DNA of 64,000 nucleotides from Thermodesulfobacteriota bacterium (lineage in GTDB: Bacteria; Desulfobacterota; Desulfarculia; JACQYL01): contig CAXXLZ010000002.1 in the NCBI GenBank assembly GCA_963675595.2, positions 1,216,001 to 1,280,000 on the forward strand, written 5' to 3'. This document shows positions 1 through 64,000 of this stretch, one piece after another (the first letter of the stretch is position 1; each line of letters opens with the position of its first letter). The translations under genes and the position numbers were made by a program. The notes under the pieces were generated by a model. The model did no database searches and was not told where the DNA came from. It saw nothing but the letters and a program-made list of their open reading frames with translations.

Positions 1-438
1 GGAGATCTGCAAAGGCTCCGCGAACACCCCACCTCCGATCCCATAGGCCCTGTGATCCGTGTCATCGTAGACAAATCCGCCGTATCCGGCGAAAAAGGAG
101 TTCCCGTAGACAACGAGGTCCAATCCATACGGATTGTCGGCGTCGTCGGTGACCTGATGATCGAACTTGACCACGGCCCAGTCCCCCGTGCTGAAGGTGG
201 TGATGGCATCGTCTCCCCAGGCCGCCTCCACAAGACTCACATGGCTCGTTCCCCCGCCCCACGCCGGAATGATCGTGGTGGGTTTTCCCAAAAGGTCGTT
301 TGCATCGTTGTAAAGCCCGGAACCGTCCAGGCTCGCGGAACAATCCACCAACTCGGTGGCGAAAATCGAGGCGTGAGCCTGTCCGGCCGCCAAGATCAGC
401 ACCGTGCAGAGCAGGACGAACCTACCTACCATTTTCAT
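1..438 (-). CDS. Secreted cell-surface protein, partial (runs off the window); probably PEP-CTERM-type, possibly cobalamin-binding
   Basis: Not in the ORF track. Hand-translated open frame MKMVGRFVLLCTVLILAAGQAHA-SIFATELVD...VVKFDHQVTDDADNPYGLDLVVYGNSFF; signal peptide; AAGGAGG/GGGAGA RBS-like tract upstream; third gene of a co-oriented run. Confidence 0.8.
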   Translation of the reverse strand, partial: MKMVGRFVLLCTVLILAAGQAHASIFATELVDCSASLDGSGLYNDANDLLGKPTTIIPAWGGGTSHVSLVEAAWGDDAITTFSTGDWAVVKFDHQVTDDADNPYGLDLVVYGNSFFAGYGGFVYDDTDHRAYGIGGGVFAEPLQIS

Positions 439-469
439 TCGATTCTCCCTTTCCTCCTTTGCGCCCTCA

Positions 470-1090
470 TCATCCGACGGTCGTCCTGCGCCTTCTCCTG
501 AGTCCCGCCAGACCGACCAACCCGCTGCCCAGCAGCCACACCGCGCCGGGTATGGGCACCGTGGAGCATTCTCTGACGATCCAGTTGTTGTTCACGATGC
601 CGGCGGACTGGACCAAGCCCTGGTCTCCCGTTCTGCATTTCACGGTGCCCCCGAAGAAGTACACGCCGGCCACCTCGCCGGACCCGGTCACCCCGTACAT
701 CCTGGGATAGCCCTTGAAATAATCGGTCGCCCCGAGGAAGCTCACCAGGTATTCGATCTCGTCCAGCGGCCAATCAGAGGGATCACCGCTCCTCCAGTAG
801 CCGAGTTCAATGTCCGCGTTCACCAGAAGTTCAATCACTTCCGCCTTGGTGGCGTAGCGGAATCCCTCGAATTCTCCGCCATCCCCGAATTGGGTGGATA
901 CATAGCTTCTCGTCATGCTCAGCCCGAAGGACATATCGAGCCATTCCAACCCGGTTTCCGTGTCCAAAGTGACGCTCCCAGTCCCGAAAACCGCATCGTC
1001 CCGTTCCAGCAGAGAAGCATGCGTTTGGGAAATCAGGAGCAGTGAAAGCACGAATAAAGACGCAAGTTGCACCCATCGTAATCTGCTCAT
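470..1090 (-). CDS. PEP-CTERM (VPLPA-type) sorting-signal protein
   Basis: Signal peptide; C-terminus VPIPGAVWLLGSGLVGLAGLRRRRR. Confidence 0.9.
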   Translation of the reverse strand: MSRLRWVQLASLFVLSLLLISQTHASLLERDDAVFGTGSVTLDTETGLEWLDMSFGLSMTRSYVSTQFGDGGEFEGFRYATKAEVIELLVNADIELGYWRSGDPSDWPLDEIEYLVSFLGATDYFKGYPRMYGVTGSGEVAGVYFFGGTVKCRTGDQGLVQSAGIVNNNWIVRECSTVPIPGAVWLLGSGLVGLAGLRRRRRTTVG

Positions 1091-1124
1091 TTCTCAGCTT
1101 CCTTTTCTGTTTGATTTGTGCGCT

Positions 1125-1856
1125 TCAGCCGCGCATTCTGCGGCGAAAACCGATCAGACCCATCAAACCACTGCCCAGCAACCATATCGCGCCGGGAATG
1201 GGGACCACCGCCGCCTGTGCGGCCAAAGGAGTAATCGGCGCCGAACCGTCCCCGTATCCGGCAGTGCCGCTGAAACTCCAGCCGTCCCAGGAACCGTCCG
1301 ACAGATTGCGTGACGAAATCCCGTTTCCGGAATAGCCCCACTCGGAACCGCCGTCGCTTACCCAGTAACTCCAGTACCCGCTGTACCAGCCGTCCACGTA
1401 ATGATCGTCCGGGTCCTCGGGAGTCCCGTCTTCACCGTCCCATTCCCCCGGCACGTAACCGAACCCGTCATTGTCCAGGTCATAGCCGAAACCGGATACG
1501 GTGTAGGCGCCCCCGAACATGTCCCACCACTGCAGCCTGACGTACAGACGGGAATCGTCCCCGTCTAAGCCGCCCGCGTAGGGACCACCGCTCGCCGCAC
1601 CGTTTCCGAAAATAGCGGCGATCATATCGGCGCCGGTGGCCTCACCGTCCCATCGATAACCCCAAGCCAGACTCTCGGGTTCTTTGCCGTCGCGCCAGTC
1701 GATGACCATGGCGGCCTCATTGGAGCCTTCACCCACCCAGTAGGTAATGTCGTCAAAGCTGAAATCCACATACGGGTCCGCCGCGGCCGGCCCGCAGCAA
1801 ACCGCCGTCATCAGCAAAACCGCGGCGAATACCGTGGACAAATTCTTCATCTTCAT
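1125..1856 (-). CDS. PEP-CTERM (VPLPA-type) protein with a Trp/Tyr-rich domain resembling the DUF4430/transcobalamin-like beta domain
   Basis: Start MKMKNL after AAGGAGAG; signal peptide; YWVGEGSNEAAMVIDW...LAWGYRWDG and YWSYW..WGYS..G...R.LSDGSWDGW motifs; VPIPGAIWLLGSGL..RRR tail. Confidence 0.85.
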   Translation of the reverse strand: MKMKNLSTVFAAVLLMTAVCCGPAAADPYVDFSFDDITYWVGEGSNEAAMVIDWRDGKEPESLAWGYRWDGEATGADMIAAIFGNGAASGGPYAGGLDGDDSRLYVRLQWWDMFGGAYTVSGFGYDLDNDGFGYVPGEWDGEDGTPEDPDDHYVDGWYSGYWSYWVSDGGSEWGYSGNGISSRNLSDGSWDGWSFSGTAGYGDGSAPITPLAAQAAVVPIPGAIWLLGSGLMGLIGFRRRMRG

Positions 1857-2314
1857 TTTCAAGGCAACTCTCCTTGTGTGACGGAGCCTTCGCCATCGGA
1901 AGCGCTCCTCGTGCGCTATCACTTCTGTTCGTGCGTTCCTTCGCGTTCCGGCCCGGCGTTTTCGAAGGCCCACAAGCACGCTGCCCGGCGCCCACACGGC
2001 TTCCGGAAACGGACGCTTTATTCTTCGCATTGAATGCAGATTGGCTGATATCGCGAGGCGCGAGGGGAATCCGTGGAGAAAGTTCCCTTTCTCTTGGGAT
2101 TGACGGATACCGATGGATGGGTTATCCTAAGACTGTTCGTTCTCTCCTAGGAGAGGCGAACGGTACGCCCGGATTCGCGCCGGTGCGAAATTGGAAGGCC
2201 TGCATGGCGTCTTGGCGGAAGCGTGCGGGCCTTCTCCTTTTCTATCTTTTCTGTTCGAACGTTCTTCAGCACCTCCTTCCCATGGGCACGGCCCGTGCGT
2301 TTGCTTGTCCCCGC

Positions 2315-2363
2315 AAAAAAAAGGACAGCCGGGCTGCTGCAGAATGCGGCAACCCGGCTGTCC
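2315..2363 (-). terminator. Intrinsic terminator (expression platform of the c-di-GMP-I riboswitch)
   Basis: Minus strand GGACAGCCGGGTTGC-CGCATTCTGCA-GCAGCCCGGCTGTCC followed by T8; the 5' arm is the 3' strand of the aptamer. Confidence 0.85.
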
Positions 2364-2470
2364 GGAGTCGAACCTGAAGCGTTTCCGGGAACACGCTTCC
2401 GTCCGAACGTCTTTAGGACCCGTGGCTTTCCGACCCCCGGTTTCCCGGGGTGTGGCTTTCTCTCAAGTCG
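2345..2470 (-). ncRNA. c-di-GMP-I (GEMM-I) riboswitch with extended P3
   Basis: AAGCCACACCCCGG-GAAA-CCGGGGGTCGGAAAGCCACGGGTCC...GGACAGCCGGGTTGCCG matches the GEMM-I consensus (GNRA tetraloop, GGAAAGCC junction, AGCCGGGTTGCC 3' strand). Confidence 0.85.
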
Positions 2471-2621
2471 CGCCGAAAGATAATCAGATTATTCGGGAAC
2501 CTTCAGGTACTTCCCTCTGCGCCACCATCCGTCCTCACTCTGTTTTGGAGACTTTTTACAGGATGGTGGAGTCGGTCCCCTTCCCTGCGCCTTACTCTCT
2601 TTCCGGCACCTTGTTTACGAC

Positions 2622-2684
2622 CGTTTACACCAATACCGTCGGCAATGCTTGTCCGATATTGCTAAAAACTTGGACAATGTTGGC
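2622..2684 (-). promoter_or_regulatory. Tandem AraC-type boxes plus -10 (promoter A)
   Basis: Minus strand GCCAACATTGTCCAAG-TTTTT-AGCAATATCGGACAAG-N20-TAAACG. Confidence 0.7.
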
Positions 2685-3074
2685 ATCGGGCAGATTTTCC
2701 GTCTTCGGGGACTGAACCTTGCCGAAGAAAAACCCGGACCGAGCGCTTCGCGCTCAATCCGGGTCGGTTGGAGGTAGGCCGCTTCCCAGGGTGAAAGGCG
2801 GCTGGAAGGAAACGAGTCGTTATCAGTCGGAGAGGTGTAAAACGCGATCTCCCACGCATCGCGCTTCATCCCTCGTTACCGCGACGTCCTCCATGTGCGC
2901 TTCGTACATCGGAAATTGCGCGCCTTGCCTGTCATTGTTCTTCCTCCGTCCGCAAGACTCGTTCAATCAAAACGGATCGCCCCGACTCCGCCCATACGGC
3001 CGGCCGACATGCGGTGTAATTTCTCCGCTCGCAAGTCGCTTCATCACGAAACCGCGAAGGACCGATGCTCATTC

Positions 3075-3902
3075 TTATCCCGCCTTTTGATTCCGGGATC
3101 CGAGCAGCTTCCTTTCCGCTTTCATATAGTAGGAAGGCGCCACCCCCATGAGTCTCTTGAATATTCGAGTGAAATACGAGACGTTGTTGAAACCCACCGC
3201 GAAGCAGGCCTCCGATACGTTCATCTTTTGTTCCAGCATGAGAAGCTTCGCCGCCTCGATCCTCCTTTTGTTCAGATACTCACTGAAGGTAAGGGAAGTT
3301 TCCGATTTGAACACACGGGAAAAATGATACTTACTCATGCCGTTGGCCTTCGCCACCTGTTCCAACGTGATGGGTTGCATATAGTTCTGTTCGAGGTACA
3401 GAATGGATTTCTCCAGGTTGCGGGGAATCTTCCAATGTTCCCTGCGCAGGGAGACGATTCGATTCGATGGGTTGGACCCCATGCCGCGGAAGACGTGTTT
3501 GATATGGCCGAAGGCCAGCCGGTAAAAAAAATCTCGGAGTTTCTCGTGATGTTGAAGCATCACCAGGAAATCCTCGCTCTCTTGAACGTAGCAGGTCACC
3601 GGCTCCAGGCACAACAGGAGTTTGATGGACGGGCTTTCGGAAAGCACCTCCACCAGACCGAACCAATCTCCACGGCGTATCGTGCCGCATAACGTGCTGC
3701 TCTGGCAGGGGACCTCCCAATGAGCCGACCCGGATGCCAACACCCCGATCTGTTTCACCTTCTCTCCGTTTCGAAGCAGCGTGGACCCGGTGGGAAACAA
3801 CACGGGGCGCAAACCCAAAACCACCGATTTCACGGCCCCCTCGTTCAGATCGTTCAAGGGGCACAGCTCGTTCATTTCGGTTTCGACCTCAGCCCGGCAC
3901 AT
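3075..3902 (-). CDS. Transcriptional regulator: cNMP-binding-like N-terminal domain plus AraC HTH
   Basis: FPTGSTLLRNGE...IGVLASG...GDWFG cNMP-fold pattern; C-terminal ITLEQVAKANGMSKYHFSRVFK...VGFNNVSYFTRIFKRLMGVAPSYY; ATG at 3902 follows GAGG (alternative GTG at 3911). Confidence 0.9.
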   Translation of the reverse strand: MCRAEVETEMNELCPLNDLNEGAVKSVVLGLRPVLFPTGSTLLRNGEKVKQIGVLASGSAHWEVPCQSSTLCGTIRRGDWFGLVEVLSESPSIKLLLCLEPVTCYVQESEDFLVMLQHHEKLRDFFYRLAFGHIKHVFRGMGSNPSNRIVSLRREHWKIPRNLEKSILYLEQNYMQPITLEQVAKANGMSKYHFSRVFKSETSLTFSEYLNKRRIEAAKLLMLEQKMNVSEACFAVGFNNVSYFTRIFKRLMGVAPSYYMKAERKLLGSRNQKAG

Positions 3903-4117
3903 CTTAGACACCTCTTTCGTTCCAAAAAAAAGATCTCACCTCGGACAACCAAGGCAAGACCTGGAACTCGCCGGTGAAGGACAGGATACACGGGGGCCCG
4001 ACGTCGCGCTTAGGGCAACGACCTCATGACCGGGACCCGGCGCTTGCGCCCGGTCCGGCCCGCTCGATCCTTCTCGGCATTCCACCATGCCTTGATTCCC
4101 GAGGGCATACAGTGGAG

Positions 4118-4285
4118 ATCATCTCGGCAGGTCTCCTGGCTTGTGGTTCGTCCTACTCGCCGCACCTTCCCGGACCGAAACGTCCAGTGGTGAATAGCGG
4201 CTTTCGTCCCCACACACAGTGGCGATCCCGCAGCGGCTTCCGCCCCGCTTTCCCTATTATGCCCTTACCGGGCGCCTGAGATGAT
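4118..4285 (-). ncRNA. Cobalamin (B12) riboswitch
   Basis: Minus strand AATAGGGAAAGCGGGGCGGAAGCCGCTGCGGGATCGCCACTGT...CCACTGG..CCGGGAAGG...AAGCCAGGAGACCTGCC (B12 box); P1 ATCATCTC/GAGATGAT. Confidence 0.93.
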
Positions 4286-4318
4286 AACGGATGTCATTAT
4301 GCTACTAGGTACACTTCT

Positions 4319-4347
4319 TGTATACCCTCAACAGCGGCGGTTGGCAA
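4319..4347 (-). promoter_or_regulatory. Sigma70-type promoter of the B12 riboswitch-regulator transcript
   Basis: TTGCCA-N17-TATACA just upstream of the riboswitch. Confidence 0.55.
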
Positions 4348-4358
4348 ACACGACCCGC

Positions 4359-4405
4359 CTCTGCTCTCAGCTCTCAGCTCTCTGCTCTCTGCTCTCTGCT
4401 CTCAG
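4359..4405. repeat. Heptamer tandem repeat (CTCTCWG)x6
   Basis: ctctg ctctcag ctctcag ctctctg ctctctg ctctctg ctctcag. Confidence 0.9.
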
Positions 4406-7143
4406 GAAATATCGTCAAACATCAATTCCACGGTCGTCTCAACCGTCCCGAAGTTGGGAATCCGTGTTTCCACGGTTCCGCTGCCGGCATCAACGGCACT
4501 CAAATCAAATGTGTAGTCTCTACCGTGCAGGTCGTTGGATACGGATATCCCGTCGGTGTAGTCCGGGTCCAGGAACACGGTATACCCTCCGTCTCCCATG
4601 GTCGCCACCACCACACAGGAACCCGCGGAGTACTTCTGCAAATACAGGCTGAAAACCCCGTCGGCGCTTTTCCAGATCCCGTTTCGAGGATAAGTATCCT
4701 CGAAATCCACATCCGCGAACCTGAGTTCCACGGTCTTGATCACCTCGTCGAACCCCGGCAGAGAAGCCGTCACCGTGGCGCCGGTCGCGTCCGCGGCCGC
4801 CAGGCTCAGGCTGAATCCCTTGCCGTCGATATCCTGCCCCACGTTGATTCCGTCCCTGTAATCCGTATCCAGAAACACCGTGTACGCACCGTCGCCCATG
4901 GTGGCGATGACGATGCACGAGTTCGTGTCGTATTTCTGAAGATAGAGGCTGAGCACGTCGTCGGCGCTCTTCCAGATCCCGTTGGAGGGATACACGGCGG
5001 CGGAAGAGGTTACGGTAATATGGTCCGTAAAGGTTTTGGTCACGGTTCCATAGACGTTGGTCGCCGTCAGGGTCACCGTGTACTTGCCCGGCTGTGAGTA
5101 TACATGCACCGGATTCTGCTCCGCACCGGTGCCTCCGTCGCCGAAAATCCATGTCCAGGACGTGGGCCCGTTGGTGGATTCGTCGTCAAAGGTCACCGTA
5201 AGAGGCGCCGGACCGCTGGTGGGCGTGGCTGAGAACCCGGGAACGGGCGGTTGCTCGGAATCGATCACCGTGATGTAGTCCGTGCGAACCTTGAAGTCGC
5301 TTCCGCCGTCATTGGAAACGGTCAACTGCACGGAATAGGTTCCCGGTTCGGTATAGGTATGAGACGGGGCCTGGTAGTCGGCCGTTTCTCCATCGCCGAA
5401 ATCCCAACTCCACTGAGTGGGGTCGTCGGTGGATTCGTCTTTGAACATCACCTCCAAGGGCGCCTTGCCGCTGGTGGGAGCGGCGCTGAAAGCGCAGGTC
5501 GGAGCCGTGGTCGTCCCCCCGCCGTCGGTCACGGTAATGTAGTTCTGCCTCGTTTTCTCATCGGTTCCCGCACTGTTGGTAACCTCGAGGCCAACCGTGT
5601 ACGTGCCGGGAGTCGTATATTTGTGCGTGGGATTTTGGCTCCCGCTCTGGGAACCGTCTCCGAAATTCCACACCCAACCGGTTGGAACGCCCGTGGAGGC
5701 GTCCGTGAACGTCACCGAAAGAGGCGCCGATCCGTTCAAGGGCGCGGCCGTGAAGTCGCTCACCGGAGTGACCGGAGTAGCCGCTTCCGTTACCGTGATG
5801 TAGCCCGTTCGCGTCTTGCTGTCGGAATCGCCGCCGTTGGACACCGTCAACGTGACGGAGTAGGTCCCGGGATATTCGAAAGTATGAGGGGCATTCTGTG
5901 TGATGGCAGAGGGTGAATCGCTGAAATCCCACTGCCATTCCGTGGGCGATCCGTCGGATAGATCGGTGAAATGAACGGTCAAGGGAGCCGTACCGGTCGT
6001 GGGGTCCCCGGAAAAGTCGCACACCAGGTTTTCCACGGCCCCCGTTACGGTAATGTAGCCCACCTTGGTTTCGGTATCGTTCCCCCATTGATTCTTCGCA
6101 TAAAGTGATACCGTATATACCCCGGGCATTGAATAGACGTGAGATGGATTTTCCTGTCTTATGATCTTCCCATCCCCCAGATCCCATTTCCAACTGGTGG
6201 GGTCGTTTGAGGATTGGCTGGTGAATTGTACGGTGAGGGGCGCGGCGCCCGTGGTGGGGGTCGCTGAAAAAGCGGCCACAGGCGGATTGCCCTCCACCGT
6301 GATGAGCGCTTCCCTGGTTTTGCTGTGGCTGCCGAAGGCGTTGGTCACCGTAAGCACCACGGTGTACACCCCGTCGTTCTGATACACGTGCGCCGGATCG
6401 GACTGGGTGCTTGTGGACCCGTCTCCGAAATCCCAATCCCACTGGGTGGGGTCCCCCTCGGACAGGTCCGTGAAGGACACGGTCAACGGTTTTTCACCGC
6501 TGGTGGGCGCGGCCGAAAAGTCCGCCGAGGGAATCGCCTCCGTACCGTAATAGTCCGGTCCCCCGTCCCCCAGAAGCACGGTCTTGGAGGCGTCGGTATA
6601 CATATCCAGTTCGGAAGGACCGCCGGCTACAAGAAAGTCCCACCCGTCCTGCTCAATGAATTCGATCCACACATCCTCCCCGTTGGCAAGGCCTCCGTCA
6701 TATTGGAAGGTGGCCGTGAACAGAAGAAAATCCTCTCCTTCACTTATGTCTTGATGCGGCCCATAGCCGAGCAAACTCCATTTTCCGATATGCCGTATGG
6801 CGCCGGCGTCGGCCTCCGGATATTTCCGAGACCCCTTTTGCTCATACCAGGCATTAGGGTCGAAAGGATAATAAAGCATTTCCGTTGGGCCATAGGTCAG
6901 ATACTCAAATGTCAACTCGTCACCGTCCGCCTGAGTATCATCAAACCCCAGAGTAAGGCCCCAGGCGTGCAACTCGTCGTCGTGTTCCGCGTGGAGGTAC
7001 ACTTTCGCCTCGAAGGTTTCTCCGTTTTCGAGGGGCCCCCGGGAACCCACGGGCTGCATCCAGAGGAAGTGAGCAAAACCGGGAACAACGGACAGGAACC
7101 CGAACATCACTAGGACCACAAATCCGAGCGTCAACCTTCGCAT
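4402..7143 (-). CDS. Secreted protein: cohesin-like N-domain, six PKD domains, two C-terminal ~100-aa repeats
   Basis: Start MRRLTLGF after AGGAGAG; signal peptide; six F.A.PT.G.APL.V.F....WxWxFGDG-type units; two YP.NGIWKSAD repeats. Confidence 0.9.
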   Translation of the reverse strand: MRRLTLGFVVLVMFGFLSVVPGFAHFLWMQPVGSRGPLENGETFEAKVYLHAEHDDELHAWGLTLGFDDTQADGDELTFEYLTYGPTEMLYYPFDPNAWYEQKGSRKYPEADAGAIRHIGKWSLLGYGPHQDISEGEDFLLFTATFQYDGGLANGEDVWIEFIEQDGWDFLVAGGPSELDMYTDASKTVLLGDGGPDYYGTEAIPSADFSAAPTSGEKPLTVSFTDLSEGDPTQWDWDFGDGSTSTQSDPAHVYQNDGVYTVVLTVTNAFGSHSKTREALITVEGNPPVAAFSATPTTGAAPLTVQFTSQSSNDPTSWKWDLGDGKIIRQENPSHVYSMPGVYTVSLYAKNQWGNDTETKVGYITVTGAVENLVCDFSGDPTTGTAPLTVHFTDLSDGSPTEWQWDFSDSPSAITQNAPHTFEYPGTYSVTLTVSNGGDSDSKTRTGYITVTEAATPVTPVSDFTAAPLNGSAPLSVTFTDASTGVPTGWVWNFGDGSQSGSQNPTHKYTTPGTYTVGLEVTNSAGTDEKTRQNYITVTDGGGTTTAPTCAFSAAPTSGKAPLEVMFKDESTDDPTQWSWDFGDGETADYQAPSHTYTEPGTYSVQLTVSNDGGSDFKVRTDYITVIDSEQPPVPGFSATPTSGPAPLTVTFDDESTNGPTSWTWIFGDGGTGAEQNPVHVYSQPGKYTVTLTATNVYGTVTKTFTDHITVTSSAAVYPSNGIWKSADDVLSLYLQKYDTNSCIVIATMGDGAYTVFLDTDYRDGINVGQDIDGKGFSLSLAAADATGATVTASLPGFDEVIKTVELRFADVDFEDTYPRNGIWKSADGVFSLYLQKYSAGSCVVVATMGDGGYTVFLDPDYTDGISVSNDLHGRDYTFDLSAVDAGSGTVETRIPNFGTVETTVELMFDDIS

Positions 7144-7219
7144 TCGTTCTCTCCTGAAATCGGAGTTAGGGATTCGGAGCATGGTGTACAAATACGTAAC
7201 CTGCTTTACCTTGCTGAAC

Positions 7220-7282
7220 ATTATGGATGAAAAATTCGGCCCATTCTTGTCCGTTATTGCTCAAAATCAGCATTATCTTGCT
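7220..7282 (-). promoter_or_regulatory. Tandem AraC-type boxes plus -10 (promoter B)
   Basis: Minus strand AGCAAGATAATGCTGA-TTTTG-AGCAATAACGGACAAG-N20-CATAAT. Confidence 0.7.
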
Positions 7283-7411
7283 GTCTCGCCTTTATGCCCC
7301 GATTCTCGAAACGGATTCCATGCGTCCCATTCGGCCGTTCAACTGTGGGGAATATATATAAGGGATCCTCCGGACGGAAACCGATCCGGACCTCGCAAAA
7401 AAAAGCATGAC

Positions 7412-7474
7412 GGCAAGGAAGTCCATATTTTCCGCAATATAAGTCCAGCATCCTTCCCAAAGACCGGATATACC
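7412..7474 (+). promoter_or_regulatory. Tandem AraC-type boxes plus -10 (promoter C)
   Basis: GGCAAGGAAGTCCATA-TTTTC-CGCAATATAAGTCCAG-N20-TATACC. Confidence 0.65.
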
Positions 7475-7507
7475 TCTCTCCAATAGTACGCGTCCGACGC
7501 ACTTCCA

Positions 7508-7585
7508 CTTTCGAAAAAGCCACACCCGTCGTGAGGCGGGGCCGGAAAACTTCGGGTCTCCAGAGAGACGGCCGGGTTGCCGAAA
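7508..7585 (+). ncRNA. c-di-GMP-I (GEMM-I) riboswitch
   Basis: AAGCCACACCCGTC-GTGA-GGCGGGGCCGGAAAACTTCGGGTCTC-CAGA-GAGACGGCCGGGTTGCCG. Confidence 0.85.
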
Positions 7586-7607
7586 GGCAGCCCGGCTTTT
7601 GTTTTTT
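7570..7607 (+). terminator. Intrinsic terminator overlapping the aptamer 3' strand
   Basis: GCCGGGTTGCC-GAAA-GGCAGCCCGGC followed by TTTTGTTTTTT. Confidence 0.85.
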
Positions 7608-7775
7608 CCGGGCCCATGCGCGGGGGACGTTTGGAATGGAAACCCGAACCCGAAACCCAACCCCCAAAGCCCGCCTCGGTACGGGACGGCCGGCGGGTCG
7701 GCAAGACCCACGGTTTCACTCCGGAGTTCAAATCGAAACCGGAGGCAAGAACCCATCGGAACAAGGAGAAAGATC

Positions 7776-9275
7776 ATGACAAGGAAACACGCACGAAACC
7801 TTTTCATCCTGCTCGCCGCCTGCCTGTGGTTGTCGGCTTTTCCCACCACCGGGGCGGCCCAGGACTGGGCCACGTACGGTCTGCCGGCCAATGCGGTGCC
7901 GTTTGATCTACCCACGGTGCAGGGCACCGGAGCCGGCCCCAGTTGGTTCACCGCCGCGGACTTCTTCCCCGCGGCCTCCACGGGCACCATAGACGGGGGC
8001 ACCAACGTGGGCGTCCTGGACCTCAAGGGCCGAATCATCGCGGCCACCGGGGATCAAATCCTGCTGCAGCGCAACTACGGGTCCAGCAAGTTCGACGTGG
8101 TGGCCACCGTGCCCGGGATCATGGACCCCGCCTTTATTCACGTCTCCCCAAGCGGCACCAAGATCGCATTAGGCGCGGGTTACGGAGCGCCATTGGTCAT
8201 CATCGACCCTTCGGTCCTGAGCATCCAGAACCCGCCCCTGCTCTGGACCGGGTCCACCCCCATCAACGGCGTGACCTTGTTCCCCGAGGTGAACTTCTAT
8301 GACGCGGATTGGGTCGACGATCAGTTTATCGTAGTCAACGGAGGCCAGTATCCCTTCGGGGATCCACCGCAGTACGCCAGCGGAGCCGGCGTGGTGGACA
8401 CCGACGACCCCGACCCGCTCAATCACGAAGGTACGCGCATCATCGACAGCATACCCGGGGCCTCCGGCGACGTGGAGGTGGACCAGTACGGCAACCTGTA
8501 CACGGGCATCGGGTACGGATCCTCATCCACCACGGGGCAGATCAAGGTTTGGGACGCATCCGAGTGGGACCCCACGGACCCGATTCCCATGGCGTACACC
8601 GCCAACACCAAGGTGTTGTTTGCCGGCAACGGCCTGCTCAGCGCGGCCCAGATGGGCACGGACCGAGACGGCAACCTGCATTTGGGCGGCGGCAACTACT
8701 TTGGTTCACCCCCGGACTACGGGTACGCGGCCCTCATCAACGTGAACGTCACCAACCGGGTGTTGTTGGGCGGAGCCGCGGCGGACCCTCTGAACACCAG
8801 CGAGTTTCAGGAGTTCCAACCCGATCCCTGCCGGAACGATTCGGCCACGGACGTCATGTACAGCGACTGGGGCGTGGGCCTCGCCGTGTACTGGAACCCC
8901 CTCACCCTGCCTCCCAGCTGCGCCTCCGGGGATGAGTGGCATCCAGGAGTCATCCCCCGGGTGAACATCTATCATCCCGCCGGTGCGCCCGACGATGACG
9001 CCGACGGGGTTCCCAACGTGTCGGACAACGCCTATCAGACTCCCAATGCGGGTACGGGACAGCAGGGCGCCGACGCGGATGGGGATGGATGGGCCAACAT
9101 AGCGGATGCCGATTTCGACAACAGCGGAAGCGTGGGCATTCCCGATTCGAACTATTTCCGCAACCACATCGGTACGTCGGACCCGGACGCGGACCTGGAC
9201 AGCAACGGAACTGTGGGTGTTCCCGACTCGGGGATATTTCGAGGTTTGATCGGCAAAAACGCACCATACTATTAA
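7776..9275 (+). CDS. Secreted protein with a beta-rich (propeller-like) body, TSP3-like Ca-binding repeats and a C-terminal dockerin-like module
   Basis: ATG after AAGGAGA; signal peptide; DDDADGVPNVSDN and DADGDGWANIAD; duplicated ADFDNSGSVGIPD...F and ADLDSNGTVGVPD...F loop-helix motifs. Confidence 0.85.
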   Translation: MTRKHARNLFILLAACLWLSAFPTTGAAQDWATYGLPANAVPFDLPTVQGTGAGPSWFTAADFFPAASTGTIDGGTNVGVLDLKGRIIAATGDQILLQRNYGSSKFDVVATVPGIMDPAFIHVSPSGTKIALGAGYGAPLVIIDPSVLSIQNPPLLWTGSTPINGVTLFPEVNFYDADWVDDQFIVVNGGQYPFGDPPQYASGAGVVDTDDPDPLNHEGTRIIDSIPGASGDVEVDQYGNLYTGIGYGSSSTTGQIKVWDASEWDPTDPIPMAYTANTKVLFAGNGLLSAAQMGTDRDGNLHLGGGNYFGSPPDYGYAALINVNVTNRVLLGGAAADPLNTSEFQEFQPDPCRNDSATDVMYSDWGVGLAVYWNPLTLPPSCASGDEWHPGVIPRVNIYHPAGAPDDDADGVPNVSDNAYQTPNAGTGQQGADADGDGWANIADADFDNSGSVGIPDSNYFRNHIGTSDPDADLDSNGTVGVPDSGIFRGLIGKNAPYY

Positions 9276-9403
9276 GACGCGAAATTCCAGGATCAGCGGA
9301 CAAGACTAATCAGCTATGTGCGTCGAAGGAGTTCAGTCCCTTGCTGTGCGAACGAATGAAAGGTTCTTGAGCCGTCCAAACCCACTACTTAGGAGGATAC
9401 TTC

Positions 9404-10087
9404 GTGAAAAAGACAACATCTCTACTGACCTTTATGCTCTTCGTGGCGTTTTTTACCTGCACTCCCGTGTCGGCCCACTTCTTGTGGATGGATCCTATCG
9501 GCATCCAGGGGGCCAACGTCGGGGACCAAGTGAGCGTTTCCGTGTACCTCCACGCCGAGCAGGATGATGAACTACACGGATGGAGTGTTTCATTAGGCTT
9601 CGACGACACGTTGGTCGACGGCGGTGAACTGACCTTTCTGAGTCTTACTTACGGCGCTACCGACATGCTTTTCTCTCCCTACGACCCGAATGCCTACTAC
9701 GAAGAGGGGGCTTCTCAAAAGTATTCCGTGGAAAGCGCTATTCGGAGGATATCTAAATGGAGCCTGCTCGGATATGGCCCACATCAAGATATATCCGAAG
9801 GAGATGACTTTCTTCTCTTCACGGCCACCTTCCAGTTCAACGGGGGGGACTTCGACGGGGAAGACGTTTGGATTGAGCAGTTCCCGGAAGAGGGATGGGA
9901 TTTCGAGAATGCCGGCGCTCTTCTATCACTGGACATCTACACGGACAACACCAAGTCCCTCTTGCTGGGGGACGGGGGCCCGGATTACGGCTCCAATGTG
10001 CCCCTGCCCGCGGCCGCTTACCTGATGGGCTCGGGTCTGGTGGCTCTGGTGGGAATCAGAAGAAAAAGAAGGAAAGCGGCCCTGTAG
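9404..10087 (+). CDS. Cohesin-like domain protein with VPLPA-type PEP-CTERM anchor
   Basis: AGGAGG RBS; signal peptide; VGDQVSVSVYL...LHGWSVSLGFDD...LTF...LLFTATF; VPLPAAAYLMGSGLVALVGIRRKRRK; paralogous to the N-domain of 4402-7143. Confidence 0.88.
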   Translation: MKKTTSLLTFMLFVAFFTCTPVSAHFLWMDPIGIQGANVGDQVSVSVYLHAEQDDELHGWSVSLGFDDTLVDGGELTFLSLTYGATDMLFSPYDPNAYYEEGASQKYSVESAIRRISKWSLLGYGPHQDISEGDDFLLFTATFQFNGGDFDGEDVWIEQFPEEGWDFENAGALLSLDIYTDNTKSLLLGDGGPDYGSNVPLPAAAYLMGSGLVALVGIRRKRRKAAL

Positions 10088-10407
10088 ACGACAGGGCGCT
10101 GATAAGCCGCCGTGAGGCACGGCGACCCAACGCACTCGCTGAGGGGCCGGGGGAACGGCTTCACCTCCCACCACCCCCCAAGCCCTTCCCAACATAGGCT
10201 CACCTGATTCGTCGGCCCAAGCCGGGGCCGGCGAATCGGTTTTCCGGGGTCCGACGCAACGGCCCGCCCCGGACTTCCCGTGTACTCGCCATGCTTTGGG
10301 TCGGGTTTCGGAGAACCGGAGTCCGGGAATGGCCTTCGGGCCCTTTCACCGCGTAATCGCACACAGCCGAGGGGTAACGCACCCCCGAATTTTTCGCGAG
10401 GTATCCC

Positions 10408-10965
10408 ATGAAAAAACTCTGGATGATCGCCGTCTCTTTTCTCGTAATCGTGGTCGTGGTTGTCATGCTGACCTGGGATGCGGACCATCGCCGCGCGTCC
10501 GATAAGGAAAACGGCCCGGACATGTCCGCGGTTTCCGAGGAGGTTTCGATCCCCGAAAGCACGCAAACGAACCGGGACGATTCCGCCCCGGCCGAAGACA
10601 CTCCCTCGCTCCCTCCATCCGATTCCACGGTCACGGCACAAAAGCCCAAGCCCAAGTCGTACGAGTTCGACGAGGCGGAGTGGGAATACGCCGTAAACAA
10701 GGAGTTCGAGGCGGCGGCGTTGGAGATTTTTCCCGTGTATACCGTTCAGACGCATGATCCCAGGCATCCGGAGGAATTCGGTCCCAAGGAAGGCGAAATA
10801 TGGGTTCGCATCAAACCCGAGGCCGCCCTGACGTATCAGGACGTCATGGCCGAGACCGCCGAATTGTATCGGGAGCTGACCTATCGTCAGGGGCCCGTGA
10901 CGGTGATGCACTGGGTGGGCAATCGGCCGTACGCCAAGCTCTCGTTTTCCGGTGAATACGAGTGA
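10408..10965 (+). CDS. Hypothetical membrane-anchored protein
   Basis: GAGG RBS, N-terminal TM helix, low-complexity linker, globular C-domain. Confidence 0.75.
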   Translation: MKKLWMIAVSFLVIVVVVVMLTWDADHRRASDKENGPDMSAVSEEVSIPESTQTNRDDSAPAEDTPSLPPSDSTVTAQKPKPKSYEFDEAEWEYAVNKEFEAAALEIFPVYTVQTHDPRHPEEFGPKEGEIWVRIKPEAALTYQDVMAETAELYRELTYRQGPVTVMHWVGNRPYAKLSFSGEYE

Positions 10966-11156
10966 TGCACCGCGGATCACTCGTCTCATCACCGCCCGGA
11001 TCACCGGCCGAGAAATCTCTATCGAGGCCTTTGATCCTCGGTAGACCGGAAGGCGTCAAGACAAGACCCCGAGAACCCGATGTTCCCGCGGGTTCCTCCT
11101 TTCCAAGTCACAAAGAGGATTCGGGTGTACCCACTGAACTTAAAGGATGCCAACTC

Positions 11157-12227
11157 ATGCTGAAGCAAACCTTTCGCATTCTCGTGATTCTCTCGGTGTT
11201 CTGCGGCACCGTGTGGAACTCCCCCCTCCATGCTGAGGACAATGGCGCCGGAACGCCTGTCATGGTGTTCGACGAGGCGGCCGGCGACCCTCCGACCGTG
11301 GTTCGAGGAGAAATCGCCACGCATGTGTTCACCTTTTCCAACAAAGGCTCGGCGCCGCTGATCCTGTCGGACGTATCTCCGGGCTGCCGTTGCACCGAAA
11401 CGGCCTACGACAAAACGGTCCTCCCCGGCCGCAAGGGAAGGATCACCCTTACCATGGACACCGAGGGCTTCACCGGCCGTACCGGTCTGGACGCCGTGGT
11501 GACTTCCAACGACCCCGAAACTCCAAGCCGGAAGATCGAGGTCGCGGTCATGGTTCTCCCTCTCATCGACCTGCAACCCGACCGCGTGATCCTCTCCGGT
11601 CCGGCGGGTAAGGTTCTTGAGAAAACGCTCGTGATTCGCAGCAACATCCAAGACCCCCTCCAACTGGGGATCGACGAGGAAACCGTTCCTCCTGAAATTA
11701 CCTGTGTTCTCAGTCCGAAGGAACCCGGCAAATCGTATCTCTTGACCGTTCGGAACAAGAACGAGACACCGAACGTGTATCGCAGGACCTTTCAGATCAA
11801 GACCAATTACGCGCGCCGGCCCACCCTCAAAGTGCCCGTTTTCGGGCGCATCCTATCCGAAGTGGAAGTGACGCCCAAGTCGGTCGACTTCGGTCAAATT
11901 CGCAGGAAACGCTATGCCGCCTTGATGAAGAACCCGGATGAAGATCCCGGCCCGGCCGAGCTGTCCTCACTGAGGGAAGAACTCGCGAAGGACGTTTTCG
12001 TACGAGGGAATCTCGACCAACCATTCGAAATCGAGAGGGTGGAAATCGACCAAACCCTTTTTCATACGGAAGTCAAATCCCTGGAGCTCGGAAAGCACTA
12101 CTGGATTCGCATCACACCCTTGCCGGCGCGATTGAAATCCGGGCTTACGGAAACCCGACTGAAAATCCACACCAATCATCCTCGGTTTTCCACCATGGTT
12201 GTGCCGTTGCGAGTCATGGCGAACTAG
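11157..12227 (+). CDS. DUF1573-like Ig-fold secreted protein
   Basis: Signal peptide; HVFTFSNKGSAPLILSDVSPGCRCT...VLPG motif; repeated Ig-like units. Confidence 0.8.
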   Translation: MLKQTFRILVILSVFCGTVWNSPLHAEDNGAGTPVMVFDEAAGDPPTVVRGEIATHVFTFSNKGSAPLILSDVSPGCRCTETAYDKTVLPGRKGRITLTMDTEGFTGRTGLDAVVTSNDPETPSRKIEVAVMVLPLIDLQPDRVILSGPAGKVLEKTLVIRSNIQDPLQLGIDEETVPPEITCVLSPKEPGKSYLLTVRNKNETPNVYRRTFQIKTNYARRPTLKVPVFGRILSEVEVTPKSVDFGQIRRKRYAALMKNPDEDPGPAELSSLREELAKDVFVRGNLDQPFEIERVEIDQTLFHTEVKSLELGKHYWIRITPLPARLKSGLTETRLKIHTNHPRFSTMVVPLRVMAN

Positions 12228-12341
12228 CCTTGCCGTTAAATCGGCCAAACTCCATTCCGAAAAAATGGACCTTTCTCGTCAAGGAGGTGCGCCAAGTACA
12301 AAGTTGAAACAAGCGTCCATCGCAAAAAAAGCATAGCAAAC

Positions 12342-12404
12342 AACAAGAAAGTGCAAGTTTTGAGCAAGATAGTGCGATCATCCCTTTGAGACATCCATTA
12401 GAAT
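12342..12404 (+). promoter_or_regulatory. Tandem AraC-type boxes plus -10 (promoter D, flp/tad operon)
   Basis: AACAAGAAAGTGCAAG-TTTTG-AGCAAGATAGTGCGAT-N20-TAGAAT. Confidence 0.7.
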
Positions 12405-12482
12405 CCAGTCGCAGCGAATCGATCACACGAGATGAAACGGGGATAAAGATTCGCCTACTTAAATGTAAACAGGAGGTCGGCG

Positions 12483-12650
12483 ATGAAATTCCTCAAAAGA
12501 CTTTGGGAAGACGAATCCGGCGTAACCGCCATTGAGTACGCCTTGATCGCCTCCCTGGTGGCGATTGCGGCCATAGCGGCGCTTACCAATCTCGGTGACG
12601 CGATTACCGACAAATTCGAGAAGATTATTGAAAGCCTTCAGGGGGCGTAG
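12483..12650 (+). CDS. flp: Flp family type IVb/c pilin
   Basis: Below the ORF-track cutoff; MKFLKRLWEDESG/VTAIEYALIASLVAIAAIAALTNLG...; AGGAGG RBS; G|xxxxEY motif. Confidence 0.95.
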   Translation: MKFLKRLWEDESGVTAIEYALIASLVAIAAIAALTNLGDAITDKFEKIIESLQGA

Positions 12651-12911
12651 TCGCCGCAGTGTCGGTCTATCACGGGGATATTCCCAAACACCCCCTCGCC
12701 CCTTTTCAGAGCCAACCCCAAAAGCACCCCCTCGGGGCGATGAGCACAGGGCGGGAATGCATGTTGGTTCTCGAAACGCCCCATCGAGACTGCGCCAAGG
12801 CCCATGCCTTTCGGCCGGAGGGAGGTGCCCCCGCCTGAGAAGTGTGGAAGGGATCGAAGAATCTCCCACTCAGAGGGATTCCATGATGGCCCGAACGGAT
12901 GAATTCCGAAT

Positions 12912-13325
12912 ATGACAGCTCATCAATCCAAGTGCAGGTCGAGGAAAAGACAAAAAGGGGTTTCCTGCATCGAGTTCGCCATGGTGCTTCCCGTCTTGCT
13001 CCTCATTCTTTTCGCCATCATGGAGTACGGGTGGCTGATGGTGCATCAGATCGTTCTGATCAACGCCGTATCCACGGGCGCACGAGCGGCCATCAGGGCC
13101 AACCCCGAGGAACTCGCCCCATACACGGCGAAAGACTACACCGTGAAGGCGTTCTGGATCGGAACGCTGACCCGGGATCAGGTGCTGGCGGAGATGCCGG
13201 CCGATAATCCCAAACGGGTTTACGTGTCCGTACCCGCTTGGGACTACGAACCGATCACGCACTTCCTCCCATCGGCGCTCCTTCCAAAATCCCTGAACGC
13301 CGCGTCGGTCATGGTGTTTCCGTGA
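12912..13325 (+). CDS. tadE: TadE-like pseudopilin
   Basis: QKGVSCIEFAMVLPVLLLILFAIMEYG...AVSTGARAA. Confidence 0.9.
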   Translation: MTAHQSKCRSRKRQKGVSCIEFAMVLPVLLLILFAIMEYGWLMVHQIVLINAVSTGARAAIRANPEELAPYTAKDYTVKAFWIGTLTRDQVLAEMPADNPKRVYVSVPAWDYEPITHFLPSALLPKSLNAASVMVFP

Positions 13326-14635
13326 GTCCCCAAGGCAAGAACACATCATTGGTGAAAACGAGGGGCGTCGTCATCCTGGCCCTGGGCCTTGTTTTCGCAA
13401 TACTCGCCTACAAAGCGGTTTCACGCCTCGTCGAGAAACCTGAGTCGCCTCCGGTTCGGGCGGTGATGGCCGTGGAGTCCACGGCCGCGGGCGAACCCCT
13501 GTTTCGAAGGAAGCTCGAAGTCGTGACCCGCCCTGCCGGGGAACTCCCCGCCGGCACGTTCTCCAAAACGGAACAGGTGGCTGGGAGAATCGCGGCACGT
13601 CCCATTGAAAAGGGAACTTTCGTCACCAACGATCATCTCGTTACGGAGACCACCCTTTCACAGCAAAGCATTTCCCGACGCCTCAGCCCCGGCCGGAGAG
13701 CCTACGCATTAAAAGTGGATGAAGCTTCCGGAATATCGGGTGAACTCGTTCCCGGAGACCTGGTGGACATCATCGCCACAAGCGCCTTGTCCGGCGCCCT
13801 CGAGAGTCGGGTATCGCGCGTGGTGCTCCGGAAAATTACGGTGCTGTCCGTGCGACAGGAAAAGAAGGGAGGACTCTTTCCGGGCGGCCCGGACAAGACC
13901 GGCCGCGTGACTGCGGTCACACTGGCCGTGAACCCGGACGAGGCGAACGTACTGGCCGCATCCGAGGGAGCCGGCCTCCGCCTGGTCGCCCGTTCCCGAG
14001 CCGGGGGCGAAGGAAGCGACGAAGAATTCGTCTACTCTCCCTTAACCGGACCCAAGACCGTTTCCGAGCTGCATCGGCTGTGGCAAGAGCGGGACCTCGC
14101 GCTCAACCGGCGTATTCCTCATGGCATGCGCGCCGTTACCGTCCAAGTATCCGTCGCGGACGGCATATGCGGCCGACTGGCCTCCGGTAACAAAGTGGAT
14201 GTCATCGCCGTGACTCAGACCGGAGACCTTTCCACCGAAGGAGACGGACCTGGAGCCATGGCCACACAACTGGCAACGGCCCGGATGGCCAAGACGATTT
14301 TTCAGAACGTGGAACTCATGGCCGTGGAGGACGAGCTTGAAGGCTTGCCCGGAGCTCCGGAGGGCGATGAGCGTCTCGTGGCCCTTCTCCTCTCGCCTCG
14401 GCAGGCGGAAGGTCTCATCTCCGTGTCGCAGGACCCCGCCTACAAACTTAAAATTGTGCGGAGGAACCCTGCCGACACCGAGATCGCCGACACGCAGGGA
14501 GAAAAGATCAGGGAACTCTTCTTTGAACCCGGCGAATTGGTCTATCAAGTGGAAGTACACCGAAGAGGCGGAGTGGAGATCGAAAATTTCAAGGACCCGC
14601 GGGTTCAACAAAGTGCGCACTCCTCGGTGCGCTAG
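13322..14635 (+). CDS. cpaB: Flp pilus assembly protein CpaB/RcpC with SAF and two RcpC domains
   Basis: GTG overlapping the tadE stop; TM, SAF, PGRRAYAL..SGELVPGDLVDII and second GMRAVTV..GRLASGNKVDVI. Confidence 0.85.
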   Translation: MSPQGKNTSLVKTRGVVILALGLVFAILAYKAVSRLVEKPESPPVRAVMAVESTAAGEPLFRRKLEVVTRPAGELPAGTFSKTEQVAGRIAARPIEKGTFVTNDHLVTETTLSQQSISRRLSPGRRAYALKVDEASGISGELVPGDLVDIIATSALSGALESRVSRVVLRKITVLSVRQEKKGGLFPGGPDKTGRVTAVTLAVNPDEANVLAASEGAGLRLVARSRAGGEGSDEEFVYSPLTGPKTVSELHRLWQERDLALNRRIPHGMRAVTVQVSVADGICGRLASGNKVDVIAVTQTGDLSTEGDGPGAMATQLATARMAKTIFQNVELMAVEDELEGLPGAPEGDERLVALLLSPRQAEGLISVSQDPAYKLKIVRRNPADTEIADTQGEKIRELFFEPGELVYQVEVHRRGGVEIENFKDPRVQQSAHSSVR

Positions 14636-14748
14636 TAAGCGGAGGCTGCATGATACACCCCGAACCCGTCTCCCTGTACCGAAATGAGCCCGCCCATCAT
14701 CTCATGACGTCCCGTAACCGGCCTTTTTCAACGGACTAAGGTGCGCAT

Positions 14749-16128
14749 TTGATCTCCAAACGGAACATCCTCGTATTCTTCGTCCCGGCTGCGTTGTTGG
14801 CTTTCCTGATTGCGGGATTGGTGTCTTCGCGCCTCCACAAGCCCGCCGTCGAGAAGACACGGGTCGTGGTGGCCAAGGCGCCTCTCCTCAGAGGACAAGT
14901 TCTGACGCCTGAGAAGCTCGAGTTGATCGAATGGCCCGACCCAAGCCCCCCGGACGGATACTTTGGAAACGTGGAAACCCTTACCGGAAGAATTGCGGCC
15001 GACTCCATCAGCGCGAAAGACCCGATCCTGGAATCCGTTCTCATCCATACAAAGCCCGAATCCGAGTGGGGCCTCTCCGAGAAAATCCCCGAGGGGTACA
15101 TGGCCTTCACCTTGGCTGTGGACGAAGTGTCCGGCCTGCCCGGAAGCATCGTTCCGGGGGATGTGGTCGACGTGATCGCCACGAATCCGCTTCCGAACGA
15201 CAAGAGTCAACGAATCGCCAGGTTGCTCCTCCAAAAGGTCCGGGTCTATTCGGTTTCCGGTCACAGAGACGGCAGGATCAGGGCCGTGACTCTCATCGTG
15301 CGGCCAAGTGAGGCCAACATCTTGTCGGCGTCCGACGGCGCCACGCTCAGGCTGGTCGCTCGAAGCCGGGAGACGGATAGAAAAAAATCGAGTGACGATG
15401 TGGTGTTCTCCTCCGGAGTCGGAGCCCATACCCCCGCGGACATCGGCTCCCTCAAAAAGGAGAGGGATCGAATTTACCAGGAAAGCATTCGCGAGGGGCT
15501 TCGGGCCCTAACCATTTCCGTAAACGGCCTGGACGGTATCTGCGGTTTCTTGAAACAGGGAAACCGGGTGGACGTTGTGGGAGTTCATTCTTTCGTCTCA
15601 ACCACGCCCTATCAAGGCACGGACGCACCGGGACAAAAGGTCGTCATCGCGGGGGAGCCGACCTACGCCAAGATATTGCTTCAAGACATGGAAGTGCTCG
15701 CCGTGGCCGATGATGCGGAAACATCCGACAGGGTCGAGGACGTGGCGGCCAAACATCTTGAGTCGGCTAAACCCGGGGCAAACGGCTGCGAGGGCCCGGA
15801 TTGTCTCGACGCCGCAGGGGATCGGGAGAAGGCCTCCCCCGCGGGCGACGGCTCCGCCTCAAGGTCCGCCAAACGGGTAACCCTCCTCGCCGACCCGGCA
15901 CAAGCCGAACAACTGGCCCTCCTTTCGGATTCCTCGTCGTCCAGGCTCACCGCCGGGAATTCCGGAATAAGACTCATCATTAGGAATTATAACGACCGGG
16001 AAATCGTAAAAACCCGCGGGGGATCCAGCAAAGAGACGGTCTACGGCGTTGAGGAGGAACGCTACCGCTACGTAACGGTATTCAGGGGCGCCGCCAAATC
16101 AACACGGCAGTTTCCCATTGCCGACTGA
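14749..16128 (+). CDS. cpaB: Second CpaB/RcpC with SAF and two RcpC domains
   Basis: VVVAKAPLLRG SAF; EGYMAFTL..PGDVVDVI and EGLRALTI..GFLKQGNRVDVV. Confidence 0.85.
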   Translation: MISKRNILVFFVPAALLAFLIAGLVSSRLHKPAVEKTRVVVAKAPLLRGQVLTPEKLELIEWPDPSPPDGYFGNVETLTGRIAADSISAKDPILESVLIHTKPESEWGLSEKIPEGYMAFTLAVDEVSGLPGSIVPGDVVDVIATNPLPNDKSQRIARLLLQKVRVYSVSGHRDGRIRAVTLIVRPSEANILSASDGATLRLVARSRETDRKKSSDDVVFSSGVGAHTPADIGSLKKERDRIYQESIREGLRALTISVNGLDGICGFLKQGNRVDVVGVHSFVSTTPYQGTDAPGQKVVIAGEPTYAKILLQDMEVLAVADDAETSDRVEDVAAKHLESAKPGANGCEGPDCLDAAGDREKASPAGDGSASRSAKRVTLLADPAQAEQLALLSDSSSSRLTAGNSGIRLIIRNYNDREIVKTRGGSSKETVYGVEEERYRYVTVFRGAAKSTRQFPIAD

Positions 16129-16270
16129 GGTGCTTCCAGCGGATCGGAGTACCACGGGCAATGAGGTTCCCTAAGGTCGAGCAATGGGTTTGCGGCTGAA
16201 ACGCAAGAGGAAAGGCTTCCACGGAAATGAGGGCCGTGACGCTCGTCACGGTCAGGCGGACAGGAAAGCT

Positions 16271-16663
16271 ATGAACATCATGATTCGGATCAGACTAGGT
16301 GCGGCGATTCTACTTCTCACGGCGGGGCTCGGGTATTCTCCGGTCCACAGCGAAACACCCGTCGGAAACTTCAGCCAAGGGAACATCCACGAAGTGGTCG
16401 TACCTCGCTTCGGAGCCCACTTGATCCAGACCCGACAACCGGTGAAGCGGGTCTCGGTGGCGGAACCGACCATCGCGGATGTGAAGGTCATCAGTCCCTT
16501 CGATCTGCTCATAGAAGGGCGAGGACAGGGGATCACCACGTGCGTCGTCTGGTACAAGACCGAGGGGGGAGAAATCTACCGGGTGAAGGTGAATCGAGGG
16601 GCCGAAGTGGAGACCCTGTTGGGAACGGAGCTCTCTCAGGATAAGTCGTTATGGGGATGGTAA
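16271..16663 (+). CDS. Stand-alone pilus-formation (secretin N-terminal) domain protein
   Basis: Signal peptide; PVKRVSVAEPTIADV...LLIEGRGQGITTCVVW. Confidence 0.8.
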   Translation: MNIMIRIRLGAAILLLTAGLGYSPVHSETPVGNFSQGNIHEVVVPRFGAHLIQTRQPVKRVSVAEPTIADVKVISPFDLLIEGRGQGITTCVVWYKTEGGEIYRVKVNRGAEVETLLGTELSQDKSLWGW

Positions 16664-18120
16664 TCGGAATGATGAAGGATCGTCGAGTCAAGTGTGCGCT
16701 GTTCCTGGTCTTGTGCTTTTGCATCACGGGATTCTCACCTCGAGTGTCGGCGGACGAGAAACTGGTGCCTTCCCGAAAACTCCGGCTGAGCCTGGGCACG
16801 TCTTTTGTTCTTGAGGTCGAGAGGAAGACCAAAAGAATCAGTGTGGGCGATCCCGAAATCATGGACATCAGAGCCATCACCCCGAAACAGATATTGTTGA
16901 ACGCGAAAGCGTTGGGGTCCACGAATCTCATCGTTTGGTTCCTCAACGGCGGCACCCGCGTGTATGCCCTGGAGGTCACGCTCGATCATGATGAGATTCT
17001 GAGTAATCTGAAAAAACTGGCGCCCGACGCGGACATTTCATTGTACACATTGAACCAGGAACTGGTCGTGAGCGGTTTCGTGGACGATCAGGATACCTTG
17101 GATCGGCTTCTCACCGTACTAGGCGCCTACACGCCTCTTACTTCCGGCAAGCTGCGAAATCTCATCAAGCTCAGGGGACCGCAACAGGTGCAGTTGGAGG
17201 CGAGAATCGCGGAAGTCTCCACCAGCGGCATCAAACGGCTGGGGCTCGGATTTCTTTTGGACAGGAGCGTGTTCGGCGAACACATGAATCTGGGCCTGTT
17301 CACATCCGGGACGACAAGCGGAACCATGTCCGGAGTCTCTTCCGGCGGTGAATCGGCGTCCGCCCTTTCGCACACGTCCGAGCTCTACTCACCCTTTGCC
17401 GATGCGTTCATGCTTGCTTTGGGATTGCCGGACCAAGGCATTTTCTCCATCCTGAACATCCTGAAAAGCCAGGGGCTCGCGCGCATTTTGGCCAGGCCCA
17501 CCTTGGTGGCCATGAGCGGGCAGCCGGCGAGCTTTCTCGTGGGAGGTGAATTCCCCGTGCCGGTGACGCAGTCCGGCGGGGGCGACGCCATAACCACCGA
17601 TTTCAAGGAATTCGGTGTACTGCTCAATTTCATCCCCACGGTCATCGGTAAGGAGACCATCAGCTTACAGGTCTCCACCAGTGTGAGCGACATCGACTTC
17701 TCCACGGCGGTATCCACTTCCGGAGTCTCCGTACCCGGAGTCGTGCAAAGAGGAGCGAACACTTCCGTACAACTTAAGGACGGACAGACTCTTGCCATTG
17801 CCGGTCTCTTGAGGGAAAACCTGTCTTCTTCCCACTCCAAGTTCCCCTTTCTCGGCGATATTCCTCTGTTGGGCACGCTGTTCAGTCAAAAAGAGTACCG
17901 AAAGGAAGAGACGGAACTCATCATCCTGGTGACGCCACGTTTGGTGAAGCCGCTGAACCCGGAAGATTTGCCCGCGGAACCTGAAGGGATGGGGCAACCC
18001 TATCCGAGCGATCTTGAATTCTTTCTCCTGGGAAAAGTCGACGGCACCCATTTTCATGCCCACGGCGCGGCCGACCGAGAAGAGCCCGGTTTTGCCGGAC
18101 CGGTGGGGTTCGTCAGATGA
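16651..18120 (+). CDS. cpaC: Tad secretin CpaC/RcpA
   Basis: RISVGDPEIMD N-domain, BON-like region, QVQLEARIAEV, ILARPTLVAMSGQPASFLVGGEFP, PFLGDIPLLGTLF..ETELIILVTP; start may be at 16669. Confidence 0.95.
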   Translation: MGMVIGMMKDRRVKCALFLVLCFCITGFSPRVSADEKLVPSRKLRLSLGTSFVLEVERKTKRISVGDPEIMDIRAITPKQILLNAKALGSTNLIVWFLNGGTRVYALEVTLDHDEILSNLKKLAPDADISLYTLNQELVVSGFVDDQDTLDRLLTVLGAYTPLTSGKLRNLIKLRGPQQVQLEARIAEVSTSGIKRLGLGFLLDRSVFGEHMNLGLFTSGTTSGTMSGVSSGGESASALSHTSELYSPFADAFMLALGLPDQGIFSILNILKSQGLARILARPTLVAMSGQPASFLVGGEFPVPVTQSGGGDAITTDFKEFGVLLNFIPTVIGKETISLQVSTSVSDIDFSTAVSTSGVSVPGVVQRGANTSVQLKDGQTLAIAGLLRENLSSSHSKFPFLGDIPLLGTLFSQKEYRKEETELIILVTPRLVKPLNPEDLPAEPEGMGQPYPSDLEFFLLGKVDGTHFHAHGAADREEPGFAGPVGFVR

Positions 18121-18150
18121 TTCCTAACGGATTTCCCCAAAGCGAGGACG

Positions 18151-19389
18151 ATGATGCCTGAGAAGTTGCGGGGTCTGCTGGTCAGCGACAGAACCGCCCT
18201 TGCGGCGGATATGCGGGACGAGATTGCCTCCAGAGTCAACCTGGAAGTGATCTTTACATCGTCCAATGCGGCTTATCCTCTGATCAAGGAAAAGGCGCCC
18301 AAGCTCCTTTTCATTGATGCGGTCCGGAATCCCGAGTCGGCCATGAGCCTCGCCGCACGAGTAAGACGGTTCCTCCCAGGCACTCTGGTGTTCGCCCTGT
18401 GCGAATCCAGGGATCCGGACCTCATCCTGCGCTTCCTGCGCGCCGGCGTCAGCGACTACCTCGCCTATCCGCCGGAGGCCTCGCACGTACTCATCTCCAT
18501 AGACACGGCCCTTGACGCGGAACGACGCAAACGAAGAGAGGGAGAAGTTCTCGCGGTGTTCAGCTGCAAAGGCGGACAGGGTGTGACGACCACGGCGGTG
18601 AATCTCGCCGATCATGTTCGGACCCTGACCGACGCCAAGGTCCTCCTCGTGGACTTCAATTTCCGATCCGGCGACGTGGGGCTGCAACTGGGCGGGCATA
18701 CTACATACGGTTTCACACGATTTATCCACGACATCGACAGACTGGACGAGAATCTTCTCTTCTCTTCCACGGAGCTACATCCCAACGGATTCTACCTCAT
18801 GTCCGCGAAACCGGATATGCGAGCCGAGGACGGAATCGCTCTGGAGCAGATCAGCCAGGGGTTTCACATATTGAAGGAGTTTATGGACTTTACCATCGTG
18901 GATCTGGGCAGCGACTTCAACGAGAGAACCGCAACCGTGTTGGATGTGGCGGATCGAATCCTTTTGGTGGCCCAACAATCCGTGCCCGCCGTGCGCGGCA
19001 TCGGCCGCGTGCTGTCGCTTTTCAGAGAAGCGGGATACGGCGACGAAAAAGTGAAGATCGTGATCAATCGGTTCGAAGGAAACCACATCGTGGGTCTTAA
19101 GGAAATCGAACGGGCCCTGCAGCGGAACGTCTGCGCAACGGTGGCCAACGATTACGCGGCGGTGTCGGATGCCGTGACCCAAGGGGACCTCCTCACCAAA
19201 GCCCATGACTCTTCTCGCGCGAACGCGGACCTGCGCCTCCTCGCGAGGACGCTCACCGGCATCCCGGAGAACGGCCACCGCCCCGACTCCAAATGGAAAC
19301 GGTTGCTCAAACGTTTTCCGTCTTCTCTGGGCATCCCCGCACGAACCCGCAAAGAGCCGCAGCCTGAAACGCATGAGGACGCATCATGA
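18151..19389 (+). CDS. cpaE: CpaE/TadZ pilus localisation ATPase (receiver-like + MinD)
   Basis: VFSCKGGQGVTTTAVNLA deviant Walker A; receiver-like N-terminus. Confidence 0.9.
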   Translation: MMPEKLRGLLVSDRTALAADMRDEIASRVNLEVIFTSSNAAYPLIKEKAPKLLFIDAVRNPESAMSLAARVRRFLPGTLVFALCESRDPDLILRFLRAGVSDYLAYPPEASHVLISIDTALDAERRKRREGEVLAVFSCKGGQGVTTTAVNLADHVRTLTDAKVLLVDFNFRSGDVGLQLGGHTTYGFTRFIHDIDRLDENLLFSSTELHPNGFYLMSAKPDMRAEDGIALEQISQGFHILKEFMDFTIVDLGSDFNERTATVLDVADRILLVAQQSVPAVRGIGRVLSLFREAGYGDEKVKIVINRFEGNHIVGLKEIERALQRNVCATVANDYAAVSDAVTQGDLLTKAHDSSRANADLRLLARTLTGIPENGHRPDSKWKRLLKRFPSSLGIPARTRKEPQPETHEDAS

Positions 19390-20744
19390 GTCTGGTCGAG
19401 CGACTCAAAGGGGGGATCAATGAGGGCAAGCCGCCTGATTGCAAGCTTCCCGGCGGCCGCCCGGACATGTCCGCCTACTACAAGCTTAAGAATAAAGTCC
19501 ATTCGAGACTCGTCGAAACACTGGATTTGGGAAGCATACCGGACCTCCCCAAAGAGACTCTCGAGGACTCCATCGGGGAAGCCGTCACGGAAGTCGCAAT
19601 CAAGGAGGGATTCCCGCTCAACAAAAACGAACAAGACGCCCTGGTCTCCGACGTATTGAACGAAATACGCGGTCTGGGACCCATCGAGCCTTTGATCCGG
19701 GACGATACGGTTCAGGATATTCTGGTGAACACCTTCGAGCACGTGTACGTCGAAAGAGAGGGGGTCCTGGAACTCACACCGATCCGTTTCCGAGACAATG
19801 AGCACCTAATGCAGATCATTGATAAGATCGTGTCTTCCGTGGGTAGAAGAATCGATGAGTCGTCTCCCATGGTGGATGCCAGACTATGGGACGGCTCCCG
19901 CGTCAACGCGATTATTCAGCCGGTGGCTCTCGACGGACCCATACTCTCGATCAGAAGATTCGGCTACCGGCCTTTGAGAATCGAAGATTTGGTGCAAAGA
20001 CGAAGCATCCCGGCCGAGATTGTCGAGTACCTGCAAGCCGCCATCCGGGCGAAACTCAACATGCTCATTTCAGGAGGAACCGGAAGCGGCAAGACCACGT
20101 TGCTCAACATCCTTTCCGCTTTTATTCCGAGTTCCGAGCGCGTGGTAACCATCGAGGACAGCGCGGAACTCCAACTGCAGCAAGCCCACGTCGCCCGACT
20201 GGAATCCAGACCTCCCAACGTCGAGGGGAGAGGCGAAATCACTCTGAGAAGCCTGGTCCGCAACAGCCTGAGAATGCGTCCCGATCGAATCATCGTGGGC
20301 GAGGTGAGGGGCGCCGAAGCCCTGGACATGCTCCAGGCCATGAATACCGGACACCAGGGTTCCATGAGCACCATTCACGCCAACACTCCTCGCGACGCCC
20401 TGTCCAGGCTGGAGATCATGGTGCGCATGGGCGCCCTGCAAATCTCCGAAGGAGCCCTGCGAAGCCTCATGGCGAGCGCGGTGAACATCGTCGTTCACTT
20501 GGAACGTCTGTCCGACGGCAAAAGAAGACTCCTTTCCGTGTCCGAAGTCGTGGGAATGGAGGGTGAGGTCATCGCCATGCAGGAGGTGTTCGTCTTTGAA
20601 CGGCGGGGCGTTTCCTCCTCCGGCCGCATACGGGGTGAGTTCAAAGCCACGGGTGCGCCTTCCATTTACGTCGAGCATATGAAGCAATACGGAATAACGA
20701 TCGACCCCGCAGTGTTCAAACTGCAAAAGCCTGTGGGGGATTAG
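19386..20744 (+). CDS. tadA: TadA/CpaF assembly ATPase
   Basis: GGTGSGKTT; TIEDSAEL; LRMRPDRIIVGEVRG; MNTGHQGSMSTIHAN. Confidence 0.97.
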   Translation: MSLVERLKGGINEGKPPDCKLPGGRPDMSAYYKLKNKVHSRLVETLDLGSIPDLPKETLEDSIGEAVTEVAIKEGFPLNKNEQDALVSDVLNEIRGLGPIEPLIRDDTVQDILVNTFEHVYVEREGVLELTPIRFRDNEHLMQIIDKIVSSVGRRIDESSPMVDARLWDGSRVNAIIQPVALDGPILSIRRFGYRPLRIEDLVQRRSIPAEIVEYLQAAIRAKLNMLISGGTGSGKTTLLNILSAFIPSSERVVTIEDSAELQLQQAHVARLESRPPNVEGRGEITLRSLVRNSLRMRPDRIIVGEVRGAEALDMLQAMNTGHQGSMSTIHANTPRDALSRLEIMVRMGALQISEGALRSLMASAVNIVVHLERLSDGKRRLLSVSEVVGMEGEVIAMQEVFVFERRGVSSSGRIRGEFKATGAPSIYVEHMKQYGITIDPAVFKLQKPVGD

Positions 20745-20747
20745 AGC

Positions 20748-21707
20748 ATGCAATCAGTGGTGTTCATTCTGGTGTTTGCTTCGGTGCTGCTTTCGTTCGT
20801 GGGATTGTATCTTCTTTGGACAAACCGGCGCACCGTTTCCAAAGACTTCGTACTGGAACGAATGGTTCCGCGCGAAACGGGGGATGCCCTGGCGTCGGAG
20901 CAGCGTACGGCCCGCTTGAGAAACGCGGGTTGGGTGGAAACCGTGTGCGCCCCTTTCATCAGGCTCGATCTCCTGGCCCCCCTGCTCTCTTCCATCGGGA
21001 TTCCCTGTTCGGCCGCAACCTTTCTGTGGATTGTCCTCCTCTCCGGTGGGCTCCCATTCGCGCTGTGCCTCGCGGCCTCGGGTTCCCTAAGCGTGGGTTT
21101 TATCGCGGCCTCTATCGGCCTTTCCGTGCCCTTCGCCTACTTGACGTACCGAAGAAAGAGAACGGAGAGGAAGCTGGTGGAGCAATTTCCCGATGCCCTC
21201 GAATTTACCGTTCGCGCTCTTCGCGCCGGTCAGTCTTTGGACAAGGCCCTGCAGGGCCTCGCATCCAACCTCACGGAACCCATGTCCGGTCAAATCCGCT
21301 TCATTTACGATGAAATGTCCCTGGGACTTCCCTTCGCCGAAGCCTTCAGAAGGTTCGAATCGCGATTTCCCAAGGTAGCCGAAGTGAAGATATTCTGTAC
21401 CGCTCTGATCGTACACAGAGAAACCGGAGGAAATCTTGTCCGCATCCTCGAAGTATTGAGCGACAACATCAGGCAACGCATGCGACTGGACTCCCAGATA
21501 AAAGCGACAACAGCCGAAGTCAGGATCACGGGCATTATTTTGGGGCTGCTTCCCTTCGCCCTGCTGGGAGTCTTCTACCTTCTGAATCCCGAGTATATTC
21601 GGGTGCTGTTCATCCATCCGGTGGGACGGAAACTGCTCCTCTCCGCCGCGGGTCTCGAACTTATCGGTTTTTCGGTCATGCGTGCCATGACCAGGGTGGA
21701 GATGTGA
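20748..21707 (+). CDS. tadB: TadB inner-membrane platform protein
   Basis: QFPDALEFTVRALRAG...RETGGNL T2SSF motif. Confidence 0.92.
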   Translation: MQSVVFILVFASVLLSFVGLYLLWTNRRTVSKDFVLERMVPRETGDALASEQRTARLRNAGWVETVCAPFIRLDLLAPLLSSIGIPCSAATFLWIVLLSGGLPFALCLAASGSLSVGFIAASIGLSVPFAYLTYRRKRTERKLVEQFPDALEFTVRALRAGQSLDKALQGLASNLTEPMSGQIRFIYDEMSLGLPFAEAFRRFESRFPKVAEVKIFCTALIVHRETGGNLVRILEVLSDNIRQRMRLDSQIKATTAEVRITGIILGLLPFALLGVFYLLNPEYIRVLFIHPVGRKLLLSAAGLELIGFSVMRAMTRVEM

Positions 21708-21710
21708 CCA

Positions 21711-22622
21711 ATGGATCGGCTTCTCCCTGCCGCCGCCTTTGTCGCCGTACTGGCGTTGTGTATGTCGGCGGTGTCGGCATACGAAAAACGAAAAAGAAGA
21801 GAGCAGTTGCTGCAACGTCTTTCCGTATCTTCGGACACGCAGGAATCCGGCTTAAAAGAACAGCTTCTGGAGTTCCTCGGGTCCATGGGACGTTTTGGTG
21901 TGCCCAAAAAAGAGGAGGAAGCCCTGCGGATTCGCAAGGACCTTCTCCACGCCGGTTTTCACGGCGAAGACATTCTTCTTCAATATTACGGTGCTCGTTT
22001 GTCCCTCGGCTTGGCATTCGCGATTCTGTTTCCCCTGTTCCTCGCGATGGTAGGCAAGTCCGTGTCACAGAACCTTTTCTACATTCCTTTCGCCCTGACT
22101 TTGGGCTACTACCTGCCCCCCTTGTTCGTCGCGAGAGCGAAGAAGATACGCGGACGAAGGATATTCCGTGAGCTCCCGGACACCATTGATTTGCTGGTCA
22201 TCGGTCTGGAAGCCGGTTTGAGCCTGGATGCCGCACTGTACCGGGTAAGCAGGGAAATGAAGAACATGGCGCCCACCGTGAGCAAGGAGTTTGGAAGGTA
22301 CTTCTTTGAAACACAGGGAGGAATTCCGAGAAATGAGGCGCTTTCCAACATCAAGAAGCGTTCTTCCGAAGAAGGACTCCGTTCCTTGGTGGACGTCTTG
22401 CTGCAGTCCGTCAAATTCGGAACGGACATGAGTGCCGCTTTGAGAGCATATGCGGAATCCATGCGTTTTCAACGAGTCGTTTTAGCGCAGGAGAAAGCGG
22501 CGAAGATAGCGCCCAAGCTCACCATACCCATGATCCTCTTCATCTTGCCGGCCCTTGTCATCGTCATCCTGGGTCCGGGGGCCATCCGCCTTCTGGAACG
22601 GCTGTCCGGGAGCTTCTTCTGA
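21711..22622 (+). CDS. tadC: TadC inner-membrane platform protein
   Basis: ELPDTIDLLVIGLEAGLSLDAAL...AQEKAAKIAPKLTIPMILFILP. Confidence 0.93.
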   Translation: MDRLLPAAAFVAVLALCMSAVSAYEKRKRREQLLQRLSVSSDTQESGLKEQLLEFLGSMGRFGVPKKEEEALRIRKDLLHAGFHGEDILLQYYGARLSLGLAFAILFPLFLAMVGKSVSQNLFYIPFALTLGYYLPPLFVARAKKIRGRRIFRELPDTIDLLVIGLEAGLSLDAALYRVSREMKNMAPTVSKEFGRYFFETQGGIPRNEALSNIKKRSSEEGLRSLVDVLLQSVKFGTDMSAALRAYAESMRFQRVVLAQEKAAKIAPKLTIPMILFILPALVIVILGPGAIRLLERLSGSFF

Positions 22623-23449
22623 TGGAATCTCAACGCTTGGCGACAACATCAAGAACCACCACCCGGGTTCGATTCCTTCTTGTTTCTATTTGTTTGGTTT
22701 GCTTGGTGCTTACCACGGGATGCCGGTCCCATCTGGAAAATACTCGGGGAGAATCAACGGAGGAGCTCAAAAAGGAGGCCCTGGAAAGGAAACAGGCTCT
22801 CGATGAGCTGGATTCCAAATGGCGGACCGAAGAACCGGACCACGTGGCCCTGGCTCGCATCATGGTGGACCGCAAGCTGTACGATGTTGCGTTGCGCCTT
22901 CTCCGGGAATCCGATGCACCGGACAGTGCGGAACGCTTTTACCTGGAAGGTGTGTGTCATCGGGAAAAGAGCCGTTATGAAACGGCGATTCTTCAATTCA
23001 AGAAAGCAATCGAGTTGTCCCCGCGTTACTCACAGGCCTACGAGGGAATCGCTCTTACGCACGACCTCATGGGACAGAGGGAAAGCGCACACGAGTACTA
23101 TGCAAAGGCCATCGAGGAGAATCCTTCCAGCTCTCGATTCTACAACAACTTCGGTGTGTCGTTGCTGGTGGCCGGCCGATACGAGGAAGCGGCGGAGCGC
23201 TTGGAGACCTGCGTACGGCTGGATCCGGAGTCTCTCCGCGCCTTCAACAACCTTGGCCTGGCCTACGGGCTGGCGGGCAGGGAGGAAGACGCCCTTAAAG
23301 CCTTCTTGAAGGCCGGAGATACGGAACATGCTTACAGGAACATGGCCTTCATGTACCGGGTCCGAGGAAACAAAGAAAAGAGTCGAGAAATGGTCCATAA
23401 GGCCCTGGAGCCGAAAGACATCAAGGATGAAGGTGCCAAGAAACCCTGA
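22622..23449 (+). CDS. tadD: TadD-like TPR lipoprotein (pilotin)
   Basis: Lipobox LTTGC; multiple TPRs (FYNNFG, AFNNLG). Confidence 0.8.
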   Translation: MESQRLATTSRTTTRVRFLLVSICLVCLVLTTGCRSHLENTRGESTEELKKEALERKQALDELDSKWRTEEPDHVALARIMVDRKLYDVALRLLRESDAPDSAERFYLEGVCHREKSRYETAILQFKKAIELSPRYSQAYEGIALTHDLMGQRESAHEYYAKAIEENPSSSRFYNNFGVSLLVAGRYEEAAERLETCVRLDPESLRAFNNLGLAYGLAGREEDALKAFLKAGDTEHAYRNMAFMYRVRGNKEKSREMVHKALEPKDIKDEGAKKP

Positions 23450-23519
23450 ACCCGGCAGGCCTTTTCCGGCGGACTGAACCAGGGGTTCCGGCATCCCCTG
23501 CCCTGAGTCGGATACGGTA

Positions 23520-25037
23520 ATGACAAAGCGAGGAAAAGACATGGGACCCGCCGACGACCAAAAGCACCACCGGCGCACGTCCTGGACGGGAAACGAACAA
23601 GGTTCCGTGGTCCTCGTGGTGGCTGCGGGCATGCTGGTCATTCTCGGATTCCTGGCCCTCGTCCTGGACGGCGGCTACCTCTACGCAACGAGGAACAAAT
23701 ACCAAAACGCCGTCGAGGCCGCGGCAATGGCGGGCGCCATCCATTTGTGCGGGTCCGATCCCGAACTCACGGCTCGGGAAATCGCTCGGGAGAACGACGT
23801 CCCTTATTCCGAGGAGGAAGGTCTCGTTGTCGTTTTCGGTTTCTATGACGAGCACGACGACTACGGGGACTTCCCGGAATACAAGGACTTCGTTGAAGAC
23901 CCGTTTCCCGAAACGAGCAGAAACGAGGCGGTGCGCACCGGCGGCACCGATCCCGAGTATAACAACGCCGTGCTGGTTTCCCTGAACGGAAGCGTTGACA
24001 CCGCCCTGGCCGGCGTATTGGGATACCATGTGGTGCAGGTTTCCGCGGCCGCGGTGGCCTATCTGGAAAGGTACCTCATGGTCTCTTTGGAGGAGGACGG
24101 CGAAGGAATCACCACCGCTTCGAAATCCTGGGATTGGACCGACGGAGGAGGCAACAGCAACCATAACCAGCCTGAATTCCGCAACGGCAATCTTTACAGC
24201 AACGGAGACATTACCTTTTTCACGGGCACCACCTGCACCGGCCCGACCTTTGTCGATTCCAAGGCCTATGCGCATGGAACCGTGAGTCCGGAAGAACTCG
24301 GGACCAACCAGGCTTCGCTGCTGACTCCTCCCGGGACTGATTGGGAGGCCCTGCGGGAAGCGGCGGAAACCCACGGCAAGGTCATCGACTCGCTCTTCTT
24401 CCAGACTCTTCCTCAATACAACAAAGCCCTACGCAAAGGCGTGGATCGCTACGGAAACTGCTACCGATGCAATACGGACGGGTCAAACCCCTATTTCACC
24501 CCGCGTCCGGGCAATCACGACGGCAGAACCTATTACGTGAGTGAAGACGTGGGAGATTCCCTCTGGATCGGCGACGTTCAGTGCAGCGAACTGTACTCCG
24601 AAGAATACGACGTAACCAACCTTACCCTGGCGTTCGAATCGGACCACCTGGGATTCAATCACGACACTCCCGTCATCACGTGGGGAGGCGAGGAAGCGGA
24701 CGAAACGGTTCGGTTTTACGGGAGGGATTTGATGATGGGAGCCGTCTCCGATTACGAATACGCCAGTGACAGCGGCAATCTATTGGAGGGCGTGGTTTTC
24801 AATGCTGAAAGGGACTTCGGATACCGGCCCGCCGGCGGCGGCTTCGGGGATGCGGAGGATTTGCCCCCGGAGATTCGGAAGCTTCGGGTCTTTGCGGGGG
24901 AACGCATCATCATCGGAGGGTACGAAGGATACATAGCGCATCAGGACCGATACCCGGTCGGCTTTGACGCCAATTTCGGCCCGCCTTGCCCACCCTCCAT
25001 GGTGCGCCTGGGGATGCTCGAACACACAGACGACTGA
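23520..25037 (+). CDS. tadG: TadG-like minor pilin/adhesin with a large unknown C-domain
   Basis: NEQGSVVLVVAAGMLVILGFLALVLDGGYLY..RNKYQNAVEAAAMAGA. Confidence 0.85.
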   Translation: MTKRGKDMGPADDQKHHRRTSWTGNEQGSVVLVVAAGMLVILGFLALVLDGGYLYATRNKYQNAVEAAAMAGAIHLCGSDPELTAREIARENDVPYSEEEGLVVVFGFYDEHDDYGDFPEYKDFVEDPFPETSRNEAVRTGGTDPEYNNAVLVSLNGSVDTALAGVLGYHVVQVSAAAVAYLERYLMVSLEEDGEGITTASKSWDWTDGGGNSNHNQPEFRNGNLYSNGDITFFTGTTCTGPTFVDSKAYAHGTVSPEELGTNQASLLTPPGTDWEALREAAETHGKVIDSLFFQTLPQYNKALRKGVDRYGNCYRCNTDGSNPYFTPRPGNHDGRTYYVSEDVGDSLWIGDVQCSELYSEEYDVTNLTLAFESDHLGFNHDTPVITWGGEEADETVRFYGRDLMMGAVSDYEYASDSGNLLEGVVFNAERDFGYRPAGGGFGDAEDLPPEIRKLRVFAGERIIIGGYEGYIAHQDRYPVGFDANFGPPCPPSMVRLGMLEHTDD

Positions 25038-25207
25038 GGACCGCGTTCGGAAGTTCCCCAGTCTATGACTGCGGAATATGATGCATTGACGTCTGATGCG
25101 CAACACTCTCGCCATGCGGCCGGCCCACATCAATGCCTGAAATGAAGGGAGAATGTCCCGTGAAGAGACTCGAGAACCGTGAAAGGAAGTCTGTTCGACG
25201 CAGGACC

Positions 25208-25507
25208 ATGAGGACGCCTTGGCGCTGTTTGCTCCTGTGCGTGGGCCTCACCGCCTGCGCCTGTTCCGCGACGCCGGAACGCGCCGCCATGGAAACCAAC
25301 GCGGCCTTTCGAGGCTATTTCGAGGCTTCCTTCACCGCTCAGGTGATCAACCGGAATGCTCCGGCCGATGCAACACCGGTGGAAGGCTATCCCGGTGAGA
25401 TCGCGGCAAAGGCCTATCAGGACTTCAAGGATGGCTTCGGGGAAGCGAGTTTCGAAGAGCAGGTGGGACAAATGCAACTGGGAGATGAGGCTTTCGCCGA
25501 CAAATAG
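25208..25507 (+). CDS. Small Tad-associated lipoprotein
   Basis: Lipobox-like LTACACS; AQVINRNAP..TPVEG.PG motif; last gene of the tad run. Confidence 0.65.
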   Translation: MRTPWRCLLLCVGLTACACSATPERAAMETNAAFRGYFEASFTAQVINRNAPADATPVEGYPGEIAAKAYQDFKDGFGEASFEEQVGQMQLGDEAFADK

Positions 25508-25534
25508 CGCCGAGTGCCGGCGCCCGACCCCATC

Positions 25535-25700
25535 GGCACGGATTTCCCGGAACCACCCGAGCATCTCCTGCCGGGGGGCCAACGGCTCCCCGGACCCCCG
25601 TTGCGGTTCTGCGAATCGCGTACGCGATTCGAAAAGCGAGCAGCATATGACCGTCCAAGGTAGTAGAATGCTCAAGATTTTGGGAGAGCGCCCGAGCCCC
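25535..25700. repeat. Dispersed repeat with central palindrome CGAATCGCGTACGCGATTCG (copy 1)
   Basis: Same core and flanks at ~42260-42445 and ~55535-55686. Confidence 0.85.
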
Positions 25701-25894
25701 TCACCGTCCTTCCCCTCGGGGTCCACCCGGCCGTTCTTCCAGCTTCAACCACCCATGAACAACCGTCGGTTGAAAGAACGGCCAAGATTCCGCTATTTAA
25801 AGTGGGACTCCCCGGCCTGTGCCTTTTCGTAACCTTCGCACCGTCTTTTCCGCGGTGGATCCGAGTCTTCTGTTTGCCTCGGCCCGAGAAGCAT

Positions 25895-26314
25895 TTAGGT
25901 GGTCAGGGTCTTGCCGATGACCTCTTCGTTGTCGACTCCAATGGACGAGTGCCAAAGGACGATCTTCCAGCCGTCGGGCTCTTTCTCAAACACCACGGTC
26001 AAACGGATCTGCAATTCCGTTCCGTCCGGCAGCTTGAGCACGGGTCTGCCGGCCACCCAGCCCATTGAGCCCTCTTGGAATGCCAGGGGATCGTCGGCCA
26101 CCACCTGAAAACCGCTCACTTCCTTGAGTTGGGCCGTGAATACCTCGGTGACGGCATCATATCCGAGCCACCACTCGTCGGGGTCGGTGCCGATGGCCAA
26201 CAAGCCGTCCTTCCCTGAGAAGCGGCGAAGGAAAAACTCATGGTCGCCGTTGGTCTGGGCATCGCAGAGCTTCCGATACAGTTCCTTCAATTCGGCTGAT
26301 TCCTGCATCATCAA
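25895..26314 (-). CDS. SnoaL/NTF2-like protein
   Basis: AIGTDPDEWW...RLTVVFEKEPDGWKIVLWHSS. Confidence 0.88.
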   Translation of the reverse strand: MMMQESAELKELYRKLCDAQTNGDHEFFLRRFSGKDGLLAIGTDPDEWWLGYDAVTEVFTAQLKEVSGFQVVADDPLAFQEGSMGWVAGRPVLKLPDGTELQIRLTVVFEKEPDGWKIVLWHSSIGVDNEEVIGKTLTT

Positions 26315-26390
26315 TCCTTTCCGGGTCGGATCGGTTGTCCGGGCATGGGTTGTCCCGTTTCAGGCGCCATCCGCAAAGCCGAAGCATCGG

Positions 26391-27233
26391 CTACATGGAA
26401 GAGTCATCAAGCGCCGTATCACACAATAACTGCTTCAGACGTTCGCTCAAAAACATGATGGATTCAATATCCAAGTGATCGGTAACGGTTTCATCAAAAA
26501 GGAGTCCGGCTTCCGCTTCAAACCCGTCCTCCGGCTGCGCGTCCCAGAACATCAAGATCACCGGTACCCGGGGCAGGACTTGAAAATGGAAGGCCGCGTC
26601 GGCTGATCCGATCTCGTGGGTGACCTCCCGTGCTCCCAACTTCATCGCGGCGTTCCGCAGGTGTTCGATTCTCCCCTGGAAAGCCTCCTTGATCGGCGCT
26701 TCGACCCGACTCTTCATGGTTTTGATTTTCGACACCGTGTTGGGGAACTCCACCAGGCCTTTCCAGTTGCCCGGCGGCTCCGAACTCCCGCCCTGTGCCA
26801 CATGATTCAGAATAAACACCTGTTCCCATCGGGTAAGGGACGTACCGTCCCGATGCGTCACGGCGCCATCGGTGATGAGGATCGTGTCGTTGAAATAAGG
26901 AAGTTCAAGGCTCGATCGTCCGCCCTGATCCACGATCCGACCTTGAATTCGTTCGGCCACGTCGCGCACATCCATGGAAGCCGACCGTTGCTTGGCCCAC
27001 TCCAGGGCATCCTGGGCCATGTCTCTCTTGGTCCATTTGCCGGCCGCATACTGGGCCTGAAGTTCCGCGTTGCGGGCGGCCACAACCTCAGCCGAAAGAT
27101 GGGGACATTTCGCCAGGGACAGCTTCTCCGAAATCACCATGCTTGCGAAGGCCAGGCAGGTGGGAAACCCGCACTCTCCGCAATTGGTTTTGGGCAGAAC
27201 ATCACGATACAGGTCCAACGGAGAAAGCGGCAT
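26391..27233 (-). CDS. Fe-S cluster (LPKTNCGECG) + DUF3786-like protein
   Basis: LPKTNCGECGFPTCLAFA...CPHL; LPRVPVILMFWD..F..EAGLLFD. Confidence 0.85.
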   Translation of the reverse strand: MPLSPLDLYRDVLPKTNCGECGFPTCLAFASMVISEKLSLAKCPHLSAEVVAARNAELQAQYAAGKWTKRDMAQDALEWAKQRSASMDVRDVAERIQGRIVDQGGRSSLELPYFNDTILITDGAVTHRDGTSLTRWEQVFILNHVAQGGSSEPPGNWKGLVEFPNTVSKIKTMKSRVEAPIKEAFQGRIEHLRNAAMKLGAREVTHEIGSADAAFHFQVLPRVPVILMFWDAQPEDGFEAEAGLLFDETVTDHLDIESIMFLSERLKQLLCDTALDDSSM

Positions 27234-27608
27234 TTGCGTAAGCTCCAAACGACATTTTCTTGTACAAAGGACTTGAAGCCGAACCTTGACCCCTGCCGAC
27301 GGCTCTCCCGCCCCCGAATCCCGCGGATCGCCGTTCAAGCGGTTGCGCCTGGAGGATTCCGGGGAGACGATCCGACAACATACCAATTACACGGAATCAT
27401 TGCCACAGATACCGCACCGCGGCAACCTATGAGTCCCGCATGATCGGCTTTGCCCAACCATTCTCTGTCGTTGAACGATTTTAGCCGCCCGCCCTGACAA
27501 TGCCGATCCGCTTCCCTGTCTCGACCGATGGCATCGACAAGGCAATGATGCGCAGAAGGGGCGCTACAATCGCCCCTTCTGCTCTCAGAGACCACGTGAT
27601 CCGGTGTT

Positions 27609-28625
27609 TCAGCGAGCCGGCGATACCGCCGGCGTTTGCTTTGCGAGGGTTTCCACGGCCGTTTCGGGGGCGCCGAACAATCTGTCCGTGAACCTCACAT
27701 ACCAGGCTGCGGACTGCACCTGAATGATATAGGCCATGGCCACCACCAGTGCGGCGCTGGAGCCCTGTTCCCCGAAAGCGTTCATGGCGATGGCCAGAGC
27801 GATGGAAAGATTGCGCATCACCGTGCCGTAGACCAGGGCCACGGCGTCCCCTCTCGGCAGGAATCGGCGACCCACCAGGGTGCTCAGCAGGTAGTTCAGG
27901 GCGTAGATAACGGTGAGAGGCGCAAGAATGGTGAGCAGCATCTGGGGTGCGCCGGCAATGACTTTGGCCTTGAGCGCCATGGCCACGAACACGATCCCCA
28001 AGACGCCGATGGTGGATAAGCCCGGAAAACGGGGGCCGATACGCTTCTGGAAATCCGGTTGCCCGTACTTTTTGATCAGGATCTGCTGAGTGACGAATCC
28101 AAGAATCATGGGCAGAAAAACAATGACGGCGATCTGTTGCATGACGGCCAAGACATCGACCGCGATTTGCGCTCCCATGAGATAGCGCACATAAAACGGG
28201 GTGGCCAGGGAACCCAGGGTCAGGCCGATGACGGTCATCTTGATCGCCGTGGCCACGTTGCCCTTGGCGAACCCGGTCCAGGAAATGGTCATGCCGCTGG
28301 TGGGCACCAGTCCGGCCAGCAGTAGCCCTAGCGCCATGAAGGGATGATTCGGGAAGAAGACCGACCCCACACCCAGAGCCACGAAGGGGATGACGCCGAA
28401 GTTGATCAACTGACTCAACCATTGGGCCCTGGAATCTCCGCCCTGAAACACGGTCTTGACCTTGAGGGTGACCATCATGGGATACACCATCAGAAACGTC
28501 AGGGGAATAATGAGTTTTTTCAGCACGGCGGGATCGGTGCTCAAGCCGTAGACAAATCCCAAGACCATCATGACCGGTATGGCCGTTACCAGATTCTTGT
28601 TGATCTTCTGCAGCACGCTCCACAT
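27609..28625 (-). CDS. ACR3/SBF (bile acid:Na+ symporter fold) membrane transporter
   Basis: ~10 TM; FLMVYPMM, LINFGVIP, PTSGMTISWTGFAKGN, MRNLSIALAIA. Confidence 0.88.
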   Translation of the reverse strand: MWSVLQKINKNLVTAIPVMMVLGFVYGLSTDPAVLKKLIIPLTFLMVYPMMVTLKVKTVFQGGDSRAQWLSQLINFGVIPFVALGVGSVFFPNHPFMALGLLLAGLVPTSGMTISWTGFAKGNVATAIKMTVIGLTLGSLATPFYVRYLMGAQIAVDVLAVMQQIAVIVFLPMILGFVTQQILIKKYGQPDFQKRIGPRFPGLSTIGVLGIVFVAMALKAKVIAGAPQMLLTILAPLTVIYALNYLLSTLVGRRFLPRGDAVALVYGTVMRNLSIALAIAMNAFGEQGSSAALVVAMAYIIQVQSAAWYVRFTDRLFGAPETAVETLAKQTPAVSPAR

Positions 28626-28669
28626 AGGTGGCTCCTTTCCTTTGCTCCAATCGGTTTGGATGAACCAAG

Positions 28670-28685
28670 ATCAATAAGCATGCCA
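28670..28685 (-). promoter_or_regulatory. Putative sigma54 (-24/-12) promoter
   Basis: TGGCATG-CTTA-TTGAT (GA instead of GC at -12); divergent from a sigma54 activator. Confidence 0.55.
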
Positions 28686-28847
28686 CACTCTCCGGCCTTC
28701 CATGTTGCCCAGCGCATCTATAACCTACTGTTTTTTGAGGATAAACCTATAAGACAGAACGATTTGACTCGTTGGAGAGTGCTACAGTAAACAGGAGTAA
28801 ACAATTTGTGAACGTTTACTATTAACACTCTAAAAGGGAATCATTCC

Positions 28848-30266
28848 ATGGCCGCCATCGCTCCGGCATTCGCCGACCTGCTCATCGACGCCATGGCCGA
28901 AGGCGTGTTCAGCCTCGACGACAAAGGTCGCATCACCTTGTGGAACCGCGCCATGAAACAGATCACCGGTTACAAGGCGGACGAGGTGTTGGGCCGATCC
29001 TGCAGCGTCTTGAATTTCAATCGTTGTCTGCACCGGGAATGCCCCTCGGGAATGCTCGACTGCGGCATCTTTGAACACGGCGGGGTGGACGCCAAGTCCT
29101 GTATGCTGAGGCATAAAGACGGCCACGACGTGCCGGTGGTCAAGAGCGCCCGGGTACTGAAAGACCGGGAGGGCCGAGTGATCGGCGTGGTTGAGACCGT
29201 CACCGACATGACCGCTCTGAGGGAGGCCGAACGGCGGATGGCGGAGGCCGCCCGCCGTCTGCGCGAGGTGCACCGCCTGGATAACATTTTGGGCAAAAGC
29301 CCCGGCATGCAGCAGGTGTTCCGGGCCATCGAGGCGGCCGCGGCCGGTGACGCGACCGTTCTCATCGAAGGAGAAAGCGGTACCGGCAAAGAACTGGTGG
29401 CCGGCGCCATTCATTACAACGGCGATCGCTCCGAAAAACCTTTGGTCACGGTCAACTGCAGCGCTTTGTCCGAATCCTTGCTGGAGAGCGAGTTGTTCGG
29501 CCATGTCTCCGGCGCTTTCACCGGTGCCACGCGCAATCGAATCGGCCGGTTTGAAGAGGCCCACGGGGGCACGGTGTTCCTGGATGAAATCGGAGAAGTG
29601 AGCCCCTTTATTCAGGTCAAACTGCTGAGGGTTCTGCAGCAGCGAACCATCGAACGAGTTGGGGAGTCCAAAACGCGGGCCGTGGATATCCGCGTCGTCG
29701 TGGCCACCAACAAACACCTGTTTGACTTGGTTCGAAGCGGGAAATTCCGAGAAGACCTTTACTACCGCCTGAAGGTGTTTCCCATACGAATCCCTCCCCT
29801 GCGCGACCGGCGTGAGGACATTCCCTTATTGATCGATCACTTCATCCATCGACAAAACAAAAAGACGGGCAAGCGGATTCAAGGCGTGACAGCCGAAGCC
29901 ATGCGGCTCCTCATGGAATACTCCTGGCCGGGCAATGTGCGCGAGCTCGAAAACGCGGTGGAACACGCCTTTGTCCTGGCCGCCGACCACTACATCGATG
30001 TGGCCGAACTGCCCGTGGAGATTCGTTGGCCGGCCGATTCCCTCATGTCGCCGAACGCGCATACCTACCCCTCGGTGGGAGGGCCACGCCCCAAGCTGGA
30101 TCGGAAACGTTTGACGGCCGAATTGGAGGCCTGCGGCTGGAACAAGAGCGAAGTGGCCCGAAAGACCGGGTACAGTCGTACCGCCGTCTGGAAGTACATG
30201 AAACGCTGGAACATTCCCCTTCAGCCGGAGGCGTCGTCCGATACGTCCGAGCCCAGTTCCGAATGA
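28848..30266 (+). CDS. PAS-domain sigma54-dependent transcriptional activator
   Basis: PAS; GESGTGKE; ESELFGH..GAFTGA; [10 protein letters not shown]; Fis HTH. Confidence 0.95.
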
Positions 30267-30749
30267 CGGATGAGGAGACGGGGACCGGCCCACCACCTTT
30301 CCAGGCAAGCCCCGCGTTCCGAAGGGCTTATACCGAATTGCGTCCTCCCGAATGATACGGCAAACCGTGCCGCGAACCCAAGCGGGGCGCTGGGGAAAAC
30401 CCTCCCCCGGGTTTGTCCTCTTTTGTCGCCGGGTCGAACGAACCATGCTCCATGATCTCCTTCCCTCATCCCGCACTTACTCTTTGGACGACAATTTGCT
30501 CCATGAACCGCAGGGACCGTAACGACGTAAAGAGGCGCAACATAGGTCATCCGCACCGCATTCCTCCTTTTTCCCTTGACAGAAGGAGCCGGAGTTTTCT
30601 ACCGTTACATTATAGCTATTTTATAATTATCCTTTAAGTGTCGGAGGCGATCCTACGAGTCCCATCCGGCCCACAATCAGTGATCATGAAGAAGTCCGGA
30701 TGAGCGGGACCTCTTGTATGCACGGTTTCCAAAGAAACCTTTTTTTTGA

Positions 30750-31040
30750 GATTCGACTTATGTCGGTTTCGACATAAGGTACGAGGTCGGCTTGCAACGA
30801 AAGGGTCCGGCGGCCACGAAGACCATCTTCCATTGTTTTTCCGGGAGTCGCCGGTGAGTTCCTTTGCGGACGGGAAACATTCGGAGCACGACGCCCCGTT
30901 GCACGTTCCGGTTGTTTGGAGCCGGTCGCCTGTTCACTAAAAGCCTCCGGTCCCGGCTGCAACGCGGGCGGGCAACCCGCTCAAAAAGTTTTCGAAAGTG
31001 TCCGGGAAACCTTTTTCAAAAGGTTGTCCCGGATACCTGG
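30750..31040 (-). repeat. Dispersed hairpin-ended repeat (family of 39175-39585), partial
   Basis: CCGGGAAACCTTTTTCAAAAGGTTGTCCCGG hairpin plus GGTTGC.CGC..GCG..GCA.CCGGG flank; inner boundary approximate. Confidence 0.7.
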
Positions 31041-31082
31041 TAAATAAAACCCATCTTCCTTGGATTCACAAAGGGGAAGTGA

Positions 31083-33080
31083 ATGAGATACGGGGAAACG
31101 GGCTACAATCTGGAAATAGATTTGGCCACGGGAAACATCGAACGGGTGGAAACGGACCCGAAGTTGACCGAGCTTCACCTCGGAGGTCTGGGAACCAACG
31201 TCAAAATGCTGTGGGATCGAGTGCCTCCCGGAACCAAGGCCTTCGACCCTCAAAATCTGCTCATTTTCGCCTCCGGTCTTCTGTGCGGCACGCCCGCATT
31301 CAGCTGCAACCGCACCGTGGTTTCCACGGTTTCACCTCAAAACGACTTGATCGCCTATCCCATGATGGGCGGGTTCTGGGCCGCGGAACTCAAGTACGCG
31401 GGTTACGACAAAGTGGTCCTTCGCAACAAATCGCCACATCCGGTATACGTCTGGATTCACAACGACAAGGTGGAACTGCGCGATGCCTCTCATTTGAAGG
31501 GCAAAGGCGCGGTGGAAACGCAAGACCTGATTCGCAACGAGTTGAACCAGCCCAACGCCCAGGTGGCCGCCATCGGCCTGGCCGGAGAAAATAGAGTGTT
31601 CACGGCTTCCATCGAGCAGGGTCGGTCGAGCGCCAGCAGGCTCGGCGGGGGCGCGGTCATGGGAGACAAGAACGTAAAAGCCGTGGCCGTGCGCGGCACC
31701 AAGGACCTGTACCTCGCCCGAGGCGCCGAATTCATGGAGCACATGAGAGAGATCACGGCGTACATCAAGTACCGAAACGAGAATCCCATACCCGGAGTCA
31801 TGACCATCCTGGCGGGCATCGGGTCCCCTCAGGAAATGAAGCACACGGACGAAAAGTGGCACACCGAAAATTTCGCCTGGGGCAACGCCCGCGCTCGGAG
31901 GAAAGGTTTCTGGACCGAGGAAATCGAAGAGGACTGGACCAGGACCCAACTGAGCGCCATCAAGCGGTTGATCAGTTGCTTCAACTGCCCTCAGCAGTGC
32001 GGAGCGTTGATCGCCTACCAGGACGTCCCCAGGTACATGATGAAGTGCTTTTCGAAAATGACCTATTCCATGGCGGCTTTTGTGGACAACCTGGATTTCT
32101 CCTTTCGAATCGTCCAGCGCGCCACGGAGTACGGCGTCGACGGATTCTCGACTCCTCAGATTCTGGCTTTCGCCGTGGAGCTTTACGAGGCGGGGATCCT
32201 CACGGACAAGGATTTCGAAGGCTGCCCCTCCGATAAGGAGGGAAGATTCTATTGGCTGCTCGATCGGGTGGTCCGGCGGGAAGGGATCGGAGACGTGCTG
32301 GCCGACGGCACCTATTACGCGGCCAAGGCCATCGGAAACGGCGCGGAGGAATTCGCGCACAACAACATCAAGAAACATGAGCAGCTCCCTCTCAAGCTGG
32401 GCATGATGGACCCCCTCTATTACCTGATGTACTCCACCAACGAAAAGATCAGCATTACCCAGATCGAAGGAAACTGGCCCCAAGCGCCTTTTCTTACCAG
32501 AGAGGAAAGAGAAGCCTTTGTGGAGGACTGGCCGCAGCTTCCCGACGACAGGTTCAAGCAATACTTTTTGGACTGGGAACCGCGAGGCGAATTCTCCAAT
32601 CCCTATTTCCCGACTCCGGAAATGTGCTGCGACATCGTGGATTGGATGGAGACGGTACACAACATCGACGACGCCTTGGGGTTCTGCGCGGGTATGGGAT
32701 CCTTTTGCCTCAAGCCCCCCTACCACATCCACAACTATCCCAAGTTGATCTCTGCAGCCACCGGTTTGGATGTGGACGAGGCCGAACTGAAAAAGATCGT
32801 CCGAAGAAGCCGAAACCTGCACAGGGCGCTGAATATCAGAAACGGCCTGAGGCGATCCGACGAGAAGCCGCCCGAAGACCATTGGAAGAGAAGATTTCCG
32901 GAGCACGAAGAAAAGCTCTTGGACACCTACTACCGGTTCAAGGGATGGAACAACGACGGCGTGCCCACGAGAGAAACCTTTTTGGAGCTGGATTTGGGAT
33001 ATGTCGCCGAGGATCTGGAAAAGAGAGGGCTATTAAAGAATGGCCAAGATCGTCAAGAAAATCAAGACGGTACGAATTGA
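31083..33080 (+). CDS. bamB: Class II benzoyl-CoA reductase W-pterin active-site subunit (AOR family)
   Basis: MRYGETGYNLEIDL..., GSPQEMKHTDEKWHTENFAWGNAR, SCFNCPQQC, YMMKCF, HNNIKKHEQLPLKL, QIEG; closely follows the BamB sequence as recalled. Confidence 0.92.
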   Translation: MRYGETGYNLEIDLATGNIERVETDPKLTELHLGGLGTNVKMLWDRVPPGTKAFDPQNLLIFASGLLCGTPAFSCNRTVVSTVSPQNDLIAYPMMGGFWAAELKYAGYDKVVLRNKSPHPVYVWIHNDKVELRDASHLKGKGAVETQDLIRNELNQPNAQVAAIGLAGENRVFTASIEQGRSSASRLGGGAVMGDKNVKAVAVRGTKDLYLARGAEFMEHMREITAYIKYRNENPIPGVMTILAGIGSPQEMKHTDEKWHTENFAWGNARARRKGFWTEEIEEDWTRTQLSAIKRLISCFNCPQQCGALIAYQDVPRYMMKCFSKMTYSMAAFVDNLDFSFRIVQRATEYGVDGFSTPQILAFAVELYEAGILTDKDFEGCPSDKEGRFYWLLDRVVRREGIGDVLADGTYYAAKAIGNGAEEFAHNNIKKHEQLPLKLGMMDPLYYLMYSTNEKISITQIEGNWPQAPFLTREEREAFVEDWPQLPDDRFKQYFLDWEPRGEFSNPYFPTPEMCCDIVDWMETVHNIDDALGFCAGMGSFCLKPPYHIHNYPKLISAATGLDVDEAELKKIVRRSRNLHRALNIRNGLRRSDEKPPEDHWKRRFPEHEEKLLDTYYRFKGWNNDGVPTRETFLELDLGYVAEDLEKRGLLKNGQDRQENQDGTN

Positions 33081-33576
33081 CGCCGACAAGTGCAACGGCT
33101 GTCGGGCCTGTGAGGTGATCTGTTCCGCCTTTCACGCCGAACCCAAGTACGGCAGCATCAATCCGGCGAGGTCTCGCATCCGGGTGGTTCGCTATCCTCT
33201 GCAGGATATCTGGGTCCCCGTGTTCGCGGGTGAATACGCCCCGTCCGAATGCATGGGCAGAGACAGGTACACCATCGACGGGAAACAATACGAGGAGTGC
33301 GCCTTCTGCAGAGCCGCGTGCCCGTCCAGGGACGTATTCAAGGAACCCGATTCCGGCCTGCCGTTGAAGTGTGATATGTGTGAAGGGGAAGAGGAACCCC
33401 TGTGCGTCACCCATTGCCTTAACGACGTATTGATCTACGAGGTCCGGGAAGAGGAAGTGGAAGAGGACGAACGGGAGGAAATGGAAGACCTGGAGATCGG
33501 TCTGGAATCGTTGGCCGATCGATACGGCCTGGAAAAACTCAGGGACACCATCGCCCGAATGTCGGGCAAGTGCTGA
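33040..33576 (+). CDS. bamC: Benzoyl-CoA reductase Fe-S subunit
   Basis: CNGCRACEVICSAFH...ECAFCRAACPSRD.FKEPDSGLPLKCDMC. Confidence 0.92.
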   Translation: MAKIVKKIKTVRIDADKCNGCRACEVICSAFHAEPKYGSINPARSRIRVVRYPLQDIWVPVFAGEYAPSECMGRDRYTIDGKQYEECAFCRAACPSRDVFKEPDSGLPLKCDMCEGEEEPLCVTHCLNDVLIYEVREEEVEEDEREEMEDLEIGLESLADRYGLEKLRDTIARMSGKC

Positions 33577-33599
33577 GGCACCGATCATGAGCCGCTTAT

Positions 33600-33832
33600 T
33601 CACAGGGGGTCCGTCTCCAGGAGGACGAAGCCGAAACCCTGAGCCGGCGATCTAAAACATGCAACCTGCGAAGTCCTCGGCGAAAGCTCCGGGTATTACG
33701 GATCCGGCAACCTATTCAGTGAAAACGCTTAAACCCGGTTGCGGCGCACAAGGGAGCAACACTCTCAAGAAGTTGGGGAAAGTGCCCGAAAAAACCTTTT
33801 CCAGAAGGTTTTCCCGCATACCCCCTGAATGG
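33600..33832 (-). repeat. Dispersed hairpin-ended repeat between bamC and bamD
   Basis: AAAACCTTTTCCAGAAGGTTTT hairpin and body alignable by eye to 39175-39390 and 58920-59130. Confidence 0.7.
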
Positions 33833-33859
33833 ATACATCAAGAGAGGTAGAAGAAGCCG

Positions 33860-35011
33860 GTGGAAAATGTAGCCGATTACAGAGAGATCGTCGACGTCAT
33901 CAAAGAGAACGGTGGAGACGCTTTCAAACGCTGCTTTCAGTGCGGACTGTGCGACGTGGTGTGCCCGTGGAATCGGGTGGTGAATTTCAGCATGCGCAAG
34001 ATCGTGCGGCAGGCGTCCTTCGGCATGACCGAGATTGAAAGCGAGGACATCTGGCGTTGCACGACCTGCGGAAGATGCCCGCAGCGCTGCCCCAGAGACG
34101 TGCGGCAGATCGAATCCGGCATCGCCCTGCGAAGGATCGCTTCCGAATACGGAGTGTTTCCCAAGTCCGTGGCTCCCATCCGAACGGCGAACGCGAGTCT
34201 CGTCGGGGAGGGCAACCCGCTGAGCGAGAAACGGGACGACAGGGCGAACTGGGCCAAGGACGCTTCCGTGGCGGAATTCACCGAAGACATGGACCTCCTG
34301 TACTTTCCCGGCTGCTACCTGTGCTATGACCCCAGACTCAAGAAGGTGGCCCAATCCGCGGCCCATATTCTCAAGCAGGCGGAGGTCGATTTCGGAATAC
34401 TGGGATCCGATGAAAGCTGCTGCGGAGAAAGCATTCGCAAGACGGGCGACGAGGAACTCTTCAAACGGTTGGCCAAGGCGAACATCAAGACCTTTATCGA
34501 CCACGGAGTGAAGCGGGTTCTGGTTTCCTCCCCTCACTGCTATCATACGTTCAGGAACGAGTATCCCCAATTCATGGTCCACTTCGAAGTGGTTCACATC
34601 GCTCAATATCTCTACGACCTGATCCGGGAGGGAAGAATTTCGCTTTCAGGGAGTTATGAGAAAAAGGTCGTTTATCACGACCCCTGCTATTTGGGCCGGC
34701 ATAACGGTATCTATGACGAACCCAGAGAGATATTGAGAAAAATACCCGGGCTGGAGTTGCTCGAGATGCGGGAGTGCCGGGAGGACAGCTTGTGCTGCGG
34801 CGGCGGCGGAGGGCGCATCTGGATGGAAACGCCCAAGCAGGAGAGATTCTCCGACCTCAGGCTGCAACAGGCGGTGGACGCCGGGGCCGAGGTGTTGGTG
34901 ACTTCCTGTCCCTACTGCATCGCCAATTTCGAGGACGCCAAGCTCACCTGTGCCTTTGCCGAAAACCTGGTGATCAAGGACATTACGGAGATCATACGAG
35001 AAGTGGTCTAG
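33860..35011 (+). CDS. bamD: HdrD-like (4Fe-4S + two CCG domains) subunit
   Basis: CFQCGLCDVVCP, CTTCGRCPQRCP, ESCCG, YHDPCYLGR, CCGGGGG. Confidence 0.88.
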   Translation: MENVADYREIVDVIKENGGDAFKRCFQCGLCDVVCPWNRVVNFSMRKIVRQASFGMTEIESEDIWRCTTCGRCPQRCPRDVRQIESGIALRRIASEYGVFPKSVAPIRTANASLVGEGNPLSEKRDDRANWAKDASVAEFTEDMDLLYFPGCYLCYDPRLKKVAQSAAHILKQAEVDFGILGSDESCCGESIRKTGDEELFKRLAKANIKTFIDHGVKRVLVSSPHCYHTFRNEYPQFMVHFEVVHIAQYLYDLIREGRISLSGSYEKKVVYHDPCYLGRHNGIYDEPREILRKIPGLELLEMRECREDSLCCGGGGGRIWMETPKQERFSDLRLQQAVDAGAEVLVTSCPYCIANFEDAKLTCAFAENLVIKDITEIIREVV

Positions 35012-35119
35012 TCGGGGTGCTTTCCCAAAAGCGTCCCCCGGAAATGAGATTTAGGCCGTTAAGTACCGGCCCGAAGAGCCGGGCCGGCGTTCCGAGCAAG
35101 TTTGATGAGGAGATGAAAA

Positions 35120-38100
35120 GTGGACAGCGCGACGACTGAAGGATTCTTCTCCAACCTTCCCCAAGACAACCATTTTGGAGACGTCATGGTGGTGGGCGGA
35201 GGAATCAGCGGCATTCAGGCATCTCTCGATCTCGCCGCAGCGGGTTACAAAGTCTATCTGATTGAAAAGGGGCCCGCCATCGGCGGCCATATGGCCCAGC
35301 TCGACAAGACGTACCCGACCAACGACTGCTCCATGTGAATACTGTCTCCCAAACTGGTCGAGGTCGGCCGGCACCCAAACATTGAGGTCCTCACCTACAC
35401 GGAGATCAAAGACGTGGAAGGAGAGGCGGGAGACTTCAGCGTAACGCTGATCAAGAAGCCCAGGTACGTGCTGGAGGATAAATGCACGGGTTGTACCACC
35501 TGTGTGCAGTATTGTCCGGTTCACTACCCGGACCCATTCAATCAGGAAATATCCTCGAACAAGGCGATTCACATCTATTTCGCTCAGGCCATTCCCCTCA
35601 TCGCCTATGTGGATGAGAGCTGCCTTTACCTGAAAGAAAAGAAGTGCCGCATTTGTGAGGCGGTGTGCAAGAACGAAGCCATTGACCTCAATCAAGAGCC
35701 GGAGAAGCTTGAAATCAACGTGGGGGCGGTCGTTCTGGCTCCGGGTTATGAGCCTTTCGATCCCAAGGCAAAAAACGACTACGGGTACGGGAAATTCGAA
35801 AACGTGGTGACGAGTCTGGACTACGAGCGGCTGTTGTGCTCCACGGGACCGTATGAAGGCGAGGTGTTCCGCGCTTCCGACGGGAAGCACCCTCGTAAAA
35901 CGGCCTGGATTCAGTGCGTGGGTTCCAGAAGAGTCACCCCAGGAGACAACAGCTACTGTTCCGCCGTATGCTGCACCTATACACAGAAGCAGGTCATTCT
36001 TGCCAAGGATCATGATTCGGAAGCCGAATGCACCATATTCCACAACGACATTCGATCCTACGGCAAGGATTTCGAATCTTATTTTGAAAGAACTCGGCAA
36101 CTTCCCGGAGTGCGGTTCATACGAAGCTATGTTTCCGTGGTGGGGGAGATGCCGGAGACCAAGAACCTGTTGGTCCGATATGCGACTCCCGACGAAGGGG
36201 TGAAAGAGGAAGAGTTCGACATGGTGGTTCTGTCCGTGGGATTGACCCCCCCCGCCGATTTCACGGTACTCGCGGACAAGTTTGGAATCGAACTCAACGC
36301 GCACGGTTTCTGCCGGACCCTGCCCTCCAATCCCGTGGAAACCTCCAGACCCGGCGTCTTCGTGAGCGGCGCCTTCCAGGGTCCCATGGATATCCCGGAG
36401 TCGGTCTATTCCGCCGGCGGAGCAGGCTCTCAGTGCGGTGAATTCCTGAACTACAGGCGAGGCAAGCTCACCGGCGAACGAGTCTATCCCGACGAAGAGG
36501 ATGTCTCCCAAGAAGAGCCGAGAATCGGCGTTTTCGTGTGTCACTGCGGCGCGAATATCGGAAGAGTGGTGGATGTGCCGTCAACGGTGGAATACGCATT
36601 GAGCCTTCCTCACGTGGTTTACGCCCAGGAACAACTGTTTTCCTGCGCTACCAATTCCGCCCAGGAAATTACGGACAAGATCAAGGAAAAGGAGCTCAAT
36701 CGGGTAGTCATCGCCGCCTGCTCCCCCAGGACTTTGGAACCCCTGTTTCGAGACACCCTCCGAGAAGCCGGAATCAACCAATATTTCTGTGAGATGGCCA
36801 ACATCCGGGAGCACTGTTCCTGGGTCCACGCCAAGGAGCCGGAAGAAGCCACGAACAAGGCCAAGGATATCACCCGAATGTCGGTGGCCCGGGCGGCCCG
36901 CTTGGAGCCGTTGCTGGAGATCGATCTGCCGGTGAACAAGGCGGCGCTGGTGGTGGGCGGCGGCATTGCCGGCATGACCTGCGCCGTGTCCATCGCCGAA
37001 CAGGGCCACGAAGTCCATCTGTTGGAAAAGGATACGGACCTGGGGGGAACGGCGAGAAGAATCCATTCCACTTTGGACGGTCTGGACGTTCAGACCCACC
37101 TCCGGGACCTCGTGCGCAAGGTCTACCGCCATCCCGCGATCCACTTGTACACGAGCGCCGAGGTTACGGAGGCGACCGGTTACGTGGGGAACTTCGTCAC
37201 CAAGATCCACTCGGAAAGAGGACCGACGGAAATCAAACACGGAGCGGTCGTCCTCGCCGTGGGCGCCGACGAATATCGACCCGTGGAATACCTCTATGGA
37301 CAAGACGACCGGGTCATGACCCAGCTGGAACTGGAAGAACGCATCGCCGCCGAAGACGAGAAGTTGGACCGTTGCCGGAATCTGGTCATGATTCAATGCG
37401 TGGGATGCAGAAACGAAGACCGGAATTACTGCGCCCGGATTTGTTGCAGCCACGCGATCAAGAACGCGCTGAACCTGAAAGCGTCCCACCCCGAAACGGA
37501 CATCTACATCCTGTTCAGAGACATGAGAACCTACGGGTTCCTGGAGGATCATTACCGGGACGCTTCCGAAAAGGACGTGAAATTCATCCGTTATGAACCG
37601 GACGACAAACCGCGTGTGGAAGCGGTGGAAGAAGAGGGCCGCCCTGTTCTGAGGGTCACGGTTCCCGATTCCATCCTGGGGGAACGGCTCGCCCTGGATG
37701 CGGATTATCTCGTATTGTCCGCCGCCGTTGTTCCTTCCTCGGAAAACGCGGAAATCGCCAATTGGTTCAAGGCGTCCATTGGACCGGACGGGTTTTTCAA
37801 GGAAGCGCACGTCAAGCTGCGGCCCGTGGAGTTCAGCACGGAGGGTGTTTTCCTTTGCGGCATGGCCCACTATCCCAAGCACATACCGGAAGCGATCAAC
37901 CAGGCTTACGGAGCCGCGGGTCGGGTATTGGCCCTTCTCTCTCACGACGTGGTCACGGTTTCGGGCGCCGTTTGCGAGGTGGACGACAAGAAGTGCATCG
38001 GGTGCGGAGCCTGCATGGAAGCATGTGCGTACGGTGCCGTCGAGTTCCGTGAAACTCGACAGGGGCGAAAAGCCGTGGTGAACCCCGTGATCTGCAAAGG

Positions 38101-38245
38101 GGACGGCCTGTGCAACGCCATGTGCCCGACCGGAGCCATTCTGCTCAAGCATTTCACCGATGAAGAACTGGTGAGCCAGATCGACGCGGCGCTTCCCCAA
38201 GAAGAGACTCCGCAGCCCATGGATGCCGCCGTGGGGTACGCCTAG
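35120..38245 (+). CDS. bamE: HdrA-like flavin electron-bifurcating subunit, selenoprotein (UGA 35336-35338)
   Basis: ORFs 35120-35338 and 35414-38245 are in frame; [30 protein letters not shown] at a conserved Cys; SECIS-like hairpin 35354-35371; two GGGIxG FAD motifs. Confidence 0.9.
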
Positions 38246-38322
38246 CAGGTGTTTCTCAGCGGGCTGCTGGAGAAACGCCGATGAACAAAGCCGTGAACAC
38301 CGAACTTAGGAGTTGAAATCGA

Positions 38323-39147
38323 ATGAGAGCGGGACTCGAGTTCAAGCCGAGAATACTGGGTTTCGTGTGCCATTGGTGAGCATACGGGGCCGCGGACCTG
38401 GCTGGAGTTTCCAGACTACAGTATTCGACTGAGACCCGACTGATCCGGGTCATGTGTTCCGGCAGGGTGGATCTGGACTTTGTATTGAGAGCCCTGTCCA
38501 ACGGAATGGACGGCGTGTTCATCGGCGGCTGCCGACTGAACGAATGCAACTACGCCACCCATGGGAACTATTATGCCCTCAACATGGTGCTCTTGTGCAG
38601 GAAGCTGCTGAAACACATAGGAATGAATCCGGAGAGGTTGCGCTTGGAGTTCATGTCCGCCGGAGACGGAATCCTCCTGGCCGAAGGGATCACGAATTTC
38701 GGCAGAAAGGTGAAGGAATTGGGCCCCGTCGGTCAAGGGGAAGGGGCGGACAAAGAGGAGCTGAAAGCCGGAATAGAGGCGGTCAGGAAACTGGTTCCCT
38801 ACATCAAGATGGTGAAGAGAGAAAAACTGAATGCGCGTCTCAAAAACGAGGAAGCATACGAGACGTTTTTCACCGACGAGGAAATCGACGAGCTGTTCCG
38901 GAATGTGGCCTCCTACTATATAGACCCGGATCAATGCAAAGCCTGCATGATATGCCTCCGAAGATGCCCCGTGGAAGCCGTCGACGGGGGCAAGAACCGG
39001 ATTCACGTCATCGATCAGGACAAGTGCATCAAGTGCGGAACGTGTTTCGAAGCCTGCCCGCCTCGCTTCGGCGCGGTGAGGAAAGTCTGCGGTGAGCCCG
39101 TCCCGACTCCGATTCCCGAAGAACAAAGATCGATCCGGAAACAATAG
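38323..39147 (+). CDS. bamF: MvhD-like subunit with C-terminal 2x[4Fe-4S] domain, selenoprotein (UGA 38377-38379)
   Basis: AGGAG RBS; MRAGLEFKPRILGFVCHW-U-AYGAADLAG..RVMCSGRVD...GGCRLNECNY; hairpin CTGGA-GTT-TCCAG at 38402-38414. Confidence 0.9.
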
Positions 39148-39174
39148 AACCTAAGGAATTCATGTCCATTTAAT

Positions 39175-39585
39175 GGATATCCGGGACAACCTTTTAAAAA
39201 AGGTTTTCCCGGACCCTTTCCTAAACCTTTTAAGAGGGTTGCTCGCTTGCGCGTCGCAACCGGGTCGGGGTTTTCTCCGGACAGGCAAAAACGGGACTTT
39301 CGACGAGGACGTCGCAGCTTGAATGCCTTGAGTCATTGAAGACGCTCACAGGTTTCGGGGGGACGCTCTTACCGCCGGACCCCTTGTATTGGCTCCACCC
39401 GCCTGTGCGTGACGAAGCCGAACCACGGACTTCTCTGCCGATTCAGGAGATGTAAGGAACGCCGGAAATCAGCGAGAAAGCCTAATTCTCCCTCAGCCTC
39501 TCCGCCGAAGGCGGTGAGGCCTGCTTGAAACGTTTCAAGGGGGGCGCACGGGGGGAACTTTTTTAAAAGTTCCCCCCGTGAATGA
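39175..39585 (+). mobile_element. ~410-bp non-coding MITE/REPIN-like element with hairpins at both ends
   Basis: Left CCGGGACAACCTTTTAAAAAAGGTTTTCCCGG; right GGGGGGAACTTTTTTAAAAGTTCCCCCC; segments recur at 30750-31040, 33600-33832, 45500-45740, 51947-52036, 58920-59130. Confidence 0.65.
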
Positions 39586-39620
39586 TCACGAATTCATCTT
39601 ACTTTTTCCATGGAAGGAAT

Positions 39621-40427
39621 ATGGCTCCCGTCGTAGGAATCACGACACAGATCGTCCGAAAGGCCAAATGGTACAAATACGTTCGGGAACTCGGATTCGA
39701 CGCCGTTGAAATCAATCGTCGCAACTCGAAGCTCCATTTCAATCTCTTCTTTCTCGAGAAAGTCAAAAAATACCTGGAAGGCCTGGATTTGAGCGTCCAC
39801 TCCGGAACGGCCGGGGTGTTCCAGCCCTTTGAGTCCTTCACGCGGGCCAACCTTGCCACCCTGAACGCTGAAATCGATGTATGCCGCTTTCTCGGCGCTC
39901 GCCAACTCGTCTTTCATCTAAACGACGGGATTCTTCCACGCGAAGACAAGAAGCGACTGAAGCAGGTGATTTCCTACGCGACGGATATGGGTGTGCACAT
40001 GATGTACGAGTCCAACAGCACCTTGGTCGCCCATGAGGCCTACGACATTCTCGAAAGCTTTCCGGCCCTCGGATACGTCCTCGACCTGGGGCACCTCAAC
40101 AACGGTTATCGGCAGGGCAAACTGGGTTGCACCATCCATGATTTTATCCGACAAGTGAATCACCGGGTGGCCTATGTCCACGCCAGCAACAACTCGGGCG
40201 AGCGGGACGAGCACAACGGACTGGAAAGCGGGACCCTGGATTGGCGTCACATATTGGACCTGCTCGATTTTTCCAGGATTTCAAAGATCATCATCGAAGT
40301 CCGATCCATGGATATGATGGAGCGTTCCAGGGCGGAACTCATGCGATACCTGCTCATGAGAAACTGTGGCCGGGTCTTGCTCCCGGAATCTTTTCTTGTT
40401 GTCGAACAACCCCATTCACGGCAATAA
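39621..40427 (+). CDS. Xylose isomerase-like TIM barrel (AP endonuclease 2 family) protein
   Basis: GFDAVEI, LSVH, LVFH, MYES, LDLGHL, YVHASNN.G.RDEH, IIIE metal motifs. Confidence 0.85.
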   Translation: MAPVVGITTQIVRKAKWYKYVRELGFDAVEINRRNSKLHFNLFFLEKVKKYLEGLDLSVHSGTAGVFQPFESFTRANLATLNAEIDVCRFLGARQLVFHLNDGILPREDKKRLKQVISYATDMGVHMMYESNSTLVAHEAYDILESFPALGYVLDLGHLNNGYRQGKLGCTIHDFIRQVNHRVAYVHASNNSGERDEHNGLESGTLDWRHILDLLDFSRISKIIIEVRSMDMMERSRAELMRYLLMRNCGRVLLPESFLVVEQPHSRQ

Positions 40428-40696
40428 GACCAGACGCAACACGTCCTTTCGCCTTCTTCCGCATACAGCTTTCCATACAAGGATGCGTTCCCGAGGCTCT
40501 CTACAGGCACTTGAATCGGCGCCCCGGGTCGTCGAACTCCTTGAACACCCGAAAATAGAAAATGTCGGAGGCGGACGATGAGTCTTGAAAGCTTGAGCTT
40601 ATTCCTTTCCTATCTGCGGAGCGCGGATTCGAATCCTGTGGGGCATGCTTACTAAATCAACAGGTTAGGATTTTGAATTTTGCCGTCTTTGCCATC

Positions 40697-41869
40697 TCAA
40701 GCATTGCGGTATGGTTCCGTTCCTTCCTCCAAAGTCTTCAAGTATCGGCCATATACAAACAGCCTATGCCGCTGCCCTCCGGTTATCTCGTTCACAATCC
40801 CAAGGTCCGTGAGATTTTTAAAACAAGACGATACCGTCGGGGTGGATAGTTCCAACTCATCGGCGGCCTTGGGAATAGAAATGATAGGATTGGTCTGCAG
40901 TAGGTGCTGTACTCTCAAAACCGAACCTGCCTTGCGTTTCAATGCTTCAATCTTTTTCTTATCTTGATCAAAAATGCCAAGTATGGTTTGGGCCGACTTC
41001 CAGGCTTGCTGGGAGGTTTCAAAGACACCTGTAAGAAAGAAGTCCAACCATTCATCCCAGGCGGATTCCGTTCGGACTTTCTGAAGTAGATCGTAGTATC
41101 GTACTCGATTCGCCTTGAAATAAAGGCTCAGATACAACAAAGGTTCACTGAGAGCTTCCTCAGCGCACAACATGAGTGTGATGAGAAGACGACCCAGACG
41201 TCCATTCCCATCAAGAAAAGGATGGATGGTCTCAAACTGCACATGCGAGACCGCTGCCTTGACAAGAAGAGGGGTAAACATCGATCTATTTTGAATGAAC
41301 TCCTCCAAATTGCCCATGCAATTCATGACATGTTCTACGGGTGGTGGAACATATAAGGCATTGCCCGGACGTGTTCCCCCCACCCAGTTCTGAGAACGGC
41401 GAAACTCTCCCGGATTTCTATGGCTACCCCTTCCCTTCGCCAATAGTACTTTGTGTATCTCTTTGAATAGTCTCAGACAGATAGGAAATCCTTCCCGCAC
41501 CCTTTTCAGACCATATTCCATTGCCGCAACGTAGCTCGATACTTCTTCCACGTCGTCAAGGGGTACGCCGGGTAATTGGCTGCTTTCGTAAAGCAGCAAT
41601 TCGGACAGGGAGGACTGTGTCCCCTCGATCTGAGACGAAAGCAAAGCCTCTTTGCGAACGTAGAAATAGATAAAAAGAGATCCCGGCAAAAGGGTCGTTA
41701 TTCCTTCCAGCCTCCCGAGCGCCCGATTCGCCTTTTCCATAAGGTTCATGAGCTGATTGGATAATCGCAATTGAGGGGCATATGGAAGCGGTGCGGGCAA
41801 GAATGCCTTATAGTACTCTCCCCCAACGGAGCAATTCAGATATTGACCTGAAGGTTTCTTCCGGCTCAC
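40697..41869 (-). CDS. Fic family protein with C-terminal HTH
   Basis: EALLSSQIEGT; FETIHPFLDGNGRLGR; visibly more AT-rich than its flanks. Confidence 0.95.
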   Translation of the reverse strand: MSRKKPSGQYLNCSVGGEYYKAFLPAPLPYAPQLRLSNQLMNLMEKANRALGRLEGITTLLPGSLFIYFYVRKEALLSSQIEGTQSSLSELLLYESSQLPGVPLDDVEEVSSYVAAMEYGLKRVREGFPICLRLFKEIHKVLLAKGRGSHRNPGEFRRSQNWVGGTRPGNALYVPPPVEHVMNCMGNLEEFIQNRSMFTPLLVKAAVSHVQFETIHPFLDGNGRLGRLLITLMLCAEEALSEPLLYLSLYFKANRVRYYDLLQKVRTESAWDEWLDFFLTGVFETSQQAWKSAQTILGIFDQDKKKIEALKRKAGSVLRVQHLLQTNPIISIPKAADELELSTPTVSSCFKNLTDLGIVNEITGGQRHRLFVYGRYLKTLEEGTEPYRNA

Positions 41870-42077
41870 GTCTCTACGGATTCCTTATGTAAATTTTTTT
41901 CGTTAAATTCTGCTAAGAAAAAGATAACCCGGTATTTTTTCCTTAGCAAGTTTTCGTTTCACGTTCCGGAAGGGAAAACAAGGCGGCTGAGCGTTTTTTG
42001 TGCAAAATCGCGGAACCCGGTTGATGAGGGCGAAACCGTATGCGGGCAGGCAGCCGGCGGGACGACATCCGTTCCTT

Positions 42078-42202
42078 GCGGACTGTCGAAAAACGGTGAG
42101 ATTCAAGGCGCGCAAATCCCGAGGCACGAGACGCACAAAGAATCACGTCTCAGCGCCCAACGATGAAACGCCACGCCGAAGATCGCGTCTTTCAACGGCC
42201 CC
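42078..42202 (+). repeat. ~125-bp MITE-like repeat with imperfect TIRs (family also at 50892, 55721, ~61230)
   Basis: GCGGACTGTCGAAAAAC...CAAGGCGCGCAAATCC...GATCGCGTCTTTCAACGGCC. Confidence 0.7.
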
Positions 42203-42259
42203 ACAAGAAGGTCGCCTTCCTGGACAATGGAAAACCCTGTGCTATAGTCGTCCGACGGG

Positions 42260-42445
42260 AGCATTCAGAGGAGTATCCGAGGGAATCCTTTTTGAAAAAA
42301 GCGGTCCCTCGGGCTCCTTCCCAAGAACTTGAGGTGCTTCAATATGCCGGACGGCACATGCCTCTCGTTTTGCGAATCGCGTACGCGATTCGCAAAAGCG
42401 CAACGGGGGTCCCGGGGGGCCATTGGTCCCCCGGCGGGGAGTGCA
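42260..42445. repeat. Palindrome-core repeat (copy 2)
   Basis: 30-bp perfect palindrome TTTTGCGAATCGCGTACGCGATTCGCAAAA at 42368-42397. Confidence 0.85.
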
Positions 42446-42525
42446 GGGGAATGGCGGCCCCCTGCGGCACACCTCGTGAATGGACGCCGTCCGACAATGC
42501 CTGATGCGTTGAGAAGGAGACCTTC

Positions 42526-43905
42526 ATGAGAACACGGTATGTACCTTGGATCCTCGCCCTTTTACTTGTGGGATTTTCAGCCGCGTTTCCCGGGCCCTGC
42601 GGTTCGGCGCCCCTCCCGGAATACTCCATAACCGACCTGGGAACACTGGGCGGCGACGTCAGCATGGCCTACGATGTCAATGAACAGGGCGCCGTGGTAG
42701 GCAAATCCACGACCTCGGACGGTGCCTATATGTCGTTTTATTGGGATTCCAAGTCCGGCATGGTCGCCATCGGGCTCGGGAAAGCATTGGGATTGAATAA
42801 TCTCGGCCAGGTGGTGGGAAACCATCACCAACATAATGATAACGCGTTCATCTGGGATGCCGTGGATGGATTTGCCTATCTGAATAAAGGAGATTTTCTG
42901 TTCGCCACGGCCAATGGAATCGGCGATTCCGGGAAAGCCGTAGGTTACGCGCGCAACTACAATGATATCGACGGCACCCGGGCCCTGCTTTGGGACCCCG
43001 CATCCGACACCTTCAGCATTCTGGAAGGTCTGGAAGGGCCCGCCTACGCCTCCGCCATAAACGGTTTCGAGGACGTGGCGGGTTACTCGGGAGACCCGTG
43101 CCGAGCTTTCCTATGGAACCGTTCGGAGGGCATCACCTATCTGGACGCCCTGAATGACGAAGGATGGAGTTACTACGCCGCGGATATCAACGATGAAGGT
43201 CAGGTGGTGGGGTACGTGCGAACGGCCTCCGATGAATTTCGCGCCTTCATTTGGGATCAGGAAGCCGGCATGCGGCTCCTCTCAGGAGAGGGAGAAAGTC
43301 GTGCCTTGGCGGTCAATCGGTACGGGCATGCGGTGGGCGCGCAAGGCACCTTGATCGGCCTTGGGGGAACGGCGTATCTCTGGAAGGACGGAGAGAGAAC
43401 CGATCTCAACGACGTGATCCCTTCCGACTCCGGTTGGGAGTTAAGGGATGCCAGAGGCATCTCCGACGCAGGCCTCATTTGCGGAACCGGTCTGTTTAAC
43501 GGTGAGCTCCACGCCTTTTTGTTGGAACCTGCGGCTCCCATCGCGGCGGGCGTCAAAGCGAACGGCGTTGATTCGTCCATCACGGTGGCATCAACGGAAC
43601 CGGTGAGCATCACCGTGTCGTTGGATCCCGGCTCCCATGCGGGAGAGACCGCCGACTGGTGGATCGCGGCACACGCCTCTTTCGACCTTACAGAAACCTG
43701 GTATTCGTATGTCCATCCCACGGGCTGGATGCCCGAGGTCCATGTCTGTACTCGGACCGGCCTGTTCGCCCTTTCCGAAATCGAGGTGTTCAACACGCCC
43801 TTGCCTCCCGGAAATTACACGTTCTATTTCGCTCTGGACGATCCCGATGGAGCCGCCGCCGGGCCGTGGTGGGCGCTGGATTCGGTCGAGGTAACCGTGG
43901 AGTAG
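42526..43905 (+). CDS. Extracellular HAF-repeat (DUF3466-like) protein with extra C-terminal domain
   Basis: Signal peptide; YSITDLGTLGG..S.AYDVNEQGAVVG; repeated AFIW/AFLW; TDLNDVIP..SGW.L..A.GI; HAFLL. Confidence 0.88.
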   Translation: MRTRYVPWILALLLVGFSAAFPGPCGSAPLPEYSITDLGTLGGDVSMAYDVNEQGAVVGKSTTSDGAYMSFYWDSKSGMVAIGLGKALGLNNLGQVVGNHHQHNDNAFIWDAVDGFAYLNKGDFLFATANGIGDSGKAVGYARNYNDIDGTRALLWDPASDTFSILEGLEGPAYASAINGFEDVAGYSGDPCRAFLWNRSEGITYLDALNDEGWSYYAADINDEGQVVGYVRTASDEFRAFIWDQEAGMRLLSGEGESRALAVNRYGHAVGAQGTLIGLGGTAYLWKDGERTDLNDVIPSDSGWELRDARGISDAGLICGTGLFNGELHAFLLEPAAPIAAGVKANGVDSSITVASTEPVSITVSLDPGSHAGETADWWIAAHASFDLTETWYSYVHPTGWMPEVHVCTRTGLFALSEIEVFNTPLPPGNYTFYFALDDPDGAAAGPWWALDSVEVTVE

Positions 43906-44264
43906 CCGGCCGGGAGATCGAATCCTGAAGGCCTGCGTTGGCTTTGGCATATCCGATGGTCGGGCTCACAAGATACCCGTCGGCGTCCGGATCAATTATG
44001 AAGTGCTCGTTGATTTCCCGGATTTGCACCCGCCGGCTTTCGCCCACAAATCTTGTAGAAAAACCCTGCAAAAATGCGGATACTTGCCACCACTCTCATC
44101 ACCGTATAAGATGCGTGTCGCAGGAGCGGTGCGCCGAACCTTTCATTGTCCTCTCACTGATGCACCCGGGTCTGATGGACGGGATACCGATCAGCGTATC
44201 CTATCAGCCGCATCTCGTTTAACAAGACTGTTGAATGGGATGCGCATGCCGAAGGAGCCCTTGG

Positions 44265-45458
44265 ATGAGGATGATCTTGACCATTTGTGCCGTGGTTCTA
44301 GTCGCGTTTGCCATGATCGCTCTGATCACGCTTTCCACCCAAAGTAAGCCCCCCATTGTCGTACGATACGGAATCACCCCGTACCATGACACCGTACTCC
44401 CCGTCGTGGCCAAGGGCCTGGGGTGGTACAAGGAAGACGGCATCCAAATCGACCTCGTTCCCACGCCCTGGGACGACGTGGCGACCGACCTGGCCGACGG
44501 CTCCATAGACGTGTCGGTGGTTGACATCAACTCGTTTCTTTCTTCGTATCCGAACCCCGCCGAAAGCGAAAAGGCTCCGATTTTCTATTGTCCCTTTTTC
44601 GTTTTCGAGGGACGGGCCATCATGGTGCATGGGGAATCCGAGCTCGGACCTTTGTTGGGAGAGAAAGGCGAGCCAAAGGCGGATGAGGCAAAGCGAGTCG
44701 CGGAAATCGCTCGTCGGCTCAGGGGGAAAAAGATCGGTTTCCCCAAAGGGACCGACCTTGAGCGGATGGTGCACGCCGCTTTGAAAGTCGCGGGGCTAAA
44801 CCCCGAAAAGGACGTGGAACTCGTCCCCGCCTCGCCTCGGGACTCTCTGGCGGCATTCATGGAAGGCGACTTGGATGCTTTTGCAGCGGGACCGAGCGAA
44901 CGAATCGAAGCGCGTCTCAAGTCGGACGCCGCCGAGCTGCCGCTCCCTGCGAACTTGATGACTCCGGTCATCGACGGGCTGGTGACCACGGAACGGTTTG
45001 CGAAGAAGAATCAGGAAGCGCTGGACAAGCTGGTCCGAATCTGGTTCCGAACCGTCCGCTTTGTTGAAAGTGATTTTGAGAATCATACCAGATACATACT
45101 ACAGTATTTGGACAAGTCCGACGGCACTCGCTATTCCGCTCCGGAATACAAGATCGCGTGGTCCTTCGATGTGTTCCTGCGCGACCCTTCTTCCGCCAAT
45201 GATGTTTTCAACGAAAAGACCTCTCCGTTTTTCTGGAGGACCGCTTGGGACGCCGGCAACGAATCTCTGCCGGCATCGCGCCGGATAACCGACCCCGTAC
45301 CCCACTCGGCCTACTGGGGTGAGGAAGTGCTTCGAAGGGTCCTGATTCACCGGGTCACCCGGAAGAGCGTATTTCCAGCGGCCCCCTCCTGCGCGCTCCA
45401 TCTTGAGGGGCACGGAGCGCAAACGGCGCGTTTTGCCGGTCCGGCGCATCCAGGCTGA
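44265..45458 (+). CDS. ABC transporter substrate-binding protein (NMT1/SsuA-like), no permease nearby
   Basis: VAKGLGWYKEDGIQIDL; LRGKKIGFPKGT; AAFMEGDLDAF. Confidence 0.8.
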   Translation: MRMILTICAVVLVAFAMIALITLSTQSKPPIVVRYGITPYHDTVLPVVAKGLGWYKEDGIQIDLVPTPWDDVATDLADGSIDVSVVDINSFLSSYPNPAESEKAPIFYCPFFVFEGRAIMVHGESELGPLLGEKGEPKADEAKRVAEIARRLRGKKIGFPKGTDLERMVHAALKVAGLNPEKDVELVPASPRDSLAAFMEGDLDAFAAGPSERIEARLKSDAAELPLPANLMTPVIDGLVTTERFAKKNQEALDKLVRIWFRTVRFVESDFENHTRYILQYLDKSDGTRYSAPEYKIAWSFDVFLRDPSSANDVFNEKTSPFFWRTAWDAGNESLPASRRITDPVPHSAYWGEEVLRRVLIHRVTRKSVFPAAPSCALHLEGHGAQTARFAGPAHPG

Positions 45459-45499
45459 GACGCTCTCGTGAAGAATCCCGGCCATTACCCCCCTGCACT

Positions 45500-45740
45500 T
45501 CGACCTCGGTTACGACGCACGGGCGAGCAACCTTCTCAAAAAGGTTCAGGCAGGTCTCACCGCCTTGGGAGGAGAGCCTGAGGGAATAAATAAGGTTTCC
45601 TCAATAACTTGCAGCGTTCCCAACATCTCCTGAATCGGCGAAGAAGTTCCCAAGCTCCGCTTCGTCACGGACCGGCGGGACGAAACCCGCAAGGGGGCCC
45701 GGGGGAACATCCGTTCCCCCGGCGACCCTGTGAATGAGAA
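45500..45740 (-). repeat. Partial copy of the 39175-39585 element
   Basis: Reverse complement GTGACGAAGC...GCCGATTCAGGAGATGT..GGAACGC...CCCTCAG..AAGGCGGTGAG matches 39410-39530. Confidence 0.75.
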
Positions 45741-45742
45741 AG

Positions 45743-47386
45743 TCATCGGTACGTCTGTCGCATGGCTTTCTTATTCAGCTTGCCCACACTGGTCTTGGGG
45801 ATTTCTTCCACGATCTCATACCGGTCCGGCACGCCGTATTTGGGCAGGCGTCCTTCTTCCGCCGCGCGCTTCATATGGGCCTTGAGATCGGCCGCGGTCA
45901 CCTGATCGCGAAATTCAGGCCTGAGCACCACCAGCATCAGCGGCCGTTCGACCCATTTTTCGTCCGGAATCCCGATGGCGGCGGATTCCAGCACGGCCTC
46001 GTGCCGGCTCATGATGTTCTCCAGGTCCAGCGACGACACCCATTCCCCGCCGCTCTTGATCACGTCCTTGATCCTGTCGGTAACCTGAAGGTAACCCTCC
46101 CCGTCGATATGGCCCACGTCTCCGCTGTGGAGCCAGCCGTTGCGCCAGAGCTCCGCGGACTTGTCCGGCGCCTTGAAATAGCTCATGGTGAGCCAGGGCG
46201 CCCGCATGATCACTTCGCCCGCGGACACGCCGTCATGGGGCAACGGTCGGTCGTCGGGGCCGGCCACCTCGAATTCCACCAGGGGAACAGGCAAACCGGT
46301 CTTGCAGATCACATCCAGCAGCCGGTCTTCCTCCAAGTCCGTCATGTGCGACTTGGGTGTCGCCAGACTGATCACCGGGCAGGTTTCCGACATGCCGTAT
46401 CCGGTGCAGATGGTGATGCCCATCTTTCGGGCCGCGGCGGCCAATCCTCGGGAAAGGGCGGACCCGCCGATGATGACCTTCCACCGGCTCAAGTCGATGT
46501 CCTTGACCGCCGGGCTGTTCACGAGCATCTGGAGGATCGTGGGAACGCAATGGGAGAAGGTGACTTTTTCCGTTACGATGAGTTTCAGCAGCATGGCCGG
46601 TTCGTATTTCCCCGGATAGATCTGCCGGGTGCCCAGCAGAGTGGCCACATAGGGCAGGCCCCAGGCGTGGACGTGGAACATGGGGGTCATGGGCATGTAC
46701 ACGTCGTTGGAACGGAACCGGCCCATGGTTTCGTAACTTCCCAACGCCACGGAAAGGGACAGGGTGTGCAACACCAGCTGGCGGTGAGTGAAGTGCACGC
46801 CCTTGGGATCACCGGTGGTGCCGGTAGTGTAAAACGTAGTGGCCTTGGTGTTTTCGTTCAGATCCGGAAAATCGTAGCACTCGGGCGCGCCGGCCAGGAG
46901 ATCCTCGTACAGCAGGTCAAAGCCCACCGAAGAATCGGGAGCGCCCCCTTCCTCGGAAATCACCACCACGGACCGCACGTGGGTCAGCTTGTCCCGGATG
47001 GCTTCCAGGATGGGCAGGAAGTCGCTGTTGATGAGAATGGTCCCGGCTTCCGCGTGTTCGAGGGTATAGAGAATCTGATCGGCGGACAGACGCCAGTTCA
47101 CCATCTGCATGACCGCGCCCATCATGGGAATGGCGAAAAAAGCCTCCAGGAACCGGTTGCTGTCATAATCGAACACCGCCACGGTATCGCCCGGCGTAAC
47201 GCCCAATTTTGCCAGACCACCGGCCAGGCGGTGAATCCGTTCATTCAGATCCCTGTAGGTGTAGCGCATCTTGTCGCGGTAGACGATCTCCTGATCGGGC
47301 GCCTGGATCAGCGCCGTGTTCAGCAACTTCTTGATGATCAGGGGGTAATCGTAAAATTCACCGGGCGTGTATGCCTTTTCGCTCAT
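45743..47386 (-). CDS. Medium/long-chain fatty acid-CoA ligase
   Basis: YTTGTTGDPKGV; PMFHVHAWG; GYGMSET; GWLHSGD; DRIKDVIKSGGE; PKTSVGK. Confidence 0.95.
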   Translation of the reverse strand: MSEKAYTPGEFYDYPLIIKKLLNTALIQAPDQEIVYRDKMRYTYRDLNERIHRLAGGLAKLGVTPGDTVAVFDYDSNRFLEAFFAIPMMGAVMQMVNWRLSADQILYTLEHAEAGTILINSDFLPILEAIRDKLTHVRSVVVISEEGGAPDSSVGFDLLYEDLLAGAPECYDFPDLNENTKATTFYTTGTTGDPKGVHFTHRQLVLHTLSLSVALGSYETMGRFRSNDVYMPMTPMFHVHAWGLPYVATLLGTRQIYPGKYEPAMLLKLIVTEKVTFSHCVPTILQMLVNSPAVKDIDLSRWKVIIGGSALSRGLAAAARKMGITICTGYGMSETCPVISLATPKSHMTDLEEDRLLDVICKTGLPVPLVEFEVAGPDDRPLPHDGVSAGEVIMRAPWLTMSYFKAPDKSAELWRNGWLHSGDVGHIDGEGYLQVTDRIKDVIKSGGEWVSSLDLENIMSRHEAVLESAAIGIPDEKWVERPLMLVVLRPEFRDQVTAADLKAHMKRAAEEGRLPKYGVPDRYEIVEEIPKTSVGKLNKKAMRQTYR

Positions 47387-48020
47387 GTCGTTCTCCTCCG
47401 TTTTCCGTCCATCCCGTGTTTCAACCGTTCACGCGGGGATCGCGGCTTCATCCCTCGACCGTGGAACGGGCCCGATCGTGCGGCGCCGGCGTGCCCTCCA
47501 CCCGAGGAACGACGCAGCAGCCGATGCCGATTCTTATTGGGGTTCTCCATTTCCTGCATCCGGTCCCATGGACCTGCGGGAAGATCGCTCACCCGAATAC
47601 CGATCTCATCCAAGGACTCCCCCAGTCGTAAGAAGCCCTTGTCCCCTTGGTGGATGAGATTCGACACTCGAACGCGACGTCCTGGAACCTCCAATGCATG
47701 CTGCGAATCTCCGAAACGGACGCTCCGCAGGCGTTTGTTGCCGGTTTCCGGGTCCTTCGGATTGAAGGCTCGCCTGGGACCTCCAACCGCTCGAAATCCC
47801 GGGCATGCCGCCTCCGAACCCTGACTGAATCACCATTCATTTTCTTCCAACCATACCTCTACTTTGAAAACTCCGCAACCTCTTTCACGACATTATTTCC
47901 AGGTAACCCGTACCGAGTACCGCCGACATGACGGATCACGCTGGTGTCCATAGGCTTTGAAGTTGAAACGGAGGATTACCCGTGAATGGAGGAACGGGAG
48001 AACATTTTCGTTGGGTAAGG

Positions 48021-48227
48021 ATGAGAATTTACGCTAAACTGCCGGTTCAAAGCATGCGAAGATTGAAAGTCAACGAAGCAAAGCCGGAGAACCGTGGGGT
48101 TGAAGCGGAGATGAGAGAGTTATCTACAAACACCGTTAGGGGAAAGAATACTGCTTGTTTCATGCCCTTTGCTCTACGGTTTTCTTGGACACCGAATTGG
48201 GATAAGACCGAAGGAGCCAAAGGATGA
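48021..48227 (+). pseudogene. Possible remnant of an RRM RNA-binding protein
   Basis: MRIYAKLP directly joined to RRLKVNEAKP (typical RRM N- and C-termini) with the RNP1 core missing. Confidence 0.3.
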
Positions 48228-48296
48228 CACGATTGGCCCGGGCAAGTTTGCACGTCCCTCCGGATTGATTAACGGTTTGTCGGTATAACCGGATTA

Positions 48297-49931
48297 TTAC
48301 AGGTTGTTACGGAGCCCCTTCATGTCCATGACACAGGCGCCCTTGCCCATGGCTTTGGCTCGGTACATGGCGGCGTCCGCCCGCTTGACCAGGTCGCTCA
48401 CCGTGCTCTCGTGATCCGGGAAAACGGCCGCGCCCACGCTGGCTCCGATCCGGGCCGCACCCGCTTTGAGTTCGAAGGGCCGCGACAGGGTCGCCACCAC
48501 CTTTTCCCCGATGAGCTGGGCGTCTTCCGGTTCTTTGATTTCAAAAAGGATTGCGGCGAACTCGTCTCCCCCAAGACGCGCCACGGTATCGGACTTGCGC
48601 AGATTTTTCTTCAGCGCCCCTCCCACCTGTATCAGCAGCTCGTCTCCCGCGTCGTGACCCAAGGTGTCGTTGATTCCCTTGAACCCGTCCAGATCGATGT
48701 ACAACAGGCCGAGCTTCCGCCCGAACCGGGTCGCATGAGCGATGCCCTCCCCCAGCCTGTCGAAAAACAGGACTCTGTTGGGCAGACCGGTCAGGGAGTC
48801 GGTCAAGGCCATTTTGACAAGCCGGTCCTGATAGATGCGGCGCTTGGCGACCGCCGCAGCCAACTGCCACGCACCATAGGACAGGATGAGGAACAATCCG
48901 GCTCCAATCATTAAGAGCCGGCTCATCAAGGCCCGTGAGTGGGCGGTAATGACCTCGCAAGGAACGCGGGAAACCAGAACCCAGAAGTACTCGGATGGGT
49001 CTAAATGCTTTCCGCTGGGTGCGTTGGGTTCGCATGAACCGGAACTGGAACCGGAAACCTCCAACAAGGGGTAGACGGCGGCAAAAGTGATCAAACCGTT
49101 TTCCGTACGCACCTGCCCCGTGCGCCGCTCCCTGATCATGCGCCATTCCCGGGGATATGCATTGGCCAGGGAGAGCCCGGCCCGGTCGTCGAACATGAAC
49201 CCCCACTCCTTTTGCTCGTCCGGGTGCAGCAACCAGTACCCGTCCGAGTTGACCAGCATGGCCACGCTCCGTGCGCCGGCCCCTTGCGCCTCGATGCGAC
49301 TCAACAGCCCGGCGGCCAGGTAGTTGAGCAGCACAACGCCCCGTTTGTTCCCGTCACAATCGATGACGGGTGTGCCGAAGCGAATCATGGGCTTGAGAGG
49401 ACGTTCCACTTCGCCCAGCTCCACATTGAGATCCAGAGGTGAAACAAAGACTTCCCCTCTCCCCAGTGCAAATGTGTCCGCAAAATAATAACGCCCGGAC
49501 TTGTTCTGCAGTTCGCCCTCCGGCACAACACGAGGCTTACCGGCGGCGAAATTGACCCGCACCTTCTCCATACCGTCGGCGTTCAGGTAACGAATCTGGT
49601 CGTAAATCCTTTTGACGTCCACCAGTGTCAGGTATTCGTCTTGAATCGCCCGCAGCGCCTTGGCGTCTTTCCGTTCCAGGTACGCGTGTAGTTCGTTTTG
49701 ACGAGACAAGAACAGCAGGTCGCCCACGATGACGTCGAACTCGTCGCCGATGGCGGCGGCCTGCCGCTCGAGAGCACGCTCCTCCCGCTCTTTCAACTCG
49801 GAGAGGAAGGAATTGAGGTCCGCACGGTAGAGCAAGGCAACCGCACCCGCGAGCAACGCACCCATGGCCAACGACAATATTAAGAATAACTCCAAAGCCT
49901 TCCCGGCAAACCGAACGCGTTGTTCACTCAT
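48297..49931 (-). CDS. Cache-sensor diguanylate cyclase
   Basis: Two TMs flanking YDQIRYL..G.EKVRV..QNKSGRYYF..SPLDLNVE..KPMIRFGTP; DLDGFK.INDTLGH..GD; RKSD..ARLGGDEF. Confidence 0.93.
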   Translation of the reverse strand: MSEQRVRFAGKALELFLILSLAMGALLAGAVALLYRADLNSFLSELKEREERALERQAAAIGDEFDVIVGDLLFLSRQNELHAYLERKDAKALRAIQDEYLTLVDVKRIYDQIRYLNADGMEKVRVNFAAGKPRVVPEGELQNKSGRYYFADTFALGRGEVFVSPLDLNVELGEVERPLKPMIRFGTPVIDCDGNKRGVVLLNYLAAGLLSRIEAQGAGARSVAMLVNSDGYWLLHPDEQKEWGFMFDDRAGLSLANAYPREWRMIRERRTGQVRTENGLITFAAVYPLLEVSGSSSGSCEPNAPSGKHLDPSEYFWVLVSRVPCEVITAHSRALMSRLLMIGAGLFLILSYGAWQLAAAVAKRRIYQDRLVKMALTDSLTGLPNRVLFFDRLGEGIAHATRFGRKLGLLYIDLDGFKGINDTLGHDAGDELLIQVGGALKKNLRKSDTVARLGGDEFAAILFEIKEPEDAQLIGEKVVATLSRPFELKAGAARIGASVGAAVFPDHESTVSDLVKRADAAMYRAKAMGKGACVMDMKGLRNNL

Positions 49932-50328
49932 CGATTTTTCCTGCGAATGCAAATATGACGGCAGACGGCAAAGCGGACCCCAATGCCGGGCCCACTCTTC
50001 GGCATGCCTTCACGACATCGCTGTGGCCGTAAGCAAGGGTCTGCCTGGTGCGTTTTCCCCGCAAACCTCTCCGCCCAAGGCGGCCGGACGGCGACGAAAA
50101 GATGGAAACGGCGCGGGTGGAGACTTTTTCCAAAGCCTCCCTCCACGAGAAAATACACCCCATTCGATGGGTTGTCGAAGCCGCTTAGTTCCAGCCGGGG
50201 CCTACGGCCTCTCCGAAGTCTCGGACGGCAATCGGGTGTAAGGACGACCTGAATCTGAGCCTCCCGGGATCAAGTTTTCCATGGACGACGGCCCGTTGAA
50301 ACCGTCCGTTCGCCGTGAGCCGTGTCTT

Positions 50329-50772
50329 TCAGAAGCCCCTACCTCCTCTCCCCGCTGATTCCAGAATCCACGCGGGTACTTCGTCGCTGCTCGATACCTT
50401 CGCATTATTGAGGAAGGTCATGTTGGTCGGGGCGCCGGAGTCTCCCGCATCCGACATCAAGGGACCATTCACTCGATAAGTGCCGCCTTTGATGTAGACG
50501 TTGATGGTACAAATTCCACGATCATTGCTTGCACGGATGACCTCACGGGCGTGCTCGATCGTCAAGAAGGGATCGTCCATATCGCCGCTCGCATAGTCGC
50601 TTCCGTCCATGGCCACCCAGTAATCGATGGTGCAGAGATTGGGAGAAGAATCATCCAAAGAACAGGCCGGAAGCAAGAATAGAAGAAATAAGACCAACGC
50701 CGCAGCCAAGAATGAAAGCCTGTGATATAATCGACCTTCATGGTTCGATACCATAGACATCGTCTCTTTCAA
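50329..50772 (-). pseudogene. Truncated/internally deleted beta-helix (pectin lyase-like) lipoprotein
   Basis: Lipobox LPAC; YWVAMDGSD..SG..DPFLTIEHA...VYIKGGTY...DSG N-cap, then an immediate short C-terminal segment. Confidence 0.5.
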
Positions 50773-50891
50773 TTACCTTTACGACGCGGGTTTCATCCGG
50801 GCAAGATTTGATTACCCTAGCTTGACACATACAAAGTCGCAATATGCGGGTCAAGAAGAATGAAGCCGCGAAGGGGAAACCCCGGACTATT

Positions 50892-51015
50892 GCGGACCGG
50901 TAAGAAACCATGACGGACAAGGCGCGCAAACCCCCGGCAATAAGACGTACATACAAGTTCGTCCCGGTGACGAGGAACGAAGTGCAACAACGCGGATCGC
51001 GTTTTTCATCGGCCT
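50892..51015 (+). repeat. ~125-bp MITE-like repeat
   Basis: CAAGGCGCGCAAACCCCCGGCAATAAGACGTACAT...GTGACGAGG..CGAAG.GCAAC..GATCGCGTTTT shared with 55721-55846. Confidence 0.75.
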
Positions 51016-51038
51016 AAAATCACAAGGAGGAGATCGGC

Positions 51039-51968
51039 ATGTCGAAAATAGAATATTGCCGCGAAGACCCGATTTTCAGGCTCCGCACTCCCCTGCTCTT
51101 CGCGCACAGGGGCGGCGCCTTGGAAGTACCGGAAAGCACGAAGAAGGCGTTTTGCTACGCCTTTGACGTCGGGACGGACGTGCTCGAACTGGATGTACAA
51201 CTCACCAAGGACGGAAAGTTTGTGCTCTGGCACGGACCATCGTTGGAGAATGTGCGTATATCGGGTCAGCCGGATAATCCATCAAAAAGGCATAAGAACC
51301 GAAGAAAGATACAACATTTCCTGTGGGATGAATTGTGCGAGAAAGCCTGGGTGGCGAATCCGGGCGTTAAAAACCTCGCAAAGGTCAAGAAGGACCCCGA
51401 CCGTCATCTCATGCTCTTCTCCGATTTTCTGCGGGACGAAGAATTCAAAGACAAACCCATCAACATCGAACTAAAGGGAACGTTCGAGCCCTGCGCCGAC
51501 GAGAAGCGACCCGGTCTCACACAGAACTTGAAGCTGTTTACGGAAATCTTGAAAACGGATCCGGAACGAAAAATGGTGATCGTGAGTCTCCACCATCGGT
51601 TTATCAAAAAATTTCGAGAACTGACCGGCGATGCTTATTGCACGGGGCTTTCGTTTAGAGAGCAACTTTACCTCCGGCTTTCCATGAACATCGAAAAAAA
51701 GAATCGGGCTCTCGAAACCAGCTACGATACTTACATCTCCTCGAAGAGAATTGTCGACAACATCCGGGAGAAAGGCGGTTCGACTTACGTGTTCGTCACC
51801 CGATTCCCTTTCATCCCGGCACTGGACAAACACGAAAACATCGACGAAGCGGCCGTCTTCGGGATCCTCGACCGGGGCGTGGACGGTATCATGACGGACC
51901 GACCCGGGGCGATGAGGGGCATTATCGATCAATGGAAGCAAATGGTGCCTCTCCGCCGAAGGCGGTGA
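51039..51968 (+). CDS. Glycerophosphodiester phosphodiesterase family protein
   Basis: FAHRGG...PEST; LELDVQLTKDG..VLWH; NIELK; GVDGIMTDRP. Confidence 0.92.
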   Translation: MSKIEYCREDPIFRLRTPLLFAHRGGALEVPESTKKAFCYAFDVGTDVLELDVQLTKDGKFVLWHGPSLENVRISGQPDNPSKRHKNRRKIQHFLWDELCEKAWVANPGVKNLAKVKKDPDRHLMLFSDFLRDEEFKDKPINIELKGTFEPCADEKRPGLTQNLKLFTEILKTDPERKMVIVSLHHRFIKKFRELTGDAYCTGLSFREQLYLRLSMNIEKKNRALETSYDTYISSKRIVDNIREKGGSTYVFVTRFPFIPALDKHENIDEAAVFGILDRGVDGIMTDRPGAMRGIIDQWKQMVPLRRRR

Positions 51969-52036
51969 GGCCTGCTTGAAAGGTTTAGAGGGGGGGTGCG
52001 GGGGGGAACTTTTTCAAAAGTTCCCCCCCGTGAATG
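51947..52036 (+). repeat. Right-end module of the hairpin element; supplies the GDPD stop codon
   Basis: GCCTCTCCGCCGAAGGCGGTGAGGCCTGCTTGAAA identical to 39496-39530; GGGGGGAACTTTTTCAAAAGTTCCCCCC hairpin. Confidence 0.85.
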
Positions 52037-52138
52037 GGTACAGAGACTCAACGCACGGGGAAAATCGGACTTCCTCCGGGGGAAGCCTCACGGCGTTCGT
52101 GAAAGCCGTTGTGATAGGAAAGATTCTACGGGACCGCG

Positions 52139-52825
52139 TCAGGATCCGCCGGGGAATCTCTTTGCGGACTTCCTTCGCCAAAGAGCCGCCGCCGACAAGC
52201 CGATACCGAACAGCGCCAGAGTACCGGGCTCGGGCACCGGCGCGACGCTGGTTTCAGGCGCCGGGCCGGCCACGGAAAATCCGGAAAAGTGAGATACCGA
52301 CGGGATCGAGGCCAGGTTCCGTTCATTATTCGGAGGAAGATGCCCTGTATTCCATTCCCCCGATGCCTGTGGGGTTTCCAGCCAGTACAGAGCAAACCCG
52401 TTGGCGCCTTTTACCGTGTACACGTTGATGGGGAAAGGATTTCCGGAATCTCGGGACGACGCGCTCCAGGTGCCGGATACGTCTTCCAGTGTCTTTTCTT
52501 TGATGGTGCCCGGGTAGACGGTGGCTCCGGCATAGGTAAGAGACACGGATATGTCTCCATCCGTACCGTCCGACTTGCCGTACTCCGTGAGATCCACTGA
52601 ATAACCCAATTCCCACAGAGCCCATTCCACGGTGGCCTCGTCGTCCTTTACCGGCCCCCTTTCACCGTCGCCGTTCATGACCGTGCCGAGATATTGCCCG
52701 CTGTAACCGTAGTCGAATACGATATCGTCCGTCCTCGGAGGGGTGACCTGAGCGATATACAGGCAGAGCCCGTTGCCGGGGAACGCCAAAAGGAGCAACA
52801 GCGAAAGGAATCCGATCCTCTTCAT
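52139..52825 (-). CDS. PEP-CTERM protein
   Basis: Signal peptide MKRIGFLSLLLLL; VPEPGTLALFGIGLSAAALWRRK. Confidence 0.9.
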   Translation of the reverse strand: MKRIGFLSLLLLLAFPGNGLCLYIAQVTPPRTDDIVFDYGYSGQYLGTVMNGDGERGPVKDDEATVEWALWELGYSVDLTEYGKSDGTDGDISVSLTYAGATVYPGTIKEKTLEDVSGTWSASSRDSGNPFPINVYTVKGANGFALYWLETPQASGEWNTGHLPPNNERNLASIPSVSHFSGFSVAGPAPETSVAPVPEPGTLALFGIGLSAAALWRRKSAKRFPGGS

Positions 52826-53617
52826 TTTCTCACTTTCCAATATTGTGACGGCGACCGGACGATGGAGAATTCGGCACCGGCGAAGATCCTGCGGTCATCA
52901 TTCCAGACTCCACATCAGAGATGAAATTATGCAATTCCCGCGCCACTCCCATAATACCGGAGAATGCGCCATCTCCGCGCTTACCGGAAGCGGGACTGTA
53001 AAACTTTTCGATACAGGTAATAACTTAAAATCAATAGGAGAATTCTTCCGCCATCCACTGGAACAGCTAAACGCCCCTTCCTTTCCGGCCTTACGCGGAA
53101 CCACGTTTTCGAATTCGCCTGTCAAAATTTCCGACGATCGAAGCGTTCACCAACGCGCCCGAACCCATATCTTCAACGCTCCAAGTCGGCGCGCACACCG
53201 TCGACCCCTCAAGAGTGGGAGATACGGTTATCGTGAGCCTTCATCAGGCATGTAAAGACCTCCGACGATCATCAGTGGGAGGTCCGTTCTCCGGAAGTTT
53301 GCCGAACCGTGATCCCGGCAACGCGTCTCCCGTCGTTGCCGCTCTCGTGCCTTGTTCCCCCGTCTTTCCCAAGCCGGCGACTGCAGAAGAAGAGTGTTCT
53401 TCACCCCACCCCGAGACACCGCAGTTCCTGGAACTATCGAGCGTTCCGAATACAGCCTTGGGCTACTATCGATATTTTCTATTTCAATGATTCACAAATT
53501 CGTAATTTTTCATTTCCCGAGGGTCCCACTTCTGCTACCATACCTTCATCCAACCGACTTGACCTAAGAACCAAGCACAAAACAAGTTTCCTCTCCGGCC
53601 GAACAAAGCTATCCGAG

Positions 53618-55441
53618 ATGCAATCCCCTTGGCGCTCCCTTTCGTTGTGCTTTGTGTTGTTTCTTCTATCGCCTCAAGTCGCCTCGGCTTCGACACCCGT
53701 TGTGTTGAACGAGGATGTCGATAAGTTCCTCCTGGCGCGGCACCTCTACGTCCTGGAAGACAAGGAGGCGTCCTTGAGCCTCGAAGACGTCCTGCGGGAC
53801 GACGTCCGTGCCGAATTCAAACTGAACAAGGAGGGGGTGGAGAACTTCGGATTCGTGAACTCCGCCTTCTGGGTCCATTTCAGCGTCGAGAATCCATTGC
53901 ACGAAGACCAGGAACTCGTGCTGGAGGAAGCCTATCCACACATAGACCATCTCGACGTCTATCTGTTTCGTGGAGGACGCCAAGTAGGATCGTTCAAGGC
54001 GGGCGACACGTTTCCCTTCCACAGGCGCGAGGTCGATTACCGAAGTTTCCTGTTCGAACTCGTTGTCCCCGCTCAAAGCACCATGAACGTGTACATTCGA
54101 GCCAAGACCGAGGGCGCCGCTCAATTGCCCCTCACCCTTTGGCGACCCAACGCGTTGCTGGAGAAGATCAACAAGGAACAAACCTTCATGGGGGTCTACT
54201 TTGGAATCATGACCGCCATGGCCCTTTACAATCTGTTTCTCTTTATCTTCCTTAGAGACCGCAACTACCTGTACTATGTCGCCTTCGTCTCCTCCATGAT
54301 TTTGCAGCAACTGGGACTCAGCCGCATGGATATGGAGTTCCTTTGGCCGAACTCGCCCGCTTTCGCCAACACGTCCCACATCGTCATCTACTGCGCCACT
54401 TTCTTCTTCGGCGCCCTGTTCTCCAGGAGCTTTCTGGATACCCGGAGATACGCCCCTCTTCTGAACAAAGGGCTGCTCGTCATGATGGCCGTCTGCGTGT
54501 TGAACGCGCTGATCACCATTTTTGTGAGTCGACGACTGGGCGGGTTGATCGTGCTCTTCGTGATCGCGGCCATAGAGCCCCTGCTCTTGTTGGCCGCCGG
54601 GATCCGTTGCTGGAGCAAGGGTCGGACCGTGGCACGGTATTACACCGTGGCGTGGACGGTCTTCCTCATCAGCGCGGTATTTAACAATTTCAGGAACATG
54701 GGCGTTGTGGAGCCCACGCTGTTGGCCAACTACAGCTCCCATATCGGATCGGCGCTGGAAGTTTTCCTGCTCTCCCTCGCTTTGGCGGACCGCATCAACG
54801 CGATCAAGAACGACGCCATCGCCGCCAAACAAAAAGCTTTTGAAGCGGAAAAAGCCATGACAACGGAGTTGGAGAAGCAGGTGGAACTGCGCACCGCCGA
54901 ACTGAAGGATGCCAACCTGGAATTGGAGAAACAGTCCAATACGGACGGGTTGACGAGAATCTTCAACCGTCGTTACTTTGATCGGCAACTGGATCGGGAA
55001 TGGCGTCGCCACAAACGAACCGCCCATCCCTTGGGCTTGATCATGTGTGATATCGATTTCTTCAAGCAGTACAACGATACTTACGGCCACCAAGCCGGCG
55101 ATGCTTGCCTGCAATCCATCGCCGGAACCTTGGACGCCTCGGTCCGCCGATCCCACGACATCGTCGCCAGGTATGGAGGAGAAGAGTTCGTCGTGCTTCT
55201 ACCCGAGACGGACCTGCACGGGGCTCGAAAAGTGGCCGAATCCATCCGATCCGCCGTCTACGACCTGAAAATTCCCCACGAGACCTCCTCCGTCGGCGGC
55301 GTCGTGACGCTCAGTTACGGCGTCTCCTCAACGGCCCCCGACACGGGGACCGGGGCCACCGCATTGGTCTCCCTCGCCGATGAAGCGCTTTACCTGAGCA
55401 AGAAACACGGCAGAGACTGCATTTCCGATCGTTGCAGCTAA
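53618..55441 (+). CDS. 7TM-DISM sensor diguanylate cyclase
   Basis: NFGFVNSAFWV (DISMED2); YNLFLFIFLRDRNYLYY 7TM; DIDFFKQYNDTYGH; RSHD I-site; ARYGGEEF. Confidence 0.93.
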   Translation: MQSPWRSLSLCFVLFLLSPQVASASTPVVLNEDVDKFLLARHLYVLEDKEASLSLEDVLRDDVRAEFKLNKEGVENFGFVNSAFWVHFSVENPLHEDQELVLEEAYPHIDHLDVYLFRGGRQVGSFKAGDTFPFHRREVDYRSFLFELVVPAQSTMNVYIRAKTEGAAQLPLTLWRPNALLEKINKEQTFMGVYFGIMTAMALYNLFLFIFLRDRNYLYYVAFVSSMILQQLGLSRMDMEFLWPNSPAFANTSHIVIYCATFFFGALFSRSFLDTRRYAPLLNKGLLVMMAVCVLNALITIFVSRRLGGLIVLFVIAAIEPLLLLAAGIRCWSKGRTVARYYTVAWTVFLISAVFNNFRNMGVVEPTLLANYSSHIGSALEVFLLSLALADRINAIKNDAIAAKQKAFEAEKAMTTELEKQVELRTAELKDANLELEKQSNTDGLTRIFNRRYFDRQLDREWRRHKRTAHPLGLIMCDIDFFKQYNDTYGHQAGDACLQSIAGTLDASVRRSHDIVARYGGEEFVVLLPETDLHGARKVAESIRSAVYDLKIPHETSSVGGVVTLSYGVSSTAPDTGTGATALVSLADEALYLSKKHGRDCISDRCS

Positions 55442-55534
55442 GGCCGGGTCACGGTGCCTACACCGGGAAGCGTCGGCCCTGCCTGCCGCCCACCGAAAAC
55501 GGGCCGTCGCAGTCATACAGGGAAGGATTTCGAA

Positions 55535-55686
55535 AGGTCCGGGGGGTGTTTTTGCGAATCGCGTACGCGATTCGCAAGACGAGCAGCATGCGCCGTCCAA
55601 CGTATTAAAACGCCTGAAGTTTGGGAAGGTGCCCGAGGGAGCCCTTTTTGAAAAAGGGTTCCCTCAGATACCCCTCTGAATGCTCA
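55535..55686. repeat. Palindrome-core repeat (copy 3)
   Basis: TTGCGAATCGCGTACGCGATTCGCAA at 55552-55577 plus GGGAGCCCTTTTTGAAAAAGGGTTCCC hairpin. Confidence 0.85.
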
Positions 55687-55720
55687 CGTCCCGACCGCCC
55701 GTTGAAAAGGTCGGACTGGT

Positions 55721-55846
55721 GCGGATTGTTGAAAAACGATGAGCTGCAAGGCGCACGAATCCCGGGGAATAAGACGTACATGCGAGTACGTCGGAGTGAC
55801 GAGGGACGAAGCGCAACGCCGCAGATCGCGTTTTGCAGCGATCCGC
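55721..55846 (+). repeat. ~125-bp MITE-like repeat with TIRs
   Basis: GCGGATTGTTGAAAAAC ... GTTTTGCAGCGATCCGC imperfect inverted termini. Confidence 0.75.
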
Positions 55847-56694
55847 TAATATTGGAATACGCCGCGGCCGGTCTTCCGTCCCAACAGCCCGGCTTTGACG
55901 AGCTTCACCAGGAGCGGGGCGGGTCGGTATTTGTCCCCCAGTTCCCGGTGCAGCGTCTGCATGCACGCCAGCAGGACGTCCAACCCGAAGGCGTCCGACG
56001 CAGCCAACGGACCCAATGGAAACCCGAGCCCCAACGTGCAACTGCGATCGATTTCCTCGGCCGAGGCCAAACCGGTTTCCAGGGCGAAGAACGCTTCGTT
56101 CACCAGGGGAAGATAAAGCCGGTTGATGACGAATCCGGGCGAATCCGTCGCCGTGACCGTTTGTTTACCGCAGCGTTCCAGGAACGCCAAAGTGTCGACA
56201 AGGGTTTCGTCCGACGTGGTCGTGCCGCGCACCACTTCCACCAGAGGCGTCAGGGCCGCCGGAATCAGAAAATGGGTCCCGATGCAACTTGCGGGACGCC
56301 CCGTGGCAGCTGCGATTTCGGAAATCCACAGGGTGGACGTATTGCTGGCCAGAATCGTGTGTGCCGGACACACCGCATCCAGGCGTGCGAACACGTCCTT
56401 TTTCACCGCCATGTCTTCAAACACCGCTTCCACCACAAAGTCCGCATCACCGGCCGCCGCCGCCAACTCCGTACCGGCATGGATGCGCGACAACACGGCT
56501 TCCTTCCGATCCGCCTCCAGCTTTCCTTTCTTGATCTGGGCGTCGAGGAATTTCCCGATTCCCGCCATGCCCTTTTCCACCTGAGGCTCCGAGGCGTCCA
56601 CCATCGCGGTTGCAAATCCGGCCCGAGCGCACACGATTCCGATCTGGCTCCCCATGGTTCCCATGCCGATCACACAAACTTTCTTGACGTCCAT
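55846..56694 (-). CDS. 3-hydroxyacyl-CoA dehydrogenase
   Basis: [12 protein letters not shown]; VEAVFED; ILASNTST; GTHF; DSPGFVINR; LGRKTGRG. Confidence 0.95.
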
Positions 56695-56712
56695 CCCACC
56701 GGCTCCTTTCTT

Positions 56713-57963
56713 TCAGGGCTGGTTGATATTCTCAACGACCGCTGCAATGCCCAAGCCACCGCCGCCGCATATGGATTCGATGCCGAAGCGCGCCTTGCGG
56801 CGCTTCATTTCATGAAGAAGCGTCACCAGGACCCGTGCGCCGGTGCACCCCACGGGATGCCCCAAGGAAATACCCGACCCGTTCACATTGACCTTATCGT
56901 ATTCGTCCGGCCCCAGTCCCATGAATTTCAGGTCTGCCAGCACCTGCGCGGCAAAGGCTTCCTGGATTTCCACCAGTTCCATACGGTCCGCCGACACGTC
57001 GGCGCGCTTCAGAGCCGCTTCCACGGCGGCGGGTACCGTGCGATACGTGTGTCTCGGGTCATCCCCGGCCACCGCGTGAGCCGCGATGCGGCCGAGGGGC
57101 CGACATCCCAGTTTGTCCGCTTTTTCCCTGGTGGTCACCAGAACCACGGCGGCGCCGTCGTTCTCCGAAGAAGAATTGCCGGCGGTACACACGCCGCCCA
57201 TCACGGGCCGTAAGCGCGCGAGTTTTTCCAGACTGGTGTCCGCACGGGGACCTTCGTCTTTGTCGAAAACGATCGAACCTTCTTTTCCTTGGTCGATGGT
57301 CATGGGCAGAATTTCCTCTTCGAACCTGCCGGCTTGCATGGCCGCGCACGCTTTCCTGTGGCTGGCCAAGGCCCATTCGTCGCAAGCCGCCCGCGTAATG
57401 TCTTCCTCTTTGGCGGCCGTTTCCGCCCAGGACATCATGGACGGAAGCACTCCGTAGCGCGCCTCCGGCTGAGACATGACCCGGGCCCGCTGAATCCGGT
57501 CGAACATGGGAATCCCCCACGAGGCAAGTTGCCCGTGGCCACGCGGCATCCCTCTCTTACCGCCGACTCCCCACTTCACGTCGCCCGTCAAATAGAACTC
57601 CGCGGTGCTCATGCTTTCCACGCCGCCCGCCGCCACCATGTCCGCCGCACCCGCCCGCACCATCAGCGTGGCCCAGCAAATCGCTTCCAGACCGCTGCAG
57701 CATCGCCGGTCGATGGTGATACCGGCCGTGCGCTCCGGCCATCCGGCGATGAGCAACGACATGCGGGCAATATTGACGTATTCTCCGCTCTGATAGGACT
57801 GTCCGAAAACGACTTCGTCCACTTCGCCGGGATCGACGCCCACCCGTCGGACGACCTCGTTCAAAACCAACGCTCCCAGATCGTACGCCGGCACCTCCCT
57901 CAGCGTACCCATATAACCGCCCACCGGTGTTCGGACCGCACCGACAATCACGGCCTCCCTCAT
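56713..57963 (-). CDS. Thiolase (acetyl-CoA C-acyltransferase)
   Basis: DRRCCSGL; AGGVESMS; TAGNSS.ENDGAA; VNVNGSGISLGHPVGCTG; CGGGG. Confidence 0.95.
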   Translation of the reverse strand: MREAVIVGAVRTPVGGYMGTLREVPAYDLGALVLNEVVRRVGVDPGEVDEVVFGQSYQSGEYVNIARMSLLIAGWPERTAGITIDRRCCSGLEAICWATLMVRAGAADMVAAGGVESMSTAEFYLTGDVKWGVGGKRGMPRGHGQLASWGIPMFDRIQRARVMSQPEARYGVLPSMMSWAETAAKEEDITRAACDEWALASHRKACAAMQAGRFEEEILPMTIDQGKEGSIVFDKDEGPRADTSLEKLARLRPVMGGVCTAGNSSSENDGAAVVLVTTREKADKLGCRPLGRIAAHAVAGDDPRHTYRTVPAAVEAALKRADVSADRMELVEIQEAFAAQVLADLKFMGLGPDEYDKVNVNGSGISLGHPVGCTGARVLVTLLHEMKRRKARFGIESICGGGGLGIAAVVENINQP

Positions 57964-58051
57964 ATCACCATCCTCCTCCGGCGCTTTCACGCGCGCGTTT
58001 CAACCTAGACAAGGCAGGGGCACCCCCCAAGGGTCCAACGCCCGGCCGTCG

Positions 58052-58846
58052 CTATTTTCGATATTTGTTGAAGTCCGGCGGTCTCTTTTCCAGGAAGGCC
58101 TGCACGCCCTCATGGGATTCGTCGGTGTGGTAATAGAGGTCCACCGCGTGCTTGGCCAACATGCCGATGCCGGCCACATGATCCGTGTCCGCATTGAAGG
58201 AGGCCTTGAGAAAAGCCAGAGAGGTCGGGGCCTTCTGCAGGAGCTCTTGACACCAGGACTCGACTTCGCTTTCCAGTTCCTCCGGAGGCACGACCTTGTT
58301 CACAAGCCCCATTTCCAAGGCTTCCTGCGCCGTATACTGGCGGCACAAATACCAAATCTCGCGCGCCTTCTTTTCGCCCACGATGTGAGCGAGAAAAACG
58401 GTGCCGAAACCGGCGTCGAAGCTGCCGACGCGAGGTCCGGCTTGTCCGAAGCGAGCCGTTTCCGACGCAATGGACAGGTCGCACACCACGTGCAGCACGT
58501 GGCCTCCGCCGACGGCATAGCCGTTCACCGCGGCGATCACCGGCTTGGGAATGGAGCGGATGGCGTTCAGCACAAGATTGTGCGCATCCAATAAGCCGAA
58601 TTTCGCCTCACCCTGGCCGTAGCCTTCACCGTCCTTGGTCTTCTGGTCCCCACCGGCGCAGAAGGCCTTGTCACCCACGCCGGTGAGCACCACCACGCCC
58701 ACGGCCTTGTCCGCCCATGCGTCCATGAGAGCTTGATGCATCTCCTCCAACGTCAGTGCTGTAAACGCATTGTATCGCTCGGGCCGGTTAATGCTGATCT
58801 TGGCGATACCGTTCCTTTTCTCATAAATGATCTCCCTGAAATCCAT
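58052..58846 (-). CDS. MenB/BadI-like crotonase (possible cyclic 2-ketoacyl-CoA hydrolase)
   Basis: AFCAGGDQ; [10 protein letters not shown]; [14 protein letters not shown]; [13 protein letters not shown]; [23 protein letters not shown]; GGAGAG RBS. Confidence 0.85.
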
Positions 58847-58919
58847 CCCTCTCCTCCTTTGAGCCTGGGACATCCCATTGCCCGCTAAATCCGAGAGCGT
58901 ACATCCGTGTGTATTGACA

Positions 58920-59130
58920 GGATATCGGGGAACCTTTTGAAAAAGGCTCCCCGACCTTTCCGGAACTTCCTGAGAGGGTTGCTCGCCTGCGCGTCGCAAC
59001 CGGGGTTCGGGGTTCTCTCTGAGCAGGTTACCGGGTCCGTATATCCGGAACCTTCGACAAAGGCGTCGCTGTTTGAATGCCCTGAATCGGCGAACAAGCT
59101 CACCAATTCGGGTCCGGCTCTCATTCGGCA
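58920..59130 (+). repeat. Left-end module of the hairpin element
   Basis: GGGGAACCTTTTGAAAAAGGCTCCCC...GAGGGTTGCTCGCCTGCGCGTCGCAACCGGG nearly identical to 39234-39266. Confidence 0.8.
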
Positions 59131-59861
59131 AGCTGTTGATCCATGATGTAGTCGCCCTTGGCGTCGAAAGTCGAATAGCGCAACAACCACTGATAAACAC
59201 GAGTCAGATGGGCTCGCACCGTTTGTTCCGCCCTTTCCGCATCCTTTGCCTCAAAGGCCTCTATGATCCCTTCGTGTTCTTCAATGGAAACCGGAATGGT
59301 CTCGGAATCCGCATAACAGATATTCGTCAACAGGAGCCATGAGATTCCGTTGGTCAAACTCTTGATGGTGCGATTAAGTATCTCACTGTCCACGGCCTTG
59401 ATATACACCCGGTGGAATTCGTGGTTCAGATGCGAGCATTGCTCATAGCCGGCCTCAAAGTAGGCATGACGCATGCGTTCGTTGAGATCGATCAAGGTTC
59501 GGATTTGGTCCCCGTTGATGACGGGGGCCGCCAGTCGGGCCGCCAATCCTTCCAGACACGCAATGATGGGAAACACTTCCGCAAGGTTTTTCTTGGTGAT
59601 TCTGCGGACATACTTTCTCTTGTAATCGTCCACTTCGATCAGCCCGTCGCCCTGAAGCAGACGCAGAGCTTCGCGAATGGGCGCGCGACTCACGCCGAAC
59701 CAGTTCTCCAGCTCCGATTCCGTGATTCTCCGGCCCGGCGACAGGGTGCCTTTGACGATGGCTTCGCTCAGATCGTGCGTAAGTTGGCCGACCATGGACT
59801 TCGGCCTTGAGAAACCGCTGTGCCGCACGGCGGGGTCCTTCCCAGGTTGCTTGAACATCAT
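59121..59861 (-). CDS. GntR/FadR-family (FCD) transcriptional regulator
   Basis: [27 protein letters not shown]; NHEFH; EEHEGIIEA. Confidence 0.93.
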
Positions 59862-59894
59862 TGTATACTAGCATCTTGTATACAATTGAGCAAC
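59861..59894 (-). promoter_or_regulatory. GntR promoter with overlapping TTGTATACAA-type operators
   Basis: TTGTATACTA (59861-59870) and TTGTATACAA (59876-59885); minus strand TTGCTC-N17-TAGTAT directly before the ATGs, no SD. Confidence 0.6.
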
Positions 59895-60208
59895 AAGAAA
59901 AGCAACGACCAACCGCGCGGAATCATCTCACCGCGCACGCCCGCCGTCGGTAAGAGGAGAAATCCCGCACCGGGGACCATTTGGTCCGCCCCCCCGCAAT
60001 GATGGGAGGCGGGTCCCGATCCAGGTTTTTTTCCCTATGCGGTTGTGGGTGACTGTCGTGAATATATGGGGAAGTACAAACGTGGACGTTTTCCTGATGC
60101 GGATGCTCCAGGCACGGCATGTTCCATACAACACATTAAAATACTTAAAGGTTTTAGGAAGGAGCCCGGGGGAGACTTTCCCGAAAGTCTCCCCCGGAAG
60201 AAAACACA

Positions 60209-61180
60209 TCAAAGCGGAGAGATGGCCACGTTCCCTTTCTTGTGCCCTTTTTCCACGTACCGATGAGCCTCCACGATCCGTTCCAACGGATAGCGCCGGT
60301 CGATGACGGATGTTAGTTTCCCCGCCTCGATCAGCTCTTTCAGGAAGATCAGGTCCTCGGTTCCGTAGCGGGCCCACGACAGGATCACTCTCCTGCGGCC
60401 CATTAGGGTAGTCCACACCCCTCGAACCGTATGCCCCAAGTCGGGAGCGGCCAAAAGGTAGAAGCCGTTCTTTTTGAGAGATCGTATACTGCGGGAAAAG
60501 GAGGTTTTGCCCAGTGTGTCGAAAATCACGTCATAGGTCTCGCCGTTTCGGGTAAAATCCTCTCGCGTGTAATCGATCACTCGGTCGGCTCCGAGAGACT
60601 TCACCAGGTTCTGGTTGGAGGGGCCGCACACTCCGGTGACGTGCGCTCCGAAGTATTTGGCGAGCTGTACCGCAAACGTGCCGATACTTCCGCTCGCCCC
60701 GTGGACCAGCACCTTCCCTCCGCTCCGAATACGGGCTTTTCTCAGGAAATACAACGCATTGAGCCCTCCCACCGGAACGCAGGCCGCCTCTTCATAGGTC
60801 ATATTGACCGGTTTCATCGCGGCCGCGGCCGTATCCGGCAAACACACGTATTCGGCATGAGCTCCGAAACGAGCATCCGTAATCGCGAATACTCGATCCC
60901 CAGGCTTGAAACTCGTCACGCTCCCACCCACGGATTCGACCTCTCCGGCTGCCTCCTGCCCGAGGATTCGAATGCGCGGCCGGAGCACGCCCATGTAGAT
61001 GCGTATGGGAATCCAAAACAACAAGGGCACTTGAAATCTTCTGATTTCGCAATCCCCCGCCGTGACCGTTGCGGCACGGACCCTGATGAGGATTTCATGA
61101 TCCTTGGGCGTGGGCTTTGCCGCCTCTTGGATGTGGAGCACCTCAGGGGGTCCATATCTGGAGAACACGACGGCTTTCAT
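60209..61180 (-). CDS. NAD(P)-dependent MDR (quinone oxidoreductase-like) dehydrogenase
   Basis: MKAVVFSRYGPPEVL; VLVHGASGSIGTFAVQLAK; VIDRRYPL...GHKKGN; GGAAGG RBS. Confidence 0.92.
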   Translation of the reverse strand: MKAVVFSRYGPPEVLHIQEAAKPTPKDHEILIRVRAATVTAGDCEIRRFQVPLLFWIPIRIYMGVLRPRIRILGQEAAGEVESVGGSVTSFKPGDRVFAITDARFGAHAEYVCLPDTAAAAMKPVNMTYEEAACVPVGGLNALYFLRKARIRSGGKVLVHGASGSIGTFAVQLAKYFGAHVTGVCGPSNQNLVKSLGADRVIDYTREDFTRNGETYDVIFDTLGKTSFSRSIRSLKKNGFYLLAAPDLGHTVRGVWTTLMGRRRVILSWARYGTEDLIFLKELIEAGKLTSVIDRRYPLERIVEAHRYVEKGHKKGNVAISPL

Positions 61181-61332
61181 AGATCCCTTCCAAAGGAGCA
61201 CGAGAACTGGAATGAAGATGGATTCCGGATATGGGCAATTACGGAGTCGAAAAGAATAAAGTGGTACGCAAACGTACGCCGCAGTGAGGGGGGATGAAGC
61301 CCAACGCCGCGGGTCGCGTTTCCGCCGGCCGG

Positions 61333-62160
61333 TCAGATTCCCTGCAAATGCTCGGCCTCGCTGTACGGGATATGCCGACCCGTGGGGGTGTTCCGCCAAG
61401 CGGGTTCCGCCAGCGCCGCGTCCTGAGCCTGTTTGTTCTTGGGGAACGCCGAAGCCACCCGCGCGATGATCCTTCCCTCTTCCGGGGACAAGGGCTCGGA
61501 TTCGTTCTCGTCGGACGCCGCTATGACCGGAATTAACTCTCTGAAGTTGTCCGGTTGAGGACCTTGAGGCAGCGCGGCGTAGCAGGCTCCGGTCAGGCCT
61601 TGTCCCAGCTCCCGGAACGCAAGCATGTCCGCGTACCAGAGGTAACGGCCGCCGTAGATCGTTCTTACCGAAAGCAGCGTGCGTTTCAATTCGGCTTCGA
61701 ACCGTATCAAGACCCGTTTCATGCGCGGCAGGCTGAGCTCCCGGTTGCCGCTCAACACGTCTCCGACGACGAGGTTCTTGTCCAACGCCTCCCTCAGAAG
61801 CCGATCCATGGATCGGGTCTGAATCAAACCGGATTCCCAGCGCTTGATGCTCGCGACCCCGATATTCAGCAATCCGGCAAGTTCCGCCTGGGACAGGTTC
61901 AGATTCTTGCGGCGACAGGACAGTTCCTCGCCGGTCATGAGCCCGGCCGCTTGTTTGTATCCTTCCGACAATGATTTCTGGGCCGCCGCGGCCTGCTCCA
62001 GGGTGGACGTCTCCAACCCGCAACGCTCACAATAGTGCCTTTCGGATTGATACTCCGTATCCACCCCCCGGAAGCGACACTGGGACGTGCCCTTCTTCAC
62101 GGTCATGGGGCCGCAGGCATTGGGGCAATCTTTCGTGGGTGCTTTAATGTTCGAGGTCAT
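61333..62160 (-). CDS. MqsA-like antitoxin (Zn ribbon + HTH) fused to a DUF4065/Panacea-like domain
   Basis: CPNACG...YCERCG; LNLSQAELAGLLNIGVASIKRWESG; LWYAD..AFRELG..LTG..YAALPQGP. Confidence 0.8.
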   Translation of the reverse strand: MTSNIKAPTKDCPNACGPMTVKKGTSQCRFRGVDTEYQSERHYCERCGLETSTLEQAAAAQKSLSEGYKQAAGLMTGEELSCRRKNLNLSQAELAGLLNIGVASIKRWESGLIQTRSMDRLLREALDKNLVVGDVLSGNRELSLPRMKRVLIRFEAELKRTLLSVRTIYGGRYLWYADMLAFRELGQGLTGACYAALPQGPQPDNFRELIPVIAASDENESEPLSPEEGRIIARVASAFPKNKQAQDAALAEPAWRNTPTGRHIPYSEAEHLQGI

Positions 62161-62513
62161 GGCCTTCTAGCCTCATGTAATGATACGAGCCAAAGCTTGT
62201 TGTTTCTGAGGGCGAATTTCAGGTACGCTCGACACCCCAGCCTTTTGCTGTTCCAAAGGAATGCGAAGAGTTCCGCCTCCCGGATCATGTCCTTGTAGGA
62301 TTTCTGCGGGGGATTTCCCCCCGAGTAATCCTCCTCGCTGATCTCGTCGAGCACCGCGTTCAACACCGAAGGAAGCTCCTCCACCAGGGTTCCCAACTCG
62401 AGGAGATCCGTAATCAGGCTCTCCTGATCCACCACTTCGATCAAAGACCTGGAAGTTAGGTCCCGGGCTGTTGCGAGCTTTCTTGAAAGTTCCTTGTGGC
62501 TAATCCGTCTCAT
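62157..62513 (-). CDS. Putative MqsR/RelE-like toxin
   Basis: Small basic ORF overlapping the antitoxin by 4 nt; YLKFAL...LWLVSLH C-terminal motif. Confidence 0.7.
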   Translation of the reverse strand: MRRISHKELSRKLATARDLTSRSLIEVVDQESLITDLLELGTLVEELPSVLNAVLDEISEEDYSGGNPPQKSYKDMIREAELFAFLWNSKRLGCRAYLKFALRNNKLWLVSLHEARRP

Positions 62514-62518
62514 TGGCT

Positions 62519-62546
62519 ATTCTAGTATCAATTGATACCAAGTCAA
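62519..62546 (-). promoter_or_regulatory. TA promoter with palindromic operator
   Basis: TTGACT-N16-TAGAAT; spacer contains perfect palindrome GTATCAATTGATAC (62525-62538); ATG 5 nt after the -10. Confidence 0.7.
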
Positions 62547-62851
62547 GGGAAAGGCAACACCTCAAGCGCCCGGAAAGGGAGGGCAGGAGAGACTTTTTCG
62601 TAAATATTCTCCCCCTGAATGCTTCGGCAAAAGAAGGCTGAACAATCGCACGAAAGCCCCCCGGACTTCAAGAACCGTACCCCAAGAACGCCCAAAGACC
62701 GAAGTAAAAGCGTTGGACCCTTGTACGCTTTGCCTTTAGAATCGGCTTGGCTTTGCACTTCGGCTCGAACCCCGTCTCTTGCCCCCGTTTCCGGAGGCGA
62801 CTCCGAGCAACCTACCACCGCGGGTTTGAAAACCGCTCGAAAGGCGACCTC

Positions 62852-63937
62852 ATGAAGAGCGATGTCTATGAAAGGCTCAGAGAACGGTTGGACGAATTCT
62901 CCATCGGCTTCAAATCCACCGGAACCGGAATCGAAATCCGACTACTGGAGAAGTTGTTCACGGAAGAAGAAGCCGAGATGTACCTGCACTTGAAACGCAG
63001 CCTGCAAACCGCTTCCGAAATCGCCCGGTCCACGGGCCGTTCCGAAAAGGAAGTGGAGCAAATCCTCCAGCGCATGACGGAAAAAGGCCTCACCATTCCC
63101 CGGTTTCCCAAGGAGGAAGGGGAACCCTTTTACTACTCGGCGGCGCCCTACCTGCACGGTCTTTTTGAACATCAAATCAAGCGCATCGATAAGGACACGG
63201 CGGCTTTGATGCTCCAATTGAACCATACGGGATATTACAGCCGAGGCCCGTCTCCGCTCAGAACCATACCCGTCCATACGGCCGTGGCGACGGAGTCCCG
63301 CATCGCGCCGTACGAAGACGTGAGGAAAGTCCTCGAGGACAAGCGGCGATATTGCGTGGCGGACTGCGCCTGCGCGGTGGTGCGTCGAGCCGGAGAATCA
63401 TCCTGCGACAGACCCCTGGAAGTCTGTCTTCTCTTCGATTTCTACGCGGACTACTATATCGATCGGGGGTTGGGACGAGAAATCCAAAAGGACGAACTCC
63501 TGAGCATCCTGGAAAAGTGCGAACAGGCCGGTCTGGTTCCCCAGTTCGGAAACAGCACCAATCCCGATGCCCTCTGCAACTGCTGCCCGGACTGCTGCGA
63601 AAGCCTCCTGGCCGTCAAACGCACGCCCAAACCCGCGAAGTATGCCTCATCCAATTACTTCTGCACCGTGGACACGGAGAGCTGCGTCGCGTGCGAAACC
63701 TGCATCGACCGATGCCCCATGGACGCCGTCGGCCTGTCGGAAGAAGACACGGCACAGGTCGATCTCATGCGCTGCATCGGATGCGGACTTTGCGTGAGCA
63801 CCTGTCCGGAAGGGGCCTTGAGGCTTGTGCGAAAGCCGGAAGACGCCGTTAGAGTGCCTCCTGCCAAACACGACTTTATGAGACCTTCCTCGGAATACGA
63901 AGCGGACCTTGAACGGCGCGGCCACGGAGATCATTGA
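62852..63937 (+). CDS. 4Fe-4S dicluster protein with N-terminal HTH-like region
   Basis: DCAC...C...EVC; CNCCPDCC; CVACETCIDRCP; CIGCGLCVSTCP. Confidence 0.88.
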   Translation: MKSDVYERLRERLDEFSIGFKSTGTGIEIRLLEKLFTEEEAEMYLHLKRSLQTASEIARSTGRSEKEVEQILQRMTEKGLTIPRFPKEEGEPFYYSAAPYLHGLFEHQIKRIDKDTAALMLQLNHTGYYSRGPSPLRTIPVHTAVATESRIAPYEDVRKVLEDKRRYCVADCACAVVRRAGESSCDRPLEVCLLFDFYADYYIDRGLGREIQKDELLSILEKCEQAGLVPQFGNSTNPDALCNCCPDCCESLLAVKRTPKPAKYASSNYFCTVDTESCVACETCIDRCPMDAVGLSEEDTAQVDLMRCIGCGLCVSTCPEGALRLVRKPEDAVRVPPAKHDFMRPSSEYEADLERRGHGDH

Positions 63938-64000
63938 CGCATGCATCTTGGAGGTGTGAGACCTTCCAGATGGCCGCCCTCACCACCTTGCCGAGTTCCC

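Follow-up and report, generated by a model that had tools for sequence, protein, structure and literature searches.

The window, that is, the whole stretch of 64,000 nucleotides analysed here, appears to encode a transcriptional cascade in which two signals control cell-surface structures and which seems to be conserved in a group of Thermodesulfobacteriota; from the sequence comparisons this reading was given a probability of about 0.6. The initial annotation had proposed that a riboswitch-controlled AraC relays B12 shortage to surface-protein and pilus genes through one shared promoter motif. That proposal is supported by comparative genomics, and every testable link in it held.

The regulator gene and its leader comprised the following elements:

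4296..4324, minus strand: sigma-70-like promoter (TATACA-17-CATAAT) just 5' of the cobalamin riboswitch, assigned by consensus match only (9 of 12 positions)
4110..4294, minus strand: cobalamin riboswitch aptamer (RF00174), scoring 103.2 bits (gathering score 31.5) over the full model, 1-189
3931..3962, minus strand: intrinsic terminator preceding the AraC start, the riboswitch expression platform; 14-pair stem, -18.5 kcal/mol, T8
3075..3911, minus strand: AraC-family regulator, N-terminal cyclic-nucleotide-binding-like domain and C-terminal double HTH
2731..2765, minus strand: strong terminator ending the AraC transcript; 16 pairs, 10 of them G-C

The aptamer score and the HTH matches (HTH_18, PF12833, 2e-23; HTH_AraC, PF00165, 1e-21) confirmed an AraC gene, initially placed at 3075-3902, under a B12 riboswitch. 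The N-terminal domain matched cNMP_binding (PF00027) at 3.8e-8, and the family profile matched the CNB domains of PKG/PKA (strongly) and the DNA-binding domains of AraC, SoxS and MarA. The true start may lie a few codons inside 3911; a protein 99% identical to the window AraC (P0001) is 260 aa long. The sigma-70-like promoter had no AraC box upstream.

B12 riboswitches usually repress in the presence of cobalamin. Since a riboswitch with a terminator controls its gene, the AraC would be made mainly at low coenzyme B12. Folding of 4130-3900 revealed an alternative long-range pairing that uses up the 5' arm of the terminator, and the leader displayed two alternative structures with no indication of which one the ligand favours. 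An AraC-family regulator whose level is decided by a B12 riboswitch recalls PocR of Listeria, on which the riboswitch acts in trans via the antisense RNA AspocR and which governs propanediol and B12 metabolism; here, in contrast, the riboswitch is a cis element of the regulator's leader and would govern surface structures.

Four promoters with a common architecture had been described in the window, and re-reading recovered each of them with coordinates, letters and spacing exact:

2622..2684, minus strand: promoter A, two 16-bp boxes 21 bp apart, 20 nt, TAAACG
7220..7282, minus strand: promoter B, two boxes, 20 nt, CATAAT
7412..7474, plus strand: promoter C, two boxes, 20 nt, TATACC; weakest of the four
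12321..12404, plus strand: promoter D, boxes at 12342-12378, 20 nt, TAGAAT

All displayed a 16-nt box, TTTTN, a second 16-nt box, exactly 20 nt and a hexamer. The consensus of the box, approximately AGCAAnAaAgTcCaAg, contained two conserved sub-boxes (GCAA and CAAG) one helical turn apart, the 16-bp direct repeats having a period of 21 bp. Additional box-like elements were seen at 7394-7409 (promoter C) and, as a third element of promoter D, at 12321-12336.

The motif was assessed by a leave-one-promoter-out scan of 127,928 positions on both strands, using a matrix from the three other promoters and two boxes 21 bp apart. Each left-out promoter was the top non-training site (A, 23.4 bits, rank 5; B, 27.0, rank 4; C, 17.6, rank 5; D, 26.6, rank 4), outranked by nothing but the promoters used for training and D in a shifted register (12321), and the next real window positions scored 12.7-14.9 bits. 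Maximum scores in 20 dinucleotide shuffles were 16.0, 17.4, 17.9 and 23.1 for A, B, C and D, respectively. A, B and D thus exceeded the best of 20 shuffles, and C was merely level with it. Matrix scanning of both strands recovered no additional tandem site between 25 and 64 kb of the window.

None of the four promoters had a -35 element and their -10 hexamers were weak, those of A and C being poor, which fits a need for an activator. If the hexamer is the -10, the boxes span approximately -69 to -54 and -48 to -33, so that the proximal box takes the place of the -35 element, as in class II activation. Direct repeats of 21-bp period at the -35 region are typical of AraC/XylS activators, and class II members with direct-repeat sites include AraC at araI1-I2, XylS at Pm and MarA/SoxS at the marbox. 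The window system resembles these in the double HTH of its AraC, in two direct repeats of that period, of which the proximal one extends into the -35 region, and in two conserved sub-boxes per box about one helical turn apart. It differs in three ways: its sensor resembles a cyclic-nucleotide-binding domain instead of the AraC cupin (and is missing in some relatives), a riboswitch determines how much regulator there is, and the box sequence is its own. A pair of AraC molecules would bind the two boxes and turn on all four promoters.

The sign of this control could be the opposite, the AraC being a repressor or the cobalamin riboswitch a rare ON switch, with pilus and surface proteins produced at plentiful B12. 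A leader fold in which neither structure is marked as ligand-favoured would allow it, and a box lying across the -35 region might also obstruct RNA polymerase. It is nevertheless quite improbable: the box positions presumably match those of AraC at araI and XylS at Pm, the promoters have the features of activator dependence just described, target leaders of relatives carry a further cobalamin riboswitch with terminator, and the DUF4465 targets found there (see below) are sensible under shortage. Moreover, the available portion of a study of such AdoCbl riboswitches predicts them to be OFF switches (PMC9481103).

Comparison of homologous loci linked both the riboswitch and the boxes to this type of AraC. 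The cobalamin riboswitch preceded the AraC gene in 24 out of 28 assessable loci of Thermodesulfobacteriota, being absent upstream of AraC in L006, L024, L028 and L041, and a terminator lay between aptamer and gene in 17 of the 24, as in the window. In 21 out of 29 loci, a tandem box scoring 18 bits or more lay no further than 1.2 kb from the AraC gene, usually 4-230 bp past the AraC stop codon or just 5' of the AraC's own riboswitch (L008, L011, L022 and L023); near AraC in the other eight, no box reached 18 bits. With a matrix refined on the relatives' sites, L017 was clearly recovered, whereas L018 did no better than control loci.

Spacing was nearly exclusive. Using a matrix from the eight window boxes only, 18 tandem matches above 20 bits were obtained at 21-bp spacing in 15 of 24 AraC-homologue loci, versus zero to one at each of ten other spacings (range 15-32), and none of 46 other loci from the same peptide patterns had a tandem match above 18 bits. 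In 20 of 26 box instances the hexamer began with 'TA' precisely at +20. In L001, which is collinear with the window and encodes an AraC 67% identical, sites orthologous to promoters A (at 9046) and B (at 5039) both exceeded 18 bits and that of promoter C, at 4692 on the minus strand, reached only 16.1 bits; the 20-nt spacers had diverged while the boxes were kept at A and B. Short AraC forms consisting of the HTH only (L022, L025-L027) retained the riboswitch, which is therefore their only visible input.

Tandem boxes of this kind also came after the AraC gene of three betaproteobacterial loci (L063, L072 and L080) and of Anaerolineales locus L062. No riboswitch was present in these four, so that the box alone is no mark of B12; box targets in L063 and L072 were secreted hydrolases. 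Another factor might read the boxes, or these might be a structural promoter element near AraC by shared synteny only: AraC, Tad and PEP-CTERM genes are syntenic, and a promoter element of the latter would travel with the AraC gene anyway. This is highly unlikely, as the box also occurs behind AraC genes that share the HTH type but have quite different neighbours (in L072, a secreted protease, a PHB depolymerase and a glycosidase; in L062, an ABC permease) and in four loci precedes the AraC's own riboswitch. Furthermore, the spaced sub-boxes with their 21-bp period follow the pattern of AraC/XylS sites such as the marbox, and the cluster contained no other conserved DNA-binding gene. The comparisons hence support the boxes as the operator of this AraC type.

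Promoters A to C precede genes for secreted and surface proteins:

1125..1862, minus strand: PEP-CTERM protein, SCO2322-like, transcript A (listed ORF to 2030; the signal peptide starts at a later Met)
470..1090, minus strand: PEP-CTERM protein with C-terminal tail, Lcl_C/DUF1566-like by likeness only
1..438, minus strand: N-terminal part of a secreted protein; operon A continues beyond the window
4402..7221, minus strand: large secreted protein, transcript B; N-domain paralogous to the cohesin-like domain, six PKD domains, two C-terminal repeats
7791..9275 (ORF from 7599), plus strand: secreted beta-propeller protein, transcript C; thrombospondin-type-3-like repeats, duplicated dockerin-like C-terminus
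9404..10087, plus strand: cohesin-like domain with VPLPA/PEP-CTERM anchor, transcript C
10408..10965, plus strand: small membrane-anchored protein
10962..12227, plus strand: DUF1573/Ig-like protein, transcript C

Promoter A would thus serve PEP-CTERM proteins, promoter B the cohesin-like/PKD protein, and promoter C the propeller with dockerin-like tail, the cohesin-like PEP-CTERM anchor and the DUF1573 protein. L001 encodes orthologs of the 1125..1862 protein (L001:9385-10320, 58% identical) and of the DUF1573 protein (50%). The Lcl_C match occurred only in relatives (L014:1291-2007 and L014:2041-2733), below the Pfam cut-off, the 1..438 protein matched no known family, and its orthologs (L001:10362-11201, L008:14628-15581) no Pfam family. 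The 4402..7221 protein matched PKD_4 (7e-108, six stretches) and its N-domain was 55% identical to the 9404 protein, whose model (pLDDT 67) had cohesins as best Foldseek PDB matches (E ~3e-5). The propeller model (pLDDT 87) resembled generic propellers; its tail was a duplicated loop-helix, and many of 76 homologues found carried PF00404 or PF02412. The 10408..10965 protein, conserved in the cluster (L001, L013, L017), returned no match in family searches. The PEP-CTERM and cohesin/dockerin assignments thus stood as regards tails at 470-1090 (minus), 1125-2030 (minus) and 9404-10087 (plus), a cohesin-like fold and a dockerin-like tail, but only the 9404 tail passed a curated cut-off (TIGR03370, 28.5 versus 25.35).

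Promoter D precedes a Flp/Tad pilus operon, on which it would act:

12483..25507, plus strand: Flp/Tad operon by domain matches, Tad genes at 12483-25037
12483-12650, plus strand: flp
12912-13325, plus strand: tadE
13238-14635 and 14749-16128, plus strand: two cpaB/rcpC
16184-16663, plus strand: pilus-N protein
16651-18120, plus strand: secretin
18151-19389, plus strand: tadZ-like
19386-20744, plus strand: cpaF/tadA
20748-21707, plus strand: tadB
21711-22622, plus strand: tadC
22622-23449, plus strand: TPR protein
23520-25037, plus strand: tadG
25133-25507, plus strand: conserved small ORF

The pilus had been counted among the motif-linked genes, and rightly so: the Tad genes were recognised, and a box preceded flp/Tad in seven loci. 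Tad gene order was identical in L007, L012, L017, L019, L024 and L041. Elsewhere in relatives, boxes also preceded PEP-CTERM genes, a PKD gene and a dockerin-like gene.

Two further riboswitches, both missed by the initial annotation, were located in the leaders of transcripts A and C:

2344..2465, minus strand: c-di-GMP-I-type aptamer driven by promoter A, best model c-di-GMP-I-GGC, 60.9 bits (gathering score 59); large P2 insertion
2323..2363, minus strand: terminator whose 5' arm is the aptamer 3' strand, then T8; ON-switch platform
7510..7585, plus strand: c-di-GMP-I-type aptamer (c-di-GMP-I-GGC model) driven by promoter C, 68.8 bits against 59
7570..7597, plus strand: terminator overlapping the aptamer 3' strand, then a T-run; ON-switch platform, formed in the minimum-free-energy fold

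These putative riboswitches look like ON switches; a terminator using the aptamer's 3' strand followed 11 of 13 c-di-GMP aptamers by our reading. With two of four transcripts predicted to be gated by c-di-GMP as well, the regulon would be a two-signal one: transcripts A and C would be read through only with c-di-GMP bound, so that their output would require low B12 and high c-di-GMP together. In leader A, a lax Rfam scan revealed no remnant of a cobalamin riboswitch. In relatives, eight tandem pairs of a cobalamin and then a c-di-GMP riboswitch were found in seven loci, five of them preceded by a box at the 18-bit threshold (L002, L003, L006 and twice L014); the site in L008 scored only 15.2 bits, and L005 and L011 had none at that position. 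Genes under neighbouring riboswitches were classical B12 genes.

Tandem AdoCbl/c-di-GMP-I and AdoCbl/c-AMP-GMP gates were reported in Desulfobacca acetoxidans (Sherlock et al. 2022, PMC9481103), with AdoCbl OFF and c-di-GMP ON predicted for the tandem pairs. The available part of that report speculates on conductive pili and haem and gives no transcription factor, operator or target function. The two riboswitch classes, the phylum and the predicted logic (NOT B12 AND c-di-GMP) are shared, and such tandems are those of the window's relatives; unlike them, the B12 input of the window would be relayed via the AraC and not in target leaders. The earlier statement that no such wiring was described therefore holds for the AraC layer, of which no published description was found, but not for the tandem riboswitches. 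In Methylophaga nitratireducenticrescens, c-di-GMP-I riboswitches likewise lie directly before PEP-CTERM/VPLPA-CTERM genes; the portion of that report available describes no B12 input, AraC operator or pilus link (PMC12530212).

A sensor-like domain is part of the AraC itself, and B12 may therefore not dominate as a signal. The regulon could be a c-di-GMP biofilm programme in which the AraC answers mainly a ligand of the CNB-like domain and the riboswitch trims its level, a reading favoured by the strong CNB profile match, the two c-di-GMP-gated transcripts, the Methylophaga precedent (PMC12530212, as far as available) and window targets lacking a B12-binding domain. Two GGDEF cyclases in the same window point the same way. 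Such a minor role for B12 is doubtful, given that 24 of 28 loci and the sensor-less AraC forms retain the riboswitch, that target leaders of seven loci contain a cobalamin riboswitch of their own, and that seven loci have DUF4465 targets.

These DUF4465 proteins of relatives bear on the corrinoid-capture apparatus suggested initially. PEP-CTERM-like tails were a clear match in three of the seven loci, and the family binds B12, as described in the consulted part of PMC13398666 for Bacteroides, where B12-riboswitch loci encode the surface B12-binding lipoproteins BtuG, BtuH and BtuJ (DUF4465). The idea thus gains from the relatives, but in the window targets neither DUF4465 nor another B12-binding domain was found, operon A extending past the window edge. 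As in Bacteroides, B12 shortage would induce extra surface B12-binding proteins in the relatives. Compared with the Bacteroides loci so described, the anchor here is PEP-CTERM (exosortase) rather than lipoprotein, the regulon as seen contains no TonB-dependent transporter, and a pilus and cohesin/dockerin-like modules would be co-regulated. Attachment or aggregation plus corrinoid capture at the cell surface under B12 shortage is the likely purpose, and bacteria of the sulfate-reducer type would probably build such attachment and capture gear when B12 is short.

The AraC-family regulator, which the initial annotation had placed behind a B12 riboswitch, was indeed preceded on the same strand by a cobalamin riboswitch aptamer of Rfam family RF00174. 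The aptamer scored 103.2 bits (gathering score 31.5; model positions 1-189), and a terminator stood between it and the gene as expression platform. The unit and the four promoters attributed to its control are listed below.

Regulator unit and candidate target promoters (window coordinates)
4324-4296, minus strand: sigma-70-like promoter preceding the cobalamin riboswitch
4294-4110, minus strand: cobalamin riboswitch aptamer (RF00174)
3962-3931, minus strand: intrinsic terminator of the expression platform, with T8 and a competing pairing
3911-3075, minus strand: AraC-family gene with cyclic-nucleotide-binding-like N-domain and double HTH
2765-2731, minus strand: strong terminator ending the AraC transcript
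2684-2622, minus strand: promoter A, followed by genes for two PEP-CTERM proteins and for one more secreted protein that extends past the window edge
7282-7220, minus strand: promoter B, followed by the gene for a 939-aa protein whose N-domain is cohesin-like and which has six PKD domains
7412-7474, plus strand: promoter C, followed by genes for a beta-propeller protein whose tail is dockerin-like, a PEP-CTERM protein with a cohesin-like domain, a small membrane protein and a DUF1573 protein
12342-12404, plus strand: promoter D, leading to the flp/tad pilus operon

The C-terminal double HTH was recognised by PF12833 (2e-23) and PF00165 (1e-21), and the family profile matched the solved DNA-binding domains of AraC, SoxS, MarA and Rob. 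Two features of AraC/XylS membership were found, the double HTH and a candidate operator of direct repeats about two helical turns apart, of which the proximal one abuts or overlaps -35. The same profile strongly matched CNB domains in the N-terminal part, so that a second ligand besides the B12 input may be relevant to the regulator; by our own reading of the family alignment, this domain apparently lacked the conserved arginine of the PKA/CRP phosphate-binding motif. The regulator belongs to a small family. A collection of 1.84 billion proteins yielded 55 representatives with E no higher than 1e-30, and 17 of the 19 full-length relatives in a 90%-identity collection displayed a cNMP_binding domain.

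A family-alignment scan with one genome per species gathered 80 loci, of which L001-L028 and L041 were from Thermodesulfobacteriota or 'Deltaproteobacteria'. A cobalamin riboswitch lay at most 650 nt upstream of the AraC gene and on the same strand in 24 of the 28 assessable loci (L014 was cut by a contig end), being absent from that interval in L006, L024, L028 and L041. A hairpin of -8 kcal/mol or stronger with a T-run after it was present between aptamer and gene in 17 of these 24. By analogy with the behaviour of the class and with a prediction found in passages of PMC9481103, cobalamin binding would turn the AraC gene off. Several loci also displayed neighbouring riboswitch-controlled genes for a TonB-receptor plug, methylmalonyl-CoA mutase, cobalamin adenosyltransferase, CbiA/CbiC and a BtuF/BtuC-like ABC transporter, which are classical B12 genes. 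Three or four cobalamin riboswitches were encountered within 10 kb of the AraC module in L019, L023 and L026, where they controlled the first four of these gene classes and a radical-SAM gene; the module lies within B12 gene neighbourhoods.

Cobalamin riboswitches near the AraC module (locus coordinates)
L019: 830-1017(-), 1265-1451, 7365-7552, 9445-9629
L023: 650-837, 6575-6761, 8252-8436
L026: four sites

Some relatives were HTH-only proteins of ~110-170 aa (L022 and L024-L028, e.g. L024:9980-10324 and L022:9836-10351), each followed by a tandem box of the kind described below; the call rested on Pfam for L022 and L024 and on ORF length for L025-L027. A cobalamin riboswitch was retained upstream of the HTH-only gene in L022 and L025-L027, where the RNA is the only sensor visible in the sequence, and the riboswitch seems to stand in for the protein sensor domain in such relatives. 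The order of box then cobalamin riboswitch was displayed by L024, L026 and L028. Locus L018 carried two paralogous units of cobalamin riboswitch and cNMP-like AraC gene (9842-10753 and 15923-16750), 6 kb apart.

The four window promoters all read exactly as initially annotated, with a 16-nt box, TTTTN, a second 16-nt box, 20 nt and a hexamer; the 21-bp period of the boxes and the 20-nt distance to the hexamer held in four out of four. As a matrix built from all eight window boxes would be circular, leave-one-promoter-out scoring was adopted, in which a matrix from the other three promoters was used to scan the 127,928 positions of both strands for box pairs with the 21-bp period. Promoters A, B, C and D scored 23.4, 27.0, 17.6 and 26.6 bits, each being the top site outside its training set, and the runner-up real positions reached 12.7-14.9 bits. 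Maxima over 20 dinucleotide shuffles were 16.0, 17.4, 17.9 and 23.1 bits in the same order, and therefore A, B and D stood above chance. Promoter C was statistically borderline when taken alone. The matrix scan found no further tandem box in the remaining 39 kb of the window. A third A-rich box-like element (CGCAAAAAAA..GCAT) was observed upstream of box 1 in promoters C (7394-7409, 18 bp away) and D (12321-12336, 21 bp away), and three boxes in a row were likewise seen in L015 and L022. Two weak box-like matches 22 bp apart (40931-40968(-)) lay in the 3' part of a Fic/DOC-family gene with a winged-helix domain (40697-41869(-)), which occupied a low-GC patch (40001-42000, 0.49 vs about 0.57) that may be a small acquired island.

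Applied to 24 family loci (362 kb), the window-box matrix yielded 18 tandem matches above 20 bits at the 21-bp spacing, distributed over 15 loci, against zero to one match at each of the spacings 15, 17, 19, 20, 22, 23, 25, 27, 31 and 32. A match of at least 18 bits was found within 1.2 kb of the AraC gene in 21 of the 29 Thermodesulfobacteriota loci, and at this threshold and distance a clear box was missing in the other eight. It typically lay 4-230 bp past the AraC stop codon; in L008, L011, L022 and L023 a box directly preceded the AraC gene's own riboswitch. Hexamers started with TA at exactly +20 in 20 of 26 instances in family loci. Locus L001, which is collinear with the window and encodes an AraC 67% identical, kept the orthologous boxes of promoters A and B while the 20-nt spacers had diverged, and displayed only 16.1 bits at the position of promoter C. 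When sites from relatives were added to refine the matrix, L017 gained clearly and L018 rose only to the level of the control loci.

The intended control loci were not clean, some holding further AraC genes with a box after them. A tandem box directly after an AraC gene was also displayed by L024-L028, L062, L063, L072 and L080, and none above 18 bits was found in the other 46 loci, which served as background set. L063, L072 and L080 were betaproteobacterial (Polaromonas-like), with boxes ending in CTAA, and L062 belonged to Anaerolineales; all shared the same AraC HTH type. Boxes of L072 preceded genes for a subtilisin-like protease, a PHB depolymerase and a glycosidase, and those of L063 preceded genes for a large protein of no known family and a VanY-like peptidase.

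Additional tandem boxes with the 21-bp period (locus coordinates)
L072: 1184, 3678, 5235, 7264
L063: 2814, 7361
L080: 5588
L062: 10306

No riboswitch was present at the box-bearing loci L062, L063, L072 and L080; the box also accompanies riboswitch-free AraC genes in other phyla. Its spread over unrelated neighbourhoods argues that the box tracks the AraC type rather than genes of the Tad or PEP-CTERM classes. Refinement over 54 half-sites gave a consensus of about AGCAAnAaAgTcCaAg, in which GCAA and CAAG form conserved sub-boxes separated by one helical turn. Taking the hexamer as a -10 element would place the boxes at ~-69 to -54 and -48 to -33; such a layout is that of AraC at araI, of XylS at Pm and of the marbox. 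An alignment of 12 HTH domains revealed no clear pattern of covariation between recognition helices and the CAAG or CTAA box ends.

Two further RNA elements, absent from the initial annotation, were placed by Rfam right after promoters A and C.

Putative c-di-GMP riboswitches (window coordinates)
2465-2344, minus strand: c-di-GMP-I-type aptamer after promoter A, 60.9 bits, just above the gathering score of 59
7510-7585, plus strand: c-di-GMP-I-type aptamer after promoter C, 68.8 bits, just above the gathering score of 59

The best model for both was the GGC variant (RF01051 / RF03167 variant), and all 13 c-di-GMP-type aptamers displayed the same 5' junction. In the minimum free energy folds at A and C, the 5' arm of a terminator was formed by the 3' strand of the aptamer and was followed by a T-run. 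Folding of the aptamer around its ligand would thus keep the terminator from forming, and the two putative riboswitches look like ON switches. Window leaders A and C contained the c-di-GMP aptamer alone and no tandem gate with a cobalamin riboswitch. A relic of such a riboswitch in leader A (150 nt) was considered and rejected, a lax Rfam scan of 2300-2640 having returned only the c-di-GMP aptamer and chance matches. In relatives, target leaders held eight tandem pairs, with a cobalamin riboswitch first and a c-di-GMP riboswitch after it, each with a terminator (L002, L003, L005, L006, L008, L011 and, twice, L014), five of which were preceded by a box of at least 18 bits (L002, L003, L006 and both pairs of L014).

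At a distance of 25-30 kb, the regulon is accompanied by two genes for GGDEF diguanylate cyclases, of which one has a 7TMR-DISM sensor, and by a further PEP-CTERM gene. Neither boxes nor riboswitches were found at these three genes.

GGDEF cyclases and further PEP-CTERM gene (window coordinates)
48297-49952, minus strand: GGDEF diguanylate cyclase
53309-55441, plus strand: GGDEF diguanylate cyclase
52139-52840, minus strand: further PEP-CTERM protein

The annotated Tad pilus proved complete in its core classes, with Flp, TadE/G, RcpC/CpaB, secretin, TadZ, TadA/CpaF and TadB/C in order at 12483-25037. No Peptidase_A24 match for a prepilin peptidase (TadV/CpaA) was obtained among the operon ORFs scanned; relative L023 displayed a Peptidase_A24 gene after flp, and the gene of the window organism may lie elsewhere in its genome. 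Tad genes stood beside the AraC gene in at least 13 of the 29 loci, and the box preceded flp/tad operons in L007, L009, L012, L015, L019, L021 and L023. In relatives it also preceded PEP-CTERM genes and a PKD gene, as well as a dockerin-like gene in L017 (by the refined matrix) and, with borderline score, L018. Downstream of the Tad operon lay a PAS/sigma-54 activator (28848-30266(+)) and a cluster of aldehyde:ferredoxin oxidoreductase and heterodisulfide-reductase-like Fe-S/FAD proteins (31083-39147), which are ordinary anaerobe metabolism genes with no visible link to the regulon.

TIGR03370 identified the protein encoded at 9404-10087(+) as PEP-CTERM above its cut-off; those at 470-1090 and 1125-2030(-) matched several PEP-CTERM models below cut-offs with visible tails. 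The features of a PEP-CTERM substrate, a PEP-like motif, a transmembrane helix and a basic tail, were present. None of the window's large ORFs was recognised as an exosortase gene. Of the cohesin and dockerin modules initially annotated, the cohesin-like fold was supported by structure prediction. The model of the 9404 protein was a cohesin-like sandwich (pLDDT 67) whose best Foldseek matches in the PDB were cohesins (E 3e-5 to 1e-3, TM 0.5-0.63 on the target); Pfam Cohesin and Dockerin_1 gave no match on window proteins at E up to 1. The putative dockerin was a dockerin-like tail with a conserved duplicated pattern, D-x-D/N-x-x-G-x-V...D...F-R, in the propeller protein encoded at 7599/7791-9275(+), where no Pfam match was found (E up to 1); many of its 76 homologues carried PF00404 (Dockerin_1) or TSP_3. 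Desulfosarcina is among the genera in which target-protein homologues were encountered. A complex prediction of the cohesin-like domain with this tail scored 0.01 against a mark of 0.32, which is evidence neither way. Sequence searches of the PDB with the 9404, 7599 and 1125 proteins returned 0 matches at E up to 10. The 7599 protein was modelled as a beta-propeller (pLDDT 87) with generic WD40-type matches; no case for a BtuG-like propeller emerged, with no B12-binding protein among the 50 matches listed. After its six PKD domains, the protein behind promoter B displayed in its C-terminal 230 aa (4402-5100(-)) two tandem repeats of ~95 aa belonging to no known family.

A role in corrinoid capture, also proposed initially, drew its support from relatives only. 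DUF4465 (PF14717) was detected at E 1e-42 to 7e-62 in L002, L003, L006, L011, L013, L014 and L022, in proteins encoded downstream of the AraC gene (~100 nt after it in L013), several of them with PEP-CTERM-like tails. DUF4465 is a BtuJ-type domain, and passages of PMC13398666 report that divergent members of the family bind B12. No DUF4465 match was obtained among the window ORFs scanned, the window's own targets included, and operon A continues past the window edge.

Tandem gates of this kind have a precedent. Passages of PMC9481103 describe AdoCbl/c-di-GMP-I (two examples) and AdoCbl/c-AMP-GMP (one example) tandems of Desulfobacca acetoxidans as NOT-A-AND-B gates, leave their function open and speculate on conductive pili. 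No regulator or operator is named in that paper, whereas the window would relay the signal via AraC. In Methylophaga, c-di-GMP riboswitches before PEP-CTERM genes are known (passages of PMC12530212). A full-text search of openly accessible literature found no B12-riboswitch-controlled AraC with Tad, pilus or PEP-CTERM targets.

As far as sequence comparison goes, the proposed B12-responsive AraC surface regulon was supported, and the proposal needs extending to a circuit with two signals, B12 and c-di-GMP. Its parts are all of known kinds and its wiring appears to be new. Low B12 would let the AraC gene be transcribed through its riboswitch. The protein would bind the conserved tandem boxes and recruit RNA polymerase to the four promoters, which lack a -35 element. 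Transcripts A and C, given the shared strand of aptamer and terminator, would be read through only with c-di-GMP bound. The resulting pilus, PKD/cohesin-like, dockerin-like propeller and PEP-CTERM proteins would serve attachment and also, if the DUF4465 proteins of relatives are a guide, the capture of corrinoids. Where target leaders carry their own cobalamin riboswitch, the circuit would form a coherent feed-forward loop.

With few exceptions, the genes under known riboswitches are those for enzymes and transporters of the very ligand sensed. In the present case the amount of a transcription factor commanding ~20 pilus and surface genes appears to be set by a B12 riboswitch, an arrangement kept across many Thermodesulfobacteriota. 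We tentatively propose, with a probability of roughly 40 %, that B12 shortage acts as a developmental cue: the riboswitch would act as the sensor of the AraC, which in some relatives has lost any protein sensor domain, and the AraC would deploy, only at high c-di-GMP, surface proteins that bind B12, a Tad pilus and a cohesin/dockerin-like scaffold with PEP-CTERM anchors. The cells would in this way attach to surfaces or to corrinoid-producing neighbours and take up corrinoids through contact. If true, this would supply a function for the tandem AdoCbl/c-di-GMP riboswitches reported in 2022 and offer a defined operator, a regulator and two RNA sensors open to direct tests. The finding also points to PEP-CTERM-anchored DUF4465 proteins as a means of corrinoid capture outside Bacteroidota and, if true, would connect a shortage of the cofactor with the way syntrophic or sediment anaerobes attach.

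Follow-up and report, generated by a model that had tools for sequence, protein, structure and literature searches.

A candidate B12-gated AraC regulon connecting PEP-CTERM surface proteins and a Tad pilus in a Thermodesulfobacteriota bacterium

Anaerobic communities are shaped by corrinoid sharing. To our knowledge, dedicated surface corrinoid-capture systems have been characterised mainly in gut Bacteroides. Among regulators with a connection to B12, PocR is a member of the AraC family. According to excerpts of PMC9943018, Listeria PocR lies under an antisense B12 riboswitch, so that riboswitch control extends to its regulon. The Bacteroides capture proteins are BtuH, BtuG and BtuJ/DUF4465 (excerpts of PMC8941943, PMC12751083 and PMC13398666), and binding of B12 by DUF4465 is shown in the last of these. 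In Desulfobacca acetoxidans, tandem AdoCbl and c-di-GMP-I riboswitches form 'NOT A AND B' gates, and a link between B12 and pili was speculated on (Sherlock et al. 2022, PMC9481103); in its excerpted form, this description mentions neither a transcription factor nor a promoter motif, and neither a PEP-CTERM identity nor a Tad cluster.

We analysed a 64,000-nucleotide stretch of DNA from a Thermodesulfobacteriota bacterium (the window), for which an earlier note had proposed that an AraC regulator relays low B12 to surface genes. Judged against the excerpted descriptions, the locus resembles each of these systems in part. It would share the two signals and the logic of the Desulfobacca gates, but its B12 input would be relayed via a protein instead of tandem riboswitches (PMC9481103). 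As in Listeria, a B12 riboswitch would govern a transcription activator; the logic is opposite, since B12 turns PocR on via the antisense RNA, and the PocR targets are B12-using enzymes, whereas here they would be surface proteins and pili (PMC9943018). Like the Bacteroides locus, it would be a B12-regulated cluster of secreted proteins with PKD stalks, one protein family matches the C-terminal domain of BtuH, and related islands carry DUF4465; it differs in having exosortase-type tails rather than lipid anchors, an added transcobalamin-beta-like family, an activator with c-di-GMP control, a linked Tad pilus and no btuB in the locus. Comparative analysis of the sequence points to a real, conserved and apparently undescribed regulon assembled from known kinds of parts. 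We give a probability of about 70% to the whole scheme, in which a B12-gated cNMP-AraC would switch on surface capture genes and a Tad pilus at low B12.

Four promoters in the window share one motif. Promoter A (2622..2684, minus strand) has box 1 at 2684-2669, box 2 at 2663-2648 and a hexamer at 2627-2622; the corresponding elements are at 7282-7267, 7261-7246 and 7225-7220 in promoter B (7220..7282, minus strand), and at 7412-7427, 7433-7448 and 7469-7474 in promoter C (7412..7474, plus strand). Promoter D (12321..12404, plus strand) has three in-phase boxes at 12321, 12342 and 12363 and a hexamer at 12399-12404; the third box, at 12321, scores 11.6 bits, and the promoter scores 31.2 bits when it is kept out of training. 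A look-alike A-run upstream of promoter C was rejected as an extra box, as it sits out of register. All four sites are present where the earlier note had placed them, with their boxes, 21-bp period, 20-nt gap and hexamers. Two of its details hold in a narrower form: the TTTTN spacer is present at all four sites but is T-rich rather than invariant (each column has T in 18-20 of 27 sites), and the -10-like hexamer is conserved only in its first two letters. TA occurs at spacer 20 in 32 of 36 sites that were listed by hand and had been found with that column left out, and position 6 is T in only 5 of 27 sites.

The motif stands above background. When the whole genome (13,588,392 positions) was scanned leave-one-out with a 37-column matrix, the held-out sites were top-ranked, each being equalled or beaten by 4-5 positions, itself and the three training sites included. 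We also scanned with a matrix of 28 sites from other genomes, none from this genome or G002, although these sites had originally been located with a matrix seeded from this genome. Promoter D, its copy 21 bp upstream (D-21), and promoters B, A and C fell within the top 7 genome positions (24.0-30.9 bits), and the best score in the reversed-genome control was 20.7 bits. Three remote motif sites, absent from the earlier note, were found in the genome, one of them ahead of a gene of CTERM family F1 (see below) 1 Mb away. Of the c-di-GMP riboswitches and CTERM gene starts tested in the genome, 4 of 11 and 3 of 18, respectively, are preceded by the motif; no site was found at its second Tad locus, and none of its TonB receptors is under the motif. 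PEP-CTERM/exosortase systems with a PrsR/sigma54 box were reportedly described by Haft in 2006. The present genome has the same CTERM-tailed surface proteins and exosortases, but the motif and promoter type differ, and the motif serves only the above minority of CTERM starts.

The arrangement is similar to that of XylS at Pm, FoxR at foxA and Btr, which likewise have a pair of direct repeats at a 21-bp period (excerpts of PMC9804782). XylS sites lie at -70/-56 and -49/-35, the FoxR period is 7+14 bp, and in this type the proximal repeat ends at about -35 to -33; the start sites used for our comparison are predicted. The regulator gene adjoins nutrient-uptake targets in these systems, as it would here, and the present AraC differs by its cNMP-like N-terminal domain and by the B12 riboswitch predicted to gate its synthesis. 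We predict that the neighbouring cNMP-domain AraC binds the motif and works as a class II activator, with half-sites 21 bp apart at about -69..-54 and -48..-33 probably replacing the -35 element of weak promoters.

This AraC, the proposed activator of the motif promoters, is encoded at 3075..3902, and domain matches confirm it on the minus strand: a C-terminal double HTH (HTH_18, 82.9 bits, cut-off 33.6) and an N-terminal cNMP-binding domain (PF00027, 33.6 bits, cut-off 27.5). The cNMP-like domain is kept family-wide. CRP-type cAMP sensors have conserved Glu and Arg residues in the phosphate-binding cassette. Among the 45 rows compared, Glu follows GDFFG in 6, and no column at the expected place contains more than 5 Arg, so neither CRP-type residue is kept. 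None of the NCBIfam regulator models reaches its cut-off, the best being PocR at 67.8 against 500 and over the HTH only. The clade is apparently undescribed, and the three other AraCs of this genome fall outside it and have no motif site.

The araC leader contains a cobalamin riboswitch aptamer (4110..4294, minus strand; RF00174, 103.2 bits, gathering threshold 31.5), in agreement with the earlier note, followed by an expression platform with a 14-bp intrinsic terminator and T-run (3924..3962, minus strand; -19.9 kcal/mol) and a competing antiterminator. The modelled pairing probability of the terminator was 0.07 in the whole leader and 0.41 in its downstream part; it reached 0.99 when a P13-like hairpin was forced at about 4116-4080, and masking the aptamer alone gave no switch. 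On this model, the leader would be a transcriptional B12 OFF switch in which bound cobalamin favours the hairpin that frees the terminator, and AraC would therefore be made at low intracellular B12. A sigma70-like promoter without the motif (TATACA-17-CATAAT, 4296..4324, minus strand) directly precedes the aptamer and is a candidate basal araC promoter by consensus match, in a scan that gave no excess over shuffles (3 versus 4.1 sites). Read-through into araC from the upstream gene at 4402..7143 is possible because no terminator was found between this gene and the riboswitch, and a B12-gated positive loop may arise from transcripts that start at promoter B.

The regulator, the motif and the riboswitch occur together in other genomes. 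Sites A-C are kept in a syntenic block of G002, which belongs to another genus, with 33.9, 18.1 and 18.5 bits, respectively. The motif is present at 17 of 20 loci with an AraC of this HTH clade (best site at least 17.9 bits; the loci without a good site are L092, L172 and L174), and among the 10 loci with a best site kept out of training, 7 also pass. A B12 riboswitch lies within 600 nt upstream of the AraC at 13 of the 20 clade loci and at none of 25 other AraC loci; two shortened clade members are also directly preceded by one, and Rfam confirmed the riboswitches in all 9 loci scanned. We note that locus counts, here and below, are not independent, because they come from related genomes and the target gene often served as the way to a locus. 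When the search started from the motif, 4 of the 5 genomes that we checked had their strongest new sites next to related AraC HTHs. Taken together, the comparative tests on motif, clade and riboswitch all support an AraC that relays low B12 to surface genes.

It is very unlikely that a protein other than the AraC occupies the repeats, be it a different activator or some alternative sigma factor, or that the AraC represses. Strong sites were found in G041 (a 2.5-Mb MAG) and G427 (an 85%-complete genome) with no clade AraC detected, and the weak position 6 of the hexamer would also suit such a reading. Against it, the motif and the HTH clade are tightly coupled physically in both search directions. 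A related motif of identical geometry adjoins receiver-domain AraCs in non-B12 contexts; the geometry is thus not specific to B12, and the box sequence differs in step with this receiver-AraC group. Repression would mean that low B12 switches off genes whose relatives are directly B12-repressed.

Activation by the AraC, our preferred reading, would turn on about 23 genes in units A-D plus the three remote CTERM genes. The earlier note had put the number at about 20. Behind the promoters of units A and C we observed c-di-GMP-I riboswitches that the note lacked. The one in unit A (2312..2465, minus strand, aptamer 2465-2344; RF03167, 60.9 bits) has a 3' arm overlapping an intrinsic terminator at about 2363-2312, and that in unit C (7510..7606, plus strand, aptamer 7510-7585; 68.8 bits) overlaps a terminator at 7570-7597; both scores exceed the gathering cut-off of 59. 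Both carry a G at the aligned c-di-GMP/cGAMP discriminator position, placed by a numbering that we take to apply to these two aptamers. The role of this position is given in a figure legend of PMC9481103. Both riboswitches are predicted ON switches; units A and C would also need high c-di-GMP and so act as NOT-B12 AND c-di-GMP gates. Related islands carry the B12/c-di-GMP tandem in either order. Relatives would follow the same logic with the B12 riboswitch inside target leaders, the B12 input passing here via the AraC only.

The first gene of unit A (1125..1856, minus strand, start inferred) encodes a CTERM-tailed protein of family F1. It is followed by a CTERM-tailed protein of no known family (470..1090, minus strand), which has a relative in the G046 island, and by the 5' part of a VPLPA/PEP-CTERM-type gene of family F2 (1..438, minus strand), which extends to -428 in window coordinates. 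Outside the window, an F1 gene (-1103..-441) and then an F2 gene (-2030..-1161) follow. The F2 model from the gene at 1..438 (pLDDT 97) has a BtuH-like fold: its top Foldseek matches, 8BLW_B and 7BIZ (E 2e-4 to 1e-3), are the only ones below 1e-3, and VIA gave Z 12.2 (rmsd 3.4, 145 aligned) and Z 11.8 (rmsd 3.1, 139 aligned) to the C-terminal B12-binding domain of BtuH at 19-20% identity, the next row having Z 9.0. With regard to the B12-contact residues of BtuH (Asn399, Phe401, Gln333, His476, Tyr510, Trp511 and Trp577), a near-invariant G-N-x-F motif of F2 resembles N399-x-F401 and is a candidate counterpart. The F1 model from the gene at 1125..1856 (pLDDT 94.9) has the beta-domain fold of transcobalamin, intrinsic factor and haptocorrin (DUF4430-like). 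Its five best folds (Z 11.3, 11.1, 10.8, 10.5 and 9.7; rmsd 1.8-2.5, 94-107 aligned, identity 7-11%) are four B12 binders and one DUF4430-type protein, and the next row has Z 5.3; the best Foldseek match, to transcobalamin, is weak (E 0.37). Profile searches from F1 and F2 did not reach BtuH or transcobalamin. By fold, both are candidate B12-binding families, although likeness alone is no proof of binding.

These folds bear on a different purpose for the same regulator and sites, namely a programme mainly of adhesion or biofilm formation in which B12 is merely permissive, the ligand of the cNMP-like domain and c-di-GMP are decisive, and the B12-binder folds are adhesins or lectins. We consider this unlikely. 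The c-di-GMP ON switches on A and C and the family-wide cNMP-like domain agree with it, as do the next-best F2 folds, which are carbohydrate-binding modules (Z 8-9), and biofilm contexts are known in which c-di-GMP riboswitches precede PEP-CTERM genes (excerpts of PMC12530212). However, of 78 loci with F2 relatives, spread over many phyla, 59 have a B12 riboswitch close by (reversed control 0), and DUF4465, TonB receptors and cobalt chelatase lie behind the motif or riboswitch in related islands, with DUF4465 CTERM genes behind motif promoters in the 3 islands scanned. The B12 binders among the best F1 folds also argue against it. D. acetoxidans itself encodes an F2 relative (P0347).

Under the B12-gated scheme, the other outputs are stalk and partner proteins. 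Unit B encodes a secreted protein with six PKD domains and a repeated C-terminal domain (4402..7143, minus strand, start inferred), whose N-terminal domain is common to the VPLPA-CTERM protein at 9404..10087 (plus strand). Unit C also contains a secreted protein (7776..9275, plus strand), a probable beta-propeller (Atlas NHL/propeller matches at 0.89, a lead) with TSP3-like Ca repeats and a C-terminal dockerin-like EF-hand pair, and two genes (10408..12227, plus strand) for a membrane-anchored protein and a DUF1573 Ig-like protein, which have relatives in the islands of G002, G042, G043 and G045. Of the cohesin/dockerin modules proposed earlier, the dockerin part is tentative: a duplicated Ca-loop repeat is visible at the C-terminus and the family profile matches TSP3 proteins and dockerins (E 0.0015-0.07), while Pfam Dockerin_1 does not match 7776..9275 and is at cut-off in 1 of 5 relatives. 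A cohesin label for 9404-10087 and for the N-terminus of 4402-7143 is more doubtful still: the profile reached only the scaffoldin cohesin 4UMS at E=0.35, and Pfam cohesin matched none of the window proteins or scanned relatives. The sorting signal of 9404-10087 is above the cut-off of 25.35 (TIGR03370, 28.5 bits), and the other CTERM proteins score just below it, at 18-24.6. With two full exosortases encoded in the genome, the presence of PEP-CTERM genes among the candidate targets is borne out.

Behind promoter D lies a Tad/Flp cluster of 13 genes (12483..25507, plus strand), all with open frames: flp, tadE, two cpaB/rcpC, a pilus N-terminal domain protein, a secretin, cpaE-like, cpaF, tadB, tadC, a TPR gene (tadD-like), tadG-like and a small lipoprotein-like gene. 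CpaE and TadD were assigned by AAA_31 and TPR matches plus position, and the Tad pilus genes (Flp, CpaB, secretin, CpaE, CpaF, TadB/C, TadD, TadE/G) are present as claimed before. Seven other AraC-bearing genomes have one flp each. In 6 of them this flp shares a contig with the AraC at a distance of no more than 20 kb, and in 4 the two genes are divergent neighbours with a B12 riboswitch between them. The motif reaches at least 20 bits at 4 of these 7 flp promoters and precedes Tad strings in G447 and L090.

It is decidedly unlikely that the capture regulon is real with a Tad branch that is a passenger or relic here, so that promoter D fires and no pilus forms because TadV is missing. No TadV/CpaA (A24) prepilin peptidase or remnant was found in 12400-26500, unlike in four related Tad clusters, which have one; the other 3 flp promoters lack a clear site (7.0, -2.8 or nothing), and G002 has the AraC and sites, yet no flp or cpaB was found there. 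On the other hand, the remaining genes are open, two A24 peptidases are encoded elsewhere in the genome, one of them at its second Tad locus, promoter D has three boxes, and contigs of a second study bridge the flp-tadE gap with no insertion. In the B12-gated scheme, the pilus would most likely serve attachment, which is its least certain step. We regard as doubtful the combined reading in which the Tad machine itself harvests corrinoids by displaying, exporting or retracting B12-binding surface proteins, cells that have attached draw corrinoids from their neighbours or from the biofilm matrix, and the cNMP-AraC builds this machine only at low B12 and high c-di-GMP.

The outputs would thus comprise exosortase-type surface proteins, four of them from the families with B12-binder folds, together with stalk and partner proteins and the Tad pilus. 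Most likely, they would form a layer, on the surface or in a biofilm, in which corrinoids are captured and then passed to TonB receptors encoded elsewhere. As genes for corrinoid biosynthesis (CobN, CbiK, CbiD and CobQ-like) are present in the genome, 'starvation' would be relative. The locus offers a regulator, an operator and a set of targets on which an environmental counterpart of the Bacteroides systems, in sulfate-reducer-type bacteria, can be tested, and a candidate ligand for two PEP-CTERM families of no known function, one of them transcobalamin-like in fold. The possible connection of vitamin status with a Tad pilus bears on the unexplained riboswitch cluster of Desulfobacca and its speculated B12-pili link. 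The locus also suggests that one NOT-B12 AND c-di-GMP logic may be built in two ways, with tandem RNAs or with a protein relay.

The earlier note had proposed four promoters of shared architecture, A (2622-2684, minus strand), B (7220-7282, minus), C (7412-7474, plus) and D (12342-12404, plus), and all four were found, identical letter by letter. When each was left out of the matrix in turn, just 4-5 of 13,588,392 genome positions scored as high or higher, a count that includes the held-out site itself and the training sites. When 28 sites in other genomes supply the matrix, the genome's top seven positions include A, B, C, D and D-21, all of them above the best reversed-genome score. We note that this test is reciprocal and not blind, because those sites had originally come from a search with a matrix seeded from this genome. 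The consensus across genomes is nGCAAnAAAnTnCAAn TTTTT AGCAAnAAAnTnCAAG, a layout that agrees with the XylS and FoxR sites given in PMC9804782. A TA dinucleotide lies exactly 20 nt downstream in 32 of 36 hand-listed sites, which had been found without use of the TA column (next commonest spacer: 10). The sixth position of the proposed -10-like hexamer is not conserved, and the hexamers are therefore weak -10 elements. The reading of the motif as an element of PEP-CTERM or c-di-GMP promoters in general was rejected; it is present upstream of only 4 of the 11 c-di-GMP-I riboswitches in this genome, the remaining seven having no motif. Two matches were discarded: C2 2822114 (26.7 bits), which lies at a gene end and is absent from the top lists of later matrices, and the match in L027, a tandem repeat. 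A first strict IUPAC pattern gave no match in G002, a genome of the same family and another genus, and a second missed G447 and G453 and matched 44 of 401 genomes, many as singletons, as in the reversed control. These patterns are neither sensitive nor specific, so no statistic is based on them.

Synteny and motif conservation, two checks that the earlier note had named, both gave positive results in G002. This genome has a block syntenic to window 1-12,000, with genes at ~67-74% DNA identity, and its three top matrix matches correspond to A, C and B and have equal period and spacer. cpaB and flp were not found in G002, whose contig stops just past the DUF1573 gene. Near-identical strains carry block 2000-14000 (contigs from three DNA runs; 287 letter differences). 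The wider distribution is patchy: the AraC was matched in 1 of 40 relatives and in 2 of 400 phylum genomes, with just six candidates per genome scored. Among named records, the nearest carriers belong to Desulfosarcina, Desulfobulbus and other Desulfobacterales. Of 19 non-Desulfobacterota-type genomes examined, none yielded a full-length AraC of the same HTH clade. An element of ~106 bp at 2836-2943, between promoter A and araC, is found dozens of times in G001 and G002 and is probably a small repeat or of MITE-like type.

The proposed activator (3075-3902, minus) is an AraC HTH fused to a cNMP-binding domain and belongs to a family that comprises roughly 50 full-length 50%-clusters. cAMP binding in such a pocket is defined by a Glu and an Arg; the pocket here has neither, which led to the rejection of canonical cAMP sensing. 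The HTH tree (45 domains) contains a clade of 20 members (support 92/89, bootstrap not converged). A site of at least 17.9 bits is present in 17 of the 20 clade loci, all except L092, L172 and L174; 10 of the 17 best sites belonged to the training set, and among the 10 loci with an untrained best site, seven pass. Of the 20 clade loci, 13 have a B12 riboswitch in the 600 nt upstream, compared with none of the 25 others, five of which were scanned with at most 250 nt of upstream sequence. Two shortened clade members also have a B12 riboswitch directly upstream. The three other AraCs of this genome are not in the clade, and none is accompanied by a motif site. From 80 metagenome AraC loci, L088-L095 were kept; the remaining 72 match the HTH alone.

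In the reverse direction, five genomes with strong pattern matches were taken from the 401-genome scan, and a site adjoins a family-related AraC HTH in four; no such HTH was found in the fifth, G427. In three of those four genomes, the regulators are receiver-domain AraCs with no B12 context, and two of the three (family f12) have many promoters with the variant box GCAATATnTGTCGC in unchanged geometry. Receiver-domain AraCs beside sites of the same geometry support an AraC as the probable binder, and their lack of B12 context means that the geometry by itself is not B12-specific. We put the probability that the window AraC binds the motif and activates from it at roughly 0.85. The f12 sites, GCAATATnTGTCGC direct repeats in the 21-bp/20-nt layout (L237, L238, L240, L229-L233, L259 and L262-L263 in G073, G116, G152, G185 and G217), are apparently a second, larger regulon; some are beside receiver-domain AraCs, no B12 riboswitches accompany them, and they occur in 5/5 sampled family genomes. 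In G427, an 85%-complete genome in which the clade AraC was not found, a 41-bit site precedes B12 riboswitches, CbiK and tetrapyrrole methylase genes (L257, C113 1027-5350).

The B12 aptamer in front of araC (4294-4110, 103 bits) begins just past a sigma70-like site (4324-4296) without the motif, and a 14-bp terminator (3962-3931) lies downstream. In the folding model, the free leader disrupts this terminator (pair probability 0.07). The disrupting strand otherwise forms an aptamer-adjacent hairpin, and when that hairpin is forced the terminator reaches 0.99. Masking only the aptamer left the modelled leader unswitched. The modelled folding fits an OFF switch. No terminator was found from the PKD gene (4402-7143, minus) to the aptamer, which would allow promoter B to feed back on araC; at L021 and L093, the riboswitch-araC leader is immediately preceded by a motif site. 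After the PKD stop (4359-4402) there is a short 7-bp tandem repeat; 28 bases are missing from it in another study's contigs, so the repeat length varies among strains. The genome holds 13 B12 riboswitches in all. Others of the set (L267-L278) stand ahead of biosynthesis and other genes: CobN, a radical SAM gene of ThiC-like type, CbiK, CobQ-like/CbiD genes, ExbBD, a cytochrome c assembly gene and two TonB receptors.

A second input appears to be c-di-GMP. Promoters A and C are followed by c-di-GMP-I riboswitches, each overlapping a terminator in the style of an ON switch. In related islands (AraC/target blocks of other genomes), target leaders carry tandem B12 and c-di-GMP aptamers in either order, the NOT A AND B gate known from Desulfobacca acetoxidans (PMC9481103). 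A decayed B12 riboswitch was sought in the unit A leader, with nothing at E<=5, and no B12 aptamer was found at B, C or D. Therefore, B12 input, if any, must come via AraC. Induction of the regulon at low B12 is likely. Possible c-di-GMP sources are two diguanylate cyclases (GGDEF; 48297-49952 and 53309-55441), one with 7TMR-DISM sensor domains. The PEP-CTERM gene between them (52139-52840) has no motif.

Unit A contains five CTERM genes. The first, F1 (1125-1856), has a predicted fold resembling the beta-domain at the C-terminus of intrinsic factor, transcobalamin and haptocorrin (Z 10.5-11.3), with a DUF4430-type protein at 9.7 and the next row at 5.3. Two others (F2, one at -428 to 438) have predicted folds close to that of the BtuH domain (Z 12.2 and 11.8; next 9.0), for which B12 binding has been shown (PMC8941943). 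A fourth CTERM protein is a distant F1 member. Profile searches with F1 and F2 against PDB sequences gave no meaningful match. At 59 of 78 loci (32 of 36 when full-length), an F2 relative is found no more than 10 kb from a B12 riboswitch, mostly with the riboswitch upstream on the same strand, and these loci span Verrucomicrobia, Planctomycetes, Armatimonadetes and Desulfobacterota. Related islands also hold DUF4465/BtuJ CTERM genes and TonB receptors. Remote sites at C2 4131387 and C2 179509 head a CTERM gene and an F1-family CTERM gene, respectively, through c-di-GMP riboswitches. At the third remote site, C2 1385580 (locus L265, C2 1385580-1387856), the TA is shifted by one base, and a transposase-like ORF separates the promoter from its CTERM gene and may have cut that gene off from the regulon. 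The cohesin/dockerin labels of the earlier note proved weak on profile comparison; a complex prediction for the proposed pair scored 0.00 with an uncertain partner fold and speaks neither way.

A single flp is present in each of seven genomes that have a full-length clade AraC; in 6/7 it lies within 20 kb of the AraC on a shared contig, and in four it is divergently adjacent across the B12 riboswitch. Promoter D, ahead of the Tad/Flp cluster (12483-25507), scores 31.2 bits when excluded from training. Four of the seven flp promoters in those other genomes score 20.7-27.3, and three give 7.0, -2.8 or nothing. Motif sites also precede Tad strings in G447 and L090, and a B12 riboswitch heads one in G074. 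The window CpaF is 58-67% identical to island CpaFs of other genomes vs 52% to that of this genome's second Tad locus, which has neither motif nor riboswitch. Tad is likely co-regulated with the regulon. The cluster lacks a prepilin peptidase, which four related clusters have after flp, and would depend on one in trans. CpaB/RcpC genes occur twice in tandem (13238-16128), with two RcpC domains apiece. Further along (28848-39147), a PAS-sigma54 activator is followed by aldehyde ferredoxin oxidoreductase and heterodisulfide-reductase-like/FlpD genes, a set ordinary in such an anaerobe.

The sequence evidence covers sites, riboswitches, terminators, domain content and co-occurrence, and every single part of the system is of a known kind. 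A search of open-access papers turned up no account of a cNMP-AraC controlled by a B12 riboswitch, of an operator like this one or of a Tad cluster under B12 control; the Pelobacter paper mentions Flp pili and no B12 control. F1 and F2 are reasonably likely to bind cobamides, and the likeliest role of the pilus in capture would be attachment.

Follow-up and report, generated by a model that had tools for sequence, protein, structure and literature searches.

Cohesin/dockerin proteins from outside cellulosomes were reportedly described in archaea and bacteria by Peer et al. in 2009. Putative cohesin-dockerin adhesins are also on record from syntrophic sulfate-reducing bacteria and ANME archaea, for which a role in adhesion or cell-cell contact was proposed; the passages concerned (PMC10553843, PMC9012536, PMC5244752) make no mention of a PEP-CTERM anchor or a riboswitch, and in two of them (PMC5244752, PMC9012536) the role of such modules outside cellulose degraders is given as not known. 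A full-text search of the literature yielded no paper linking cohesin-dockerin pairs with PEP-CTERM and none linking cohesin domains with a bacterial exosortase; the one cohesin-exosortase paper was on archaea.

The locus examined here is part of a 64-kb stretch of DNA, the whole of which was analysed and is called the window. It comprises the genes P0002 and P0003 and the divergently transcribed P0001 (Table 1). When it is set beside the clostridial and ruminococcal cellulosome pairs of types I and II (PDB 1ohz, 2y3n, 5nrm, 6kgf), the P0003 module is also a cohesin-like beta-sandwich by Foldseek, the tail of P0002 is likewise a duplicated EF-hand loop-helix, and the anchor again comes from one gene and the cargo from another. 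However, the locus belongs to a diderm, the anchor of P0003 is a PEP-CTERM/VPLPA-CTERM exosortase signal instead of an SLH domain or a sortase signal, the cargo is a propeller and not an enzyme, TSP3 repeats stand ahead of the P0002 dockerin where a flexible linker would be, neither module reaches its Pfam threshold, the two-gene unit is under a riboswitch, and no multi-cohesin scaffoldin is present in the window. With the non-cellulosomal cohesin/dockerin proteins the locus shares the occurrence of the modules in an organism that does not degrade cellulose; those reports rest on domain annotation, whereas the Pfam models do not pick up the P0003 subfamily from its own sequence. Judged from the sequence, which probably belongs to a sulfate-reducer-like bacterium, P0002 and P0003 look like a plug and socket, not for cellulose, by which a protein could be displayed at the cell surface.

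Table 1. Features of the locus (positions counted from the first nucleotide of the window)
Feature	Position	Strand	Length or basis
P0001 (signal peptide, cohesin-like module, 6 PKD, two C-terminal repeats)	4402..7143	-	secreted, 913 aa
Two tandem repeats of P0001, about 96 aa (YPxNGIWKSADxVxSLYLQKY...)	4405..4995	-	local alignment
Six PKD domains of P0001	4996..6525	-	PF18911 and PF00801
Cohesin-like module of P0001, paralogue of the P0003 module	6526..7071	-	56% identity
Aptamer of a c-di-GMP-I-GGC riboswitch (GEMM-I clan) in the 5' leader of P0002-P0003	7510..7585	+	RF03167
Intrinsic-terminator-like hairpin and U tract (12-bp stem, GAAA loop)	7570..7607	+	terminator scan and sequence
P0002 (signal peptide, beta-propeller, TSP3 repeats, dockerin-like tail)	7776..9275	+	secreted, 499 aa
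Thrombospondin type 3 calcium-binding repeats of P0002, residues about 401-443	8976..9104	+	family profile and PF02412
Dockerin-like module of P0002, residues 444-499	9105..9272	+	two EF-hand loops and helices, terminal conserved APYY
P0003 (signal peptide, one cohesin-like module, VPLPA-CTERM signal)	9404..10087	+	227 aa
Cohesin-like module of P0003, residues 25-198	9476..9997	+	AlphaFold, Foldseek and relative P0107
VPLPA-CTERM (PEP-CTERM class) exosortase sorting signal of P0003, residues 199-223	9998..10072	+	TIGR03370

The original prediction described a cellulosome-like assembly in a diderm, built from these three ORFs. All three are present as described, and together the ORFs, their shared domain, the PKD domains, the VPLPA tail and the loop-helix repeats are far beyond chance. 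The diderm host was borne out by a secretin and a Tad pilus locus in the same window, which also holds two GGDEF proteins (diguanylate cyclases) and further PEP-CTERM proteins. It is nevertheless extremely improbable that the locus encodes a genuine cellulosome-like complex of enzymes that break down polysaccharides. Nothing suggests such a complex except the cohesin and dockerin types of module; P0001-P0003 and the scanned ORFs of at least 100 aa yielded neither a glycoside hydrolase nor a CBM or any other carbohydrate-active domain, the propeller that forms the cargo matched no enzyme, and the window contains one dockerin and two cohesin-like modules only. The combination that defines a cellulosome, a multi-cohesin scaffoldin with several dockerin-bearing carbohydrate-active enzymes, was not found within the 64-kb window. 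Because carbohydrate-active enzymes are lacking, the term cellulosome-like holds for the plug-and-socket principle only, and a cellulolytic role is without support.

The P0002 ATG is preceded by the ribosome-binding site AAGGAGA. The protein was modelled with high confidence (pLDDT 90.2, pTM 0.88), and a Foldseek search with its propeller returned generic WD40-like propellers only, at a TM-score of about 0.5. A sequence search found 77 homologues, among whose source names are Desulfosarcina, Desulfobacula, Syntrophobacteraceae and Sorangium. The family profile matched COMP (E 7e-25) and thrombospondin-2 (E 1e-18), and PF02412 (TSP_3) was detected in 26 of 72 family members. Dockerins are recognized by two repeats of about 22 residues, in each of which a helix comes after a loop with D/N at positions 1, 3, 5 and 12, G at 6 and I/V at 8. 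Two EF-hand-like calcium loops, each with its helix, are seen in the P0002 tail in both the sequence and the AlphaFold model: loop 1 at D446-D457 (DFDNSGSVGIPD) with the helix H455-462, and loop 2 at D473-D484 (DLDSNGTVGVPD) with the helix H482-491. The sequence of P0002 itself did not match PF00404 (Dockerin_1) even at E <= 1. The tail aligns column for column with family members that do, which number 41 of 72 at E <= 0.01 (best 1.8e-9), and the family profile retrieved the solved dockerins 2y3n_B (2.3e-7) and 2mte/1daq, which is CelS (about 1.7e-5). The dockerin-like repeats of the original prediction were thus recovered at the level of the single protein, and for the family as a whole Pfam and the profile search of solved structures identify the tails as dockerins. 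By these sequence comparisons the tail of the P0002 family is a TSP3 plus dockerin module.

P0003 starts with GTG behind the ribosome-binding site TAGGAGGA. Its module was modelled at a pLDDT of about 80 (80.3). Cohesins have the fold of a nine-stranded jelly-roll beta-sandwich, and the comparison with them that had been proposed as a check was run in Foldseek on this model: all 23 rows listed up to rank 26 were cohesin entries, with E values from 1.6e-5 to 9.6e-4 and a probability of 1.0, at moderate TM-scores (0.31-0.64 by target, 0.27-0.44 by query). The sequences of P0003 and P0001 did not match PF00963 (Cohesin) even at E <= 1, and the profile of the close P0003 family (A1) found no solved structure at E <= 10. 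The relative P0107, with 36% identity to P0003 across 219 aa (E 3e-34), passes PF00963 with 30.9 bits against a gathering score of 24.1, and therefore the P0003 domain is tied by sequence, indirectly, to Pfam Cohesin. Among 50 wider relatives PF00963 was matched by nine at E <= 0.01, and their profile retrieved the cohesins 3l8q_A (1e-6) and 2y3n_A (9e-4). In the Atlas cluster closest to P0003 (score 0.98), PEP-CTERM occurs in 94% and Cohesin in 61% of the members. The cohesin-like nature claimed for the shared domain is thus upheld by the fold and by this homology bridge.

The VPLPA sorting signal at the end of P0003 was likewise confirmed, since TIGR03370 scored 28.5 bits against the NCBIfam cut-off of 25.35; the Pfam PEP-CTERM model stayed below its cut-off (12.8 against 20.7). 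Like other exosortase-sorted proteins such as floc_PepA and XDP1, P0003 ends in VPxPA, a hydrophobic helix and an Arg/Lys cluster. It resembles them in the tail only, where floc_PepA matched weakly (27.5, cut-off 80), whereas the passenger domain is cohesin-like. No exosortase family was found among the scanned ORFs of the window.

A very similar copy of the domain was said to head the PKD protein, and we found 56% identity between the N-terminus of P0001 and P0003 over 209 aa (E 1e-75). The motifs HFLWM, VYLHAE.DDELH.W, KWSLLGYGPHQDISEG.DFLLFTATFQ, GEDVWIE and LLGDGGPDY occur in both, and the domain-only cohesin profile matched the P0001 module at E 7e-80. The ORF of P0001 extends over 4402-7221 (939 aa); because the database copy has 913 aa, we placed the start at M27. 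The signal peptide ends in ...PGFA|HFLWM. Its divergent orientation and six PKD stretches agree with the earlier description (PF18911 E 7e-108 and PF00801 E 1e-79, six stretches each). The two C-terminal repeats, which score 302 in a local alignment, matched no family in Pfam or NCBIfam and gave no named lead in the Atlas (best score 0.85); they are kept in the relative P0094. P0001 has neither a PEP-CTERM signal nor a hydrophobic C-terminus. As no anchor is recognisable, the proposal that a PKD stalk carries the socket at a second height above the cell is without basis. The PKD-fused form was found in one instance elsewhere, and hence the set of three genes is not a conserved unit.

The HFLWM start of the domain allows for another reading, in which it is a metal-binding histidine brace and not a docking module, with the first mature His and His50 holding copper or nickel. 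H25 is indeed the first residue past the predicted signal-peptide cut, and H25 and H50 are invariant in 12 of 12 close relatives. However, the second module of the relative P0098 has SHFLW in mid-chain, with no free amino terminus; full-length relatives at a greater distance carry Y, W, Q, S, A, D or P at the position of H25; and Foldseek matched cohesins and not LPMO or CopC folds. We consider this reading very unlikely, and rejected it because of the mid-chain SHFLW of P0098 and the variability of the position in distant relatives.

The leader of P0002 contains the full riboswitch model (RF03167, 1-80 of 80), which scored 68.8 bits where 59 is the gathering score (E 3.5e-14). The minimum-free-energy fold of -54.9 kcal/mol (z -4.2) includes the terminator hairpin; since the 5' arm of the hairpin is the 3' part of the aptamer, the hairpin would act as the expression platform. 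The 128-nt gap between P0002 and P0003 has no terminator-like site, and the two genes form one unit. GEMM-I (c-di-GMP-I) riboswitches are found on genes for pili, adhesins and surface proteins, and the leader here likewise combines an aptamer of clan CL00126 with a terminator platform ahead of surface genes; it differs in that the GGC variant RF03167 gave the best match. We know of no established ligand for this variant. A second riboswitch of the same type in the window precedes two other PEP-CTERM proteins. GEMM-I-type control of a cohesin-dockerin operon did not emerge from literature searches, in which papers naming the RF03167 variant were judged by title and abstract. What is new here is the c-di-GMP-I-GGC riboswitch with an overlapping terminator ahead of the P0002-P0003 operon.

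The linkage of the dockerin gene with the short cohesin gene extends beyond the window. Among 10 non-self homologues of P0003, four are paired with a P0002 homologue, a pair being defined by homologues on contigs of identical size (51033, 11255, 11615 and 8820). For four of the six unpaired ones the contig is no longer than 1.6 kb and could not hold both genes, and one lies on a 551-kb contig without a listed P0002 partner. Seen from the other side, the P0002 family (77) is far wider than the close P0003 family (11 matches), and most P0002 homologues have no close P0003 homologue on an equal-sized contig. These include multi-megabase records, such as an 8.26-Mb Desulfosarcina and 12-16-Mb Sorangium, and thus a close cohesin of the P0003 subtype is not an obligate companion.

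These numbers bear on the possibility that the two proteins are true cohesin and dockerin homologues without being partners. The TSP3-dockerin tail would then be a calcium-dependent element for folding, stability or matrix attachment, P0003 an independent matrix or adhesion protein, and the two would be neighbours only as co-regulated surface genes. We regard this as a substantial possibility that falls short of even chances. The breadth of the P0002 family speaks for it. So does the P0002 tail, which joins the propeller without a linker and is packed with it in the model as a single high-confidence body, whereas the dockerins of cellulosomal enzymes swing freely. In Gammaproteobacteria the same TSP3-dockerin tail is found on many enzymes, and a context scan with TSP3 and dockerin patterns gave 25 loci, mostly from that class, without a P0003-type cohesin nearby (domain-only profile; flanks of up to 10 kb per side, many shorter). 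None of these loci has a full-length P0002 homologue; they match its tail only (residues about 383-494), so the scan is no measure of P0002/P0003 linkage. Three PEP-CTERM proteins lying just 3' of dockerin proteins in these loci were discarded, as they resemble P0003 in the tail only and have no Pfam Cohesin domain; of three long matches from the representative search, P0124 and P0196 were PEP-CTERM tail matches and P0222 was unrelated. Reviews cited in the relevant parts of PMC5244752 and PMC9012536, moreover, call the function of non-cellulosomal modules unknown. Against a lack of partnership stand the gene pair on four other contigs, the single riboswitch-controlled unit common to both genes, dockerin binding as the best established function of cohesin folds, and P0098, which joins two modules of the P0003 cohesin type to a C-terminal dockerin in a scaffoldin-like layout. 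A complex prediction for P0003 25-198 and P0002 430-499 with two Ca scored 0.14 (mark 0.32), which speaks neither for nor against binding.

The explanation that we prefer, and to which we assign about an even chance, is that a cyclic-dinucleotide riboswitch switches on P0002 and P0003, which form a non-cellulosomal cohesin-dockerin pair for display at the surface or in the matrix. A ligand on the aptamer would block formation of the terminator, and the operon would thereby be turned on and P0002 and P0003 made together. P0003 would be processed by an exosortase encoded elsewhere into the cell envelope or the exopolysaccharide matrix, where its cohesin-like module would receive the calcium-loaded dockerin tail of P0002 and so display the propeller; the tail may also plug into the P0001 module. 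The unit would have the propeller as its functional head, most likely for binding or adhesion, and may serve aggregation or biofilm formation, in keeping with the Tad pilus locus next to it and the window's diguanylate cyclases. A bolder version, which we offer tentatively and hold to be rather doubtful, is a self-assembling adhesin triggered by a second messenger. With a rise of the cyclic dinucleotide the riboswitch would release the transcription of socket and plug, exosortase-processed P0003 would hold P0002 on the diderm outer surface or matrix, and P0001 would be the same socket in a soluble or matrix-bound form that cross-links cells or holds partners in aggregates, for example in syntrophic consortia.

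Cohesin-dockerin adhesins in sulfate reducers have already been reported. Cohesin-like PEP-CTERM proteins of an entire subfamily score under the Pfam threshold, so that domain-based censuses undercount such systems. Cohesin and dockerin modules are widespread outside cellulose degraders, and this locus is compact enough for their role there to be tested: it combines a single plug with two sockets, one anchored and one on a PKD protein, and has a probable second-messenger switch and an adjacent Tad pilus locus. If the bolder version is true, no earlier cohesin-dockerin system would have joined a defined regulatory input to an exosortase anchor, and the non-cellulosomal modules would gain a testable role.

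Across the whole 64-kb window, exactly two modules are cohesin-like, at the N-terminus of the PKD protein P0001 and in the short protein P0003, and exactly one is a dockerin, in the propeller protein P0002. P0001 and P0002 are oriented divergently, and P0003 follows P0002 after a gap of 128 nt, in which a terminator scan gave no terminator-like site. An extension of P0002 from a TTG at 7599 was rejected as not credible; its reading frame would cross the leader RNA. The N-terminus of P0001 matches almost all of P0003 (56% identity over 209 aa, E 1e-75), and the motifs that the original prediction had quoted as shared were all found in both proteins; this common module (residues 25-198 of P0003 and ~51-232 of P0001) is called here the HFLWM-type domain. 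It is followed in P0003 by a C-terminal VPLPA-CTERM signal (TIGR03370, 28.5 bits, above the cut-off of 25.35) and in P0001 by six PKD domains (PF18911, E 7e-108, six stretches). Neither a C-terminal sorting signal nor a hydrophobic tail was seen in P0001, which ends with two tandem repeats of ~96 aa. The repeats, for which there was no family in Pfam or NCBIfam and no Atlas lead, are kept in P0094, the sole other long-form relative, and may be the attachment element of the protein.

Coordinates of the features in the window
Feature	Position	Strand	Remarks
P0092 gene	470-1090	minus	
P0093 gene	1125-2030	minus	
c-di-GMP-I-GGC, second copy	2344-2465	minus	60.9 bits; gathering score 59
AraC-family regulator	3075-3911	minus	
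Cobalamin riboswitch	4110-4294	minus	103 bits, E 1e-24
P0001	4402-7221 (ORF)	minus	start M27 = 7143, because the stored database copy has 913 aa
Tandem repeats of P0001	4405-4995	minus	YPxNGIWKSADxVxSLYLQKY...CxVxATMGDGxYTVFLDxDY
c-di-GMP-I-GGC aptamer	7510-7585	plus	RF03167, clan CL00126; 68.8 bits; gathering score 59; full model
Terminator hairpin	7570-7597		12 bp, GC-rich
P0002	7776-9275	plus	499 aa; good ribosome-binding site before ATG
P0003	9404-10087	plus	227 aa; TAGGAGGA preceding GTG
DUF1573 protein	10962-12227		between P0003 and Tad locus
Complete Tad/Flp pilus locus	12483 to ~25037	plus	downstream of P0003
Flp pilin	12483-12650	plus	Tad locus
TadE-like	12912-13325	plus	Tad locus
Two RcpC/CpaB paralogues	13238-14635, 14749-16128	plus	Tad locus
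Small pilus-N protein, secretin, TadZ-like and TadA ATPases, TadB/TadC, TPR protein, TadG-like			remaining Tad genes
Low-GC segment	40001-42000		
Fic/DOC-family gene	40697-41869	minus	
HAF-repeat protein, two GGDEF diguanylate cyclases, another PEP-CTERM protein	42526-43905 (+), 48297-49952 (-), 52139-52840 (-), 53309-55441 (+)		

We conclude that the HFLWM-type domain is a divergent module of the cohesin superfamily, because three independent lines of evidence, namely fold, a homology bridge and language-model features, agree. The original prediction had called the domain cohesin-like, and this stood in fold and homology, although the domain's own sequence matched no Pfam family. No solved structure was matched in sequence by a profile built from the 12 closest relatives. 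The AlphaFold model built on the alignment of the closest relatives (pLDDT 80.3) gave 26 matches at E <= 0.001 in a Foldseek search of the PDB, and each of the 23 listed rows down to rank 26 was a cohesin or cohesin-dockerin complex entry (best E 1.6e-5; TM by target length up to 0.64); beta-sandwiches of CBM type, at ranks 31 and 41, were the first non-cohesins among the rows listed. The bridge is P0107, one of 24 proteins found at E <= 1e-30 when the family profile was searched against 1.84 billion representatives. With P0003 it shares 36% identity over 219 aa (E 3e-34), and it lies above the Pfam Cohesin gathering score (30.9 versus 24.1 bits). PF00963 was matched at E <= 0.01 by nine of 50 wider relatives (the full-length ones matching most of the profile, out of 150 listed), and their joint profile matched the solved cohesins 3l8q_A (1e-6) and, near 1e-3, 2y3n_A, 5lxv_A and 1tyj_A. 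In the nearest Atlas cluster by language-model features (score 0.98), 94% of the members carry PEP-CTERM and 61% carry Cohesin; the architecture of a cohesin with PEP-CTERM is already present in databases.

The model of P0002 (pLDDT 90.2, pTM 0.88) predicts a beta-propeller at residues ~29-400, which matches generic WD40-type propellers only (TM ~0.5, 10-13% identity). The tail consists of TSP3 repeats and then two EF-hand loops, DFDNSGSVGIPD and DLDSNGTVGVPD, with a helix after each, and has a conserved APYY at its very end. That this tail is dockerin-like, as had been proposed, was borne out by the family, although the sequence of P0002 itself did not match PF00404. Among 72 aligned family members, 41 matched PF00404 at E <= 0.01 and 26 matched TSP_3, and several relatives bear the NCBI name 'dockerin type I domain-containing protein'. 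The TSP3 part of the family profile matches COMP (7e-25) and thrombospondin (1e-18), and its last 55 positions match solved cellulosomal dockerins (2y3n_B 2.3e-7, CelS 1.7e-5, CelA 1e-4). We consider it very probable that the module of P0003 and P0001 and the tail of P0002 are homologues of cohesins and dockerins, respectively.

A TSP3 and dockerin tail also ends diverse secreted proteins in Gammaproteobacteria and other MAGs (loci L001-L024, found through the tail of the P0002 family). The cargo includes a matrixin-like protease, a C25 peptidase, a GDSL lipase and an MtrC-like multihaem cytochrome (example loci L002:5513-6640, L010:7724-10294, L013:2-1996 and L001:6683-10267). A short PGP[SG] motif usually follows the tail in place of APYY, some loci have two or three such proteins, and a PEP-CTERM protein without known family lies directly downstream in L002, L010 and L013.

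In favour of a pairing, four of ten non-self P0003 homologues share a contig with a P0002 homologue (51033, 11255, 11615 and 8820 bases), as judged from exactly equal size in bases, and therefore both genes lie within ~10 kb in three of the four cases. Four of the remaining six are on contigs of <= 1.6 kb, too small for both genes. P0098, a 610-aa metagenome protein, combines two HFLWM-type cohesin modules, each 33% identical to P0003 and followed by an unassigned domain of ~90 aa, with a C-terminal dockerin that looks canonical (PF00404 E 4e-4, under the gathering score); its modules are laid out as in an adaptor scaffoldin. Against the pairing, the P0002 family has 77 matches, far more than the 11 of the close P0003 family. 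P0002 family members on multi-megabase contigs (Desulfosarcina, Sorangium and others) had no close P0003 homologue on the same contig among the matches, and a P0003 homologue on a 551-kb contig had no P0002 partner among the matches listed. The PKD-fused form was found once more only, in P0094 on a 6.6-kb contig, and therefore the three-gene set is not a conserved unit. We put at about even the chance that the P0002 dockerin and the cohesin-like module bind each other, with the propeller displayed. The main alternative, a possible but somewhat doubtful one, is that these are co-regulated surface proteins without mutual binding; it is supported by the model of P0002, in which the tail is joined to the propeller without a linker and predicted as one body with it, and also by the many TSP3-dockerin tails in Gammaproteobacteria that have no HFLWM-type cohesin nearby.

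P0002 starts 190 nt downstream of a c-di-GMP-I-GGC aptamer, the last 16 nt of which are the 5' arm of a hairpin followed by TTTTGTTTTTT. The minimum-free-energy fold of 7505-7612 includes this terminator hairpin (-54.9 kcal/mol, z -4.2). Because the 5' arm of the hairpin is the 3' end of the aptamer, aptamer and terminator are mutually exclusive, and we infer that ligand binding would allow read-through, i.e. an ON switch for P0002-P0003. No established ligand is known for this variant class. The second copy is upstream of the genes of P0093 and P0092, two proteins with PEP-CTERM/VPxPA tails whose passenger domains had no family match. With both copies standing before PEP-CTERM genes, at least two exosortase-substrate operons within 8 kb appear to be under the control of the same RNA class. 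A strong cobalamin riboswitch was also found between the P0001 3' end and an AraC-family regulator that has a cyclic-nucleotide-binding domain and begins ~200 nt downstream of the riboswitch; it is unusual for a B12 riboswitch to precede a transcription factor gene.

Elsewhere in the window, one of the two GGDEF proteins has a 7TMR-DISM sensor, and the further PEP-CTERM protein has a weak XDP1-like match. No exosortase gene was found in the window. An anaerobic Desulfobacterota-like diderm is compatible both with the genes for metabolism (aldehyde:ferredoxin oxidoreductase, Hdr-like and Fe-S proteins, a sigma-54 activator) and with the source names that relatives bear. The GC content dips to 0.49, compared to 0.55-0.60 elsewhere, around the Fic/DOC-family gene, and this part may be an inserted segment.

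The system of P0001-P0003 is not a cellulosome. Passages in PMC5244752 and PMC9012536, both citing Peer et al. 2009, record cohesin and dockerin modules outside cellulosomes in every domain of life, and a passage in PMC10553843 lists cohesin/dockerin proteins of syntrophic sulfate-reducing bacteria as putative adhesins. A full-text literature search gave nothing joining cohesin, dockerin and PEP-CTERM, 'cohesin domain' with exosortase gave archaeal work only, and no title or abstract in the literature naming the c-di-GMP-I-GGC variant was on a cohesin-dockerin topic. The present variant combines a cohesin subfamily that is sub-threshold and has an exosortase signal with a propeller-TSP3-dockerin protein, behind a riboswitch of the GEMM-I clan. 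For the mechanism that we propose, what the modules are, how the operon is arranged, and the presence of a sorting signal and of a riboswitch and terminator have been shown, and the steps themselves are predictions. A second messenger would switch the P0002-P0003 operon on. After export, P0003 would be processed by an exosortase whose gene lies elsewhere, and it would stay on the envelope or in the matrix. The P0002 dockerin, loaded with calcium, would then plug into P0003, and perhaps into P0001 too, and in aggregation or biofilm the propeller would be the binding head on display.
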